This document shows positions 1 to 64,000 of a stretch of DNA of 64,000 nt, piece after piece. Position 1 is the first letter of the stretch. Every line of letters begins with the position of its first letter. The notes below the pieces were generated by a model that searched no databases, was not told the DNA's origin, and saw only the letters and a program-made list of their open reading frames with translations. Both the position numbers and the translations under genes were made by a program. The stretch lies in assembly GCF_964204645.1 (NCBI RefSeq), contig NC_134025.1, forward strand, positions 12,772,001 to 12,836,000, given 5' to 3'. The DNA comes from Tubulanus polymorphus (taxonomy: Eukaryota; Animalia; Nemertea).

Positions 1-330
1 TCAGAACATTAAGTTTTTCGTTCGAACAAGTATATTGAAAAAAGTTTTTTCTCCGAACCGAAAGTATTAAGTATTTCGTTCAATCGAACAGAATTTTTTT
101 CATTCAAACATTCGTTCGAAAAAATTGTTTTCGCTCAACCAAATTTTTCATTTCAACATTAATAATTTGAGTGACCTATCCTTAATGATGTTTCCTAATA
201 GCCTGGTTAGTAATGCCTGATGTTGTGCCTTATCAAATGCTTTGTCGAAATCCACCCTTGAACTGGATTCTAAGACTGTGCAGAAACCCGTTATCGCTGC
301 TTTGCAGCTATATTTATTATTATTATTATT
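1..330. repeat. Dispersed repeat (TTCGTTCGAAC-rich), second copy at ~4807-5474
   Basis: 1-150 is near-identical to ~4807-4950 and ~190-325 to ~5346-5474, by direct comparison. Confidence 0.75.
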
Positions 331-1619
331 TTTTTCCACACATTTTTTGTCAAAAGTACATAGGCTTTTTTACCTTACCGCTGTTGCCGATACAATCCGT
401 CTGATATCATTCAGCTCAGTTCGATCTACAAATACTCCGTGCGAATTTTGAAGAATCAACGTTACAAAAGCACTGTCGGGCCGTAAACATCGAAAATTGA
501 GCCCCATTCAAAGAGCCGACATGTTTTTCTAAGTCGTCTTTCCGAAATCTACCGCACGTTTCTTGTCACATCGATTATCAATTCAAGCATAAATTAACAA
601 ATTTATTACCGAAAGATTGCACATTCTGTCGCGGTTTTTAAAAACTAATTTTAACAGTAACCCATTTTCCTCATCAAATTATATTACTGATACACAGGAA
701 ATTTACTACTTTAGATTTTAAAAGCAGTGTCGAGGCTAAACATCGACAAATCGACGTGTGTCACTACATAGTCGTTCCGTGGCTGAGAATCAAATCGAGT
801 ACAAATTAATTTATTACTACAAGTGATTTGGCTGCGGGCGTTAAGCAGTTAATTTAGCAATACCTATTTTTCTTTACCAAAATTAAACGTGTATTTACTA
901 AGATAAATCATGAGTGTACCGGGGAGTCGTAGGCCTAAACGAAACACGCCGAAGAGATATAGCGGAGAAAAGCTGTTATGTCGACGAGGTATCAAAATAA
1001 AATAATATATTACTTTATTCGGCCGCGGGCATCAACCTCTATATCAATACCATCAATACTCTATAGTTCCTACAGTACATACCGATCATTGTCAAATGCA
1101 CAAGGTATTTACTAAATACAAGTATATAACACACTCCTTTCCGTATGCTGGAGTCACACTTGAAATTTGGAGTAAGCGTTCGCTGTGGGGGAAAGGAGAT
1201 CGTTCGCTTTGTCGCTTGAAGTGTTTATCGAGTTTGACGCGGCTTTAGGCCTACCGGTACTGTCTCAAACAAACACAGTATAATTGTTGCGTTTATTAAC
1301 GGACTCATTGGATAGAACTTCAAAACAAAATTTACGATATTTAGGTGGGTTGTTATTCAATAGGCCTACGACCAATCTGTCCGGATGTTAGGCCTACGCA
1401 TATACATAGGCTTACATAGGCTAGTAGCCTCTACTAGGTTAAGCGTTCGCTGTGGGGGAACGGAGATCGTTCGATGTGTCGCTTGAAATGTTTATCGAGT
1501 TTTACGCGACCTTAAGGCTTTAGTATTGTGGCTGATAAGGGCCATGCGTAAAAAAAACACGTATTTGCAAATGAGGGCGACATTATGACAAAATGACAAA
1601 ACTAAAATAACGCGACAAA

Positions 1620-3630
1620 ACAATAATTTTGGTTTTGTCGCCCGCGACAATTCATTATTTTGGTTTTATCGCCCGCGACAATTTATTATTTCGGTTTTAT
1701 CGCCCGCGACAATTCATTAATTTGGTTTTAGTCACCCGCGACAAATCAATATTTTGGTTTTGTCGCCCACGACAATTCAATATTTTGGTTTTATCGCCCG
1801 CGACAATTCATTATTTTGGTTTTATCGCCCGCGACAATTTATTATTTCGGTTTTATTGCCCGCGACAATTCATTAATTTGGTTTTAGTCACCCGCGACAA
1901 ATCAATATTTTGGTTTTGTCGCCCACGACAATTCAATATTTTGGTTTTATCGCCCGCGACAATTCATTATTTTGGTTTTATCGCCCGCGACAATTCATTA
2001 TTTTGGTGTTGTCGCACGCGACAATTCATTATTTTGGTTTTATCGCCCGCGACAATTTATTTTTTTTTGTCGCGGTTTTATGGCCTGCGACAATTCAATA
2101 TTTTGGTTTTATCGCCCACGACAATTCATTATTTTGGTTTTATCACCCGCGACAATTCATTAGTTTGGTTTTGTCGCCCGCGACAATTCAATATTTTGGT
2201 TTTGTCCCACACGACAATTCAATATTTTGGTTTTATCGCCTGCGACAATTCAATATTTTGGTTTTATCGCCAGCGACAATTCATTATTTTGGTTTTGTCG
2301 CCCGCGACAATTCATTATTTTGGTTATATCGCCCGCGACAATTCATTATTTTGGTTTTTTCGCACGCGACAATTCATTATTTTTGTTTTATCACCCGCGA
2401 CACTTCAATATTTTGGTTTTATCACCTGCGACAATTCAATATTTTGGTTTTATCGCCAGCGACAATTCATTATTTTTGTTTTATCGCCCGCGACAATTCA
2501 TTATTTTGGTTTTATCGCCAGCGACAATTCATTAGTTTGGTTTTGTCGCCCGCGACAATTCAATATTTTGGTTTTGTCCCACGCGACAATTCAATATTTT
2601 GGTTTTATCGCCCGCGACAATTCATTAGTTTGGTTTTGTCACCCGCGACAATTCAATATTTTGGTTATGTCGCCCGCGACAATTCAAGATTTTGGTTTTA
2701 TCGCCCGCGAAAATTCAATATTTTGGTTTTATCGCCAGCGACGATTGATTATTTTGGTTTAATCGCCCGCGACAATTATTTTTTGGTTTTGTCGCCCACT
2801 TTATTAGCTTTTGAATAATTAGGCCAATTAATAACGTAATAAAGACTTATGCTTTCGCCTATTTTGAAGTCGATTAATCTGATATAGTACGGAAGCGATA
2901 AAGGGCCTCGAGTTGTCGCGACAATTCATTAGTTTGGTTTTGTCGCCCGCGACAATTCAATATTTTGGTTTTGTCCCACGCGACAATTCAATATTTTGGT
3001 TTTATCGCCCGCGACAATTCATTAGTTTGGTTTTGTCGCCCGCGACAATTCAATATTTTGGTTTTATCGCCCGCGACAATTCATTTTTTGGTTTTGTCGC
3101 CCGCGACAATTCAATATTTTGGTTTTATCGCCAGCGACGATTGATTATTTTGGTTTTATCGCCCGCGACAATTATTTTTTGGTTTTGTCGCCCACTTTAT
3201 TAGCTTTTGAATAATTAGGCCAATTACTAACGTAATAAAGACTTATGCTTTCGCCTATTTTGAAGTCGATTAATCTGATATAGTACGGAAGCGATTAAGG
3301 GCCTCGAGTTGTCGCGACAATTCATTAGTTTGGTTTTGTCGCCCGCGACAATTCAATATTTTGGTTTTGTCCCATGCGACAATGCAATATTTTGGTTTTA
3401 TCGCCCGCGACAATTCATTAGTTTGGTTTTGTCGCCCGCGACAATTCAATATTTTGGTTTTGTCGCCCGCGACAATTCAAGATTTTGGTTTTATCGCCCG
3501 CGACAATTCATTTTTTTGGTTTTGTCGCCCGCGACCATTCAATATTTTGGTTTTATCGCCAGCGACAATTGATTATTTTGGTTTTATTGCCCGCGACAAT
3601 TATTTTTTTGGTTTTGTCGCCCACTTTATT
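1620..3630. repeat. 31-bp minisatellite (CGACAATTCATTATTTTGGTTTTATCGCCCG) interrupted by a recurring ~125-bp spacer
   Basis: Dozens of tandem degenerate units. The same spacer (CCACTTTATTAGCTTTTGAATAATTAGG...GGGCCTCGAG) recurs at ~2795, ~3192, ~3621 and ~4117. Confidence 0.95.
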
Positions 3631-3715
3631 AGCTTTTGAATAATTAGGCCAATTAATAACGTAATAAAGACTTATGCTTTCGCCTATTTTGAAGTCGATT
3701 AATCTGATATAGAAC

Positions 3716-4114
3716 GGAAGCGATAAAGGGCCTCGAGTTGTCGCGTTCAAACTCGACAAGTCGCCATATTTATTTCGATATATCGCGATATAAGTCCACA
3801 TGAATATGTCTACAATCGTGACATTTTCACAACAAATTTCGCTTTTTTGCTCATTTTCCACGGGACAAGCCGTCATTTGAAGACATGTCTAAATGTAAGA
3901 TGAGAACGCTAGTAATATGACGACTGAGTTTCAAGTCGTCATGAATATGTCGACTTGTCGCGAGAAAAATGGTCGAGAAAACGAAATATGTCGTCAAAAC
4001 GTCACAATATATCGACGTATTCATGTCGACTTGACGCAATATATCGCGGTATGTCGACATAAATATGGCGACTTGTCGAGTTGGAACGCGACATCTCGAG
4101 GCCCCTTATCGCTT
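3716..4114. mobile_element. Fold-back/MITE-like inverted repeat
   Basis: GAAGCGATAAAGGGCCTCGAGTTGTCGCGTTCAAACTCGACAAGTCGCCATATTTAT at the left is the imperfect reverse complement of ATAAATATGGCGACTTGTCGAGTTGGAACGCGACATCTCGAGGCCCCTTATCGCTTC at the right. Confidence 0.65.
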
Positions 4115-5471
4115 CTTTAGCTTTTGAATAATTAGGCCAATTAATAATGTAATAAAGACTTATGCTTTCGCCTATTTTGGAGTCGATTAATCTGATATAG
4201 TACGGAAGCGATAAAGGGCCTCGAGTTGTCGCGTTCAAACTCGACAAGTCGCCATATTTATGTCGATATATCGCGATATATCGCATCAAGTCAACATAAA
4301 TATGTTGACATATCGTGACGTTTTGACGACTTGAAACTCAGTCGTCATATCACTGGCGTCCTCATCTTTCAGCAACGCCAGTCACATGGAGTCGCACGTG
4401 TTCTACTTTCTGCGACGCGACACGACTGTCACAACCAACCGACGCGCTCTTGCGACTGGCAGAAACTATTTGCACACAATCGTATTGCAACCGACTTGCA
4501 CCGAAACTTGCGGTGCAACGCAAGGATCGCCTCGTGTCACAAGACCAACCTACGTCTGGATTTAAGTTACTGCGGAGCACCAGAAATATTTTTTTTTTCG
4601 TTCAAAAGACTTTTCGCTTGAAAATTCTTTCGTCGGAACAAAATTTATTTCGTTCGAACCAATAATATTCTATACGATTGAACCAATTTGAAAAAATCGT
4701 AAGAACAAAGTTGAACAAACTTTTTTTTGTCCAAACGAAAGGTTTTTCGTTCGAACAATCGTTCAATTGAACAGAATCTTTTTTAATTTGAACAGAATTT
4801 TCTTGTCAGAACATAAAGTTTTTCGTTCGAACAAGTATATTGAAAAAAGTTTTTTCTCCGAACCGAAAGTATGAACTATTTCGTTCAATCGAACAGAATT
4901 GTTTTCATTCAAACATTCGTTTGAAAAAATTTTTTCGCTCGACCAAATTTTTTTGCCGGGACTAAAAATTTTTCATTTCAACTATAACATAGCTTCTTAT
5001 TTGAACACATTTTTTGTCAGAATGAAGAAAATTTTTGGTTCAAGCAAAAAGCGTATTGTTCGATCAAACAGGATTAGTTTCATTCGAACAAGATTTTCTT
5101 GTTGGAACATCAAGTTTTTTGGTCGAACAGCGTGTTAAGGTCGATTTGGAAATTTACTCGGTCTGGTATATGTTGGATTACTGTGTATGTTATTTGTCAG
5201 GACATTAAACAGAAGACAACTTAGGATAGACCTTGCGTGACTCCACTAGTCCGACTTATTCCAAGATGAGGCGTTCGGTTGATTTCGGCTACAAGTTTTC
5301 GTTCAGAGATAACTGCTGAGCCATTTGGGCGACCAATCATTGATACTGTTTCCTAATAGCCTGTTTAGTAATGGCTGATGTTGTGCCTTATCAAATGCTT
5401 CGTCGAAATCCACCGTTGAACAGGATTCTAAGACTGTGCAGAAAACCCGTTATCGCTGCTTTGCAGCTATA

Positions 5472-5637
5472 TTTTCAATTAGGATCGGTTATGACATTAA
5501 TTTCTACTGGTGTCATAACATTTTTGAACATCAAGCCTATGGAATATAAATCAGGTAAGAACGAAACAGATGTACTACAACCAAACGTCGAAACAGAAAA
5601 TGAATCAGAACAAAAATTAACTAAAATAAATGAGTGA
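5472..5637 (+). pseudogene. 3' remnant of the 202-aa hypothetical protein (intact at 56137-56745)
   Basis: FQLGSVMTLISTGVI...EQKLTKINE matches the C-terminus of the copy C ORF. Confidence 0.85.
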
Positions 5638-5998
5638 TGGCGTTAAGAAAAAGGCTAGATCAGAGAAACAAATTAAATGGGCAAGAGAATTAGGTAAAAG
5701 ATCTTCAGAATTAAAAAAAGCTAAGAAAAAGAAATTAACTGATATAAATGAATCACAGACTTTATCTGATAATGATTCAAATAATAATCCATCTGATTCT
5801 TCTAATGCTGGAAGTAATTATAAATTATATATTACAATTGGATTAGTAACAGTTATTATATTATCCGGTGTAATATATAAATCAAAATTCAAATCTGATG
5901 ATAAAGATGATTCCAATGACAATAAACCTATCATACCAGAAAATAAGTCAAATCATAAAGTCATTGAAACTAAATCTAAATTATTATTAATGGATTAA
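5630..5998 (+). CDS. Basic protein with one predicted TM helix (viral hypothetical)
   Basis: Lys/Arg-rich N-terminus and hydrophobic LYITIGLVTVIILSGVIY; homologues at 56738 and 44572. Confidence 0.75.
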   Translation: MSDGVKKKARSEKQIKWARELGKRSSELKKAKKKKLTDINESQTLSDNDSNNNPSDSSNAGSNYKLYITIGLVTVIILSGVIYKSKFKSDDKDDSNDNKPIIPENKSNHKVIETKSKLLLMD

Positions 5999-6004
5999 AA
6001 GAAG

Positions 6005-6980
6005 ATGAAAAAAGAACAATATCTGAGAGATTTATATTATAACCCAGAAAGTGAAGTATCATATTCTAACGTTTCAGAATTATGGAATAAAATTAAATCT
6101 GATAATGAAAATGGTGATATAAAATATAGTGAATTAAAATCATGGTTACAAAATCAACCAACATATCAAATCCACAAGAAAATGGATAAAACTTATTTAA
6201 CAAAAAAAGTTATGGTTTCATATATTGATCAACAATGGCAAGCTGATTTAATTGACATGAAGAACTTAGAAAAATACAACAAAGGATATTTCTGGATATT
6301 GAATGTTATAGACATATTCAGTCGATACGCATGGTCAATTCCAATCAAAAATAAAACTGGAATAGAAGTTACAAATGCTTTTAAGAATATATTTAAAGAA
6401 GCTATTGCAGATAAGATACAATTTGATGAAGGTAAGGAATTCTATAACAAACATTTTAAAAAACTATTATCTGATAACGATGTAGAATATTTTTCAACAC
6501 ACTCAGATAAAAAAGCATCTATTATAGAAAGATTTAATAAAACATTGAAATCTAGAATGTGGAAATATAATTCGGAAATAGTTTGGAATAATTTATATGG
6601 AGCGTTTGTTACACATGATTTCGGTGAACCTAGATTCAAAATTGGACAACACGTTAGAATATCTAAATATAGAAAAACCTTTTATAAAGGTTATACCCCT
6701 AATTTTACTGAAGAAATATTTAAAATTTAAAGTACAATATTAACTTAACCTTTTGTTTATAAATTAGAAGATCTAAAAGATGATGAAATATTAGGTTATT
6801 TCTATGAACAAGAATTATCACTTGTACCAAATCCAGATGAAATAGAATACAAAATAGAAAAAGTATTGAAAACAAAAACTCTTAAAGGAAAAAAGTATTC
6901 TTTGGTGAAATATAAAGGATATGATGATAAATTTAATGAATGGATTTTATCTAGTAAAATTAAAAAAATAAATGAATATA
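6005..6980 (+). pseudogene. rve (DDE) integrase with C-terminal chromodomain, disrupted
   Basis: QWQADLIDM, VIDIFSRYAW, QFDEGKEF and IERFNKTLK motifs; 39-codon deletion relative to copy C and a premature stop at 6730. Confidence 0.92.
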
Positions 6981-7583
6981 GATTTATGTATATTTGAACC
7001 GCATAATATGTTAGTTACTGGAGTAACAAACTGTGGTAAAACACATTTCATATTAGATTTGTTAGAAACTATTTATAAGAATCATTTTGATAATATAATA
7101 TTATTCTGCCCTACTTATGAAATGAATAAAACATATAATAGAGATATAGTTAAGATAAAAAAGTTTATTATATTAAATCCTAAAACAGTAAAAGAAAATT
7201 TAGATAATTGTATTAAAATAGCAATTGATACTTATAAAGGATCAAATACATTATTCATTGTAGATGATTGCGCTAATTTACATGATTCAAAAGTGAGAGA
7301 AAGTGAGTTATGTTATTTAGCTTTCTCTGGAAGACATTTTGGGATAACAACATGGGTTTTAAATCAAAAATATAATTCAATTGTTAAAGACTTTAGGGAG
7401 AATATAAGATTTCTAGTTTTATTTTATAACAAAGATAGAAAATCTATGCAACAATCATTGGAAGAAAATCAAATTATACCTACTGAATTACATTATGAAT
7501 ATATGAATAAATTAAAGAATAATAAAGGTTCAAAATTATTACTGAGATTACAATTTCCCTATGAATATAAATTTATAAAATAA
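6972..7583 (+). CDS. A32/FtsK-HerA-type genome packaging ATPase
   Basis: Walker A GVTNCGKT, Walker B FIVDD, downstream GRHFG and Q motif typical of A32-like ATPases; ORF is intact. Confidence 0.9.
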   Translation: MNIDLCIFEPHNMLVTGVTNCGKTHFILDLLETIYKNHFDNIILFCPTYEMNKTYNRDIVKIKKFIILNPKTVKENLDNCIKIAIDTYKGSNTLFIVDDCANLHDSKVRESELCYLAFSGRHFGITTWVLNQKYNSIVKDFRENIRFLVLFYNKDRKSMQQSLEENQIIPTELHYEYMNKLKNNKGSKLLLRLQFPYEYKFIK

Positions 7584-7594
7584 CTATTTGTATA

Positions 7595-7915
7595 CCTATG
7601 TATTAGATACCCTAATACCTGATACCCCATTAGATACCTTAAATACTTAAAACCCCCTTTTTTAAAATAAATATTTTTTATACAATTTTCAACCAATTTA
7701 TTTTTATTTTTTCAACTAATATATGAATAAGTTTGAAAATAATAAAGGTTATTTATTATTACTGAGGTTTCAATATAAATTTAAAAAAGAAATATAATTT
7801 AAGGTATTTTCAAATAATATGTATTAGATATGTATTAGATACCCTATTAGATACCTTAAATACTAAAAACCCCTTTTTTATTTACTATTATTTTATACAA
7901 TTTTCAACTAATATT
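7595..7915. repeat. Duplicated TATTAGATACC...AAAACCCCC-T-run unit between convergent genes
   Basis: Two imperfect units (~7600-7720, ~7820-7915); same arrangement in copy C at ~58935-59270. Confidence 0.65.
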
Positions 7916-7943
7916 ATTATTTGAGTTAAATATAATTAATATC

Positions 7944-8551
7944 TTAATCACTTTCATCATCACTCTCCAATTCACTATCAGACCCTAACAATTTATTCAA
8001 ATTCTCTACCGATATTTCTCCTTCAAATTCTCTATTATTTTTATACTTATTTTTCACCTTTTTTACCGCATCATCAATAGTTGTTTCATTGTTATGCTTA
8101 TTCATCCAATCAAATTTATCATTATTTTCTACTTTATGTTTCATAGAATCTTTATTAGTGTTTGCTCCTAATATTTCATTTACAGTGTTTGATCCTAATA
8201 TTTCATTAGCATCGGTTAGATCTAATTCACTTTATTAGGTGTTGCTAATAATAAATCTTCATATATTTTTTCACCATTTACTTTTTGATTTGAAACAAAC
8301 TTTGTAACATATCTAAATGGGTGTTCTATAAATTCTTTTAAACCAACACGTTCTATAACATTATTTATATGTACCCTTGTATTCATATGTTTATTCCAAT
8401 TTGATGTAGCGTCTATTAGTTTAGTTTTATAAATTTTGAAAATAGGATCAAATATCAAAGCTATATTACAAGGTATTACATAATATAAGCCATCATTATT
8501 TGCATGTGTATCGATGTATGGAATATGTTTATATACTTTACCTCCTTCCAT
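7944..8551 (-). pseudogene. Disrupted homologue of the 263-aa hypothetical protein at 59299-60090
   Basis: Two ORF pieces (8222-8551, 7944-8144) match the N- and C-termini of the copy C protein; internal deletion and frameshift. Confidence 0.85.
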
Positions 8552-8583
8552 TTATTATATAAATTTTTATTAAAGTTAAAATT

Positions 8584-9833
8584 TTAATACATAACACTAT
8601 TTAATTGAGAATTTACAATATTTAATTGCGCGTCAGATATAATATAAATGTGCATTTTGAAATTTTTGATTCCTTTATTCTTTGTCATGAATAATTGTAT
8701 TCCATCTTTAGTGTTTTGTAATTTTATTTTCCAGAACCATGTAATGAATTATCCTCTGTTGTTCTAAAATCTAACCATAATGCATACTTATTACCGGTAT
8801 AATAATCAATTTGATTAATATTACAATTTTCAGATGATTTTACTTTTTCATTCATAAAATGTTTTCTAATTTCTGGCCATTGATCTATCATTCTCATTCC
8901 TTGACAAAATATTTTATTTGCTATTCCTTCGATAGTTATTTCTACTTTTGTTATTTCAGGATTATAATAATTATCAACATTTATTGCGCCATTAGTATAC
9001 GTTGCAATGGTAAAAAATATTAATATACCTTTAATAGATCTTCTTGGGAAGTTAATATTCTCATTAATAATTTCATCATTTGCATTAATAGTTACAGTTT
9101 TAAATTTATCAATATAATCATATAATAATGAAAATCCTTGATTGTATTGAGTTTGAATTATACTTGAAATATTTTCATCAGTTACTGTGTCATATTCTAA
9201 ACATATATTCGATAATTTATAACTCATATGTTTATTAACGCTAGATATTACATTTTCATTTACAGGAGCAAATGTTATTTCGAATATAACGTCTTCTTGA
9301 ATTGCGTATTTATATAAAGGTGCATTGTTATTTATCAATTCAAAGTCTAATGGAATTTTATATTTGCTTCCATATATACTTTTTATCAATTTATCTACAG
9401 CATTAGTTAATATTGCGCTATTAGCTTCTGATCTTAATTTATTTTGGTTTTCTGATTGGATGCCTTGAAATATCATATTATTTCTATTTTCTTTAGTTAA
9501 CCATAAATCTTTATAATGCATAAATAAATTATAATCATCTAATGAGAAAACTGTTTCTGGACCAATCTTTATAGTTAATTTTTTAATCAAATATCTTCCA
9601 ACATTATCAACAACATAATTATTATTATTACCGGTTACTTTTATATCGGCTGATAAATAAATACTATTTGGAACATAAAAAGTATTTTATGTTAATCGAG
9701 GAATTCTAACATATAAAGTTTCATCGGGATTAATATTAGAAGGGTTATGAGTAATTATATGATGTGATCTTTCTGCTTTAATAGCATTAGATATTCTATG
9801 ATTCTTAGAAGGATTGATATAACTCCCACTCAT
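8584..9833 (-). pseudogene. Probable double jelly-roll major capsid protein with premature stops
   Basis: Near-identical to the intact 415-aa ORF at 40625; size, beta-rich pattern and genomic context. The fold is inferred. Confidence 0.7.
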
Positions 9834-9853
9834 TTATTTAACAAAAAAATTAA

Positions 9854-11311
9854 TTATTTATTTTTGATCATGTTTACTAACCCAAAAATAATTGCACTTA
9901 CAACTGTAATTAAAAATAAAATAATATGTTCAGCAGCAAAGTTAATAATGTTTCCTGCAGATTTCAATATAAAACCAACAATTGATGCAATAACTCCTGG
10001 CAATGCTGCAGCAGATTTTTTAGATAGTTCCCATAAATATTTTGCTAATTTCTTTAAACCATCTTTAACTTTATCTTGTATAGAATTATTACCTGGGGGT
10101 TTATCTGGTTTATTTGGAGTAGGAGTAGATTTTAAAGCATTCGATATTGCTAAACCAATTGTTGTAAATAACATAGTTACAGCTGTTAGAATTGAAAGAA
10201 TTGTTATTCCTTCTAACAATAATAATAATTTTATTCTATCTTTCAATGATATTTTAGAATCTGGTTTTATCAACAAATCTTTAAAAATAACTTTTAATCT
10301 ATTAATATTATAATCATATGGTTTTAATAATAATTTAATTTCTTCTTTTTGTAATTCTATGTTATATTCTAAATCATCTTTTTCTTTTTCTAAATACGGA
10401 TTTCTTTTTTTAAATTCGATTTCTTCAATAACTTTATTATCTCTATCTAATTTTAGTTGTTCCGATTCTTTTCTTGATTTAAATAATTCATCTTCTAAAG
10501 TTCTAATTTTTAAATCTCTTATACTTTTATCATGCGCAATTTTATCAGATGCAAGTCTTATACTAATAATTTCTCTAATTGCTTCATCAGAAAATATATT
10601 ATTTAAATCTTCTAATTGTTGATCTGTTGCATCAATTAATCCATTCGGTAAAAGTTTTTCAATTGGAACTTTATTTGATTTAAGTTTACTAGTTTTGGAA
10701 GTTTTATTCTGTTCAGAAGTTGTTTCTGTTTCTGGATTATCATCGATTATTTTAAATAAGTCATCAATTCTTTCACTAAATACTCTTATATTATCATCTC
10801 TTTCTTCTTGTGTAACATCAGTTATTTCATTACTAATACTTATTCTTTTAATTTTATCTGGTTCTAATTTTCTCAAAGTTGATTCCGCTAATATTTTATT
10901 TAGTTTTGTCTTTTGATTAGTGATATCAATATAATAATCATCTTTCAATTTATAATAATATTCACCATCTAAATATTTTAAATCTTCTACTAAAAATCTG
11001 GCACCTCTGTAATTTATATTATATCCAGATCTTTCAAATGCACGTTGGAACTTTTATATAAATTCTTTATTTTCTAAATCTCGACTCGATAAACCTTGAT
11101 TTTCATTTTCAGGACGTATTCTCGATCTAGTTCTTCTATCAAATTCATCTGTTGATGGGGCTTTAGAACCACTATCTGCAAAATTAGAATTATATGCTGA
11201 TTCATTACCATCATCAATATTAGTTTCTGCATCATTATAATCATCATCAATATATCCTTCATTATTATTTCCCATTTCTCCCATTTCATAATCTTCCCCG
11301 CCTTCTGCCAT
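9854..11311 (-). pseudogene. Acidic N-terminus/coiled-coil/multi-TM protein with internal stop
   Basis: ORFs 11054-11311 and 9854-10948 are in frame and match the 483- and 490-aa ORFs of B and C. Confidence 0.85.
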
Positions 11312-11327
11312 TTACATAATAAAAAAA

Positions 11328-12470
11328 TTAAAATTTAAAATATAATATTCCTCCAATTACAATTCCTATACAAGTTATAGCTAATTTAGTATTTTCATGG
11401 GATTTATTATCATCATTTAGTTTATTTATATCATGTTGAATATCACCGTGTGGGTGCCATACGGCACCATTTTCAGTTTTAATATTTTCTGATGTATTGT
11501 AATCTTTTATTTTAGAATCATTATTTAATTTAATATTCTTAGTTTTAGTTTCTGTTGATTGAATGTGTTTTTTATTTTTTTCACCTTCCATTAAGTTTGG
11601 AGCAGTAATTATCTTTTTATTTATATCATTCAATCCAAATGAATTATTTATTGTTGCAGTTTTAATTAGATTATTATAACCAATTATATTTCCCATATTT
11701 AATACTAAATCATTAGAAATAATTAATAGTGATTTAACTACATAATTTTGATATCTTACAATGTTTTCTGGAATCGATCTATTTTTATCATTATGAATAG
11801 AATCTTCAAATAATACTTTGAATTGTTTCTGTGTATCAAATGATGTATTTAAATTTCCAATTATTGGGGATCTTGTTTCAACTTGCGCACCTAAAATACA
11901 TATCAAATAAGTTCTAATAGATTGATTTATTCTTTGTATACCTGATTTTGTAAAACCTTCATTATTTTCTAAAATGAAATAAACCCAACCATTATTGTTT
12001 TCTTGTTTTATATTATCATAAAATGTCGGTAATTTATTGAAATTTAATGTTTCTAAATCCTTAGTTTCTATTTTACCATAACCTAATTTATTACTATAGA
12101 TATTATACAAACTATTAGATGGTATGGGAAGTGCACAATATTCTGCAATCTTTTTAGGGCAAGGAAGTGATCTTATTGTTCCAATTTTTGTTCTAAAATC
12201 AGAATTATTTATATCTATATTAAATTCATCACAAATTTTATAAAACTTTGATAAATTAATATTATTATCTAATTCTTTAAAATACCTACATCCTGGTAAA
12301 GCGCACTCTAATTCATTTAATATTATTCTGATTTGAAAGTATGTATGAAATCTAAATAAACTTTGAATTAATTTATATTTAGAATTATTCAAATGATCAT
12401 TCCAACTAATTCCACATCCTGTCGTTGCGCAATAAACAGCAAAATTTAATTGGTTCTGCCAATACTTCAT
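11328..12470 (-). CDS. Conserved viral hypothetical protein with C-terminal TM anchor
   Basis: QLNFAVYCATTGCGIS motif, C-terminal LAITCIGIVIGGILYF; present in all three copies. Confidence 0.8.
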   Translation of the reverse strand: MKYWQNQLNFAVYCATTGCGISWNDHLNNSKYKLIQSLFRFHTYFQIRIILNELECALPGCRYFKELDNNINLSKFYKICDEFNIDINNSDFRTKIGTIRSLPCPKKIAEYCALPIPSNSLYNIYSNKLGYGKIETKDLETLNFNKLPTFYDNIKQENNNGWVYFILENNEGFTKSGIQRINQSIRTYLICILGAQVETRSPIIGNLNTSFDTQKQFKVLFEDSIHNDKNRSIPENIVRYQNYVVKSLLIISNDLVLNMGNIIGYNNLIKTATINNSFGLNDINKKIITAPNLMEGEKNKKHIQSTETKTKNIKLNNDSKIKDYNTSENIKTENGAVWHPHGDIQHDINKLNDDNKSHENTKLAITCIGIVIGGILYFKF

Positions 12471-12485
12471 ATTAGATTTTAATAA

Positions 12486-12710
12486 CTATTGTTTTTCATC
12501 TTTCAATTTTTTTAAATTAATTAAATATAGATGAAATATATTTTCCATCGTTGCATTAAAATTATTAGTTTCAGTAACATAAATTTCTAAATTAGTTAAT
12601 GAATCTAAAACTTCATTTCTATATGTAATATCTTTATTAAAATCTATTGCTGGAATATTATATTTAATTGATTTATTATATTGGAAAACTTTTGGAAAAC
12701 TATCTACCAT
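12486..12710 (-). CDS. 74-aa viral hypothetical protein
   Basis: T-run/TAAATG start; frameshifted homologue at 37753. Confidence 0.65.
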   Translation of the reverse strand: MVDSFPKVFQYNKSIKYNIPAIDFNKDITYRNEVLDSLTNLEIYVTETNNFNATMENIFHLYLINLKKLKDEKQ

Positions 12711-12726
12711 TTATTTAATTAAAAAA

Positions 12727-13161
12727 TTAATAATTTATTAATTCTTTTAAAAATTTATCTTGTTCTTCAACTGTTATATGACCATTTAAACTTATTATAT
12801 AATCTAGTGTATTCTTCAATTTATTAATTTCTTTTATATTAGTTTTAATTTTTTCTTTATTACTTTTTATATTTAATTTTGAACTTATACCAGTTAAAAC
12901 ACTTGAACTTAATCCTAATACACCAATTGATATAGCTAAAGGTGTTAATGGACTGAATATTGCTAGAAATGTTATTACAGAACTAATTGTAACCGAACCA
13001 CTGATAATAAGATAATATATAATTTTACTTTTTAAATATTTTTTCTTTTTAACTTTTAAGTCACTTTCAAATTTTAATATTTGTTTTTCTAAATATGTTT
13101 TTAATTTAGTTTTATTTATATCATGAGGAATAATATCAATATTATCAACTTTATCTTCCAT
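12727..13161 (-). CDS. 144-aa protein with two predicted TM helices
   Basis: Hydrophobic IIYYLIISGSVTISSVITFLAIF and LAISIGVLGLSSSVLTGI; near-identical to 37302-37736. Confidence 0.8.
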   Translation of the reverse strand: MEDKVDNIDIIPHDINKTKLKTYLEKQILKFESDLKVKKKKYLKSKIIYYLIISGSVTISSVITFLAIFSPLTPLAISIGVLGLSSSVLTGISSKLNIKSNKEKIKTNIKEINKLKNTLDYIISLNGHITVEEQDKFLKELINY

Positions 13162-13180
13162 TTATTTAGCAAAAAAATTA

Positions 13181-13603
13181 CTAATTAGTAAACTTATACG
13201 CCACAAATATAACAATAACTGTTCCACCTAAAATCCAAATTATTTCATATTTCTTCTGTTCATTACTTGGGGTATAATAATCTGATAATTTAGGTTTGTA
13301 TAGATGTAATTTTTCTTTATTTGTTACTGCGTTATATAAACTCATTGCATCATCAACTGATTGAAAATCTCTATGTGAAATCTTCGGATCATATAATTCT
13401 TTATTGATGTAATCCATATAGTTTTGTCGTTTTTCTCTATATTCTTCCGCTGCTTTATTGTATTTCTCTAATGCTAAGTTATGTCTTTTTTGTTGTGTTA
13501 ATGATCCATTTTTATCAATATGTTTAAATAAATAACCGCCACCAGTAAATGCTAAAGCGTTAACAATTGCCGATCCTATAATAGTTATAATTGCAGAAGC
13601 CAT
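13181..13603 (-). CDS. 140-aa protein with hydrophobic N- and C-termini
   Basis: MASAIITIIGSAIVNALAFTGGGYLF and IIWILGGTVIVIFVAY; homologue at 36860. Confidence 0.8.
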   Translation of the reverse strand: MASAIITIIGSAIVNALAFTGGGYLFKHIDKNGSLTQQKRHNLALEKYNKAAEEYREKRQNYMDYINKELYDPKISHRDFQSVDDAMSLYNAVTNKEKLHLYKPKLSDYYTPSNEQKKYEIIWILGGTVIVIFVAYKFTN

Positions 13604-13627
13604 TTATTTAGCAAAAAAATTATGCAT

Positions 13628-13849
13628 TTATATGGGAGGAATATATTTTTGTTTTTCCAAATAATCAATAGTTAAATTAGATAAAGTAACTGCTAATGTT
13701 AATATTAAAATATCATTTATATCAAATCTATCAACATTAACACTTCCCATTTTAAATACTTTTTTTAATACCATTGAATAACCAACAGTTCCAACTGATA
13801 GTAATGCTCCATTATATAATCCAGTTATTATCCACTTATTATCACTCAT
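13628..13849 (-). CDS. 73-aa hydrophobic protein
   Basis: Two hydrophobic stretches; 3' half repeated at 36715-36835. Confidence 0.7.
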   Translation of the reverse strand: MSDNKWIITGLYNGALLSVGTVGYSMVLKKVFKMGSVNVDRFDINDILILTLAVTLSNLTIDYLEKQKYIPPI

Positions 13850-14206
13850 TTATTTATCAAAAAAATTACTATCATCAAAATATTTAGTTAACTTATTTAT
13901 GATTAAATCAACATTTATTTCATTACTAGTTTCATTTGTATATATTTCAATTATTATTTTTTTAATATCATCGATGATAAAATCTTCATCTAATTCATAA
14001 AATCTTAAAGATTCTCTAATTAAATTAGTAATCTTTTCTACATTTAAAGTTTCTTTATCTATTGTTGTTTCATACTCAAATGTTGTTTCTATAGAAAATG
14101 TAATATTTTTGATATGTGTAATTACATCATTAATGTTAAATTTCATTTCTTTCTCATGTTTAAAATCAAACCCAAAACATATACTCGGTCCAACAGTTAT
14201 ATTCAT
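13850..14206 (-). CDS. 118-aa viral hypothetical protein
   Basis: T-run/TAAATG start; its stop codon abuts the next ATG. Confidence 0.65.
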   Translation of the reverse strand: MNITVGPSICFGFDFKHEKEMKFNINDVITHIKNITFSIETTFEYETTIDKETLNVEKITNLIRESLRFYELDEDFIIDDIKKIIIEIYTNETSNEINVDLIINKLTKYFDDSNFFDK

Positions 14207-14222
14207 TTATATAATGAAAAAA

Positions 14223-14978
14223 TTACTCTTTACATCTTATAACTAATTCATATATCACAGGAAAGTTATTCAAATCAATTAAATAACCATTATGATTTCT
14301 TATTTCTAATTTAAAATCATTGAAATGTGGAATACAAGGTTTGAAATCACATTGAGTTAAATTATAATTTATTTGAGTTCCAAATTGTTTAACATTTTTT
14401 AGCGGTAAAATATTTAGTATACTAGAACTACAAATTGTTTCTTTAGTTGCTTCGAAAGTTTTTGTAGGCTCGATTAAATTGCAATAAATATAAAAGTGTG
14501 TAAAAGGTATTATATTTGAGCTGCCTTCTGCGTTTCCAGTAACTGTAAGAGGTTTAATTCCTAACATTTTAGCCAGTGGTTTGTTTACCATAAATTTATG
14601 TTGTTCATTAGATATCTTTATTCTAATTTTATTAGTACTATCAATTTTATTAAATTTAATTTCAAATACACAAGTGCCCCCGATTTTCAACCGAGCTCTT
14701 CTATTAATTTCCTGCGCAAATGATTCTAAATTATATAATCCTGGTTTTAAAAATATATGAAACCATTTATCTTTATTTCTCATATAAATCATAAACCCTC
14801 TATGTTCAAAAGTTTTATCTGATATATTATAAAAATAATTACATAAACTTATATTAACTAATTTTAAATCTACACAATTCTTGAATTCTCTATCTAATTG
14901 TACTAGTAAATTATGAGATTTATAATTTGTAAGACTTCTAGAATCAACAAATATTCTGTATTCTTTTAATTCCGCCAT
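14223..14978 (-). CDS. Probable minor capsid (penton) protein, single jelly-roll
   Basis: 251 aa; N-terminal IFVDSR, PGLYN, FYIYCNLIE and C-terminal LEIRNHNGYLIDLNNFPVIYEL resemble Polinton/virophage minor capsid patterns. Confidence 0.72.
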   Translation of the reverse strand: MAELKEYRIFVDSRSLTNYKSHNLLVQLDREFKNCVDLKLVNISLCNYFYNISDKTFEHRGFMIYMRNKDKWFHIFLKPGLYNLESFAQEINRRARLKIGGTCVFEIKFNKIDSTNKIRIKISNEQHKFMVNKPLAKMLGIKPLTVTGNAEGSSNIIPFTHFYIYCNLIEPTKTFEATKETICSSSILNILPLKNVKQFGTQINYNLTQCDFKPCIPHFNDFKLEIRNHNGYLIDLNNFPVIYELVIRCKE

Positions 14979-14995
14979 TTATTTTACATATTTTC

Positions 14996-15348
14996 TTATT
15001 CGAAATCTATTTCATGGTGCCCTTTTTCATTCTTACCTTTGTATATGAAATAGAAATCTCCAGAACATAATTCTTCTAAATCTTCACTTGATAATCTATG
15101 AAATCTATCCGGTAAATATGTTCTGAATTTATACGTATTTCCTTTTAATCCTTCATATTCTAAGTGTATAACTAATTTATCTCCATAGTTATTAGTAACT
15201 GTAACAATATCTGTAATTAGATATTTCTTATGGATTGTCAATTCTGTTAATTTTTGAATTTATAATCTACAGATTTTACATTTTTGATATCTTTAATTCT
15301 ATCTAGAAATAATTTGTTGTTCTCACTGTGCGCTTGTTTACTCTCCAT
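14996..15348 (-). pseudogene. Small Polinton-associated protein, frameshifted; homologue of 44896-45222
   Basis: YGDKL...YLPDRF...LSSEDL...IYKGKNEKGHHEI aligns with YGEKV...FLPDKW...LSTEEL...IYHGKNEDGHHDL. Confidence 0.7.
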
Positions 15349-15377
15349 TTTAATAACATATTTTTATTAAAATTTGA

Positions 15378-18300
15378 TTAACACGTTAGAATTCTTTTCA
15401 TTATCTCGTTCTCTTTTGTTTCTTCTCTTTTAAATTTTAAGTATTCATCTAAATTACAACCATAAGCAACTGTATGAATTCCATCATCTAAAATATATCT
15501 TTTATCATCAAATGGGTTTAGACTTATCTTTTCAATTTCTTCAATAAACATTTCATGATCTTCAGATCTTAAACATCTCATCTTATGTTTTCTAACTTCT
15601 TCATTGAATATACAATTGATGTAATCTTTGAAATGAATATTCTTTTCTACTACACTTTTGGTTATTCCTTTTAACTTTTTAGCTTCATGTTCTTTAGTTT
15701 TATATGAATACATTTTAGATCTAATACCTATGAACTCTATCATTTCTTCACCACCTAATTCATCCTTAAACTTCCCTGGAACTTTTTTATTATCATTGCT
15801 AAACAATTCATGATCTTTAGGATAATTACCGAAATCAAAATGATGTTTTAATGTTTTTAAATCATCATGTTATCAGTTTTTATCTTTAATATGTAACTGT
15901 CGGTATCGAAATATAATATTTCTATATGTTTTTCTCCAAAAAGTGGTTGTAATACATTATAATAGAATTCATACATCAGTAATTTTGATAATTCTAAAAC
16001 TGAAGCACCAACATAGATTGGTTTATTAAATTTCATTGATGTTCTTCTCATTTTAACTGCAGCTAAATTTTCATCGAATATTCTGTTACCTATAAATTTA
16101 GGATATGATTGTAAATGCCTTATCCTTTTGCCATTACTTACTAACTCAATATCATTTCTATTTCTAATATTTTCACAAGTCTTACCATAGAATGCATTAT
16201 TCATTAACTTGAAGAAATCTTTCTCGAAATCAGTTTTAGCTTCAGTTCTCTGTTTGGTGTTAAAATCTATATATTTTTCTAACCACTTAGATTGGCTGAA
16301 TGAAATATATCTATGTACTTTTTTTAGAACTATTCCTTGATTCAAATAAAACTTAACATTCTATAATGTACTACATAATTATATTTATCTTCTTGAGTTA
16401 CCATTAACTTTTTTGTATGAATATGATTTTCAGGTTTAATTCTTTTTTGGTAATTTGATAATTCTTCATGAGTTACATTTTTATGTTCGGGACAGTATGC
16501 TAGATTTCTAGATTTAAATTTAATATGTTCAGGATATTCTAAATCTACAACAAAAAAGTAACCAGTATCTGAATCATCTGCAATATCTATAATTCTTTTC
16601 TTCCAATCAAATTTATCATTATTTTCATTCTGTAAAACTTCACTTATTTCAAATACTCCATAAGGTTGTGGTTCCATCATTGCCCAACCATAAAATTATT
16701 TGCATCTATATATAATAACTTATATCCAGGGTTATCATTTACCGGTACTCGAAAAACGCCTAATGAAATACACCGAATCGGAAAACGCATAACGCCTAAT
16801 TCCTAGAAAATGACCTAATTTCGTAATTGCAAAATCTACTGAGACTCACAATCCAACTCATCAACGGAACAGTTTGAAAATACATGTCTTTTACGCTTCA
16901 CGAAACGAGACTACTACTCTTATAAACTTCATTATAGGATGATGATAGAATTTCCGCAGTGCAAGCAATTAATTAAATAACGCCATAGAAGTGTAAACTG
17001 AAACAGTTTACACTTCTATGATAACGCGAAAACAAACGCCGCGGTTATAAACCGGCTTTCTTGAATTTTGAAACCGGAATGCATAAATATGGTACAACCT
17101 ACGCTCGTAGGTACAACGCACACAAAGATTGATAAAATAGCCTTTCTCAAAATTATCCTCCAAAACTGTTCACAACCACGCTAATGTGAACCTACCGAAC
17201 CAATGAGAGACTAAATAATGTCCAGCCCCTGAACTTCCTTGAACAAAAAATTATAAACTATATGTTCGATATTAAAAATATGATGTCTTTTATTATCATA
17301 ATACTCCGTCTTGATATGAAATAATAACACAGATAAGCCTGTGTAACCAAATACAGTAGAAACGAAGATGGAACAGGCGGCGCTCCACGCACTCCGACGT
17401 GAACTATGTAGCGTTGCGTACATAGTTCACGTAGGGATTTAGGTCAATTTCTTGGATGTTACTTGAATTAGGCGTTATGCGTTTTCCGATTCGGTGTTTT
17501 TCATTAGGCGTTTTTCGAATACCGTATCATTTACATCGAAATATCTATCACCTAATACACCTGAAACTCCTCCTCTTATTGATTTTTCAAATAATAGTAA
17601 TTGATCTATATTTTTTAACAAATCCATTTTAATATCTGTAAATTTTAATCCACAATCCCATGTTAATCCTGGTGATGAATAACAATGACAAGGATCAATA
17701 TTAAAATATTTTAGGTTTACATCTCTAAACCTTTCGAATATATTGGTTAATAATAATACATCTGATTTTAAATATAAATCTACTAATTGCCCATGATTTT
17801 CTATTTTGAAGTGATTCCAAATATTCAATGTTCTATTATATACTTCATCTTTAACATATTCATTTTTTAATTCATCATAGAATTGTTCTTACAATAATTC
17901 AGTTATGTTAAAATCATTATGATTCTTATAGAAAGAATATGGAATTGCTCCTTTATATCTCATTAATTTAAAATCATCATTATTTGGGTAATATTCTTTT
18001 AATATCTTTAATTCATCATCAACTAATGATTTTGATAAGTTATCTAATGAACTATTTAAAAATCTATATGAATGTATAAATCTTAAACACCCAAATTGGA
18101 ATGATATATAATTCTCAGATGTTTTAGCTAACATTCTAAATTTATAAGTTGGTATTTTATCTTTTGATCTATTTGAATTTAATCTTTCTATTTCATTATT
18201 AATTTCTTCTATTTTATGGCATAACTGTTTGATGAATAAATGTGCATCATATCCTGATAGATTATGAAATATAACTGGTACAAAATTAATTTTCTTAGCT

Positions 18301-20203
18301 TGTAAGTTACAATTCTCATGTGCGGCGCCTCTAAACTTTCCGTTCAAATGATCATGGTCTCTTACTTTTTTATCTTTATAATTAAATATCTTTTCACAAT
18401 AATAACATTTATCTGCAAACCCAAATGCTTCTTTATCTTCTTCTGTCATTATAATTTCTATATTTGTATTCAATAATTTACTAAATCTTATTTCATATTC
18501 AATTAATAAGTCACAAAAATGATTGATAACATTTTCATTTCTATAATCATAATATTCACTTTCAATTAGTTCTGGATAATCAGATTTTATATATAACCCG
18601 AAAGCAGCAGCTGATTGATGAATCTTTTTAATAGTATTTGTTTTTGGTGGTTCTTCAGAATAATCATTTTCATTAGAATTTAATTTCTTTCTCTTATAAT
18701 ATATTTCTTTTCTATCTTGATCAGTTAGTTCTTTATTTAATGAATCAAAATCTCCATATATTACCAATGGTACTTTATTTTTGTAATCATATTTTTTGAA
18801 TTCTAATATTTTATCCATTTCATTTGGTAAAACTAATTTACAATAATCATGATTTTCACATAATTGTTTATGATTTAATAATGTACTTTCATTACTGAAT
18901 TTATGTAAACATTTTCTACAAAGATATATTTTATGGTGATCATTTTCTGATTTAAAAAATAAATCGATTTGTTTAATCCACATATAATGATTCTCATAAT
19001 ATAGTATATCTATAACATCGTTTGAATCATAATCTTTTGATAGATATAAAGGTTCTAATGTATAATGTTTTATATTGTTACCTTTTGTATTTGGTAATTT
19101 GATTAAATCAAATACATTTATTCTTAAATTATTATCTCTTTCTATTTTTGGGATGTTTTTAATTATAACAGGATACTTATCTATATTATAATTATTTTCA
19201 AATTGTTTATAATTTGTTAATCTATAAGTATGTTTTTATAATCTTCAACTGGGTGTAAACAACTTATTATAGCCCATAGAAAACATTTATCATCTTCATT
19301 TTGTATATTTATAACAGCATTAGTTTTAAATGGTAATTTGATATAACTCGATGCTTCAATATCTGGTTCTTTATAATATGATACATTATTTTCATCTATT
19401 GGTTTCGATTTAGTTAACTTATTATATTTTGTGTTATAAACATGTAAAGTCATAAATATTATTTCATCAAATATTAAACCAGATCCTTCAAAATATTTCT
19501 CTTCTATTTTAGTTTTTACTTCATTATAACATTTATCTAATTTATCATTTATATGTTGTTTATATATAACATGTTGTGAATGAGAATTTATATTATATAT
19601 TGGTTTATCTTCAGATTTTATAAACTTTACTTTAACTGATATACTAATTTTAGGATATTCAACATCAGTTATTATTTTTATTATTTCTTTCATATTTTCT
19701 AAATGTTTTTTATTTTCTTCTAATGTTTTACCTTTATGAAATTTAAACTCGATAGCTGCTGGACCAATATCACTTTTAAATGCTTCGGTTATCTCTATAT
19801 CTTTTTTATTATGTAATGAATTAATATTATTTCTTACATCTTCCATGTATGGTCTTTTATTGTTTAATTTATTTTTTATGCTTTTAATTGTCTTCTGTTT
19901 CTTATCATTATCTTTATCAAAATAATCTTCACCTAAAATATCATTATTCTTATTTCTAATATGACTTTTAGATTTTAAATGTTCATTATAATATCTTTTA
20001 TCACTGAATGATTGATTACATGTATCACATTTGTATGTTTCTTTTTCATTCTTTAATTCATCTAATTTAGATTCTAATATATCATCTTTATATTCTAGTT
20101 TCAATTTATTCTCTAAATGTGTTTTAGTTTTATTGTGTCTTGCTTTTTGGGATTTATCTATATTGATATTACATGTTGGGCAGTAGTACTTATTTGCTTC
20201 CAT
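15378..20203 (-). pseudogene. polB: Protein-primed family B DNA polymerase with N-terminal C2H2 fingers, OTU-like region and EndoVII-like insert; fragmented
   Basis: YGDFDS, FHNLSGYD, LYLKSDV, KLMNNAFYGK, YFDTDS and GKFKDE motifs across six ORF pieces; NEDDKCFLWAI; CYYC...RDHDHLNGKFRG...CN. Confidence 0.95.
16743..17524. mobile_element. Non-autonomous TIR element (Mutator-like MITE) inserted in polB
   Basis: ~60-bp TIR CGGTA(C/T)TCGAAAAACGCCTAATGAAA...; 10-bp TSD TATCATTTAC at 16733-16742 and 17525-17534. Confidence 0.9.
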
Positions 20204-20408
20204 TTTAATACTAAATTTTTTATTAAAATTGATTTTAGAAGTTCAATGATTTATATTTGCATTATTTCAATCACACTTTACTAACACTTTTAATGTTTAA
20301 AAATCTAACTCACACAAATATGAATATTGAAATAATGTTGTAAATATATACTTTTATATTGAATTATCTGTCAATTTAAATGTTATTCATCTATATGATT
20401 ATTTTAAG

Positions 20409-20821
20409 AGTAATAGGGGTAATGGGCTTTCAGGTTAAAGGTTGAATGGTCGAGCTCATTAAAAAACAAAACATTAAAAGTAATTTAAAACTATAATATA
20501 TTTTCATAACCGTGTGTATTTCAGTTGAATAATAGAATTATAATTATTATTAAAATATATTTGATTATATGAATTTGTGTATTGTAAATAAATCAATTGG
20601 TCGCGGAGTGGAGCGGTAGCGAAGTGGAGCGACCAATTGATTTAATACAATATGCTTTTTAAATTTAAATTATTGATATCTTAGAATAAATATTTAGTTA
20701 TAATATAAAATACACACGGTTTTGAAAATATATTATAGTTTTAAATTACTTTTAATGTTTTGTTTTTTTAATGAGCTCGACCCTTCGACCTTTGGCCTTA
20801 AAGCCCATTACCCCTATTACT
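20409..20821. repeat. 413-bp imperfect palindrome at the right terminus of copy A
   Basis: AGTAATAGGGGTAATGGGCTTT...AAAGCCCATTACCCCTATTACT; inner stem AAATCAATTGGTCGC/GCGACCAATTGATTT around a purine-rich loop. Confidence 0.92.
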
Positions 20822-21974
20822 AATCAACGATATGAATTATACGACGGAGCGTCAAATAGTTAACGACGAGCGTTGTCGTTAATCAACGACTGCGCGCCAA
20901 ATTCGAAATGTCGTTGACGCGAACTCGAAGAGTCGAAATTCAGAGGCGACGTCAAGGAGATGAAACGGCCGCGTGTTCGTTCGAAAAAGGAGTTACTGAA
21001 TACAGGCGATTTTCATGGTCAGCAGAAATGACATCTCGAAGTAAGATTACGGAAAAATAGCACAGAAGATATACTATACTATTACTATTACTATTAGTAA
21101 TTACAGCGACGAGAGCGTTAAGATGGCATCGTCAAAGGATTGAATTTAAACAGACGATAAATTGACAATATTTACAAGATTGTAAGTGACGAGTTTATCG
21201 GCAGCCCATGGCCGACGACTACACGGCCCCCGGGTGCGTCGGCACCCGGGACTCACTGAGGGCGGGATGTCAAAAATCACTGCAGCAATCCCGGGGTCAG
21301 ACGACCCGGAGGCCCGTGTCTTAAATAGAAAGTAAAATTGTCTCCTTACATGATCTGTATGATTTACAGCGTCCGATTCCTAAAACGGTGAAGAAGCAGC
21401 AAGAAAGAGTTTCTAATGGGGCTCTGCCAGAGCCAAGTTGCCAATGAGCGCGATTGCGCTAAATTAATAGTTTTCATGCGGTCAACGCATGCGGTGATTG
21501 GTCAAGCGAGACGAGCAGTAATAAAGTAGAGCACGCAAAATCATTCGACCGTGACGAATGATAAAACCCTAAATAAAGACTTCATACGCGAGAAATAGAA
21601 TTAAGTTCTATAATATTTTAAGATTAACGCGAAAAATGACGACTATAAGACCGATACGGAGATATTTACTACAAAATAAACCGGAGTCAACCGCACCACC
21701 GAGAAAACGCTCACACGGAAGTGAGGCGGCGCCAGCGAACGGCGTCGTAAAAACGAGCGTAAACACGAGCAGGGCTGGAGAATTCATAGGTAGGTGGAGA
21801 ATAAAAGAATGGCCTGGACAGGCGCCGAAAAATCGCTAATATCACTGCGATGTGGCGTGGCCAACACCGCGGGGGCCTGCCCAGGTCGTAAAATTGGAAT
21901 CTGACAGAACTGCCAAAAATCTGTCAGATTGAAATTGAGCCGAAAAGATCCCGAAACATCGCCGCAGAACACTC

Positions 21975-22285
21975 AGCCCCGTCCCGGAATACGTACATCT
22001 AAAAAGAAACAATGAGAAAAGAACGGCTTAAGGCCATTCCGAAATACATAATATAATTTCACCAAAAGACCGACATTTTGTGGTCAAACCCACCCCAGAT
22101 ATAGACAATTTTCGCCACATTGGTGAGATGTTTAGTACGGATTGTTGAGAGAGCAGTGCAGTTGAGAAGGAAATGTTTTTCGTCCTCAATTTGATTTGAG
22201 TTGCAGAGCTTACAGGTCCTGTTTTCAATGGGGGTAATTGGGCGGATGTGACGACCAGTCTCTATGTGAAGTGAGTGGTTAGAGA
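21975..22285 (-). mobile_element. 3' fragment of a non-LTR retrotransposon ORF2
   Basis: SNHSLHIETGRH...RTCKLC...EDEKHFLLNC is the Cys/His C-terminal motif of LINE ORF2 proteins. Confidence 0.7.
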
Positions 22286-25200
22286 CTGTCACTGTAGCGT
22301 GTGCAGTGTGACACACTGCCAGCGCACGCTTGCCTTGCGAAGTATACACTGATATGGCTATACGCGCACTGTTGCAACGCAATACGTCTGCAGTGAATAA
22401 ACGATTTACGATTTACAATCTTCAAGTTGGCTGTAGTCCAACTGTTTATAACTCGCAAACTATGCTGCGCATCAACATGGGATTTTCAACACTGTAGAAG
22501 ATCCTTATCATTTTTCTTTCAAAGTTTATTTGATGTAAATCGAATGAGAAGGAGCGACTGCAGTTTAGGTGTCCCTAATGGTTATGTACCTAACCTAACC
22601 ATAACACTATTCTTTAATAACACAAGCGCCACACAGTGGAGAGGTGACCTAAACTGCAGTTAGACCGCAAAATGGACTCTAAGTCTAACGAGTCCATAAA
22701 AAGTCAGACGTTGACATTGTAGAATTTTTAGGGACCAGGCACAACACTAACGTCTGCACGGTCTGGTAGTTTGATGAACCCTCATTGACAATTAATAGCT
22801 AAATTCACAGACCGATATTGGAAACTATCTCAATAACTCGCAATTGTGTATCTAGTATGTGACTAACCTATGTTTCAAAGAAAATATTCCAGGATCGGAT
22901 CGTGTCGTCAGTTCACCCAGCACTGGCAGTGGTTGTCTCCACCAGTGATCTACGATCCTAGTGTAACCAACTCTGTGGTACGCAAAAGGTAGAAAGTTTC
23001 TAATGTCCGATCGACAGTACCGGTAGCGCCGCTACTTAACAATAATAAGAACTAATGTTATTGACGATGTTTTGTTAAGTGGAAAGACGCCGAGTACCAG
23101 TATATATCCGATAGGTACGAATCCCCAATTTCTTCGGGATGATTTGATTTTAAAATAGCGATCGTTTTAATAGATTTGGTGTACCTTATTAAACTTACCC
23201 ACCGTCAACACACCTGCCGGATGTGAAACAGGGGACGTCCTATTCCAATTACGCTAAAGATTTTGTGTGAATTTTATTGTACTGTAACGGCGGTATGAAT
23301 TAAATTCAGCTTAGACTGAGAGTAAAGTATTTTAAGGCAAACTCTAATGGGCTAACTGCACATCGTCGAAAGACTTCTCATCCATCGATACTTGATAAAA
23401 ATGAAATAAAACATCTAGTTCCAATTATCTCATGTAAGCATAACATTTATTTTGAAAATCTCAACCATACATCAAAACATTAAAGCCTTCTATATCAAAT
23501 GCAAACTTTTGCTAACATAAACAATAGACAAATGGCCATATCTCTATCATATTAATTATATCACGAATGCTAAATATTGCGATATTAATTGAAATCGTTC
23601 AACCAACAAATGAATTTAGTTAACATAATATCATCACAAATCATTCATATCCTTGGCAAAGGACTTATAGGCTTTTAGAATATCCAAACAGGAAAACTTT
23701 AGTCTCATTTCTATGCGAGTAGAAATACATTATCATTATAACATCCATATCTTTGCATTATATATAACATCCATATCTGCGCATTATATATATGTTTATA
23801 ATGTCATATCTCTTAATAATAATCAATCCAATAATTAAATTAATAATACTAATTTATTTATAAATGAATAATTGATAACTCTGCTATAATTGAGTTACAC
23901 ATGAGGTAAAAAAATTATGACATAAAAACTCCTGTCAGAGTAATAGAAGTAACTGTCTAATACATGAAATGACACATTTTATACAATGAACTGAGCTCTG
24001 AATCTGATGAAAATATTCAATCTGAGATCTTACGAATGATGTTATTTTAGCCCTCTACTTCTGAAAACTGAATAGCGCGCTGTGAACTTCAACTACAAAA
24101 CAAATTTGTTGAACAGCAGTGTATCGAAAAACTGTACGTACAGTGTACCGCGAACTGAACGCGGCGTCTTCTCACTTAAAAAATTATCGACTTGACAGAT
24201 TAGTTCGATTTTCGACCGCGGCGGCGCTATAGGACATTGGACAAAAGAAACTTTCTACCTTTTGCACATCGCAGACACTAAGGTTCTTGGTGAAGTCGTC
24301 AGCAGTACACGTGTGAAGTTGAAAGCTCATGTGAGGCATGATGATAGGTGAAGTGCGCAGAAGGATCATTAGGTAAAAATACAGATCCACAATACGAAAC
24401 AACGAAATAGGTTTTTTAATTCTGTCGAAATGGAAATAAGATAGTTTGAATATAATAAATATATTCTTGAAAATATCAATAGGCACCAATATGTCATCTG
24501 AACGATAAACATGGAATAATTTTATCCACATTGTGTACCGTCGTTTCGCTTCAATAGTTTTATATTTTATGCTCCCTAAGCTTAGTAAGGACACAGAATG
24601 ACTGTCAAATGCTTCAATCGACTGACAATCTCAATGAAATGCCAGCAAAATTACTGCACCCTAATCTATGGGGTTGAACATTAAAAATTAACCTTCCCCT
24701 TTAGTACAAACTCAATCTTGAAAAACTAAACCGCAGCCTGATTACCGACCATAATTATCGGACAGTGAGACCGACAGATGGTCCTCACACTCACTCAGTG
24801 GCCTCCTCACCTCCTCGTCCACTCCCAGTGTTCGACTAGTCATATTAATTTTTATGGTTTATAGGTTCCACTACACTACAGTACATATAGCAGTAATATG
24901 CTTAATAGACTTGGCCTACATACAAATTATCCGTGGTAAATGAAACAAGTAAGCCTACAGGGTTAAAACAAACATATTTCACAGAAAAACGAGCGATGTA
25001 ATTACTCACCAGAATAAGCGTGGATCGGAGAGTCCAGACGATCGCGCTGGTAACGGTCGAAGAACATAGTAACAATACTACATGTAGTATAACAATACAT
25101 GTGTTCTTCCGAGAAGATGTTCCCACAAAACAACTAAATCAACAAAGAAGCAACGTTTTCTAACGAAATTCAATAGGGTTAGAGATTTTATTATTGCACT

Positions 25201-25918
25201 GAATATTTTACAAGTTCAGAAGAGAAACTAAGCCTCTTTCGCACGTTATTTTGTACCAAAAAGGAAGTACTTGTGTCAAATGCGATAGCAAAACGGGCTT
25301 CGCTAAAAGCGAAAGTCCATAAAAAGTTTGGTGGCGGTGAACTGTTGCTTTTAGATCATCCCATTCTTTATTTTATTTTGGATATCGGATAATCTATTAG
25401 TGACAGTTCCCCCCCAAACTTCAATTACGAGCTCTTGTGAGGTGGAGTGCCTGACGAAAAGACCTACCGAAGTATAAGAGCTGACTGACACAAAGTATAC
25501 CTCTATATGATAAAATATTACTTATGTTTTTATTAATAAATAAAATTTGCTTACAAAAAGAAATATGTGATCTTTTATGTTATATCAAATACATTCACAA
25601 TAGGTAAAAATTGAAAGTGGATTACAATGGTGACACTGCTAAACAGAAGTATGTTGAATGTTACATGTAATTGTATGATTTATTCACATGTAACATCGGT
25701 GTATGTTGGCGCTGAGACAAAGAACTGCTTAAAGAATATAACCAAACAAATTTATACTCTGATAGAATAAATACAATTCCTTATAAAAAAAACTGACATT
25801 AAATAACACATTAAAATGCCACATGACATAAAAACGTTAAAAAATGGATTACAATAATAAAGTATTTAAAAAAAATATGCAGTTCATCATGCAAATATTT
25901 TACACATAACATGTTAAC

Positions 25919-26554
25919 GATTGTAGGAAAAAATGCCACTGGTAAAAATGTTACCAGTGGAAATGACAGTAGGAAAAAATGCCACCAAAATTCTTATGAT
26001 CCTGGGATAAGGTATTAAAATCTCGAAATCTAAGTTGAAAAAATGCCACCAATGATTTTTCCAACAGTTTAAAATGATGATAATAAAATGCTACAGTTTA
26101 TTTTCAGACTTTTTCTATCCAGATTATGTACACATTCGAAATTTAACTACTTTACACTACTGATTATGAATTTGATTTTGACTAAGAATAGTCTAACAAT
26201 ATTTTGTTTAACAAGTGATGTACATAGTATTTTGCATATTTTATAATGATATAAACAAGGGGGCAATATAAAGGCAGTTATAAACTAAAAAAATTTCAAG
26301 CATAGTAGACTAGGGGGCACTAACGTAAAATAGTACAAGGTAGGGTTAATTTACAACATAAAATCAGCCGCAAACTAAAGAAACTTTAAAGCGGGAAACT
26401 TAGGGGTACTGAAATACAACCAGATACAATAGTTAGTTTGAAATTCAATAGAAAGAGATCATTGATAAATGACTGATAATTAATGCAGTCAAGTTAAATC
26501 TATGTATGTAAATATCTTTATTTTTTCCTGCTGGTGGCATTTTTTCCGTATACC
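25919..26554. mobile_element. Mutator-like MITE
   Basis: Imperfect TIR with GGAAAAAATGCCAC / GTGGCATTTTTTCC; 9-bp TSD CATGTTAAC at 25910-25918 and 26555-26563. Confidence 0.82.
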
Positions 26555-26650
26555 CATGTTAACCACATTACTACCAAGCCAACCAAATAACTTAATTATT
26601 CATTCAATTACCCTAAAAACCATAATTAATTAACTACTTAGTACCACTTA

Positions 26651-26814
26651 GGGATCATTCATTTATTACGTACGCATAAAATTTGAATTCTTCAACCCCC
26701 CTACCCCCCCCCCCTGTACGCAAAATCGGCCATTTGTTTCATATAAAATAAGCATTACAGTACGCAACTGCACTTACCCCTCCCCTAATGTGTACGTAAT
26801 AAATGAATGACCCG
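26651..26814. mobile_element. PIF/Harbinger (Tourist-like) MITE
   Basis: TIR GGGATCATTCATTTATTACGTAC / GTACGTAATAAATGAATGACCCG flanked by TTA on both sides. Confidence 0.82.
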
Positions 26815-26859
26815 TTAAACATGTCATCAGCTGAGCAAAAAAATCTGTCCAGCATTTAA

Positions 26860-27147
26860 CCCTTTCAGTGCTGACTAATTAATACCCTATAGTGCTGGAG
26901 AAAATTTGAAAATTCTAAAAAATTCCACCCTAGTGTGTTGAACAATGGGAATACCACTATAGTGCGTCTACACCGCAGTGCGGTGTATCGTTAGTTACTA
27001 GTATTTCACTATGTTTGACACTTGCTGCCATTTTTCAATAGAGATAATTACAAATTACTAATTACATCAATACACCGCAGTGCGGTGTACTAGCAAAATC
27101 CATCACTGATTTATACACCGCACCGCGGTGTAGACGCACTGAAAGGG
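26860..27147. mobile_element. piggyBac-type MITE
   Basis: TTAA-CCCTTTCAGTGC...GCACTGAAAGGG-TTAA; internal repeated TACACCGCAGTGCGGTGTA palindromes. Confidence 0.88.
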
Positions 27148-27471
27148 TTAATTCTCATTGTTTACTCATAATATGTGTAAAGACTCTATCATAATACCAA
27201 TGTACAATATAACAATGTGGCAACTAGCACAATAGTTCACCAGCCTATAATCCCCAGTGTCTGTATCTTCAGATCCTGGAATTCAGAATACATGTATTTA
27301 TCCCTAGTCATTACACTTCCCTGATTGCATTCAAACATTACACACCTCGAATTCTCAATTTGCATGCACACTAGATGATTAAAGCTGGGTCCAAGGAAAT
27401 GGGTCAATTTGTCTTTGGAGAAATTTAGGTTGGTAAGGTGATCTGATTGATTACCTGTCTATTTAATTAGC

Positions 27472-28689
27472 TTAATTGTCAACTGGGACATGGGCAATAA
27501 GTACTTTGTGGTCAGACCAAGGGCACTCTAGAAAATCAGTATTTAAATCTATTATATTTGAAAAAATTAAATCTATGGCAGTATTATAATCGGTAGTAGG
27601 CTGTTTCACATGTTGGGTACAGTAAAATATTGAGGTCAAGAACTTAGTTATGGGTTTCTCATCATTAAGAACATTTTCATTGAAATCACCAAGGATGATA
27701 AAAGGTAAGTTAATTTGTAACATTGTAGCTAGTCCACCATCAGCCATAATAAGCTGTTTAAATACAGAAGTTTGAGTTTTTGGTGATTTATACAGGAAAA
27801 CTAACTGATAAGTGATAGAATTAAAGGTGGCAATAAAAAATGTATATTCTAACTTAGGTGTATTATATACAGATTGTATTGAGAAAGGAATATCACGGTG
27901 AATATATGTAGTAATACCATGATAAGCATTACAGCTTTTATTTTGATGAAATAAATGATTTTCTATTTCATAAATTTGGTTGGATTGAAGTCTTGATTCA
28001 GCAAAACCAATTATGTGGGCTGCTTGGAAATTTTGATCCTTGATAATGTCTTTATAATGTAAATGCAGTGACTGCGCATTATGGAAAATCAACTTAAAGC
28101 TTGAGACTGGTAATTTGTAAACTGGAGTGTAAGTTAATTTAATCAACTTTTCTCTTCTCAAAGTTTCCATCTGCAAAATGGTATCTGAAGACACAGCAAT
28201 TTTAGATTCATCAAAATCTTTGAGATGGAGTCCAGATAATTTAGTGACGCGACTAAGAGCAACATAATGTAAATGGGTCCATTTTCTTCTTGAATTTAAA
28301 TCCAAACAGACTTCAGATAGAGTACTTCCCTGGGCTTTATGAACTGACCTTGCAGCAGCTTGTGTAAGGGGAAATTGTATTCTAATTACTGATATTCCAC
28401 CTGTAGATTGACTGTATGAAAACTGGAAGGAACGTTTAGTATCAAAAATTGGAGTCCAAGTATTTTCTACCACATTAGACTTAAACATACTGTATTTAGT
28501 TCGTTGCATTATGCCAATTTGTTGATCATCAAAAAGAACCCAGAGAATACTTGGACGATTGCTGGTTTGCATATGATAATCAATATGTTTTAGGGTACAG
28601 GTGACACCATTAGTAAGGCCATCTTCAACAGCTAGATTCACGGTAATAGAGTACAGCAAACCAACTGCTAATTTAACTTCAGTGTGCAA
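27472..28689 (-). pseudogene. Helicase C-terminus fused to an AP (EEP) endonuclease
   Basis: QFPL...SVHKAQGSTL...YVALSRV, then HNAQSL, GFAESRL, ILGDFN, TAIDLIF and SDHK. Confidence 0.9.
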
Positions 28690-28714
28690 TCCAGCAGTTT
28701 TATTGTTGTTATTC

Positions 28715-30892
28715 TCAGAGGGCGAGGATAGTTTTTTTTAAGATACGGACTTTAGTATCTGAGTTAATATTTCCTTGGACTGCATCAATCGGATGAATTA
28801 TTACCTTTTGGCCAGTGGCCATTTCAAAAGTCTGTGAATTGTGAGCAGCAACTCTATTAAGAGCACAAAGGTGGGGCAATTCACGAAATTTTGACCATTG
28901 AGTGGGCTCGATAATTCGAGTTTTGATGAGATTTACATCGGCCTGTGTATGTTCACCTTCTCTTATTCTACTGAGTAGGAAAGCAAATTCTTGGTCATCT
29001 TTCTGACGCATGATGTCTGTAAGTTCATACATGAAGAAATGTTTCTGCCATAAGTTTGTAGCGAGAGGTCCATGCATATCTTTCAGATCATTAAATATCC
29101 AGTCATCAAAAACAGGTTGTAACTGAAATAAATCACCAACAACAATTAATGAAACACCACCGAAATCAGATTTGTTTCCTTTGATTTGTTGTAACCGCCT
29201 ATTAATATTATTGAAAATTTTGTTACCGACCATTGAAATTTCATCAATTATTATTACTGATAGATCTTTATACTTCATAGCATATGTATTAAGGACATCT
29301 GGAGACAGATCTTTGATTTTACCCTGACTGACGGGTAAAGCAAAAGCTTTGTGTAATGTGACTCCTTTTATATTAAACGCAGCATTACCTGTAGGGGCAC
29401 ACAACAGAATCCTCATGTTAGTGAAGTCAGCAGAAGAGCATAGATATCTTTGTAAGGACTGATATAAGGCATGGATAACTACAGATTTACCAACACCAGC
29501 ACCACCTGTAAGGAAAGCATAAGTAGGTTCATTATTGATCTTTATAGAATGGAGCACATGAGTAAAGAATTCCCTTTGTTTAATATTTAAAAGCCTAAGT
29601 TTTTGTAGCAAAATCTCTTTAGAACACACAGCTTGCTGTTCAATGACAGTGTTTGTATATCTACTAGTGTTAAGTGATAAGTCATGAGCAATATCATGAT
29701 CCATTTGATTTAAAGGACGATCAGGATCAAAATACAAGTATTCTGTTTGAACAGTTGATGTATCACATTCAGTTTCTGCATTATCCTGTTGACAGTTTGG
29801 TGCCAATTCATCATAAACCTCCATGTTTAAATTATCAGAATGTTGCATTACTTCATTGGTTATATCGGAAAACCGAGCATATTGTTTTAGCTTATTTGCT
29901 ATGATACTTTTTACTTGATTAAACTGGTCTTCATAGGAAGGACTGTTTTGGATAATATCAACATCTTCATTGTGCCATGGAATATACAACATTAATTTTT
30001 CCCTGTAAAATTCTTCTTTATTAGTTTTTAAATTATAATTAACATATCTTATTACTCTGTAATTGCCAGGTTTTCGTTGTACAATTGTCATGCCATTTGC
30101 ACACTTTATTTTGAGACGTTCGGTCAGATCATTGTCATTTTCAGTTTCATTGAAATCCTCTTCATTGCCCATATATTCTTGCTCTTCATCCTCGTATAAA
30201 TTTGATTCATAGTCATTGGCTGTGGTCTGTTTTTTAGGATAGGTGATGTTAAGTTGTGAAGTGTAATCTGCAAGGCACCAGTTTTCAAGTGCTTTTGGGC
30301 GCTTACTGTATCTGTCAGTGATATTACTATAGCTTATATCTGAAGATGATGGATCTAAATGTTCTAGATCTTCCAAAGATTCCAACAAATATGTGCGCTC
30401 ATCTGCAGGTGACGTATTTATGAAGACAATAGCACGGGTTGACTTAGTCAGTGGTAAACCAAGGGTTAAATAGGCAGCCTCTTGAGCACAAACTTCAACA
30501 CTATTTAAGAATTTATTGCCTATATATCTTACTTTTTGACGGATATCCATATTTCCTTCTTTGGCTTCTTTACAAGCTCGTTCCATGACTGGACTCATAC
30601 CTTTTTGGGATTTATTTATGTACGAAACGATATACATTGCAGTTGCATATGGGACCAAAACGAACTGTAAATCATGATTAGCTTGCCAGGCAGAGAGAAT
30701 TTTCTTAAAATATGGATTTATTCTTATATCACAAGGATCTCTCTTGAGGAAAACCTTTGCTGTTTTCAATTTACTAGAAATTACCTTAAGGTATGTTTCA
30801 TTATCGAGCTCAAGTTTTGATAAAAATTCTGAAAATGACATGTTTAATCCTTCTTTATCTTCATTAAGAAGGTTGGTGACTTTCAGATGCAA
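28715..30892 (-). pseudogene. Rep C-terminal part and PIF1-family helicase core
   Basis: YIVSYINK, FLTGGAGVGKS, APTGNAA, IIIDEISMV, VGDLFQLQPV, LTDIMRQ. Confidence 0.92.
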
Positions 30893-30958
30893 TTAGTCTA
30901 ATCTGGCTTTTTCTTCTTTATCTTTACTAACTTCAAATGGTTCAAGAATTGTAGTGTG

Positions 30959-32660
30959 TTACATAGGGGCTAATGGAAAACCAAACCTGCAAATGGGTTT
31001 GTTATACTTTTTACATGTCTTGGAATGTTTATGTTTTTGGAGATTCACAAATTCTTTATCAGATTCCAACACATTACTAGTACATGAGACAAATTGATCA
31101 AGCCATGTAGCAATTTCTTCATTAGATTGTTCTCCAAGCTTAGGTGCATCTTTAATCCACACAATCATGTGAATGTGAGCTGAGCCTCGCTGTTGCATTT
31201 CTACTCTATAAAACATATCTTGAATCTCCCCAATTGGATTATGTGCACTCTTTAAAACATATTCAATAAAATTGTGAACTCTGTGGTCAAAGAATCTAGC
31301 ACAAGTAACAGGATCAGATTTAATAAGTCGCGAACGTTGTTGCCAGTCCATGGCTTCAATATCATTATCAGAATAATCAGTTTTGTCAATTAATTTCCCA
31401 AGAATTTTCAATAGATCAACCCATTTTGTATCTGCAGCACTTAGACTAATAAACCATGTAGGTAGACCTAGCTAACGTATCATAGCAAAAACATGTTTCT
31501 TTTTTGACTCTAAATAAGCTGGAGAATTTCTTAGTGTTTTGAAAATATAGTACCCATCATCCAAATTCACTAAATTATCATGACCAGATTCCTTGCAAAG
31601 ATCACCAGCTTTGAGAGTCTTGCCCTTAGTTTTGAATCGGCGCACTGCAATGATACCTTTCCAGACACTTGTTGCAATTGCAATTTACATGTTTTGAAAA
31701 AAAGATTTGGCACGGACATGGCAGCTCTCCTATCGACATTACACAGTTCCCACTTACAAATCTGGCTATAATGTACAGGTTTTATTCTTGCTGTATTGGG
31801 AAGCCTCTTCTGACCACAGAATATTGTTGGGAAAGCCAATTCCTCAGCAAAGTCATCCTTGAAAATACTTAAAGGGCTTTGATTCTGACCAGGAGCAAAT
31901 GATATTACTCTATCACTTTCATCAATAAGCAAAGTATCTAAATTGCCAGTATTATTCTGTGTGTCATCAATTTCACAAAATTTGTCACCATCAGTCTCTT
32001 TAGATTTATTGTCAGGTGACAATATATCAGTTATTCCATTTTCAGAATTATTAGTGTCAGCATGTTCTTCAAGGTATTCTTTTACTTCAGTGTTTTCAAC
32101 GTCAAACCAATCAGGATTGTACTGTATTTGTAAACTCTTCTATAATTCACTGTTTTCCATTAGCCATTGAAATGCAGCTTGTATTTTGGCAGGTCTGACA
32201 TTTTCTGAATGAACAGTAGATTTGTATTCATTGCGTCTTTTAAATTGAACATGGAGTGTTTGTGTATCAGTCCAATTCCTAGGTAAACTGAAGATGGTTT
32301 CTGAAATATCACAAGGTACATTAACAACATTGCCTTTTAATGACAGTTGACGCCCTCTAGGTAATTCTCTTATCTGCATAAATGGGATACGAGGTGCTAT
32401 AAGTCTTTCCTCAAGCGAAAATAAATCCAATTCATTTGGTTTTTGTGGAAAATAAAGCCCATTATAAACAGAAAGAGTTGGCATAGAATTCTTTTTCATG
32501 GAATCACTACAAGTCAGACAGATCCATTCCAATTCATTAACTGATACATAATTGGTTAAGCAGATATTTTTCATATCTTCATGGCCAGTATCTGATAATG
32601 AATCAGCCGAAATAACAGAATCTTTAAAACAAGTACGGTGACATGAGGAGCAAACATAAA
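30959..32660 (-). pseudogene. Helitron Rep (HUH) domain and upstream Cys-rich region, fragmented
   Basis: DPVTCARFF, FYRVEMQQRGSAHIHMIVW (Ser before HUH, as in Helentrons), CRFGFP; upstream WICLTC...LEERLIAPRIPF...GNVVNVP. Confidence 0.88.
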
Positions 32661-32929
32661 TTGGACCAACAGAAATTCTTTTATGGAATTTTGAGATACA
32701 ATCTTCAAGAGATTCTGTTAAAAGTTTCTGCTTTTAACAGAATTGGTTTCGTAGGCAATAAAACTATCAGATAAACGTAAAGTTGACTTTCTTTTACGAT
32801 CCCTTGTCTTCTCCAAAGAATGTGTATGTCCGTATGATCTTTGAGCTTGCTTCTGAACTCTTTCCATCTCAAGCACTGATGGCTGTTTTCGCAAAACTTT
32901 CTTACGATTGCGATCATACAATGTTTCAG

Positions 32930-33406
32930 CTTGCTTTTTCTCTGGAGTACTCCGCTGTAATTGTTTCCCGATCAACTCTCGTTTACGTTCAACTTGACGT
33001 TTTTCAGGGATGGCTCTTTGTGATTGTTTCCCGATCAATTCTAGTTTACGTTCAACTTGACGTTTTTCAGGGATGGCTCTTTGTGATTGTTTCCCGATCA
33101 ATTCTCGTTTACGTTCAACTTGACGTTTTTCAGCGATGGCTCTTTGTGATTGTTTCCCGATCAATTCTCGTTTACGTTCAACTTGACGTTTTTCAGGGAT
33201 GGCTCTTTGTGATTGTTTCTCGATCAATTCTCGTTTACGTCCAACTTGACGTTTTTCAGTGATGGCTCTTTGCTTCTGTCTATATTTATTCACTAGAATA
33301 CGCTCAGCTTTGTACCTTTCAGGGGTGGCTCTTTGTAATTGTTTCCCAATCAATTCTCGTTTACGTTCAACTTGAAGTTTTTCAGGGATGGCTCTTTGCT
33401 CCTGTC
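32930..33406 (-). repeat. 63-bp coding tandem repeat (KRQVERKRELIGKQSQRAIPE)n of the Helentron protein; continues at 45607-45720
   Basis: About seven 21-aa units in and just upstream of ORF 32718-33353; two more after Polinton B. Confidence 0.9.
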
Positions 33407-33497
33407 TATATTAGTAATAGGAAAAGTGGGGTTTCAGATCAGAGGACGAGAGGACGAGACACCACTCATCACCACAAGTAATTCTTTTTCCTAATAA

Positions 33498-35334
33498 ATG
33501 GGGGAGAATGAACACCAGACAGAAAACAATAATGTTAATAAAAATCAATATTATTGCACATATTGTAAAAAATACATCGATATATCTAATAAAACACGAC
33601 ATGAAAAAACTGCAAATCATATAAAAAATGTAATAGATTTTGAAACTCCAGAAAATTCCAATGAAAGAAAAGAAAGATTAGAAAATATGAATGTGGATGA
33701 AATAAAATGTGAAGTTTGTAATGAATTTATAGTAAAAAGGAATTATAATAGACATCTCGAATCACAAAAACACCACCGAAATTTGAGTAATAATGTTTTA
33801 GGAAAAGTTAATTTCGATGATAAACTTCAAAAAGTAAAAAAAACCAAGTTCAAAAACTAAATCCATTTCAAATAAACCTTACATGGAAAATGTTAGAAAT
33901 TATATTGATTCACTAGAAATAAAAGATACAATTGAAATTTTAGAAACATTACATAGTAAAATTGGTCCTGCGGCTATTATATTTAGATTCTTTAAAGGTA
34001 CAACAATAGAAGATTATAGTAAATTTAATGAAATAATAGAAAAAATACTAGATTTGATAACAGATGTTGAATATCCAAAAATTAGTATCTCTGGGAAAGT
34101 AAGTTTTATAAAGTCAGAAGAAAAAATGAATTATAATATTCAAACACTCTCTGAAGAAATAATTTCAAAAACACAAATAAAAGAGAAGTTAGAAAAAATA
34201 TTAAATGAATTTAAACGTCATATTGAAGAAAGATATTTTGAGGGTTCTGGCTTAACATTGAATGAAATTATATATTTAGATTTAAATGTTTACAATACAA
34301 AAAGAAATAAAACATCAAAAAGTAAAACAATGTTTAAAAATGATTCAAACTTTACAACAGAAAAGGATATTAAAGCATCATCTTATATTAAATTATCATT
34401 TACGACAAAAGCAGTAATAAATATTCAAAATGAAGATAATAAATGTTTTCTATGGTCAATTATTAGTTGCTTACATCCAACACAGGAAAATGTTTGTAGA
34501 ATAACAGATTATCGGAAATATGAAACATTATATAAAATTGATCAATATCCAGTAACTATAAAAATGATACCCAAAATAGAAAAAATTAATAAGTTAAAAA
34601 TAAATGTATTCGAATTAATGCAATTACCAAAGACAAAAGGTGAAAATATTAAAGATTATACATTGGAAGCTTTATATTTAACAGAATATTATGATGATGA
34701 AAATGCTATAGATTTGTTATATTACAAAAAAGATGAAAATGAACATTATATGTGGTTAAAACAAATTGATTTATTCTTTAGAACAGAAAGTGATCATCAT
34801 CATAAAATTTATCTATGTAGAAAATGTTTATCTAAATTTATGACTGAGAATACATTATTAAAACATAAAGAATTATGTGATAATAAAGATTTTTGTAAAT
34901 TAATAATGCCAACAGAAAAAGATTATAAATTGAAATTTACTAACCATAAATCTAAGAATATTGTTCCATTTGTAATTTATGGGGATTTTGAATCGTTGAA
35001 TAAAGAATTAACCGATCAAGATAGAAAAGAAATATATAACAAAAAGCAATTATAAAAATCAATGGATAAAGGAAATGAATTAAATGAAGACACAACACAA
35101 GACCCACCAATTATAAATACAATTAAAAAAGTTCATCAAAGAGCTGCTGCTTATGGAATTTATATAAAATCAAATTATCCCGAATTATATGAATGTCAAT
35201 ATATTTCTTTTAGAGGTGAAGATGTAGTTAATGATTTTTGTAACAAAATGATTGAATTAGAAAGTGATTTTGCAAAATTATTAAACAAAAATAAAAGAAT
35301 AGTTATGACAAAAGAAGATGAACACGATAGGTAG
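33498..35334 (+). pseudogene. polB: N-terminal part of pPolB (zinc fingers, OTU-like region, exonuclease I motif), truncated
   Basis: YYCTYC...HEKTANH, CEVC...HLESQKH, NEDNKCFLWSI and YGDFES; clearly homologous to but diverged from copy A polB. Confidence 0.9.
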
Positions 35335-36714
35335 AACACAATATCCGTGTTGACGCGATGAGGAGAGAATCCCACAATGATAATAAAAAGTCCGAAAATG
35401 AAATTTCGAGATAGTAGTTTATTTCAACGTTTCGACTATATCCTAATAGTCATCTTCAGGAATAATGAGATACTACAGAAATTATGAGATATATATACAA
35501 TCCAGAGACAAAGAGACTAATTCAAGTAATCAGAGATGATACAAACTAAAGGAAAATTAACGTAGAAACAGTTACACGCTAAAATAGATTAAAGGGAAGC
35601 AAACTAAGGGGTGATTATAAACAACAATAGTGAGTATAAATATAAATGAAACTTAAAGTCAGTAGTAAAAAGAAAGACAAACTGGGGGGCACTTAAATTA
35701 AAACATAGGTGAATACAAGTCAAGCTCTCCCCGTTATCCATTTCCTGAAAATATATGAGTAACAATAGCTTGTAAATTGGAGGATCCCGATGAAAGGAAC
35801 ATTGTATCGAAGGCTTAGGCAAGCTATAAATATTCTTTTTTCAAACTATTAACGTGACATCTCAAATTTAATTTAGTAGAATGATTAGTGAAAATCACAC
35901 GATTGAACATATTATTCTACCCATACACGTTGAATGAAGTACTTAATCATGATAAATTGACGATATAATAAAATTTTATTTAATTGGATTGGTTTAAATC
36001 TAGTGACAGGAGAACGTTCAAAATTTCGTCGATAAAATCGGCGGAAGATATCGTAATGTAGCATGATCAACTTACTCTCTGATTAATTAATAAACAAGGC
36101 ACATTGCTTACTTACGATTAAAAATGCAGATCCTTGACCAAGAAGTTAGAGCCGCTACGATAAGAGTGAAACGCAAATGAAATGGCGCGGTAGGTCCGGC
36201 GCCGTACACAACACATAAAGTGGACGCACTGAGGATCGCGTGAAACCGATATCGAGTAAGCCCATTGCAAATCGATTGATTTTCAAAATTTTTCAAGTAT
36301 CGTCACTAATAGTTAAATGCGATAATTTAACGCTATTTTCATTTAAATACGCAATCTCCGCGAAGTAGTCGCGTGTTTGATTTAGGTAAATATAGACTAC
36401 TTGGTACTGGGGTTTTTCCCATCAGACTCGCGCCGTTAGATAGGAAAAATCAATACGATGCTAGTGCTGTATGTATATAATATGCATTTCACAAACTTTG
36501 ACGCTGATTTCAGATAGACAATCAATTTTCTTTATGTACGGCAGGGATACTATAAATGAGCGCTTTTACGGCTCAGGACGCTTTTTACGGTCCAGTATCG
36601 CCTGTCGATCTTCACTCACGAAATTTCCGGAATTTTTCCACCGGCAAACGGAATGCGAATATTGGTTCGAAAATACGTAACGATTCCGGATAAATCGGAA
36701 GGGTTGGAGGGTCT
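35331..36714. mobile_element. Foreign DNA replacing the polB-to-73-aa-ORF interval of copy B; left part looks Penelope-like
   Basis: Abrupt loss of homology to copy A at ~35331, return at GGGAAGTGTTAATG (~36715); higher GC; hammerhead-like motif. Confidence 0.6.
35413..35478 (-). ncRNA. Minimal, atypical hammerhead-ribozyme-like motif of the Penelope type
   Basis: Minus strand: CTGAAGA-T-GACTAT-TAGGAT-ATAGTC-GAAA-CGTTG, with flanking TTATT/AATAA and GTAGT/ACTAC pairing. Confidence 0.55.
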
Positions 36715-36859
36715 GGGAAGTGTTAATGTTGATAGATTTGATATAAATGATATTTTAAAGTTAACATTAGCAATTACTTTATCTAATTTAACTATTGATT
36801 ATTTGGAAAAACAAAAATATATTCCTCCCTTATAAATGCGTAATTATTTTACTAAATAA

Positions 36860-37282
36860 ATGGCTTCTACAATTATAACTATTATAGGATCGGCAATTGT
36901 TAACGCTTTGGCATTTACTGGTGGTGGATATTTATTTAAACATATTGATAAAAATAGTTCATTAGGAGAACAAAGAAGACATAACTTAGCATTAGAGTAA
37001 TATAATAAAGCAGCAGAAGAATATAGAGAAAAGAGACAAAACTATATGGATTACATCAATAAAGAATTATATGATCAGAAGATTTCACATAGAGATTTTC
37101 AATCAGTTGATAATGCGATGAGTTTATATAACGCAGTAACCAATAAAGAAAAATTACATCTATACAAACCTAAATTATCAGATTATTATACCCCAAGTAA
37201 AGAACAACAGAAATATGAAATAATTTGGATTTTAGGTGGAACAGTTATTGTTAAATTTGTAGCATATAAATTTACTAATTAG
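36860..37282 (+). pseudogene. 140-aa hydrophobic protein homologue with premature stop
   Basis: Matches 13181-13603; AAA>TAA at ~36998. Confidence 0.85.
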
Positions 37283-37301
37283 TAATTTTTTTTCTAAATA
37301 A

Positions 37302-37736
37302 ATGGAAGATAAAGTTGATAGTATTGATATTATTCCTCATGATATAAATAAAACTAAATTAAAAATATATTTAGAAAAACAAATATTAGAATTTGAAAGT
37401 GACTTAAAGATAAAAAAGAAAAAATATTTCAAAAGTAAAATTATATATTATTTGATTATAAGTGGTTCGGTTACAATTAGTTCTGTAATAACATTTCTAG
37501 CAATATTCAGTCCATTAACACCTTTAGCTATATCAATTGGTGTATTAGGATTAAGTTCAAGTGTTTTAACTGGTATAAGTTCAAAATTAAATATAAAAAG
37601 TAATAAAGAAAAAATTAAAACTAATATAAAAGAAATTAATAAATTAAAGAACACACTAGATTATATCATAAGTTTAAATGGTCATATAACAGTTGAAGAA
37701 CAAGATAAATTATTAAAAGAATTAATAAATTATTAA
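37302..37736 (+). CDS. 144-aa two-TM protein
   Basis: Near-identical to 12727-13161. Confidence 0.8.
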   Translation: MEDKVDSIDIIPHDINKTKLKIYLEKQILEFESDLKIKKKKYFKSKIIYYLIISGSVTISSVITFLAIFSPLTPLAISIGVLGLSSSVLTGISSKLNIKSNKEKIKTNIKEINKLKNTLDYIISLNGHITVEEQDKLLKELINY

Positions 37737-37752
37737 TTTTTTAATTATATAA

Positions 37753-37980
37753 ATGGTAGATAGTTTTCCAATATAATAAATCAATTAAATATAATATTCC
37801 AGCAATAGATTTTAATAAAGATATTACATATAGAAATGAAGTTTTAGATTCATTAACTAATTTAGAAATTTATGTTACTGAAACTAATAATTTTAATGCA
37901 AAGATGGAAAATATATTTCATGTATATTTAATTAATTTTAAAAAATTGAAAGATGAAAAACAATGGTTATTAAAATGTAA
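37753..37980 (+). pseudogene. 74-aa protein homologue, frameshifted
   Basis: Small deletion after MVDSFP relative to 12486-12710. Confidence 0.7.
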
Positions 37981-37981
37981 T

Positions 37982-39130
37982 ATGAAGTATTTGCAGAACC
38001 AATTAAATTTTGCTGTTTATTGTGCAACAACAGGTTGTGGAATTAGTTGGAATGATCATTTGAATAATTCTAAATATAAATTAATTCAACATTTATTTAG
38101 ATTTCATACATACTTTCAAATAAGAATAATATTAAATGAATTAGAGTGCGCTTTACCAGGATGTAGGTATTTTAAAGAATTAGATAATAATATTAATTTA
38201 TCAAAGTTTTATAAAATTTGTAATGAATTTAATATAGATATAAATAATTCTGATTTTAGAACAAAAATTGGAACAATAAGATCACTTCCTTGCCCTAAAA
38301 AGATTGCAGAATATTGTGCACTTCCCATACCATCTAATAGTTTGTATAATATCTATAGTAATAAATTAGGTTATGGTAAAATAGAAACTAAGGATTTAGA
38401 AACATTAAATTTCAATAAATTACCGACATTTTATGATAATTTAAAACAAGAAAACAATAATGGTTGGGTTTATTTCATTTTAGAAAATAATGAAGGTTTT
38501 ACAAAATCAGGTATACAAAGAATAAATCAATCTAGTAGAATTTATTTGATATGTATTCTAGGTGCACAAGTTGAAACAAGATCACCGATAATTGGAAATT
38601 TGAATACATCATTCGATACACAAAAACAATTTAAAGTTTTATTTGAAGAATCCATACATAATGATAAAAATAGATCGATTCCAGAAAACATTGTAAGATA
38701 TCAAAATTATTTAGATAAATCACATATTAGATTAAATTATTGTATAGGCCCTAATCTATTAATTATTTCTAATGATTTAGTATTAAAGATGGGAAATATA
38801 ATTGGTTATAATAATCTAATTAAAACTGCAACAATAAATAATTCATTTGGATTGAATGATATAAATAAAAAGATTATCACTGCTCCAAAATTAATGGAAG
38901 GTGAAAAAAATAAAAAACATATTCAATCAACAGAAACTAAAACTAAGAATATTAAATTGGATAATGACTCCAAAATAACAGATTACAATACATCAGAAAA
39001 TATAAGAACTGATAATATTCAACATGATATAATTAAAACTTATAATGATAATAAATCCCATGAAAATACTAAATTAGCTTTAACTTGTATAGGAATTGTT
39101 ATAGGAGGAATATTATATTTTAAATTTTAA
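37982..39130 (+). CDS. Conserved hypothetical protein with C-terminal TM anchor
   Basis: Homologue of 11328-12470; start placed at MKYLQNQLNF by alignment (the track ORF starts at 37904 through read-through of the upstream gene). Confidence 0.8.
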   Translation: MKYLQNQLNFAVYCATTGCGISWNDHLNNSKYKLIQHLFRFHTYFQIRIILNELECALPGCRYFKELDNNINLSKFYKICNEFNIDINNSDFRTKIGTIRSLPCPKKIAEYCALPIPSNSLYNIYSNKLGYGKIETKDLETLNFNKLPTFYDNLKQENNNGWVYFILENNEGFTKSGIQRINQSSRIYLICILGAQVETRSPIIGNLNTSFDTQKQFKVLFEESIHNDKNRSIPENIVRYQNYLDKSHIRLNYCIGPNLLIISNDLVLKMGNIIGYNNLIKTATINNSFGLNDINKKIITAPKLMEGEKNKKHIQSTETKTKNIKLDNDSKITDYNTSENIRTDNIQHDIIKTYNDNKSHENTKLALTCIGIVIGGILYFKF

Positions 39131-39148
39131 ATTTTTTTTATTATATAA

Positions 39149-40600
39149 ATGGATGTAGAAGGTGGAGAAGATATTGGAATGGATAATTTTGATGAACCTG
39201 GCATAACTGATGAACAACCACCTGATTTTGATGAAACAAGTTTTAATGATGGTAATGAGCCAGAATATAATAATAATTTGAATATGCCTGATTATATTAA
39301 AAATGCAGAATCACAATTAAATCCTGAAAATTTATACCCAGATTTAGTAGAACAAGATTTAGATAATTTAAACAAAATACCTAAATTAGAACGTATAATT
39401 GAAAATTCTAAACTTAACATAAATGATGAAGACGTTGGACTTTTAGCAGATCAATTAAAATTTTTAGATAATGGTAAATGTTATTATCGGTTGAAAGGTG
39501 ATTATTATATTGATATCACTTCTAAAAATAATAAAAAAATATTAGCGGAATCAACTTTGAAAAGTTTAAAACCAGATAAAATTAAAATAATAAGTAATAG
39601 TAATGAAATAACTGATGTTACACAAAAAGAAATAGATGATAATATAGACGTATTTAAACAAAAAATTAATGAATTATTTGAAATAATCAAAAAGAAATCA
39701 GAAACAGAAACAACTTCTGAACAGAATATAACTTCCAAAAATAGTAAACTTAAATCAAATAAAGTTCCAATTGAAAAACTTTTACCGAATGGATTACTTG
39801 ATGCAACAGATCAACAATTAGAAGATTTAAATATATTTTCTGATAAAGCAATTAGAGAAATTATTAGTATAAGACTTGCATCTAATAAAATTGCGCATGA
39901 TAAAAGTATAAGAGATTTTAAAATTAGAACTTTAGAAAAAGAATTAACTGATAAAAATAAAGAAATAGAACAATTAAAGTCTGATTTAGATTATCAAGTA
40001 ATTGATGAAATAGAATATAGGCAAAAAGAATTACGTTTAGAAAAAGAAAAAGATGATTTAGAATATAACATAGAATTACAAAAAGAAGAAATTAAATTAT
40101 TACTAAAATCATATGACTATAATATTAATAGATTAAAAGTTATTTTTAAAGATTTGTTAATAAAACCAAATTCTGACATATCATTGAAAGATAGAATAAA
40201 ATTGTTATTTAAATTAGAAGGAATAACAATTCTTTCAATTCTAACAGCTGTTACTATGTTATCTACAACAATTGGTTTAGCAATATCAAATGCTTTGAAA
40301 TCTACTCCTACTCCCAATAAACCAGATAAACCCCCAGGTAATAATTCTATACAAGATAAAGTTAAAGATGGTTTAAAGAAATTAGCAAAATATTTATGGG
40401 AACTATCTAAAAAATCTGCTGCAGCTTTACCAGGAATTATTGCATCAATTGTTGGTTTTATATTGAAATCTGCTGGGAATATTCTTAACTTTGCTGCTGA
40501 ACATATTATCTTATTTTTAATTACAGTTGTAAGTGCTATTATTTTTGGGTTAGTGAAAATGATATCAAAAAGATATCAAGAAAAAAATAATAAAAAATAA
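39149..40600 (+). CDS. 483-aa acidic/coiled-coil/multi-TM protein
   Basis: Intact ORF; heptad-like region and three hydrophobic C-terminal segments; present in all copies. Confidence 0.85.
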   Translation: MDVEGGEDIGMDNFDEPGITDEQPPDFDETSFNDGNEPEYNNNLNMPDYIKNAESQLNPENLYPDLVEQDLDNLNKIPKLERIIENSKLNINDEDVGLLADQLKFLDNGKCYYRLKGDYYIDITSKNNKKILAESTLKSLKPDKIKIISNSNEITDVTQKEIDDNIDVFKQKINELFEIIKKKSETETTSEQNITSKNSKLKSNKVPIEKLLPNGLLDATDQQLEDLNIFSDKAIREIISIRLASNKIAHDKSIRDFKIRTLEKELTDKNKEIEQLKSDLDYQVIDEIEYRQKELRLEKEKDDLEYNIELQKEEIKLLLKSYDYNINRLKVIFKDLLIKPNSDISLKDRIKLLFKLEGITILSILTAVTMLSTTIGLAISNALKSTPTPNKPDKPPGNNSIQDKVKDGLKKLAKYLWELSKKSAAALPGIIASIVGFILKSAGNILNFAAEHIILFLITVVSAIIFGLVKMISKRYQEKNNKK

Positions 40601-40624
40601 ATAATTAATTTTTTTGTTAAATAA

Positions 40625-41872
40625 ATGAGTGGGAGTTATATAAGTCCTTCTAAGATTTCTAGAATATCTAATGCTATTAAAGCAGAAAGATCTCATCATA
40701 TAATTACTCATAACCCTTCAAATATTAATCCCGATGAAACTTTATATGTTAGAATTCCTAGATTAACACAAAATACTTTTTATGTTCCAAATAGTATTTA
40801 TTTATCAGCCGATATAAAAGTAACTGGCCATGATAACAATTATGTTGTTGATAATGTTGGAAGGTATTTGATTAAAAAGTTAACAATAAAGATTGGTCCA
40901 GAAACAGTTTTCTCATTAGATGATTATAATTTATTCATGCATTATAAAGATTTATGGTTAACTAAAGAAAATAGAAATAATATGATATTTCAGGGTATTC
41001 AATCGGAAAACCATAATAAATTAAGATCAGGAGCTAATGACGCAATAGTAACTCGTGCCGCAGATAATTTGATTAAAAAGATTTATGGAAGCAAATATAA
41101 AATTCCATTAGACTTTGAATTGATAAATAATAATGCACCTTTATATAAATATGTAAATCAAGAAGATATTATATTTGAGATAACATTTGCTCCTGTAAAT
41201 GAAATTGTATTATCTAGCGTTGTTAAAGATATGGGATATAAATTATCGAATATATGTTTAGAATATGACACAGTAACTAATGAAAATATTGCTAGCACAA
41301 TTCAAACTCATTACAATCAAGGATTTTCATTATTATATGATTATATTGATAAATTTAAAACTGTAACTATTAATGCAAATGATGAAATAATTAATGAGAA
41401 TATTAACTTCCCAAAAAGATCTATTAAAGGTATATTAATATGTTTTACCATTGCAACATATTCTAATGGCGCAATAAAGGTTGATAATTATTATAATCCT
41501 GAAATAACAAAAGTAGAAATAACTATCGAAGGAATAGCAAATAAAATATTTTGTCAAGGAATGAGAATGATTGATCAATGGCCAGAAATTAGAAAGCATT
41601 TTATGAATGAAAAAGTAAAATCATCTGAAAATTGTAACATTAATCAAATTGATTATTATACTGGTAATAAATATGCATTATGGTTAGATTTTAGAACAAC
41701 AGAGGATAATTCATTACATGGTTCTGGAAAAAAATTACAAAACACTAAAGATGGAATACAATTATTTATGAAAAAGAAAAAAGGAAGCTTAAATTTCAAA
41801 ATGCATATTTATATCATATCTGATGCGCAATTAAATATTGTAAATTCACAATTAGATAGTATTCAATATTAG
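40625..41872 (+). CDS. Probable double jelly-roll major capsid protein (intact)
   Basis: 415 aa, beta-strand-rich, highly conserved among copies, and the only candidate of MCP size. The fold is inferred. Confidence 0.72.
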   Translation: MSGSYISPSKISRISNAIKAERSHHIITHNPSNINPDETLYVRIPRLTQNTFYVPNSIYLSADIKVTGHDNNYVVDNVGRYLIKKLTIKIGPETVFSLDDYNLFMHYKDLWLTKENRNNMIFQGIQSENHNKLRSGANDAIVTRAADNLIKKIYGSKYKIPLDFELINNNAPLYKYVNQEDIIFEITFAPVNEIVLSSVVKDMGYKLSNICLEYDTVTNENIASTIQTHYNQGFSLLYDYIDKFKTVTINANDEIINENINFPKRSIKGILICFTIATYSNGAIKVDNYYNPEITKVEITIEGIANKIFCQGMRMIDQWPEIRKHFMNEKVKSSENCNINQIDYYTGNKYALWLDFRTTEDNSLHGSGKKLQNTKDGIQLFMKKKKGSLNFKMHIYIISDAQLNIVNSQLDSIQY

Positions 41873-41902
41873 AAATATAAAGTTAAAATTAAGGATATAT
41901 AA

Positions 41903-43023
41903 ATGGGAGGTAAAAAAACTCCTAATACTAAAGAACAATATTTAAGAAATTTATATTACAACCCTGAGAGTTCGGTTGCTTATTCTTCTACCAAACATAT
42001 ATGGCGTCAAGTAAAACAAGATAAATTAGATAAGATAATCCCACAAAATTTAGTTAAATATAAAGATATAAATGAATTTATGTTAGAACAACCAACATAT
42101 ACAACACATAAAAAAATTGTTAGAAAATATAAAACTCGTAAAACTATGGTAAGTTATGTAGATCAACAGTGGCAAGGAGATTTAATTGATATGAAAATTG
42201 TTAAGAAAGATAATGATGATTATTGGTGGTTATTGAATATAATTGATATTTTTAGTCGTTATGTATGGAGCTTTATAGAAAAGATGCTGTACAAACATCA
42301 AATGTTTTAAGAAAATTTCTTTCGGATGATAAACTAAAACCAGAAAAAATACAATTTGATGATGGAAAAGAGTTTGATAATTCACTTGTTCATGAACTCT
42401 TAGATAATCATAATATTAAATATTTTTCAACCAAATCGGATAAAAAAGCAGCAGTTGTTGAACGATTTAATAGAACATTAAGAACAAGAATGTGGAAATA
42501 TTTTACAGCAAATAATACTTTTAAATGGATTGATGTTTTACCAAAATTGATAGAAGGATATAATAATTCTTATCATTCTTCTATTGGAATGAAACCTATT
42601 GATGCTAGAAAACCTGAAAATGCTGAAATTGTTTGGAATAATTTATATGGAGCATTTCTTGTAGATGATTTTGGTGAACCTAAATTTAAAGTTGGTCAAA
42701 ATGTTAGAATTTCTAAGTATAAAAAGATATTTGACAAAGCATACGATCGAAATTTTACTAGGGAAATATATAAAATAAAAAAGGTAATAACAAAAAAACC
42801 ATATGTCTATAAATTAGAAGATTTAGATGGTGAAGAAGTTGATGGGTATTTTTATGAAGAAGAATTGAGTTTAACTACTGAAAATCTAGAACAAGAATAT
42901 AAAATTGAAAAAGTATTAAAAACAAAAACTATTAAAAGAAAAAAATATTCTTTAGTAAAATGGGTTGGATGGCCAGATAAATTCAATGAATGGATATTAT
43001 CAAGTAAAATTAAAAATATATAA
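41903..43023 (+). pseudogene. rve integrase with chromodomain, one frameshift
   Basis: QWQGDLIDM, IIDIFSRY, QFDDGKEF, VERFNRTLR; chromodomain YKIEKVL...LVKWVGWPDKFNEWI. Confidence 0.92.
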
Positions 43024-43632
43024 ATGAATAAAGAATTATTTATATTTGAGCCTCATAATATGTTAATATCTGGCGTAACAAATTGTGGAAAAACTTATTT
43101 TATATTAAATTTATTAGAAACTGTTTATGAAAACTATTTTGATAATATAGTATTATTTTGCCCAACATATGAATTTAATCAAACTTATGATAGAAATATT
43201 ACTAGAAAAAATAAATTTATTATATTAGATCCTAAAACAGTCAAAGAAAATTTAGATAATTGTATTAAAATAGCAATTGATATTTATAAAGGATCAAATA
43301 CATTATTCATTATAGATGATTGTGCTAATCTACATGATTCAAAAATTAGAGAAAGTGAATTATGTTATTTAGCTTTCTCTGGGAAACATTTTGGGATAAC
43401 AACATGGGTTTTAAATCAAAAATATAATTCAATTGTTAAAGACTTTAGGGAGAATATAAGATTTCTAGTTTTATTCTACAATAAAGATAGAAAATCGATG
43501 AAAAATGCACTTGAGGAAAATGATATTATTCCACATGATTTACATAATGAATATATGGATAAGTTGAAAAATATTAAAAGATCAAAATTACTATTTAGAT
43601 TACAACACCCATTTAAATATGAATTTATTTAA
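43024..43632 (+). CDS. A32/FtsK-type packaging ATPase
   Basis: GVTNCGKT and FIIDD; intact. Confidence 0.9.
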   Translation: MNKELFIFEPHNMLISGVTNCGKTYFILNLLETVYENYFDNIVLFCPTYEFNQTYDRNITRKNKFIILDPKTVKENLDNCIKIAIDIYKGSNTLFIIDDCANLHDSKIRESELCYLAFSGKHFGITTWVLNQKYNSIVKDFRENIRFLVLFYNKDRKSMKNALEENDIIPHDLHNEYMDKLKNIKRSKLLFRLQHPFKYEFI

Positions 43633-44005
43633 ATTCAACTAGCTTGTTAATCTAGTTGAATTCTAGTTATTGGTAGTTGTAACAAAAATCAACTAGATTT
43701 AACAATATTTTAACTAGCTTGTTAATCTAGTTTAATTCTAGTTGCATTCTAGTTGAATTCTAGTTGTTAGTAGTTGAAACAAAAATCAACTAGATTTAAC
43801 AAGAAATAAACACAAACAACAATATTTCAACTAGCTTGTTAATCTAGTTGAATTCTAGTTACATTCTAGTTGAATTCTAGTTGCATTCTAGTTGAATTCT
43901 AGTTATTGGTAGTTGTAACAAAAATCAACTAGATTTAACAATATTTCAACTAGCTTGTTAATCTAGTTTAATTCTAGTTACATTCTAGTTGAATTCTAGT
44001 TGCAA
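43632..44005. repeat. Intergenic array of ~11-bp ATTCTAGTT(G) units with inverted CAACTAG units
   Basis: CAACTAGCTTGTTAATCTAGTT blocks repeated four times with interspersed AATCAACTAGATTTAAC. Confidence 0.85.
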
Positions 44006-44033
44006 CATCACAACTAATTTTTTTGTTATATAA

Positions 44034-44639
44034 ATGGTAGGTGAAAAGAAAATAAAATCTAAAAATGGTGATGTTCCAATTGAAAAAACTTTAGATGATT
44101 TAGGAATAACAGAAAACAAATTAATTCCAGATGATGGTGCTTTAAATAATGTTACAACAAATAATAATTATGAATATTATCTTTATTGTAAACATCAATT
44201 AGAAATATTAATAGCATCTGGAAAATGTAAAAATTTTGTCGGTAAAAATTTAACTTATAATGAATTAGATACAATGAAATCAGATGAAATTATTAGATTA
44301 TTTAAGATTTATGAAGCCGCGAGAACAGCTAGAATTAATGACGCGATAACAGAAAATGTAGTAAAAGGTTATAGTAAATTATGTAATTATATACTACCAA
44401 TTGAAGATGAAAATAGATTATATTCCAATTTAAAAAATGATTATTTAGTTATGACTGAATTAAATAAATGGATTGGATATTCATCATTTCAATTAGGTGG
44501 ATTTATGACATTATTATCAACTGGGGTTATAACATTTTCAAATATTGAAAGCAAAAACATTTCTATAATAAATGAGCGAAGTGCGAGAGGTGAAGGAATT
44601 AACTGTGAAGAAAAAACCGAGATCACAGAAACAAATTGA
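44034..44639 (+). CDS. 201-aa hypothetical protein, homologue of 56137-56745
   Basis: Shared IEKTLDDLGI, YEYYLYCKH.LE, ARIND.I and LKNDYLVMTEL. Confidence 0.8.
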   Translation: MVGEKKIKSKNGDVPIEKTLDDLGITENKLIPDDGALNNVTTNNNYEYYLYCKHQLEILIASGKCKNFVGKNLTYNELDTMKSDEIIRLFKIYEAARTARINDAITENVVKGYSKLCNYILPIEDENRLYSNLKNDYLVMTELNKWIGYSSFQLGGFMTLLSTGVITFSNIESKNISIINERSARGEGINCEEKTEITETN

Positions 44640-44775
44640 ATGGTCTCGGCAATTAGGAATTAAATCACAAGAATATAAAAAAGCTGTAAAAGAAAAAATA
44701 AGTAATAAAAATGTTAATAAAAAATGGATTAATATTTTAGAAAAAAAGCAAAAAAAAAATAATTTTTTTAATTAA
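44572..44775 (+). CDS. Short basic protein related to the N-terminus of 5630-5998
   Basis: VKKKPRSQKQIEWSRQLG versus VKKKARSEKQIKWARELG; lacks the TM part. Confidence 0.55.
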   Translation: MSEVREVKELTVKKKPRSQKQIEWSRQLGIKSQEYKKAVKEKISNKNVNKKWINILEKKQKKNNFFN

Positions 44776-44895
44776 TTGAATATTAATTGAATATCTCACT
44801 ACTTTTGTCTATCTATGAGGAGCAATTAAATTGTCCAGATAAGTCATTTCGGATTCTAGATATTCATTATTTTTATTAATTTATTTTTTAAAAAT

Positions 44896-45222
44896 TTAAT
44901 CAACAATTTCTAAATCATGATGGCCATCTTCATTTTTTCCATGATAGATTATTTTAAATCCTTCTAAATCTTTTAATTCCTCTGTACTCAATGAAACCCA
45001 TTTATCAGGTAAAAATACTTTAAATTCTCGCGATGTACTAACATTACAGTAGCTTAAATTCGCTGATACTTTCTCTCCATATTTAGTTTTCATCTTTTCT
45101 AATTTCAATATTTTATGTTCAATTTCTTTTGTAACATCAACTAACTTTTTTATTTCAAATTGTTTTTTTGCTGGTTTTATTCTGTTATTTATTGTTGCTA
45201 AGAATACTTTTCTATCTCCCAT
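44896..45222 (-). CDS. 108-aa Polinton-associated protein starting at the inner edge of the right TIR
   Basis: Intact; homologue of 14996-15348. Confidence 0.75.
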   Translation of the reverse strand: MGDRKVFLATINNRIKPAKKQFEIKKLVDVTKEIEHKILKLEKMKTKYGEKVSANLSYCNVSTSREFKVFLPDKWVSLSTEELKDLEGFKIIYHGKNEDGHHDLEIVD

Positions 45223-45606
45223 TTATTAGGAAAAGAAATTACTTGTGGTGATGAGTGGGGATTACTTCCCTTGTATGTAACAAACACGCTATTAACCGTT
45301 CTCACCCAAGCCTCACAGCATCTATTTATCTGGGCACAGTTGACACGCAATCACTGTACTACAGTAATAGCACACGCGTTAATAACCGTTATCAGTAGAG
45401 ACTCACTGTATCGATCTATCCACGCGCAGTTGTTGTTACGCGCACTCACTGTATATGTGTGTCACAGAGCAATCGTCCGTTCTCACTAGAGCCTAGTTGT
45501 GATGAGTGGTGTCTCATACTCAATTGAATTATTACTTTTGGTGATGAGTGGTGTCTCGTCCTCTCGTCCTCTGATCTGAAACCCCACTTTTCCTACTACT
45601 TATATT

Positions 45607-47094
45607 TATTCACTAGAATACGCTCAGCTTTGTACCTTTCAGGGATGGCTCTTTGTGATTGTTTCCCGATCAATTCTCGTTTACGTTCAGCTTGACGTTT
45701 TTCAGGGTTAGCTCGCATGAGGTTCTTGTGTTCTTTTTCTTTTATGCGCTCTGCTTCGCGTTTCTTATCATCAGTTCGCATTTTATGGACCCATGCAAGT
45801 TTTTGTCTCCTTCGTCTAACACACTTAATATCTTGATCCAAAAGATATTTATCTACCATGTGAGGGTGAGGTAATAAAGATTCAGATGTTTTCGAAAGAG
45901 CTAAATCATCATTATTATCATCTTCAGACATCAAATCAACAAATTTTTCAGATAATTTACAATCCCTACTTAATTGAGTAATTCGTTTCGAAGTTAATGT
46001 TTTGATCTTATAAGTCATCATATCAAATAGTGATAGTTGCAATTGTGAACATAAAGTACGTATTTGTACAATTATATCTTCAGGAGAACAGAATTCTAGC
46101 AAAACTGAAACACCTGAATCACAAACAAATCCATCAGAATTTCTACTATGAGGATCAAATAAGAACCAATGCTTTTTAAGGCCTATAATTGCAATACAAT
46201 TAGCTGTAGAAATGCCAGAGAATCTAATGAAACATAAGGTTCTTCAGCCATATCAGAATATATCAAGCCATTATATGAATTAAGTTCATTTAAATTATAG
46301 TTCTTGTTGAAGCATTTCATATATTTAGGTAAATCATCAAATGTAAGATAAGTACCTTTACTAGGCAATTTTCTGTAGAGCAGATCCCCAGCGTCAATCA
46401 CTAAGTTTATATCATTGGTATCCCACGATGATGGCGGTTTGTGTATAGCATACGTAATAGCAACTGCACAATTGGTAACGCACTGTTTCCCAACATCATC
46501 ATGCCTGTATCTATTCACATCACTTTGACAAAATGAACCCTGTACACATTTCAAAACAGGACCAGGATTTGTTTCTATATCACCTGAAAGGAGTAAACAT
46601 ATCATAAGATAATACGGTAAAAATGTATATCCACTGAATCCTTGTTGTATGAGCAATATGAACAACATTTTAACGATATAAATTTGTGTATATAGTTTAT
46701 TCAAGGAATCTTATTCATAACTGTCATTATTCATCACAGTTAGCATTTCATTGAATTGTACATACTTCTTTAATTTACGAATACGTTTTCTTCTACGCAT
46801 GTCAATCATTCCAGGAACAAACCAGTTATTGCCATTTAAATCATCATTCAAGATAAGTTTTCCTGAGGTTATCATGCAAGATATACAACTGAAAAATAAA
46901 TCAGTGGCATCAGGACAAGACATTCTAGTATTGGAAATATTGTAGGCACCTATATCATCAAACTGGATACAGCTTTCACAAAATTTATTATGACAGATTT
47001 GTTGCAAAATATTTTCAAAATTGGAGAGATACAGCTGCAGGAGCCATAATGAGGCATAGTAATAATTATCCGACGTTGACTCTTGATAGGACAA
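45607..47094 (-). pseudogene. Helentron N-terminal region: 2A-like peptide followed by a peptidase C76/BPLF1-like deubiquitinase domain
   Basis: LLLSGDIETNPGP (DxExNPGP at 46558-46581), then VQGSFCQSD...GKQCVTNC...W...IN.V...GD.LY; WFLFDPHS encoded at ~46145-46170. Confidence 0.72.
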
Positions 47095-48540
47095 TCTTTC
47101 TTTATATAGGTTTCTCTGGAAGACTTCATACTAAAAAATATATATATAAGTCAAATTTTTTTCAAATCAATATCTAAAGATTATTATCAGAATGTGACTG
47201 CCTTGTCAGTAAATTTTGACAGCTGAGCTACCACTAGCGCCATCTATCGAACATAAATTGAAGCTTTGCCTTTTAGCCAGCTAATAGAGGCAATATCATG
47301 CATTTTGGCTTTGCTAATTTTGTGACTAAAAAAAAACCCTCATCAACTTTTGATATTTGAGGTGACGGTAAACTGATACATAAATTCCATAGGCCTAATT
47401 TAGTCACACGGCTCAAAATCACCTGTGCCCGTGTGGCGGCAATGAATTGAAAATGATTGTTTGTTTGACGGGAATAACAAAATTTCTTATTGTTTCTTCT
47501 TTATATTTTCTGCATCCTTTATGTTCTAAAATCCATACGAATCCTTTTTGGAAGTTCGAATCTCAAGTTGGATACTTTGTTCTCAAAAGAAATGTGAAAT
47601 AAAATGCTTATAATAGGATAATTCACAGGGATTTGTTACAATTGATAGTGAATGAATAAAACCAATATCAATGCAGCGGCGTAGCTACCGGTGCAGTTGG
47701 TCCGACATATGACGCGTGACGGACCAATAATTACCAAGGTTTGATTCGTTCAAATTTGCATTAAAACATTTGGAGGGGGGTTAGGTTGTTAGGATTTGAT
47801 TTTTCTCGAAGTTATGGAAGAAATTATTTTCGCATTGCCTGATTGCGGCATTTCATCATTTATCGCAACTAACTGATCTCATTATATGTATCTATGATTT
47901 GGATATTGTCGGAGCCATCCTTTTCATTGACACCAGACACAGATCGGACCGCGCGTGGCAGCAGTCTTGAGTCTTATTTTGTCATTAGTCAATCAGATGC
48001 CCCAAGAACCCCTTGAAATTTTCTTGGGGGAGGACCCCCAAACCGCCCCTAAGTCATTGATACTGGTTTAATTCAATAACTATCACAATTGTGACAAGTC
48101 CCTGTGGATAATTGTAGAGAAAAACAAACATAACATGGACTCACCTGAGCAGATGATTGCTGTGGTTCATTCACTACTGTTTGGGTTTGAATTCAATTCA
48201 ATCAAATTATTTTTATTGACAGCTTTAAGGTTACACAAAATAAATCAATCGCCGATGAAATTTGCGTATACAATTTAAACATTGAATCATATTTAACGCA
48301 ATTAAAATAGGACAATATAACCTCGTTCAGATAATAAACAAAATTTCAATTTTGGGAAAAATATAGCAAATTCAAATTAAATCAAACTTTATTTCATTAT
48401 AAAATGGAATAAATATTTGATCTTAAAAAATCTTATTGATTTCTATATACCTGATAAATGATACACAAACTTCCTGGTTTGGGTATAATGTGAGATGGGG
48501 AAGTTCGTTGGATAAATCGAAAAGACCTGTCCCCATGTAT

Positions 48541-48730
48541 TAAAGATCCCTCTTCATAGAATAACCTCCACAAATTGCAATGAAAAATGCCAAACCATTA
48601 GGAAGCTACAGGACTCAGAATTTGGACCAAAATTGACATTTTTGGCACAAAAAGGTCACAGGACAGCCATCTTGAGTCCGATCGACCCAATTTTCTTCAT
48701 GCTGATGGGCCCTTGGGGGATACAAATGTA
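48541..48730. repeat. Partial duplicate of the HINE interior (~49295-49483)
   Basis: Shared CCATTAGGAAGCTACAGGA...GCCATCTTGAGTCCGATCGACCCAATTTT...GGGCCCTTGGGGGATACAAAT. Confidence 0.75.
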
Positions 48731-49799
48731 TAACAAGAGCCCCAAGGGGCACAATGGCCAGCCTGTCAGATTTGCTTTTTATAAATGATGTAATCTGTTG
48801 GTTATATTTATCAATATACACTCCCTGCTCAATATAATTTACATAGTAAAATCGTGTGTTAACACAGACAGCAGGAACGAATGTAATATAGAAATACGAA
48901 GTTATTGTATTGTTCAACGCCCCCTGGTGGCCATATACAAAAACCAATGAGCTTGAAACTCACCAAGATCATAGACCATGTCATGAGCTACAACTTTCCA
49001 ATTGATTGTGGTAGCAAAATATGCATATGTACGAATGTAATATAGAAATACTAAGTTATTGTATTGTTCAACGCCCCCTGGTGGCCATAAACAAAAACCA
49101 ATGAGCTTGAAACTCACCTCGATCATAGAACGTCATGAGCTACAACTTTTCATTTGATTATAGTAGCAAAATATGCTTAAGTATCAATTATGATGTGGAA
49201 AAACTTTTTTCCACCTACGAATGAGTACTGATGACTCAAAGATGGCCGCCAATTGCGTCATAATTGCCCGATCAAAAATACCTACTCCGGTATAAAAGAT
49301 CCCTTTCCAAAGAATACCCATCACAAATTGCATTGAAAAATAGCAAACCATTAGGAAGCTACAGGACACAGAATTCAGGCCAAAATTGACATTTTTGGGA
49401 ACAAAAAAGGTCACAGGACGGCCATCTTGAGTCCGATCGACCCAATTTTTCTCATGCTGATGGGCCCTTGGGGGATACAAATATATACGAATGATCAAGG
49501 TTATTGATAAAAGTATCTTCAAAATTTCCCTCGAAAACTTCAAAAATGTGTAAAAAGTGCTGATTTTGGCGAACAACAATGGCTGCCAGCCGGCCATCTT
49601 GAATCTGACGGGGCCAGTTTTTGGGCTGAAGATGTGTCTAGGGTAGATACATGTAAAAACCAAATATCAAGACATTACCTTGAAGCGTCTTCAAAACTTC
49701 CCAAAATAACTGGATTCCGTCTACGGACGGACGGACGGACGACGGACGAAAAGTCAACGCAATAGCCCGCTGGGACTAAAGTCCCAAGTAGGCTAAAAA
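48731..49799 (+). mobile_element. HINE/DINE-like non-autonomous Helentron
   Basis: Starts TAACAAGAG with a short hairpin, has internal ~168-bp tandem units, a (GGAC)n microsatellite at ~49724-49749 and a terminal stem-loop TAGCC..TGGGACTAAAGTCCCA..GGCTA followed by an A-run. Confidence 0.7.
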
Positions 49800-51016
49800 T
49801 AGCCACGATATGAAAATTCTAATCTAGAGTATACAGATCGTGCACACCGAGCTCGAATAACCTATTTTCCGGTATACGCTTATCCTCTGCAACATGTCTC
49901 TTACATGCCCGTAAGGCCCACAGCATATAATCGGGTTGGCCACCCCGAATTATACCTGGATCTACCCTACATTCGACCGGTCTTTAGAAAAACCTCGTAA
50001 CCCTCACTTCATACTTATGGCAGTCCAAAATTCTACCATAGATTCTCCCTCCTCATGGGCTTTAGGCTCAAAGTCCCTACTAAATAGTCATCTGCTATTC
50101 GTCTCCACCGTGGCATTTTACCACCGATAAATATAAATCTACCTTACAACGGCCTGATACGAAAAGAATTGTTCCTCAGTCCTTGTTAAGAATCTGACAA
50201 TCACCAATAGACTAGTCTGTAGCTGCATATGAAATACTGTATGAAATTATTATCAACGATTTTTAATACTCTAATAATTAGAGTACACAATATTTATATA
50301 TTTACAAATCTACATTATTCCTAATAAAATATCGCTCTATTCAAAATCTAATTCGTTTCTTTATATAAAGTAGCGTAGTGTTAAACCGTCTTAATATCCT
50401 GTATTTAAAAATAAAGACAAACGTACGACTGAGGTACGACGATACGTCTTTTACTAACACGTATAACTAAGGGACTAAGATCTTAATAAATATATCAGCA
50501 GAGCAAGCTGTCGATCACGATTATCGTAAAAACGATGAAAGGAGACGGCTATATCTAACTGAATAAATATTATCGTCGAATTGATCACAGCGAACCAACT
50601 ACGTGAATGGTCGGTCAGCCCGACCAAAGACCGGTTAATATCGTTAAATAATGATAAACGGTTGACCCCAGCATCCCAGCATGACAACGGGCAGCTCAGC
50701 CTAGCGACCCACCCCGTTAGCCCAACAACAACCATGACAACAAACCAACATCAGCTGATAGCGCCGCCACTCGCGTGCCACGGACATTACCAGCATGGCC
50801 GAAATCTACGGATATTTAGCCAGTTGAAAATACGAATTTAAGTAAGTGATCCCACCTCCCATCTATACAACATATCAATACACAATATCTTTATACAGTA
50901 AACATCTTAAATTAAACAACAGCAAATAGATTTACATATTGCCTAGCCCGCCCCCTCTAAATATTCAATTCAATACAATACAATACATTTTAATAATAAC
51001 AACAATTGTACAAACG

Positions 51017-53100
51017 CAGGGTTCCTGCACATAAAAATCAACCAAATTCCATGACTTTCCATGACCTTTTTAGTCAATTTTCCATGACTTTCCCTGACAA
51101 ACAACCATAAAAATCCATGACTTTCCAGAAAATCAAGGAATTTCAACCCCAAAATTCCATGAATTTCCAGAAACTGGGAATTTAGATCGTTTTACGACTT
51201 GAAATGTAAATTTACACTTACCAGACAAAATATTTACAACTATGTACAACACTACTAACAGTTCTTAAGCTAGTTCATCTGATTTTAGTTGCTGTTCCAG
51301 CTGCTCAATCTTTTTTTGAGCTTCTGTTATTTCAGCATCCTTTTCTTTTGCTGATTTTCTGAGTGCATTTGACTCTAGTAACAGTTTTTTTATTTCTCTA
51401 CTGGTTTCAGCCTTTTCGCAGAGTTCATCAGCAGATTTTATCAGAGTAGCTTTACTTGATTCAAGATGACGTTTCTTCTGCTTTACAACTGATATCTCAT
51501 CTGTAACCAATTTCCGCTTCTCAGCAGAACTAGAAGTTTGGCTAGACTTCTTTAGGTCATCCAGGTACTTGCGGTATTTTGTCCGTGCATTAGAAACATG
51601 TGAGAGGCATGCGACAGATATTTCAAACTTTTCTAATCCACCTATTTCACGTAGATGGTCCACAATTGACCGCTGAGCTACAAGTGTATTTTCTTTCATA
51701 TATGTAGTGAGGATTTCTTTGTTGAAAGAAAATCCCCTTTCAACTTGGCTTTGGCCATGAGATAGTATCAGTATCATTTTCACTATAGTGACCAGGGAGC
51801 TGTAGTTTTTCTGCTCAAAACGAGAAATTAAGAACTTGTCCAGACTTTCACTCTTAAGTGGATCGTACTTGGAGAATAGATCTCTTTCAGTGGAAACATG
51901 TAATGCACTAACATTATCAATGAACTCGTTATATTCGACCTTTGCCCTGTCACATGCATCTTCGCTTGCACGTTTGCATTCAATGATAACTTCTAAGACT
52001 AATTTGAAATTCATTTTGCAAGTTTCTGGCTTCTTAAGCATTGTTACTGGATTGAGCGAGCTGAAATGTCTTGCAAAGGAAAATGTTAGTGGTGTTTTAT
52101 TTTTGAGATGCTTCACCAGACTAACCAGAGTGGCGCGGCACTTCATTCTATAGTCCATAACATCACGTTCACTAACTTTCTTTTCACTTAGGGCTTTCCT
52201 CTCAATCCCAGATGCTCTGAATCCAATGTCCACTGATTTATAATCACACAAATTGTCTGTTTTTTTCTACATCCAAGGCTACCAATTTTCTGGCTGTATT
52301 TGCTGATTTCAACAATAATGGTTTGACGAACCTTTTCATCAGTTCTCTGATAAGGGTCTCAAGATAATCACCCAGAAAAGGAACCATCGAGCGGTCTGAT
52401 TGGAACATTTTCAAAAATGGTTCGATCTGCGAAACTACCGCCAAGAAAAATGCTAGCTTAGCACGAATCAATGGATCTGCCACAGCTGCTTTCACAGACA
52501 GATATGAATTGGACTTAGGTTCTGCAGCTGGTGCTAGCGATGTAATGTATTTCTCAATGTTAGGCCATTTCCAGAGCTCTTGTGACGACTATCTTATTTT
52601 CAACCCATCGGTGAGCGCAGAATTTCAAGGGAAACACTTTCGACCCAGAAGCTACTGTGTAATCTGATCTACGTGCAGGGCTATCTTTGAAAACCCAATA
52701 GAGTCCTTTCAACACATCACTGATCTCAAATTTTGAACTATTTTTGACACCGTTGTGGACAGTGTGCAGCCCACAACTGCCTATATCAAACGATAACATT
52801 CCACATTCATTTTTAACATCAGTTTGTATTAATCTGAAGAGTTTTTGATTGACGGTCGGTCCATCCATTGACAGTTGGATGACTTTATTACATCCCAGTT
52901 CATGTAACACTTCAAGAATTGGAGGCTTGAGATCCTCCTCTGCTCTACCGTGACCAAGAAAATACGATGACAAATAGCGGGTGACTATTTGATTTTTTGC
53001 ATGTCCCAAAATCGGACATGAATGTCTAACAGTTTTTGTTTTCATCAAACATGACAACAACATGCGTTGTCTCCTTCAGTTTCGCAGAGAGAATATGTTG
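51017..53100 (-). mobile_element. hAT-like DNA transposon, 5'-truncated
   Basis: Candidate end CAGGGTTCC at 51017 with subterminal TTCCATGAC repeats; transposase fragments inside; the other TIR is not seen. Confidence 0.7.
51265..53063 (-). pseudogene. hAT-like DDE transposase in three fragments
   Basis: LSMDGPTVN, SCGLHTVH (CxxH), HRW, LSHGQSQVERGFS. Confidence 0.8.
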
Positions 53101-53384
53101 TATGGGGATGTGACTGCACCAGCTCCCATGTTACCAAGCTAAAATGGAATAGTAGCGTGTGGTTGCATGATAATTAGCCAACAGTGACTGGCTCACAGCC
53201 CATGTAAACAGCATAATCAATATAGACCTAAACCGATTAGGCCTAAGCCATGATCGATGGCATTTTTTTTTTAATGAAAATGTTGTTCGTTACCGAAATA
53301 AAAAATATCAACTGACGATGCTGAACAAAACTCTTCAATAAATAGCGGTTTTTATTCTAAATCTAATTGCTTTATTAATTCATA

Positions 53385-53562
53385 CCCAGCTAACAAAAAA
53401 ACGTTCAAAGAACGTTTTCTAAAAGTTTTTCACTAACGTTTTAACGTTAATGTTGAACGTTCGTGCAACGTTTGTAGAACGTTTTTTTGTAAATGTATTT
53501 TAAGGTTCACAGAACGTTTTTGATAACGTTGACTGAACGTTACTTCACAACCTCTCTGCAAC
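53385..53562. mobile_element. Left arm of a probable AACGTT-rich MITE interrupted by Polinton C
   Basis: TA-CCCAGCTAAC start followed by many AACGTT units, ending abruptly at the Polinton terminus. Confidence 0.45.
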
Positions 53563-53831
53563 AGTAATAGGGATAATGGGCTTTCATACCAAAGGTCGAA
53601 AGGTCGAGCTCATAAAAAATGAAAAATATGAAAATAATAACAATTTCTATTTGAATTAGTAGCGAAACTCATATAAAATGAAAAATAATTCTCGCACACT
53701 CGAATTTATTTTTCATTTTATATGAGTTTCACTCCTAATTCAAATAGAAATTATTATTATTTTCATATTTTTCATTTTTTACTCACTAGCCCTTTCAACC
53801 GTTGATATGAAAGCCCATTACCCCTATTACT
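53563..53831. repeat. 269-bp imperfect palindrome at the left terminus of copy C
   Basis: AGTAATAGGGATAATGGGCTTTCATA...TATGAAAGCCCATTACCCCTATTACT; inner arms GAAACTCATATAAAATGAAAAATAA / TTATTTTTCATTTTATATGAGTTTC. Confidence 0.92.
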
Positions 53832-53911
53832 CTTAAAATATTCATATAAATGAATAACATTTAAATCATTGAACTTCTAAAATCAATTTTAATAAAAAAT
53901 TTAGTATTAAA

Positions 53912-54115
53912 ATGGAAGCAAATAAGTACTACTGCGCAACATGTAATATCAATATAGATAAATCCCAAAAAGCAAGACACAATAAAACTAAAACACATTT
54001 AGATAATAAATTGAAACTAGAATATTTACAGTTATATTCAGAACAGTTAACAAAGGCAAAGAAATCTATTGAATTATGGAATAATGATCCAAATAATGAA
54101 CAATACGTTGAGTAA
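53912..54115 (+). other. Chimeric mini-ORF: polB first zinc finger fused to the tail of the HNH gene
   Basis: MEANKYYC...KLKLEY matches the polB start (20203); LQLYSEQL...EQYVE matches the end of 55402-55857. Confidence 0.75.
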
Positions 54116-54265
54116 TTTGATATCAAGGATCCGATGTTTATACTAGAACATGATTCTATTTGAACCTATATACATTCTATGTAAAGAGCTATGGAATAAA
54201 TCTATAAATTCACAGCTGTTACAGCCGTTACTATGACGCCGAGACATTATGACTAATAATATTAC

Positions 54266-54425
54266 AAACGTGTAGAGAAAATTCTAGAAAGGTGTGCTGG
54301 AACTCTGAATAGAGATGACACGTCATAATCAGAAACGTGTAGAATATTCTAGAAAAGGCGCGCCGGAACCAGATGACGTGGAATAATCAACGACGTGTCA
54401 TTCTAGAAATCGCCCTGGAAATGAA
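54266..54425. promoter_or_regulatory. Triplicated ~65-bp unit with heat-shock-element and CRE/UPRE-like motifs
   Basis: GAAnnTTCnnGAA at 54277-54289 and 54342-54354, TTCTAGAA at 54401-54408, TGACGTGG at 54374-54381. Confidence 0.5.
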
Positions 54426-55182
54426 CAGACGTTGTAACATTGTGCTCAGGATATTCTATCTATCGAAACGAAATTAGGAGTTTATAGTTTACAATTATAA
54501 ATCTAAATGTAAGTACTGTTTTTTGTAGTTATTGGGGCTATTAAATATGAAACCTTTAGATATATTTAAGTGTATTTAGTATATCTTTTAGATGGCTAGA
54601 GTTGCCGCTAATATCTTTTAGATTAATAAAACGCCATACGCATCAAGAAGTGATAGAGAAACTCAAGATACTCTTTCTGACTGAGGAATCAACAGCAATG
54701 GATATCAAACCAATGGAAATTAGTACAAGAAACACAAGAATCACCAAAAGATCGAAGAAGAAATATAAGAATTTCAAAAACATTAAGACTCCAATGATTA
54801 AGTTTAACATTTGTTGATGTAGTTAAATATTTACCAGCAATTGAAAAAATGCTTGTAATTATAAATTGTATTTATAGAAATCAAATGATGTATTGGAAGA
54901 AATGACTGAACAACTTGTATAATGTATTGTGTAAATCTGTTTGGTGAATTTTTATGTTCGGTCGTTTCTATTTCTAGAATGAATATATAATTAGGATTAA
55001 CGCATGCGCATTAAGCAAAAGCGCGCACGAATGCGCGGTTTGCTCAGTGGTATTATTTAGATATAAAGGAATCGAAACAACTTATCAAAAGCAGCGAGGA
55101 ATGAAAAAGGATGACGTTGGTCGAAGAAATGGAAGAGGATTCTAAAATATTAACCAATTTAGTAAAAAAATACATATAATAA

Positions 55183-55857
55183 ATGGAACCAGAACAACCA
55201 CAAACTATAAATATTACAAATAACACTGGTGTTATAAATATATATTACAAGAAGTGTTCTAAATGTGAATTAGATAAATCATTAACAGAATTTAGTAAGC
55301 GTAAGATTAGCAAAGATGGTTTTCAATAATGCTGTAAAACTTGTTTTAAACTATATACCAAACAATACCGAGAAGATAATAGAGAAGCTTATAATGATTA
55401 TATGACAGAATATATTAGAGAAAGATATCAAACAGATCTTAATTTTAGATTGAAACAATGCTTAAGATCTAGATTAACACAATTATTCAACAAAGAAACA
55501 CATTCAGAAACACTATCTAATTTATTGGGTTGTTCAGATGAATTTCTCAAATCATGGATTATATTTCAATTCGATGATAAAATGAATATACATAATTATG
55601 GGGATTATTACCATATTGATCATACGTTACCAATATCTAAATTTAACATGAACGATGAATACAATAAAAAACTTATTTGGAATTGGAAGAATCTAAGACC
55701 TTTAGAAAAGAAGGAAAACATAATTAAATCTAATAAACTAGATTTACAGTTATATTTAGAACAGTTAACAAAGGCAAAGAAATTTATTGATCAATGGAAC
55801 AATGATCCAAATAATGAACAATACGTTGAGGAATTTGATATCAAGGATCCGAAATGA
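55183..55857 (+). pseudogene. HNH-type endonuclease with N-terminal CxxC pairs; one in-frame stop
   Basis: KKCSKC...CKTC, LLGCS, YHIDHTLPIS...NLRPL...EN..KSNK; TAA at 55327. Confidence 0.75.
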
Positions 55858-56136
55858 CTTATCTGGACAGTTATAATTACTGCTCCTAATAGATAAACAA
55901 AAGTAGTGAGATATCAAATAGATTTTAAATAAAAAGTGTTTAAAAAACAATAACTTCAACTAGCTTGTGAATTCTATTATATTTTTAATATTTTCTTTTC
56001 AAAAAAGAATACTTTATATCACAAATAAAAAATACTAAAAAAACAATAACTAATACTAAAATTCTTTACCTTTAACTAACTAGTATCATTTGAAGAATAC
56101 TTATTATATTTTTCTTATTAAATTTCTCTAATATAA

Positions 56137-56745
56137 ATGTCAAAGAAATCTAATAAGAATAGTATTGATATTGAAAAAACATTAGATGATTTAGGTATTA
56201 GTGATAATAAAGATACAGTTGTTTCTAATTCTATTCAAGTTAATAACAATATAGATTATGAATACTATTTATATTGTAAGCATCATCTAGAACTATTGAT
56301 TGCCGGTGGAAAAACTGATGAGTTTTTAAATAGAATCATTACTTTTCAAGAACTAGACTCTATGAAACCAGATAAAGTAATAAAATATTTTAAGATTTAT
56401 GAAGAGGCAAGATTAGCTAGAATAAATGATTCTATTTCAGATGGTATTGTCAAATGTTATTCTAAGTTATGTAACCAGTTAATACCAATTGATGATGAAA
56501 ATAAATTATATAGTGATTTGAAAAATGACTACTTAGTTATGACTGAATTACAAAAATGGGTTGGTTATGCTTCATTTCAATTAGGATCGGTTATGACATT
56601 AATTTCTACTGGTGTCATAAAATTTTCGAATATCAAGCCTATGGAATATAAATCAGGTAAGAACGAAACAGATGACGCTGTACTACAACCAAACAGCGAA
56701 ACAGAAAATGAATCAGAACAAAAATTAACTAAAATAAATGAGTGA
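56137..56745 (+). CDS. 202-aa viral hypothetical protein
   Basis: Intact; homologues at 44034 and 5472. Confidence 0.8.
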   Translation: MSKKSNKNSIDIEKTLDDLGISDNKDTVVSNSIQVNNNIDYEYYLYCKHHLELLIAGGKTDEFLNRIITFQELDSMKPDKVIKYFKIYEEARLARINDSISDGIVKCYSKLCNQLIPIDDENKLYSDLKNDYLVMTELQKWVGYASFQLGSVMTLISTGVIKFSNIKPMEYKSGKNETDDAVLQPNSETENESEQKLTKINE

Positions 56746-57193
56746 TAGCGTTAAGAAAAAGGCTAGATCCGAGAAACAAATTAAATGGGCAAGAGAATTA
56801 GGTAAAAGATCTTCAGAATTAAAAAAAGCTAAGAAAAATAAATTAACTGATATAGAGAAACAAATTATATGGGCAAGAGAATTATGTAAAAGATCTTCAG
56901 AATTAAAAAAAGCTAAGAAAAATAAATTAACTGATATAAATGAATCACAGACTTTATCTGATATTGATTCAAATAATAATCCATCTGATAGATTCAGCAC
57001 AGCTGAATCTCATAATTACTTATATATTACAATTGGGTTAATCACAATTATTATATTCTCCGGTGTAATATATAAATCAAAATTCAAATCTGATGATAAC
57101 AATAATGATTCCAATGACAACAAACCTATCATACCAAATAAGTCAAATGATAAAGTCATTGAAAATGAACCAAGATTAATATTAATGGATTAA
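56738..57193 (+). CDS. Basic TM protein with an internal tandem duplication
   Basis: EKQI.WAREL.KRSSELKKAKKNKLTDI occurs twice; homologue of 5630-5998. Confidence 0.78.
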   Translation: MSDSVKKKARSEKQIKWARELGKRSSELKKAKKNKLTDIEKQIIWARELCKRSSELKKAKKNKLTDINESQTLSDIDSNNNPSDRFSTAESHNYLYITIGLITIIIFSGVIYKSKFKSDDNNNDSNDNKPIIPNKSNDKVIENEPRLILMD

Positions 57194-57199
57194 AATAAG

Positions 57200-58312
57200 A
57201 TGAAAAAAGAACAATATTTAAGAGAGTTATATTATAACCCAGAAAGTGAAGTATCATATTCTAACGTTTCAGAATTATGGAATAAAATTGAATCTGATAA
57301 TAGTGATGGTGCCGTATGGCACCCACATGGTGGTATAAAGTAAAGTGAATTAAAATCATGGTTACAAAATCAACCAACATATCAAATTCACAAGAAAATG
57401 GATAAAACTTATTTAACAAGAAAAGTTATGGTTTCATATATCGATCAACAATGGCAAGCAGATTTAATTGACATGAAGAACTTAGAGGAATACAACAAAG
57501 GATATTTCTGGATACTGAATGTTATAGACATATTCAGTCGATACGCATGGTCAATTCCAATCAAAAGTAAAACTGGTATAGAAGTGACAAATGCTTTTAA
57601 ATCTATATTCAAAGAAGCTATTCCAGATAAGATACAATTTGATGAAGGTAAGGAATTTTATAACAAACATTTCAAAAAACTATTATCGGATAACGATGTA
57701 GATTATTTTTCAACACACTCAGATAAAAAAGCATCTATTATAGAAAGATTTAATAAAACATTGAAAACTAGAATGTGGAAATATTTTACTGCTAATGAAA
57801 CATATAAATATATCGATGTGTTAGATGATTTAGTGAAAGGTTATAATAATTCTAAACATAGTTCTATAAATATGAAACCTATACAAGCTAGAAAAGAAGA
57901 TAATTCGGAAATAGTTTGGAATAATTTATATGGAGCGTTTGTTACACATGATTTCGGTGAACCTAAATTTAAAAATGGACAACACGTAAGAATATCTAAA
58001 TATAGAAAAACATTTTATAAAGGTTATACCCCTAATTTTACTGAAGAAATATTCAAGATTAAAAAGATAATATTAACTAAACCTTTTGTTTATAAACTAG
58101 AAGATATAAAAGATGAAGAAATATTAGGTTATTTCTATGAACAAGAATTATCACTTGTACCAAATCCAGATGAAATAGAATACAAAATAGAAAAAGTATT
58201 GAAAACAAAAACTCTTAAAGGAAAAAAGTATTCTTTGGTGAAATATAAAGGATACGATGATAAATTTAATGAATGGATTTTATCTAGTAAAATTAAAAGA
58301 ATAAATGAATAA
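57200..58312 (+). pseudogene. rve integrase with chromodomain; in-frame stop at 57341
   Basis: Full DDE core and chromodomain in ORF 57398-58312; true start at 57200 by alignment with 6005. Confidence 0.92.
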
Positions 58313-58918
58313 AGATTTATTTATATTTGAACCGCATAATATGTTAGTTACTGGAGTAACAAACTGTGGTAAAACACACTTCATATTAGATTTGTTAGAA
58401 ACTATTTATAAGAATCATTTTGATAATATAATATTATTTTGTCCTACTTATGAAATGAATAAAACATATAATAGAGATATAGTTAAGATAAAAAAGTTTA
58501 TTATATTAGATCCTAAAACAGTAAAAGAAAATTTAGATAATTGTATAAAAATAGCAATTGATGCTTATAAAGGATCAAATACATTATTCATTGTAGATGA
58601 TTGCGCACAAATTAACATGATTCAAAAGTGAGAGAAAGTGAGTTATGTTATCTAGCTTTCTCTGGAAGACATTTTGGGATAACAACATGGGTTTTAAATC
58701 AAAAATATAATTCAATTGTTAAAGACTTTAGGGAGAATATAAGATTTCGAGTTTTATTTTATAACAAAGATAAAAAATCTATGCAACAATCATTGGAAGA
58801 AAATCAAATTATACCTACTGAATTATATGATGAATATATGAATAAATTAAAGAATAATAAAGGTTCAAAATTATTACTGAGACTACAATTTCCATATGGA
58901 TATAAATTTATAAAATAA
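58305..58918 (+). pseudogene. Packaging ATPase, frameshifted
   Basis: Two ORFs matching 6972-7583; frameshift just after the Walker B motif. Confidence 0.9.
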
Positions 58919-59298
58919 CTATTTGTACACCTATGTATTAGATACCCTATTCGATACCCTAATACCTGATACCCTATTAGATACCTTAAATACTTAAAAC
59001 CCCCTTTTTTAAATAAATATTATTTATACAATTTTCAACCAATTTATTTTTATTTTTTCAACTAATATATGAATAAGTTTGAAAATAATAAAGGTTATTT
59101 ATTATTACTGAGGTTTCAACATAAATTTAAAAAAGAAATATAACTTAAGGTATTTTCAAATAATATGTATTAGATATGTATTAGATATGTATTAGATACC
59201 TTAAATACCTTAAATACTTAAAACCCCCTTTTTTATTTGCTATTATTTTATACAATTTTCAACTAATATTATTATTTGAGTTAAATATAATTAATATC

Positions 59299-60090
59299 TT
59301 AATCACTTTCACTATCACTCTCCAATTCACTATCAGGCCCTAACAATTTATTCAAATGCTCTACCGAATCTACATCAATAGTTGTTTTATTTTTATACTT
59401 ATTCTTCACCCTTTTTACCGCATCATCAATAGTTGTTTCATTGTTATGCTTGTTCATCCAATCAAATTTATCATTATTTTCTACTTTATGTTTCATAGAA
59501 TCTTTATTAGTGTTTGCTCCCAATATTTCATTTACAGTGTTTGATCCTAATATTTCATTAGCATCAGTTAAATCTAATTCATCTTTATTAGGTGTTGATA
59601 ATAAAAAATCTTCATATAATTCTTTACCATTTACTTTTTTATTTGAAACAAACTTTGTAACATATCTAAATGGGTGTTCTATAAATTCTCTTAAACCAAC
59701 ACGTTCTATAACATTAGTAATATGTACCTTTGTATTCATATTTTTATTCCAATTTGATGGAGCGTTTGAAAATTCACCTTTACAATAATCACAATAATTT
59801 CTATTTTCACTAACATTTAATATTATTTCATTGTTAGATGTAGAAGGTATTACATTATTAGATGTAGTAGGTATTACTGTAGTAGGTATTACATTATTAT
59901 CAATTACATTACTTAAATTATCAACAACACCACTTTTATTATTATCGATTTCTATTAGTTTAGTTTTATATATTTTGAAAATAGGATCAAATATCAAAGC
60001 TATATTACAAGGTATTACATAATAAAAACCATCATTATTTTCATGTGTATCGATGTATGGAATATGTTTATATACTTTACCTCCTTCCAT
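59299..60090 (-). CDS. 263-aa hypothetical protein with short repeats, a degenerate zinc finger and an acidic tail
   Basis: Intact ORF; YCDYC...H; VIPT/S repeats; ends DSELESDSESD. Confidence 0.75.
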   Translation of the reverse strand: MEGGKVYKHIPYIDTHENNDGFYYVIPCNIALIFDPIFKIYKTKLIEIDNNKSGVVDNLSNVIDNNVIPTTVIPTTSNNVIPSTSNNEIILNVSENRNYCDYCKGEFSNAPSNWNKNMNTKVHITNVIERVGLREFIEHPFRYVTKFVSNKKVNGKELYEDFLLSTPNKDELDLTDANEILGSNTVNEILGANTNKDSMKHKVENNDKFDWMNKHNNETTIDDAVKRVKNKYKNKTTIDVDSVEHLNKLLGPDSELESDSESD

Positions 60091-60122
60091 TTAATATAAG
60101 ATTTTTTATTAAAGTTAAAATT

Positions 60123-61377
60123 TTAATACATAACACTATCTAATTGTGAATTTACAATATTTAATTGCGCGTCAGATATAATATAAATATGCATTTTGAA
60201 ATTTAGGCTTCCCTTTTTCTTTGTCATGAATAATTGTATTCCATCTTTAGTGTTTCGTAGTTTTTTTCCAGAACCATGTAATGAATTATCCTCTGTTGTT
60301 CTAAAATCTAACCATAATGCATATCTATTGCCGGTATAATAATCAATTTGATTAATATTACAATTTTCAGATGATTTCACTTTTTCATTCATAAGATGTT
60401 TTCTAATTTCTGGCCATTGATCTATCATTCTCATTCCTTGACAAAATATTTTATTTGCTATTCCTTCGATAGTTATTTCTACTTTTGTAATTTCAGGATT
60501 ATAATACTTACCAACCTGTATTGCACCATTTGCATTTAGAATATGTTGCAATGGTAAAAAATATTAATATACCTTTAATAGATCTGCTTGGGAAGTTAAT
60601 ATTCTCATTAATTATTTCATCATTTGCATTAATAGTTACAGTTTTAAATTTATCAATATAATCATATAATAATGAAAATCCTTGATTGTATTGAGTTTGA
60701 ATTATACTTGAAATATTTTCATCAGTTACTGTATCATATTCTAAACATATATTCGATAATTTATAACTCATATCTTTAACAACGCTAGATAATACAATTT
60801 CATTTACAGGAGCAAATGTTATCTCGAATATAATATCTTCTTGAATTGCATATTTATATAAAGGTGCATTATTATTTATCAATTCAAAGTCTAATGGAAT
60901 TTTATATTTGCTTCCATAAATCTTTTTTATCAAATTATCTGCGGTACGAGTTACTATTGCGTCATTAGCTCCTGATCTTAGTTTATTATGGTTTTCCGAT
61001 TGAATGCCCTGAAATATCATATTATTTCTATTTTCTTTAGTTAACCATAAATCTTTATAATGCATGAATAAATTATAATCATCTAATGAGAAAACTGTTT
61101 CTGGACCAATCTTTATTGTTAACTTTTTAATCAAATATCTTCCAACATTATCAACAACATAATTATTATTATTACCGATTACTTTTATATCAGCTGATAA
61201 ATAAATACTATTTGGAACGTAAAAAGTATTTTGTGTTAATCGAGGGATTCTAACGTATAAAGTTTCATCGGGATTAATATTTGAAGGATTATGAGTAATT
61301 ATATGATGTGATCTTTCTGCTTTAATAGCATTAGATATTCTATGATTCTTAGAAGGATTGATATAACTCCCACTCAT
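60123..61377 (-). pseudogene. Probable major capsid protein, frameshifted near 60535
   Basis: Two overlapping ORFs matching 40625-41872. Confidence 0.72.
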
Positions 61378-61417
61378 TTATTTAACAAAAAAATTAATTA
61401 TTTATTTTTTATCATGG

Positions 61418-62890
61418 TTACTTGATATTTTTTGATATCATATTCACTAATCCAAAAATAATAGCACTTACAACTGTAATTAAAAATAAAATAATATGTT
61501 CAGCAGCAAAGTTAATAATGTTTCCTGCAGATTTCAATATAAAACCAACAATTGATGCAATAATTCCTGGTAATGCTGCAGCAGATTTTTTAGATAGTTC
61601 CCATAAATATTTTGCTAATTTCTTTAAACCATCTTTAACTTTATCTTGTATAGAATTATTATCATTCGGGGGTTTATCCGGTTTATTGGGAGTAGGTGTA
61701 GATTTTAAAGCATTTGATATAGCTAAACCAATTGTTGTAAATAACATAGTTACAGCTGTTAGAATTGAAAGAATTGTTATTCCTTCTAATTTAAATAATA
61801 ATTTTATTCTATCTTTTAATGATATTTTAGAATCTGGTTTTATCAACAAATCTTTAAAAATAACTTTTAATCTATCAATATTATAATCATATGATTTTAA
61901 TAATAATTTAATTTCTTCTTTTTGTAATTCTATGTTATATTCTAAATCATCATTTTCTTTTTCTAAACGTAATTCTTTTTGCCTATATTCTATTTCATCA
62001 ATTACTTGATGATCTAAATCAGACTTTAATTGTTCTATTTCTTTATTTTTATCAGTTAATTCTTTTTCTAAAGTTCTAATTTTAAAATCTCTTATACTTT
62101 TATCATGCGCAATTTTATCAGATGCATGTCTTATACTAAAAATTTCTCTTATTGCTTTATCAGAAAATATATCTAAATCTTCTAATTCTTGATCTGTTGC
62201 ATCAAGTAATCCCTTCGGTAAAAGTTTTTCAGTTTGAACTTCGTTTGATTTAGGTTTACTAGTTTTGGAAGTTATATTCTGTTCGGAAGTTGTTTCTGTT
62301 TCTGGATTATCTTTGATTGTTTCAAATAATTTATTAATTCTTTGTTTAAATACTCTTACATTTTTATCAGTTAATTCTTGTGTTACATCTTCTATTTCAT
62401 TACTATTTCTTATTCTCTTAATTCTAGATAGGTCTAACCTAAGCAAAGTTGATTTTGCTAATATTTTGTCTTGAATTTTATAACAGATGTTAATATAATA
62501 ATCATCTTTCAATTTATAATAATATTCACCATCTAAAAACTTTAAATCTTGTACTAAAAGTCTGGCGCCTTTATCATTTATATTATATCCAGATTCTTTA
62601 AATACATGTTGAAAATCATACATAAATTCAATATTTTCTAAATTTTGTCTTACTAAATCTGGATTTTCATTTTCAGTAGGTATTCTCGATTTAGCTCCTC
62701 TAATATATTCATCTGTTGATGGGGCTTTAGAACCACTATCTTCTAAATTAGAATTATATGCTGATTCATCATCATTATCAATATTAGTTTCATAAAGATT
62801 AGCACCTGCATCATTATAATCATCATCAATATATCCTTCATCATTATTTCCCCCGTTTTCCAATGGAAAATCTTCTCCGACTTCTGCCAT
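61418..62890 (-). CDS. 490-aa acidic/coiled-coil/multi-TM protein
   Basis: Intact; homologue of 39149-40600. Confidence 0.85.
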   Translation of the reverse strand: MAEVGEDFPLENGGNNDEGYIDDDYNDAGANLYETNIDNDDESAYNSNLEDSGSKAPSTDEYIRGAKSRIPTENENPDLVRQNLENIEFMYDFQHVFKESGYNINDKGARLLVQDLKFLDGEYYYKLKDDYYINICYKIQDKILAKSTLLRLDLSRIKRIRNSNEIEDVTQELTDKNVRVFKQRINKLFETIKDNPETETTSEQNITSKTSKPKSNEVQTEKLLPKGLLDATDQELEDLDIFSDKAIREIFSIRHASDKIAHDKSIRDFKIRTLEKELTDKNKEIEQLKSDLDHQVIDEIEYRQKELRLEKENDDLEYNIELQKEEIKLLLKSYDYNIDRLKVIFKDLLIKPDSKISLKDRIKLLFKLEGITILSILTAVTMLFTTIGLAISNALKSTPTPNKPDKPPNDNNSIQDKVKDGLKKLAKYLWELSKKSAAALPGIIASIVGFILKSAGNIINFAAEHIILFLITVVSAIIFGLVNMISKNIK

Positions 62891-62906
62891 TTACATAATA
62901 AAAAAA

Positions 62907-64000
62907 TTAAAATTTAAAATATAATATTCCTCCGATTACAATTCCTATACAAGTTATAGCTAATTTAGTATTTTCATGGGATTTATTATCATTATCAGTT
63001 TTAATTATATCATGTTGAATATTATCAGTTTTAATATTTTCTGATGCATTGTCATCTTTTATTTTAGAATCATTATTTAATTTAATATTCTTAGTTTTAG
63101 TTTCTGTTGATTGAATATGTTTTTTAATTTTTTCACCTTCCATCAATTTTGGAGCAGTTATAATCTTTTTATTTATATCATTTACTCCAAATGAATTATT
63201 TATTGTTGCAGTTTTAATTAAATTATTATAACCAATTATATTTCCCATCTTTAATACTAAATCATTAGAAATAATTAATAGATTAGGGCCTATACAATAA
63301 TTTAATCTAATATGTGATTTATCTAAATAATTTTGATATCTTACAATGTTTTCTGGAATCGATCTATTTTTATCATTATGTATGGAATCTTCAAATAAAA
63401 CTTTAAATTGTTTTTGTGTATCGAATGATGTATTCAAATTTCCAATTATTGGGGATCTTGTTTCAACTTGCGCACCTAAAATACATATCAAATAAGTTCT
63501 AATTGATTGATTTATTCTTTGTATTCCGGCTTTAGTAAAACCTTCATTATTTTCTAAAATGAAATAAACCCAACCATTATTGTTTTCTTGTTTTAAATTA
63601 TCATAAAATGTCGGTAATTTATTGAAATTTAATGTTTCTAAATCCTTAGTTTCTATTTTACCATAACCTAATTTATTACTATAGATATTATACAAACTAT
63701 TAGATGGTATGGGAAGTGCACAATATTCTGCAATCTTTTTAGGGCAAGGAAGTGATCTTATTGTTCCAATTTTTGTTCTAAAATCAGAATTATTTATATC
63801 TATATTAAATTCATTACAAATTTTATAAAACTTTGATAAATTAATATTATTATCTAATTCTTTAAAATATCTAGATCCTGGTAAAGCGCACTCTAATTCA
63901 TTTAATATTATTCTTATTTGAAAGTATGTATGAAATCTAAATGAATGTTGAATTAATTTATATTTAGAATTATTCAAATGATCATTCCAACTAATTCCAC
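62907..64000 (-). CDS. Conserved hypothetical TM-anchored protein (5' end outside the window)
   Basis: Homologue of 11328-12470. Confidence 0.8.
   Translation of the reverse strand, partial: GISWNDHLNNSKYKLIQHSFRFHTYFQIRIILNELECALPGSRYFKELDNNINLSKFYKICNEFNIDINNSDFRTKIGTIRSLPCPKKIAEYCALPIPSNSLYNIYSNKLGYGKIETKDLETLNFNKLPTFYDNLKQENNNGWVYFILENNEGFTKAGIQRINQSIRTYLICILGAQVETRSPIIGNLNTSFDTQKQFKVLFEDSIHNDKNRSIPENIVRYQNYLDKSHIRLNYCIGPNLLIISNDLVLKMGNIIGYNNLIKTATINNSFGVNDINKKIITAPKLMEGEKIKKHIQSTETKTKNIKLNNDSKIKDDNASENIKTDNIQHDIIKTDNDNKSHENTKLAITCIGIVIGGILYFKF

Follow-up and report, generated by a model that had tools for sequence, protein, structure and literature searches.

The window, by which we mean the whole 64,000-nt stretch of DNA that was analysed, carries three degraded Maverick/Polinton copies with genes for a protein-primed DNA polymerase B (pPolB), an rve integrase, an A32-type packaging ATPase and a double-jelly-roll capsid protein, and most of their genes begin with the motif TAAATG, often preceded by a T-run. 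This start motif is lineage-specific and is not an artefact of AT-richness. It matches the late promoters of poxviruses, and most distant relatives lack it at the corresponding genes, so the transcription machinery on which the element draws is likely that of a putative pox-like virus. Judging from the motifs, we put at roughly 60% the probability that the element relies, in the manner of a virophage, on a cytoplasmic polymerase of pox type.

The three copies and the ends of copy B are located as follows.

5473..20821, copy A, degraded Polinton; a high-copy poly(A/T)-tailed repeat cuts off its left part and a terminal fold-back lies at its end
33413..45600, copy B, a Polinton in which both ends are present, inserted in a 63-bp tandem repeat of a Helitron
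53563..64000, copy C, degraded Polinton with a hairpin of ~130 bp at its start, continuing past the window edge
33407..33412, + strand, left 6-bp TSD of copy B, TATATT
45601..45606, + strand, right 6-bp TSD of copy B
33413..33482, + strand, left TIR of copy B (inverted repeat of 75 nt, 96%)
45531..45600, - strand, right TIR of copy B

Copy B thus has the TIRs and the 6-bp TSD of a Polinton, and copies A and C show one end each. The first promoter-like site of copy B, a short T-run with TAAATG at 33495-33500, adjoins the left TIR. All three copies are degraded; in copy B, pPolB is interrupted near 35335, ~1.4 kb of unrelated DNA follows and several genes are missing. The preliminary description had called the copies provirophage-like. 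They are integrated Polintons, not demonstrably virophages of the Maveriviricetes. The element family has a high copy number. So abundant a family needs repeated germline access, for which an autonomous element would be the simpler explanation.

The following genes have been recognised in the copies.

40625..41872, + strand, major capsid protein of copy B, double jelly roll (predicted structure with pLDDT 89.6; PBCV-1 capsid, E 6e-17; mavirus MCP, E 4e-12)
15378..20203, - strand, pPolB of copy A in several pieces, 29-59% identical to the pPolB of relatives
41903..43023, + strand, rve integrase with chromodomain of copy B, with a frame break (rve E 2e-9 for the copy C piece)
43024..43632, + strand, A32-type packaging ATPase of copy B (PF04665, E 1e-11)
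37753..39130, + strand, conserved gene of ~440 aa in copy B, with a frame break after the start
14223..14978, - strand, gene of 251 aa in copy A
55183..55857, + strand, HNH-type endonuclease-like gene of copy C, broken (homologue in the related locus L005: HNH, E 0.0055)

The capsid orthologues are broken in copy A (9833) and copy C (61377). In the structure comparison, the capsid fold is only 10-12% identical to the mavirus MCP, which ranks below giant-virus capsids. pPolB is broken in all three copies, and its orthologue in the related locus L023 matches PF03175 (E 7e-14). The integrase is also found at 6005 (copy A) and 57200-58312 (copy C), and the ATPase at 6972 (copy A) and 58305 (copy C). 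Together, pPolB, rve integrase, double-jelly-roll capsid and packaging ATPase make up the gene set of Mavericks/Polintons. The 251-aa gene of copy A is a probable minor capsid protein, judged by its size and conservation. The predicted fold of the conserved 442-aa protein (pLDDT 77) found no match in the structure search, and several other conserved ORFs have no known function. A near-complete relative, L004, also carries a deoxynucleoside kinase gene and has TAAATG at 14/15 starts. Among the ORFs of the window and L004, several of which are unannotated and none of which comes from a complete copy, there is no Pfam protease match that would indicate an adenain. The same ORFs gave no family match for RNA polymerase, TBP or TFIIB (the only RNA polymerase row had E 0.086), in line with the earlier statement that the elements lack an RNA polymerase. 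No gene was found to have its best match in a poxvirus, and the homologues of the L004 kinase are unnamed or generic.

The preliminary description listed 28 gene starts reading TAAATG, and all 28 are correct on the ORF strand: 5630, 6972, 8551, 9833, 11311, 12710, 13161, 13603, 13849 and 14206 in copy A; 33498, 36860, 37302, 37753, 39149, 40625, 41903, 43024, 44034, 44572 and 45222 in copy B; and 55183, 56137, 56738, 58305, 60090, 61377 and 62890 in copy C. Its exceptions hold for the integrase starts of copies A and C (6005 and 57200) and for TAAAATG at 15348, 20203 and 53912. The start at 14978 had to be moved to the majority since it reads TAAATG, not TAAAATG, and 12470 and 37982 are internal ATGs past a frame break, the gene starts being 12710 and 37753 (both TAAATG). 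TAAATG therefore stands at 29/34 true gene starts, compared with 69/1357 other ATGs in the elements (29/36 versus 69/1357, p 3e-29, if the two internal ATGs are counted as starts) and 19/937 ATGs in the host flanks. The integrase start, among the 5/34 that deviate, is without the motif in copies A and C and in the related locus L008. Since the copies are mostly 73-97% identical, a fair count is given by the 17 orthologous gene groups: TAAATG is present in every copy for 14 of them and in one copy or more for 16. The intergenic gaps, previously put at 15-30 bp, are 16-30 nt in 11/13 tandem gaps and 0 nt in the other two, and some starts, such as 43024 and 13849, directly follow a TAA stop.

Two classes of upstream site, defined post hoc from data already seen, precede the start motif: a T-run (T class) or an A-tract (A class). 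Examples are the following.

40609..40627, + strand, T-class site of the capsid gene of copy B: T7, 6 nt, TAAATG
39132..39151, + strand, T-class site of the 483-aa gene of copy B: T8, 6 nt, TAAATG
44018..44036, + strand, T-class site ~400 nt past the nearest upstream stop
13601..13619, - strand, T-class site of the 140-aa gene of copy A
13159..13177, - strand, T-class site of the 144-aa gene of copy A
9831..9849, - strand, T-class site of the capsid gene of copy A
8549..8574, - strand, A-class site, a non-coding A-tract ~11-16 nt before TAAATG (also at 60090 and in L005 and L008)
20201..20228, - strand, A-class site with TAAAATG ahead of pPolB of copy A (the same at 53912)

An upstream run of at least 6 T is present at 14/36 starts and at 0/69 non-start TAAATG, and the spacer is 5-7 nt in 14/14 of these starts, as had been noted. 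The 34.6 kb of element contain 14 instances of the composite of T-run and TAAATG and the 26 kb of flank none, and 200 shuffles gave a mean of 1.1 and a maximum of 4. Over 73 starts, the frequency of T 9-11 nt before TAAAT is 0.68-0.84, compared with 0.31-0.33 at 112 non-start TAAATG. The class of a site, T or A, is conserved in 33/47 orthologue pairs versus 18.5 expected, a test that shared ancestry inflates. For the ATPase and a 130-aa gene, the A-tract sits within the upstream ORF.

Because the window starts had been chosen by eye, a mechanical first-ATG test of ORF starts was applied to 83 related loci, with the same result. TAAATG was found at 55/65 ORF starts in clade 1 and 12/12 in clade 2, compared with 0/51 in the sister group, and 4/306 in the rest (together 4/357, of which the AT-rich non-members account for 1/56), so that the claim of a signal beyond the AT-rich background is borne out. 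Clade members of 40-44% GC retain the motif (L010, 2/3; L011, 3/4). The capsid gene starts with TAAATG in 13/14 loci whose identity is at least 51% and in 3/53 more distant ones. Both TAAATG groups are supported capsid clades (SH-aLRT 99 and 100) in a quick tree, on which one gain plus a loss and two gains look alike. The preliminary description also noted that T at -3 goes against the metazoan Kozak purine. This observation stands, as orthologous genes elsewhere have a purine at -3 in 151/217 and 51/59 cases, versus 9/61 and 0/15 in the TAAATG clades. Relatives with capsids only 33-75% identical to those of the window have kept the motif at the majority of their starts. Its retention while the surrounding DNA has diverged points to selection over a long time.

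Other signals were less informative. By avoidance of AATAAA, the window (102 observed versus 104 expected) cannot be told from AT-rich controls (113 versus 110). Depletion of TTTTTNT (7 versus 16; 14 versus 46) was not accepted as a pox signal, since runs of A are likewise depleted and the effect is part of a general homopolymer depletion. Scans of IMG/VR with the capsid, a capsid alignment and the ATPase gave no usable locus, and a motif scan gave 23 single matches, none of them in a locus rich in TAAATG starts, 2 being the maximum.

The window element shares with the late and intermediate promoters of vaccinia virus the TAAAT(G) over the start codon and a T peak ~10 nt upstream with a 5-7 nt spacer; PMC11980589 and PMC5294985 describe vaccinia late promoters with a T conserved at 10 nt upstream and a spacer of 5-7 nt. 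The likeness, which is one of sequence, extends to a second, A-rich class without a T peak, whose A-tract lies closer to the initiator in the window element. Its distance from TAAAT is ~11-16 nt there, compared with 15-19 nt in vaccinia intermediate promoters.

The yeast virus-like elements pGKL1/2 are pPolB-bearing, protein-primed linear elements and are not known to have a capsid or an integrase. They resemble the window element in their TAAAN initiator but differ in having their own polymerase and capping enzyme and an early-type upstream element (PMC6211774). TAAAT-like initiators are seen in yeast virus-like elements, and also in a ranavirus promoter.

Mavirus, Sputnik and the PLV Gezel-14T are, like the window element, small capsid-encoding dsDNA entities without an RNA polymerase and with one helper-type motif before most genes, a motif that they share with the promoters of their helpers. 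Mavirus also integrates, and it has pPolB alongside an rve integrase (PMC6723459). All of these depend on Mimiviridae-type giant viruses of protists, as culture has shown, whereas the window element has a pox-type motif, a likeness to a virus family as a whole, with an apparent animal host and a putative dependence. The entomopoxvirus PLVs AHEV_PLV1/2 and CBEV_PLV1 are of similar size and have been proposed as poxvirus parasites; they occur in occlusion bodies and are linked to poxviruses by co-sequencing (PMC11296320). They encode a cysteine protease, an L2-mu-like protein and a tyrosine recombinase or no integrase, whereas the window has the rve integrase and neither of the first two genes was detected in it. 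That Polinton-like viruses accompany insect poxviruses, as the preliminary description said, is published, but those are other lineages with different gene content. Maverick/Polinton elements (Polintoviricetes; adintoviruses, PMC8502044) have in common with the window element the gene set, TIRs, 6-bp TSD and insertion into an animal-type genome, and differ in that the window element has pox-type motifs instead of a Kozak-like context at its starts and no detected adenain.

An artefact would derive the motif from AT-rich composition, TAA-ATG stop-start coupling or the poly-T termination signals of a preceding gene. The elements have 21-25% GC, some starts come right after a TAA stop and many T-runs begin immediately past an upstream stop; yet the AT-rich relatives almost entirely lack the motif, GC-richer members keep it, and its TAA is the upstream gene's stop in just 2/73 starts. 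T-runs also occur with no adjacent upstream gene and are rare at convergent ends (TTTTTNT after 2/18 in seven relatives), and the site at 44018..44036, at its distance from the nearest upstream stop, is not that gene's terminator. An artefact origin of TAAATG is refuted by these controls and has a negligible chance of being correct, while the T-run may have a second role as terminator. It is also very unlikely that the promoters are relics of an ancestral pox satellite whose present copies spread otherwise and helper-free. The degraded copies and the few deviating starts would suit such a history, but not the maintenance of the motif among relatives with such diverged capsids.

An autonomous nuclear element is unlikely but deserves more weight. 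Its genes would be read by host Pol II, possibly aided by an element factor that has escaped recognition, from a compact clade-specific promoter that came to resemble the pox-like motif by convergence. The integrase, the high copy number and the conserved ORFs of no known function are in favour of this reading. However, a start inside TAAAT would leave almost no 5' leader, the relatives' purine at -3 has been replaced by T, gaps of 16-30 nt offer scant space for Pol II 3'-end and promoter signals, the TBP and TFIIB searches were without match, and initiator, T position and spacer match the poxvirus form all together. Somewhat less probable again is a helper other than a poxvirus, such as an egovirus- or asfuvirus-like member of Pokkesviricetes, an iridovirus or a virus-like element of the cytoplasm whose polymerase is related to that of poxviruses. 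Yeast virus-like elements combine TAAAN with poly(A) leaders (PMC6211774), a ranavirus promoter contains TAAAT, and poxviruses have egoviruses as their sister group, the egovirus paper giving no promoter data. On the other hand, late promoters of vertebrate and insect poxviruses take just this form, with TAAATG merged with the start codon and a T-run 5-7 nt ahead of it, and the late initiator of ASFV is TATA.

If the element does depend on a pox-like helper, the integrated copies of this capsid-encoding Polinton lineage would be silent until helper infection, and their genes would be transcribed by the polymerase of the co-infecting cytoplasmic virus, not by host Pol II. Helper late and intermediate factors would read the T-class and A-class sites, transcription would begin within TAAAT and a poly(A) leader would be added. 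The genome would be copied by pPolB and packaged by the ATPase, and integrase-carrying particles could establish new insertions in the helper's absence, as mavirus is described to do.

We found no report of such promoters in Polintons. The word 'promoter' occurs 0 times in the adintovirus (PMC8502044) and coral polintovirus papers, and both 'promoter' and 'TAAAT' occur 0 times in PMC11296320. A fixed pox-type promoter offers a testable handle on the expression of animal Polintons and on the question of free virus versus satellite. If the dependence is true, the virophage strategy would extend from the giant viruses of protists to germline-integrated animal elements, and host genomes could predict as yet unseen poxviruses. 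A broader reading, in which a widespread, high-copy family of animal Polintons consists of endogenous satellites of Pokkesviricetes and the start motif of each clade names its helper (TAAATG pox-like, TATA asfuvirus-like), is tentative and on balance doubtful; if true, these hosts would be predicted to harbour poxviruses not yet seen, and animals might possess an inherited defence of the virophage type. In the sister group, TATA lies within 20 nt of the start in 24/34 starts.

The window holds three degraded Maverick/Polinton copies:

Copy A, 5473-20821: degraded Maverick/Polinton
Copy B, 33413-45600: degraded Maverick/Polinton with TIRs and a TATATT duplication, inside a Helitron
Copy C, 53563 to the window end: degraded Maverick/Polinton

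Their gene content includes an rve-chromo integrase, an A32 ATPase, a double-jelly-roll capsid, and a broken pPolB. RNA polymerase, TBP, and protease families were not detected in 36 window ORFs or in two 25-ORF sets from the window and its relatives, several ORFs being still without annotation, in agreement with the preliminary description, which had the elements lacking an RNA polymerase. A 1.93-Gb DNA read set labelled as the same species has a summed depth exceeding 200 in 24 of 27 bins inside A, mostly 300-1000; with an assumed genome of 0.5-2 Gb, this would correspond to about one hundred up to several hundred related copies, although free viral DNA may contribute to the depth. The Helitron hosting copy B (27472-33412 and 45601-47130) encodes a PIF1 helicase, an endonuclease domain, and a DIETNPGP motif, which we take to be 2A-like. 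Judged by the flanking transposons, the host would be an animal, perhaps a marine invertebrate. Within B, an 11-nt repeat array (43629-44012) separates the ATPase from the next gene, and different repeats occupy the equivalent place in A and C.

All 28 gene starts described earlier as TAAATG read so on the coding strand. The supposed exception at 14978 is a 29th TAAATG start, and 12470 and 37982 are not exceptional gene starts at all: both ATGs lie inside a gene with a broken frame that truly begins at TAAATG (12710 and 37753). The motif is found at 29/34 true starts, against 69/1357 other ATGs inside the elements and 19/937 ATGs in the host flanks. Since A, B, and C are near-copies, the fair count is of gene groups and not of starts, and TAAATG is present in at least one copy for 16 of the 17 groups and in all copies for 14. 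The reported T-run is also there: at 14 starts, 6-8 consecutive T stand 5-7 nt upstream of TAAAT, while a run of six T precedes none of the 69 non-start TAAATG in the elements. The composite of T-run and TAAATG occurs 14 times in the elements versus a shuffle mean of 1.1 and is absent from the flanks. The T-run goes with the downstream start, because 44034 has one although no stop is near, and because TTTTTNT follows only 2/18 convergent ends in seven relatives.

Capsid alignment retrieved the best 80 of 175 metagenome loci and 3 genome loci; 69 loci were examined with the capsid N-terminus in view, two of them without an ATG in reach. Within this set, the capsid start is TAAATG at 13/14 loci of at least 51% identity versus 3/53 other relatives. 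A mechanical test, taking the first ATG of each ORF of at least 100 codons in the same best 80 of 175 metagenome and 3 genome loci, gives TAAATG at 55/65 starts in clade 1, which was delimited by identity (50/61 without two near-duplicates), and at 12/12 in clade 2, which was delimited after its motif was seen. Outside both clades, the counts are 0/51 in the sister capsid group and 4/306 in the rest. In 16 non-member loci below 40% GC the count is 1/56, and base composition does not explain the clade-specific TAAATG. Stop-start coupling is seen in only 2/73 cases. The core genes are common to the whole family; therefore, it depends on the clade whether a given gene starts with TAAATG or has a purine at -3. 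A quick-search capsid tree, which left out L003, L067, and L075 for their short hits, supports clades 1 and 2 (99 and 100). Both nest, at an open fork, in a 28-row group that includes seven rows without the motif. Capsid relatives of 55% identity (cluster P0045, contigs of 0.5-1.6 kb) are deposited as "Bartonella sp." and are probably contamination from a host animal.

The sister group (L018, L019, L055, L065, L067) lacks TAAATG; here TATA occurs no more than 20 nt from the start, at 16/25 versus 40/704 in two loci of 47-49% GC and at 8/9 versus 37/283 in three AT-rich loci. A Pol II TATA box would lie farther from the start, and this TATA is more like the late initiator of ASFV (PMC7163114). 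Distant loci that are AT-rich show it as well (28/59), perhaps simply because their intergenic DNA is rich in A and T.

According to two papers (PMC11980589, PMC5294985), late promoters of vaccinia consist of TAAAT, in most cases running into the G of the ATG, and a conserved T 10 nt upstream with a 5-7 nt spacer, while intermediate promoters are without that T and AT-rich further upstream. The TAAATG consensus is also used in an entomopoxvirus paper (PMC3061580). Across 73 starts of both clades, the T frequency is 0.68, 0.70, and 0.84 at -11, -10, and -9, compared to 0.31-0.33 at 112 non-start sites. Among the nearest relatives, T-run, spacer, and TAAATG (T class) precede the capsid gene and the genes next to it, and the ATPase, a 408-aa gene, a 251-aa gene, and the pPolB of A and C have an A-tract with no T peak (A class) before TAAATG, or before TAAAATG in the case of pPolB. 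This A-tract is nearer to the start than in vaccinia. Orthologue pairs agree in class in 33/47 cases versus 18.5 expected (p 0.00025), with classes set after looking and ancestry shared.

The promoter architecture is real and lineage-specific, in a known element class. Judging from these motifs, we favour transcription of the element by a co-infecting pox-type helper virus (probability about 0.6), and a cytoplasmic helper of some kind is quite likely. A pox-like cytoplasmic polymerase would transcribe the Polinton during co-infection, and integrase-carrying particles might then seed new insertions, by analogy with the mavirus cycle (PMC6723459). Gezel-14T, as summarized in 10.1101/2022.07.28.501842, shows that a Polinton-like virus can share its helper's promoter. 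It is also possible that the helper exists and is not a poxvirus, or that the element is autonomous and nuclear with a convergent promoter. Neither a helper sequence nor a gene that clearly derives from a poxvirus was found, and neither the AATAAA nor the TTTTTNT test is informative on the pox-type reading.

Polinton-like viruses accompanying insect poxviruses, mentioned in the preliminary description, are indeed published from entomopoxvirus occlusion bodies (PMC11296320). Their integration and morphogenesis genes are unlike those of the window Polintons, and neither "promoter" nor "TAAAT" occurs in the whole text. "Promoter" is likewise absent from the main texts of PMC8502044, 10.1101/2023.10.06.561300, 10.64898/2026.10.13.758929, and 10.1101/2024.03.23.586382. 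In a search that covered few subscription papers, no title or abstract opening reported poxvirus-type promoters in a Polinton, Maverick, or adintovirus. If helper dependence holds, these Polintons would follow a virophage-like strategy in a new form.

Long fold-backs end copies C (53563-53830) and A (20409-20821), with a terminal motif at both fold-back ends. The C fold-back is a hairpin of ~130 bp (-93 kcal/mol, z -21); the two share an identical inner junction and differ in the loop. They may serve replication as terminal structures, or else represent a mini-element at the tip. C, B, and the close relative L004 have in common 70-95 nt of conserved non-coding sequence (82-83% identity; 55838-55933 in the window, 2449-2516 in L004), each time behind a different gene, which is a possible cis-element. 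L004 also encodes a deoxynucleoside kinase (10340-10981, PF01712, E 2e-31) with a T-class promoter-like site, a gene absent from the window's copies. A small gene near the element end (L004 125-469; window homologue starting at 45222) is weakly linked by the Atlas to single-strand binding proteins of the phi29 type, with a score of 0.87 and 44% of members carrying the family.

What the first reader, a model, noticed from the sequence alone, without database searches (positions are those of the whole stretch)
20409..20821. Element termini are long fold-backs with conserved outer arms and unrelated but still self-complementary interiors
Seen: the right end of A is a 413-bp palindrome and the left end of C (53563-53831) a 269-bp palindrome. 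Both are bounded by AGTAATAGGG.TAATGGGCTTT and its reverse complement, share ~55 bp of outer arm and adjoin the same internal sequence (CTTAAAATA...polB start). The interiors differ in sequence and length yet each pairs with itself. Each end therefore carries two inverted copies of the AGT terminal signal. Established: Polintons have TIRs beginning AG(T) and replicate by protein priming. Inference: structure rather than sequence is maintained here, as a hairpin telomere, origin or end-to-end junction of the extrachromosomal form. Copy B has no such fold-back.
Basis: partly seen in the sequence, partly recalled or inferred. Interest (0 to 1): 0.78.

Follow-up and report, generated by a model that had tools for sequence, protein, structure and literature searches.

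The report
Polinton ends fold on one strand
A family of virus-like Polinton elements in an animal genome ends in 270-410-base imperfect palindromes whose mismatches suit folding of one particular strand, so each end likely folds back on itself while the element's DNA is single-stranded and would then rebuild a replication start site locally.

Summary
Real, and not an assembly artefact. Both palindromes (413 and 269 bp; z -30 and -22) sit at the exact ends of Polinton/Maverick copies. In reads from another study, over 1,300 reads leave each outer end into diverse flanks, while about 2,000-fold depth runs through the inner boundary into the element, so most are not free MITEs. Correction: A shows the polymerase end and C the opposite end (its 'polB start' is only the TIR copy), so the unrelated interiors may be left versus right rather than copy versus copy. 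New here: all 16 transition mismatches between arms are G.T, none A.C, on the strand whose 3' end lies at that terminus. Arms covary, and some length variants are symmetric. Flipped interiors are a minority, unlike AAV flip/flop. Best reading (0.45): a 3'-strand fold-back that regenerates the origin during protein-primed replication; self-priming, RNA hairpin and strand-biased relic remain open. TSDs of A and C were untestable. Prior art: 52-nt terminal palindromes in protist virophages/PLVs, mostly lacking pPolB (2026 preprint); this scan also noted a 196-nt fold-back in a polymerase-less Maverick of another genome.

The parts
20409..20821 (.). Terminal palindrome of copy A (polymerase-proximal, right end); inner arm 20409-20605, purine-rich loop 20606-20631, outer arm 20632-20821; the + strand carries the 3' terminus and the G.T wobbles
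   Evidence: 1323 reads with diverse loose ends behind 20821
20090..20408 (.). Inner part of A's right TIR, shared with C's left end except 125 bp (about 20249-20373); includes the first ~114 nt of the polB frame
   Evidence: 98% over 167 bp to 53859-54025; read depth about doubles over 20100-20250
15378..20203 (-). Broken protein-primed family B polymerase gene of A (several frames, an insertion at 16743-17524), with zinc fingers and an endonuclease VII-like domain
   Evidence: first frame 67% identical to the N terminus of a 1365-aa natural relative
5473..20821 (+). Polinton copy A; left end truncated; integrase 6005-6730, packaging ATPase 6972-7583
20822..20880 (+). Host flank of A: one unit of a 59-bp tandem repeat
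   Evidence: 537 reads show the joint 20879->20821 'goes back 59'
53563..53831 (.). Terminal palindrome of copy C (polymerase-distal, left end); outer arm 53563-53688, loop 53689-53705, inner arm 53706-53831; each arm holds a 20-bp direct repeat 59 bp apart; the - strand carries the 3' terminus and the G.T wobbles
   Evidence: 1392 reads with diverse loose ends before 53563
53832..54025 (.). Inner part of C's left TIR (copy of the polB start)
   Evidence: 725 reads leave here into polB-type sequence
53563..64000 (+). Polinton copy C, runs off the window; 90-95% identical to A over the shared body; integrase with chromodomain 57398-58312
33413..45600 (.). Polinton copy B: related 47-bp terminal signal, simple TIRs, no fold-back, 6-bp TSD on both sides (natural control)

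Best explanation
The palindromes are built-in ends of a pPolB-encoding Polinton family, and each likely folds back on the strand that carries the 3' terminus, which would rebuild a double-stranded origin at that end when protein-primed replication displaces a single strand. Shown: position at the element end, the link to the element body, covarying arms, strand-polar wobbles, few flips. Inferred: after strand displacement the 3' end pairs with the inner AGT copy 270-410 nt away instead of finding the far TIR about 15-20 kb away. The terminal-protein/polymerase then initiates on the paired end, displaces the inner arm and copies the strand, which keeps arm polarity. Only the first ~52 bp (binding sites for polymerase, terminal protein and integrase, related to B's simple end) need a fixed sequence. 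The rest is a spacer stem that can change length and sequence if pairing is kept, with occasional copying of one arm from the other. Integrase uses the outer AGT/ACT.
For: Outer ends leave into diverse flanks (1323 and 1392 reads, agreement 0.34); the inner boundary is crossed at depth 2036 and 2141. Transition mismatches on the 3'-terminal strand are 16 G.T to 0 A.C (13-16 to 0-1 across six scoring schemes; two-sided p about 1e-4 counting the two shared sites once), while four other inverted repeats of the window are mixed, 8 G.T to 11 A.C. That strand folds better as DNA: -131.6 vs -125.2 (A), -106.7 vs -93.5 (C). Arms covary between A and C at 3 columns; 2 inner/outer differences are shared by both. 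Symmetric short variants at arm positions 63/63 (30 reads) and 66/66 (49 reads). Arm-swap reads are 52 and 49 against depth 1250-1560. The family encodes pPolB. The panhandle model for displaced strands is established but lacks direct evidence (PMC11886824, passages).
Against: No function was tested and no extrachromosomal DNA was seen. B has the related terminal signal and integrated without a fold-back, so it is not needed in close relatives. G.T polarity is equally what strand-biased C-to-T deamination or an RNA stem would give; the transversion test that could separate these is weak (G.A 6 vs C.T 5; 6 vs 2 after dropping three sites private to these copies, p 0.14-0.29). A paired 3' end is also a ready primer, so self-priming must be suppressed or resolved. 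No such terminal fold-back was found in 30 viral-contig relatives, though few have visible ends. The read tables were truncated (e.g. 15 of 124 joints, 40 of 59 letter rows).
Confidence: 0.45

Rival explanations
1. Hairpin self-priming: the folded 3' end primes DNA synthesis directly, as in parvoviruses, giving hairpin-closed or head-to-head dimer intermediates that integrase or the polymerase's endonuclease VII-like domain resolve asymmetrically at the AGT/ACT signal.
For: The 3' end pairs in exact register with the inner AGT and leaves the internal strand as template (sequence). The polarity points to the same strand. The layout, palindrome plus an inner shared TIR, resembles the AAV ITR with its D sequence (PMC11575299, passages). 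The same model is proposed for virophage/PLV palindromes (10.64898/2026.07.28.741278, section 7). Endonuclease VII-like domain in polB.
Against: AAV-type resolution gives flip and flop; here swaps are a minority and would scramble the G.T polarity. No HUH Rep among the element frames scanned. The endonuclease domain is common in relatives (PF02945 on many rows), so it is not tied to these ends. An asymmetric precedent (MVM left end) is recalled only; search found no paper.
Confidence: 0.2
2. Relic or composite end: one old template switch, or a mini-Polinton module (AGT...ACT), duplicated the terminal signal in inverted form. It is inherited with the element, homogenised now and then by arm-to-arm conversion, and its polarity comes from C-to-T loss on a transiently single strand, not from selection.
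For: Each palindrome is formally a complete AGT...ACT mini-element. All 16 transitions read as C-to-T (or A-to-G) on one strand. B does without it. 384 reads show diverse loose ends at A's inner boundary, and summed loop depth (about 1400 + 1800) exceeds inner-junction depth (about 2100), so some free or differently attached palindromes may exist.
Against: No TSD flanks either palindrome. At most about a fifth could be free: 384 loose reads against depth 2036, some of them outer ends placed on the look-alike inner arm. Two unrelated interiors and several length classes all stay paired. Simple strand displacement leaves the 5' end single-stranded longest, the opposite polarity (inference).
Confidence: 0.2
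3. RNA hairpin: outward transcription from a divergent promoter near the polB start runs through the palindrome and gives a long G.U-containing RNA stem that regulates the element or triggers or decoys host small-RNA silencing.
For: The 3'-terminal strand is the sense of an outward transcript; the RNA fold gap between strands is larger (-205 vs -186 for A; -166 vs -138 for C); G.U polarity is the usual mark of RNA stems (established knowledge).
Against: No RNA run held the stretch (0 of 4 holders on record as RNA; the search was for DNA). An RNA role does not need the stem to end exactly at the terminal base or to keep a second intact end signal.
Confidence: 0.12
4. Assembly artefact, or a junction of two element ends from a circular or tandem form.
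For: Long palindromes can arise in assembly or library preparation (established knowledge); about 100 arm-swap reads could be library chimeras.
Against: Reads from a different study cover both loops and arms at depth above 1000. Arms differ in a patterned way. An end-to-end join puts the termini in the middle, not at the edges.
Confidence: 0.03

Closest known systems
Terminal palindromes of endogenous virophages (subtypes 1, 2, 5, 6) and PLV subtype 4 of Halocafeteria seosinensis (bioRxiv 10.64898/2026.07.28.741278; passages and section 7 read)
   Same: Palindromes inside the TIRs next to the TSD of integrase-bearing polinton-like elements; hairpin priming proposed, untested.
   Different: There 52 nt in the subtype drawn, in a protist, and preferentially in elements with non-pPolB replication genes. 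Here 269-413 bp, in a pPolB-encoding animal-type Polinton, with two unrelated interiors, length classes and strand-polar wobbles (none of these appears in the parts read).
Polinton/Maverick TIRs (PMC8097293, passages)
   Same: AGT-type end motif, TIR, 6-bp TSD (seen in B), integrase, ATPase, pPolB.
   Different: The passages describe simple TIRs of 46-1447 bp; here the end signal is present twice per end, inverted, and the motif is AGTAAT rather than (AGT)2.
Panhandle origin of adenovirus/PRD1 (PMC11886824, passages)
   Same: A displaced strand re-forms a duplex origin for protein priming, and pairing restores homology between the partners.
   Different: There the two genome ends pair with each other; here each end can pair with itself.
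AAV/parvovirus ITR (PMC11575299, passages) and poxvirus hairpin telomeres (PMC8956199, abstract and outline only)
   Same: Terminal imperfect palindrome; in vaccinia structure rather than sequence matters and mismatches are kept.
   Different: Both have flip and flop isomers; here arm polarity is mostly fixed, no Rep is encoded, and the element integrates with an rve integrase.
Streptomyces telomeres (PMC4513846, passages)
   Same: Terminal-protein-primed ends whose 3' single strand folds back through palindromes.
   Different: Several short hairpins in a 3' overhang left by internal-origin replication, patched by Tap/Tpg; here one long stem and a phi29-type polymerase.

Membership tests
Polinton/Maverick | Protein-primed family B polymerase | tested here: met
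   Broken frames 15378-20203; PHROG DNA polymerase E 0.0014; homologues carry PF03175; N terminus 67% identical to a 1365-aa relative
Polinton/Maverick | rve integrase | tested here: met
   PF00665 above cut-off in A and C
Polinton/Maverick | A32-like packaging ATPase | tested here: met
   PF04665 in A and B
Polinton/Maverick | Major capsid protein and maturation protease | tested here: inconclusive
   40625-41872 has 928 mostly unnamed homologues but no Pfam or PHROG label; 'capsid' is my recalled label. No protease hit among 38 frames
Polinton/Maverick | TIRs starting with AG | tested here: met
   B directly; A right and C left ends are inverted copies; doubled read depth over the shared part
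Polinton/Maverick | 6-bp target site duplication | tested here: inconclusive
   Met for B; A and C each lack one end in the window
MITE (free mini-Polinton) | Own TSD on both sides | tested here: not met
   Flanks of each palindrome differ; the inner flank is the same element sequence in both
MITE (free mini-Polinton) | Mostly dispersed independently of full elements | tested here: not met
   Inner boundary crossed at depth 2036 and 2141; 384 diverse loose ends at 20409; none at 53831 among the 6 of 288 loose-end rows shown. A minority cannot be excluded
Parvovirus-type rolling-hairpin end | HUH Rep nickase in the element | tested here: not met
   None among the element frames; the Rep-like hit at 30959-31351 is a host Helitron
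Parvovirus-type rolling-hairpin end | Flip and flop isomers in equal amounts | tested here: not met
   52 and 49 arm-swap reads against depth 1250-1560; fixed G.T polarity
Covalently closed hairpin telomere | Closed ends on the free genome | not testable with these tools
   Only integrated copies and sheared short reads were available

The most novel reading that the evidence does not exclude
A protein-primed Polinton lineage has replaced the end-to-end panhandle by a self-folding origin at each end, with different left and right stems held by pairing on the 3'-terminal strand alone. This would be a hybrid of adenovirus-type protein priming and parvovirus-type terminal fold-back, with copy B as a close natural control.
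Probability: 0.35. Interest if true: 0.8.

Novelty: new variant of a known kind. Interest (0 to 1): 0.6.

Why it matters
How Polintons replicate outside the chromosome has been modelled but not shown, and the panhandle intermediate itself lacks direct evidence. Strand-polar mismatches in a terminal stem are a sequence record that one named strand was single-stranded or folded. A high-copy family with folded ends beside a close relative with simple ends lets the question be tested from genomes alone. It also extends terminal palindromes from mostly pPolB-less protist elements to a pPolB-encoding animal element.

Tried and rejected
No host genome is held, so copies could not be collected or phased. 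Terminal-motif scans of viral contigs found 0 stretches. The prokaryote genome scan gave 6 single matches, about what chance gives for 19 letters (my estimate), with no extended similarity. Relative searches with the window's polB frame gave 0 loci in viral and metagenome contigs; the capsid-like alignment gave 0 in viral contigs and 23 metagenome loci without recognisable ends; a full-length relative gave 0 viral loci and 0 phage records. The polymerase alignment gave 30 viral-contig loci; none shows an AGT-bounded terminal fold-back, but few include an end and short-read assemblies collapse palindromes. A short inner copy of B's end motif does not fold above chance. A shared loop motif between A and C looked plausible by eye (both loops G-rich on the 3'-terminal strand) but was not significant (95 of 300 shuffles). 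The interiors match nothing else in the window beyond short AT-rich hits. Depth ratios cannot separate left/right from subfamily. Look-ups of earlier findings by sequence, by place and by a second word set returned nothing.

Full report
Observation. As single-stranded DNA they fold to -131.6 and -93.5 kcal/mol, z -29.6 and -22.1, with no shuffle as good. A's arms match at 161 of 203 columns, nearly perfectly over the first 114 positions and loosely near the loop; C's match at 113 of 126 without gaps. Beyond about position 56 the two interiors are no more alike than shuffles. The signal occurs at the four palindrome edges and, slightly changed, at both ends of B (7 matches, 0.77 expected).

Context. 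The window holds three copies of a Polinton/Maverick: integrase (A, C), A32-type ATPase (A, B) and a broken protein-primed polymerase with zinc fingers and an endonuclease VII-like domain. Named homologues come from a bivalve, a crinoid, anthozoans and a beetle, so the host is probably an invertebrate animal (inference). A runs from a truncated left edge near 5473 to 20821, with polB starting at 20203 and reading inward. C starts at 53563 in the same orientation and runs off the window; it is 90-95% identical to A over the shared body. C's match to A's end stops at 54025, so it is the left TIR's copy of the polB start and lacks 125 bp of A. A therefore shows the polymerase end and C the opposite end. 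B (33413-45600) has a 6-bp duplication on both sides and simple TIRs, whose first 47 bases match C's arm at 36, and it does not fold. B's two TIRs also differ from each other just inside the end, by about 270 extra bases at the polymerase-distal side.

Reads. No host genome is held. The run search listed 5 runs of one organism: four contig sets from one study and one raw Illumina run, X5, from another, added by species label. I laid X5, X1, X2 and X3 on A's end and X5 alone on C's end; the counts below are X5. At the outer ends, 1323 reads (behind 20821) and 1392 reads (before 53563) continue into sequence with 0.34 agreement, meaning many insertion sites. Ten to twenty bases inside the inner boundary depth is 2036 (20399) and 2141 (53849). 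Diverse loose ends at A's inner boundary number 384; some will be outer ends placed on the look-alike inner arm, so free palindromes are at most about a fifth. At C's inner boundary no pile is among the 6 of 288 rows shown (the sixth has 487 reads). Depth is 1040-1130 on polB-only sequence (19951-20050), 1680-1850 on the shared TIR, about 1400 on A's loop, 1040-1150 on C's inner arm and 700-770 on left-end-specific sequence. C-type interiors appear as loose ends on A's arms and A-type ones on C's. Roughly equal amounts of the two types fit one type per end, but two equally common subfamilies fit too; I put left/right at about 0.65. Against a tidy picture: C's loop depth (1740-1860) exceeds its arms, summed loop depth exceeds inner-junction depth, and 561 reads carry a different first 19 bases, so further end classes exist. 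The loops are covered at depth above 1000 in an independent library, which rules out an assembly artefact.

Pairing is maintained. In the first 56 columns of the four window arms, 3 differences are shared by both arms of one copy and 2 are shared by both inner arms; 11 are other patterns. Of 31 read differences checked place by place, four arm positions had both partners listed, and in 3 of the 4 the two read letters pair (unphased). Seven listed differences restore a pair that the window copy lacks, four of them in 89-99% of reads; 16 others have no listed partner and cannot be judged, since the tables show only 40 of 255 and 40 of 59 rows. Of the 15 of 124 joints shown for C, six skip the loop from arm to arm. 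Two are exactly symmetric, at arm positions 63/63 (30 reads) and 66/66 (49 reads), with a short loop-like insert between. Four land at inner position 102, with other letters between where shown, so their symmetry cannot be read. A 12-read class joins positions 47 and 42. Two joints (44 reads) from near the loop to inner position 10 are uninterpretable. Because each C arm holds a direct repeat 59 bp apart, the symmetric short form differs from C by one unit in both arms with the loop kept. That needs arm-to-arm copying or selection (inference).

Strand polarity. Reading the strand whose 3' end lies at the terminus (+ for A, - for C), all 9 transition mismatches in A and all 7 in C are G.T and none is A.C. 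Across six scoring schemes and up to 200 co-optimal alignments each, the totals are 13-16 to 0-1; counting the two shared sites once, two-sided p is about 1e-4. Four other inverted repeats in the window give 8 G.T and 11 A.C. That strand folds better as DNA by 6 and 13 kcal/mol and as RNA by 19 and 28. Decay after integration is strand-symmetric, so the bias arose while one strand was single, folded or transcribed (inference). It does not separate selection from deamination: every case can be read as C-to-T on that strand, and the transversion test is weak (G.A 6, C.T 5; 6 and 2 after dropping three sites private to these copies). Inverting an interior would turn G.T into A.C, so flips are rare in these lineages. 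Reads agree: 52 and 49 reads swap arms at mirrored positions, against depth 1250-1560. Allowing that only about a third of reads could show it, that is roughly a tenth of ends, or library chimeras.

Mechanism. In protein-primed replication the displaced strand is thought to regain a duplex origin by pairing its two TIRs, a model without direct evidence (PMC11886824, passages). Here the 3' end can pair in register with an inner copy of the signal a few hundred bases away. Using A's right and C's left end as a stand-in for one element, the two local folds (-225) plus the inner TIR duplex (-175) outweigh the end-to-end duplex (-269) (rough). I take local origin regeneration as most likely (0.45): it explains exact terminal register, a conserved 52-bp cap, a free stem, strand polarity and few flips. 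Self-priming with asymmetric resolution (0.2), an inherited relic with strand-biased mutation (0.2) and an RNA stem (0.12) remain. A junction of two ends is excluded by polarity of the signals. B shows that close kin manage without.

Known relatives. A 2026 preprint reports palindromes inside TIRs next to TSDs in Halocafeteria virophages and one PLV subtype, 52 nt in the subtype drawn, mostly with non-pPolB replication genes, and proposes hairpin priming (10.64898/2026.07.28.741278; passages and section 7; its supplements were not seen and may list longer or pPolB-linked cases). For vertebrate Mavericks the passages read give TIRs of 46-1447 bp, (AGT)2 or (AG)3 ends and 6-bp TSDs, with no fold-back mentioned in them (PMC8097293). 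Searches for Polinton or Maverick with palindrome or hairpin terms (listings, plus passages of PMC11296320, 10.1101/2022.07.28.501842 and 10.1101/2024.03.18.585575) showed no pPolB-encoding animal case. The original Polinton papers did not appear in these listings and Repbase entries could not be searched, so absence from print is not established. Analogies: AAV ITRs (PMC11575299, passages), vaccinia hairpins (PMC8956199, abstract), Streptomyces telomeres (PMC4513846, passages).

Verdict. A real, family-wide end structure; a new variant of a recently reported kind, with a strand-polarity signal that makes the replication model testable. Function is untested. Interest 0.6.

Noticed in passing
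window 32893-33412 and 45601-45781: B sits in a 63-bp minisatellite beside Helitron genes (Pif1 helicase 28715-30841, Rep 30959-31351, DUF6570 32140-32574), with a clean 6-bp duplication.
   Followed up: partly
window 41903-43632 vs 6005-7583: In B the integrase-ATPase block is inverted relative to the capsid-like and polB blocks compared with A and C. B is a mosaic: about 90% to A in the middle block, 68-81% in integrase/ATPase, 72% in the polB start. Metagenome relatives show both orders (L007 like B; L008, L009, L011 like A).
   Followed up: partly
L053 4657-4840: A distant relative (integrase, ATPase, polB with endonuclease VII domain) has a 184-bp branched palindrome about 140 bp upstream of polB, with genes on both sides and (ACT)2/(AGT)2 motifs facing outward; possibly an end junction or internal origin.
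   Followed up: partly
window 53563-53582: 561 reads share C's arm from position 20 but carry a different first 19 bases: another end class in the genome.
   Followed up: no
window 55402-55857 and 54014-54134: C carries an endonuclease VII/HNH-like frame (PHROG E 0.00027) whose last ~120 bp are duplicated right behind the left TIR.
   Followed up: no
window 16743-17524: An insertion with 60-bp inverted ends (97%) interrupts A's polymerase gene.
   Followed up: no
window 20822-20880: A's right flank is one unit of a 59-bp tandem repeat that is abundant elsewhere in the genome.
   Followed up: partly
window 43629-44012: Array of 11-bp, partly self-complementary repeats between the ATPase and the next gene in B; relatives have AT-rich palindromes behind the ATPase (L007 9155-9359, L011 3183-3255).
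   Followed up: no
window 1611-4330: 31-bp satellite (65 copies) with larger 396-429-bp units, ending in a host inverted repeat with mixed mismatch polarity.
   Followed up: no
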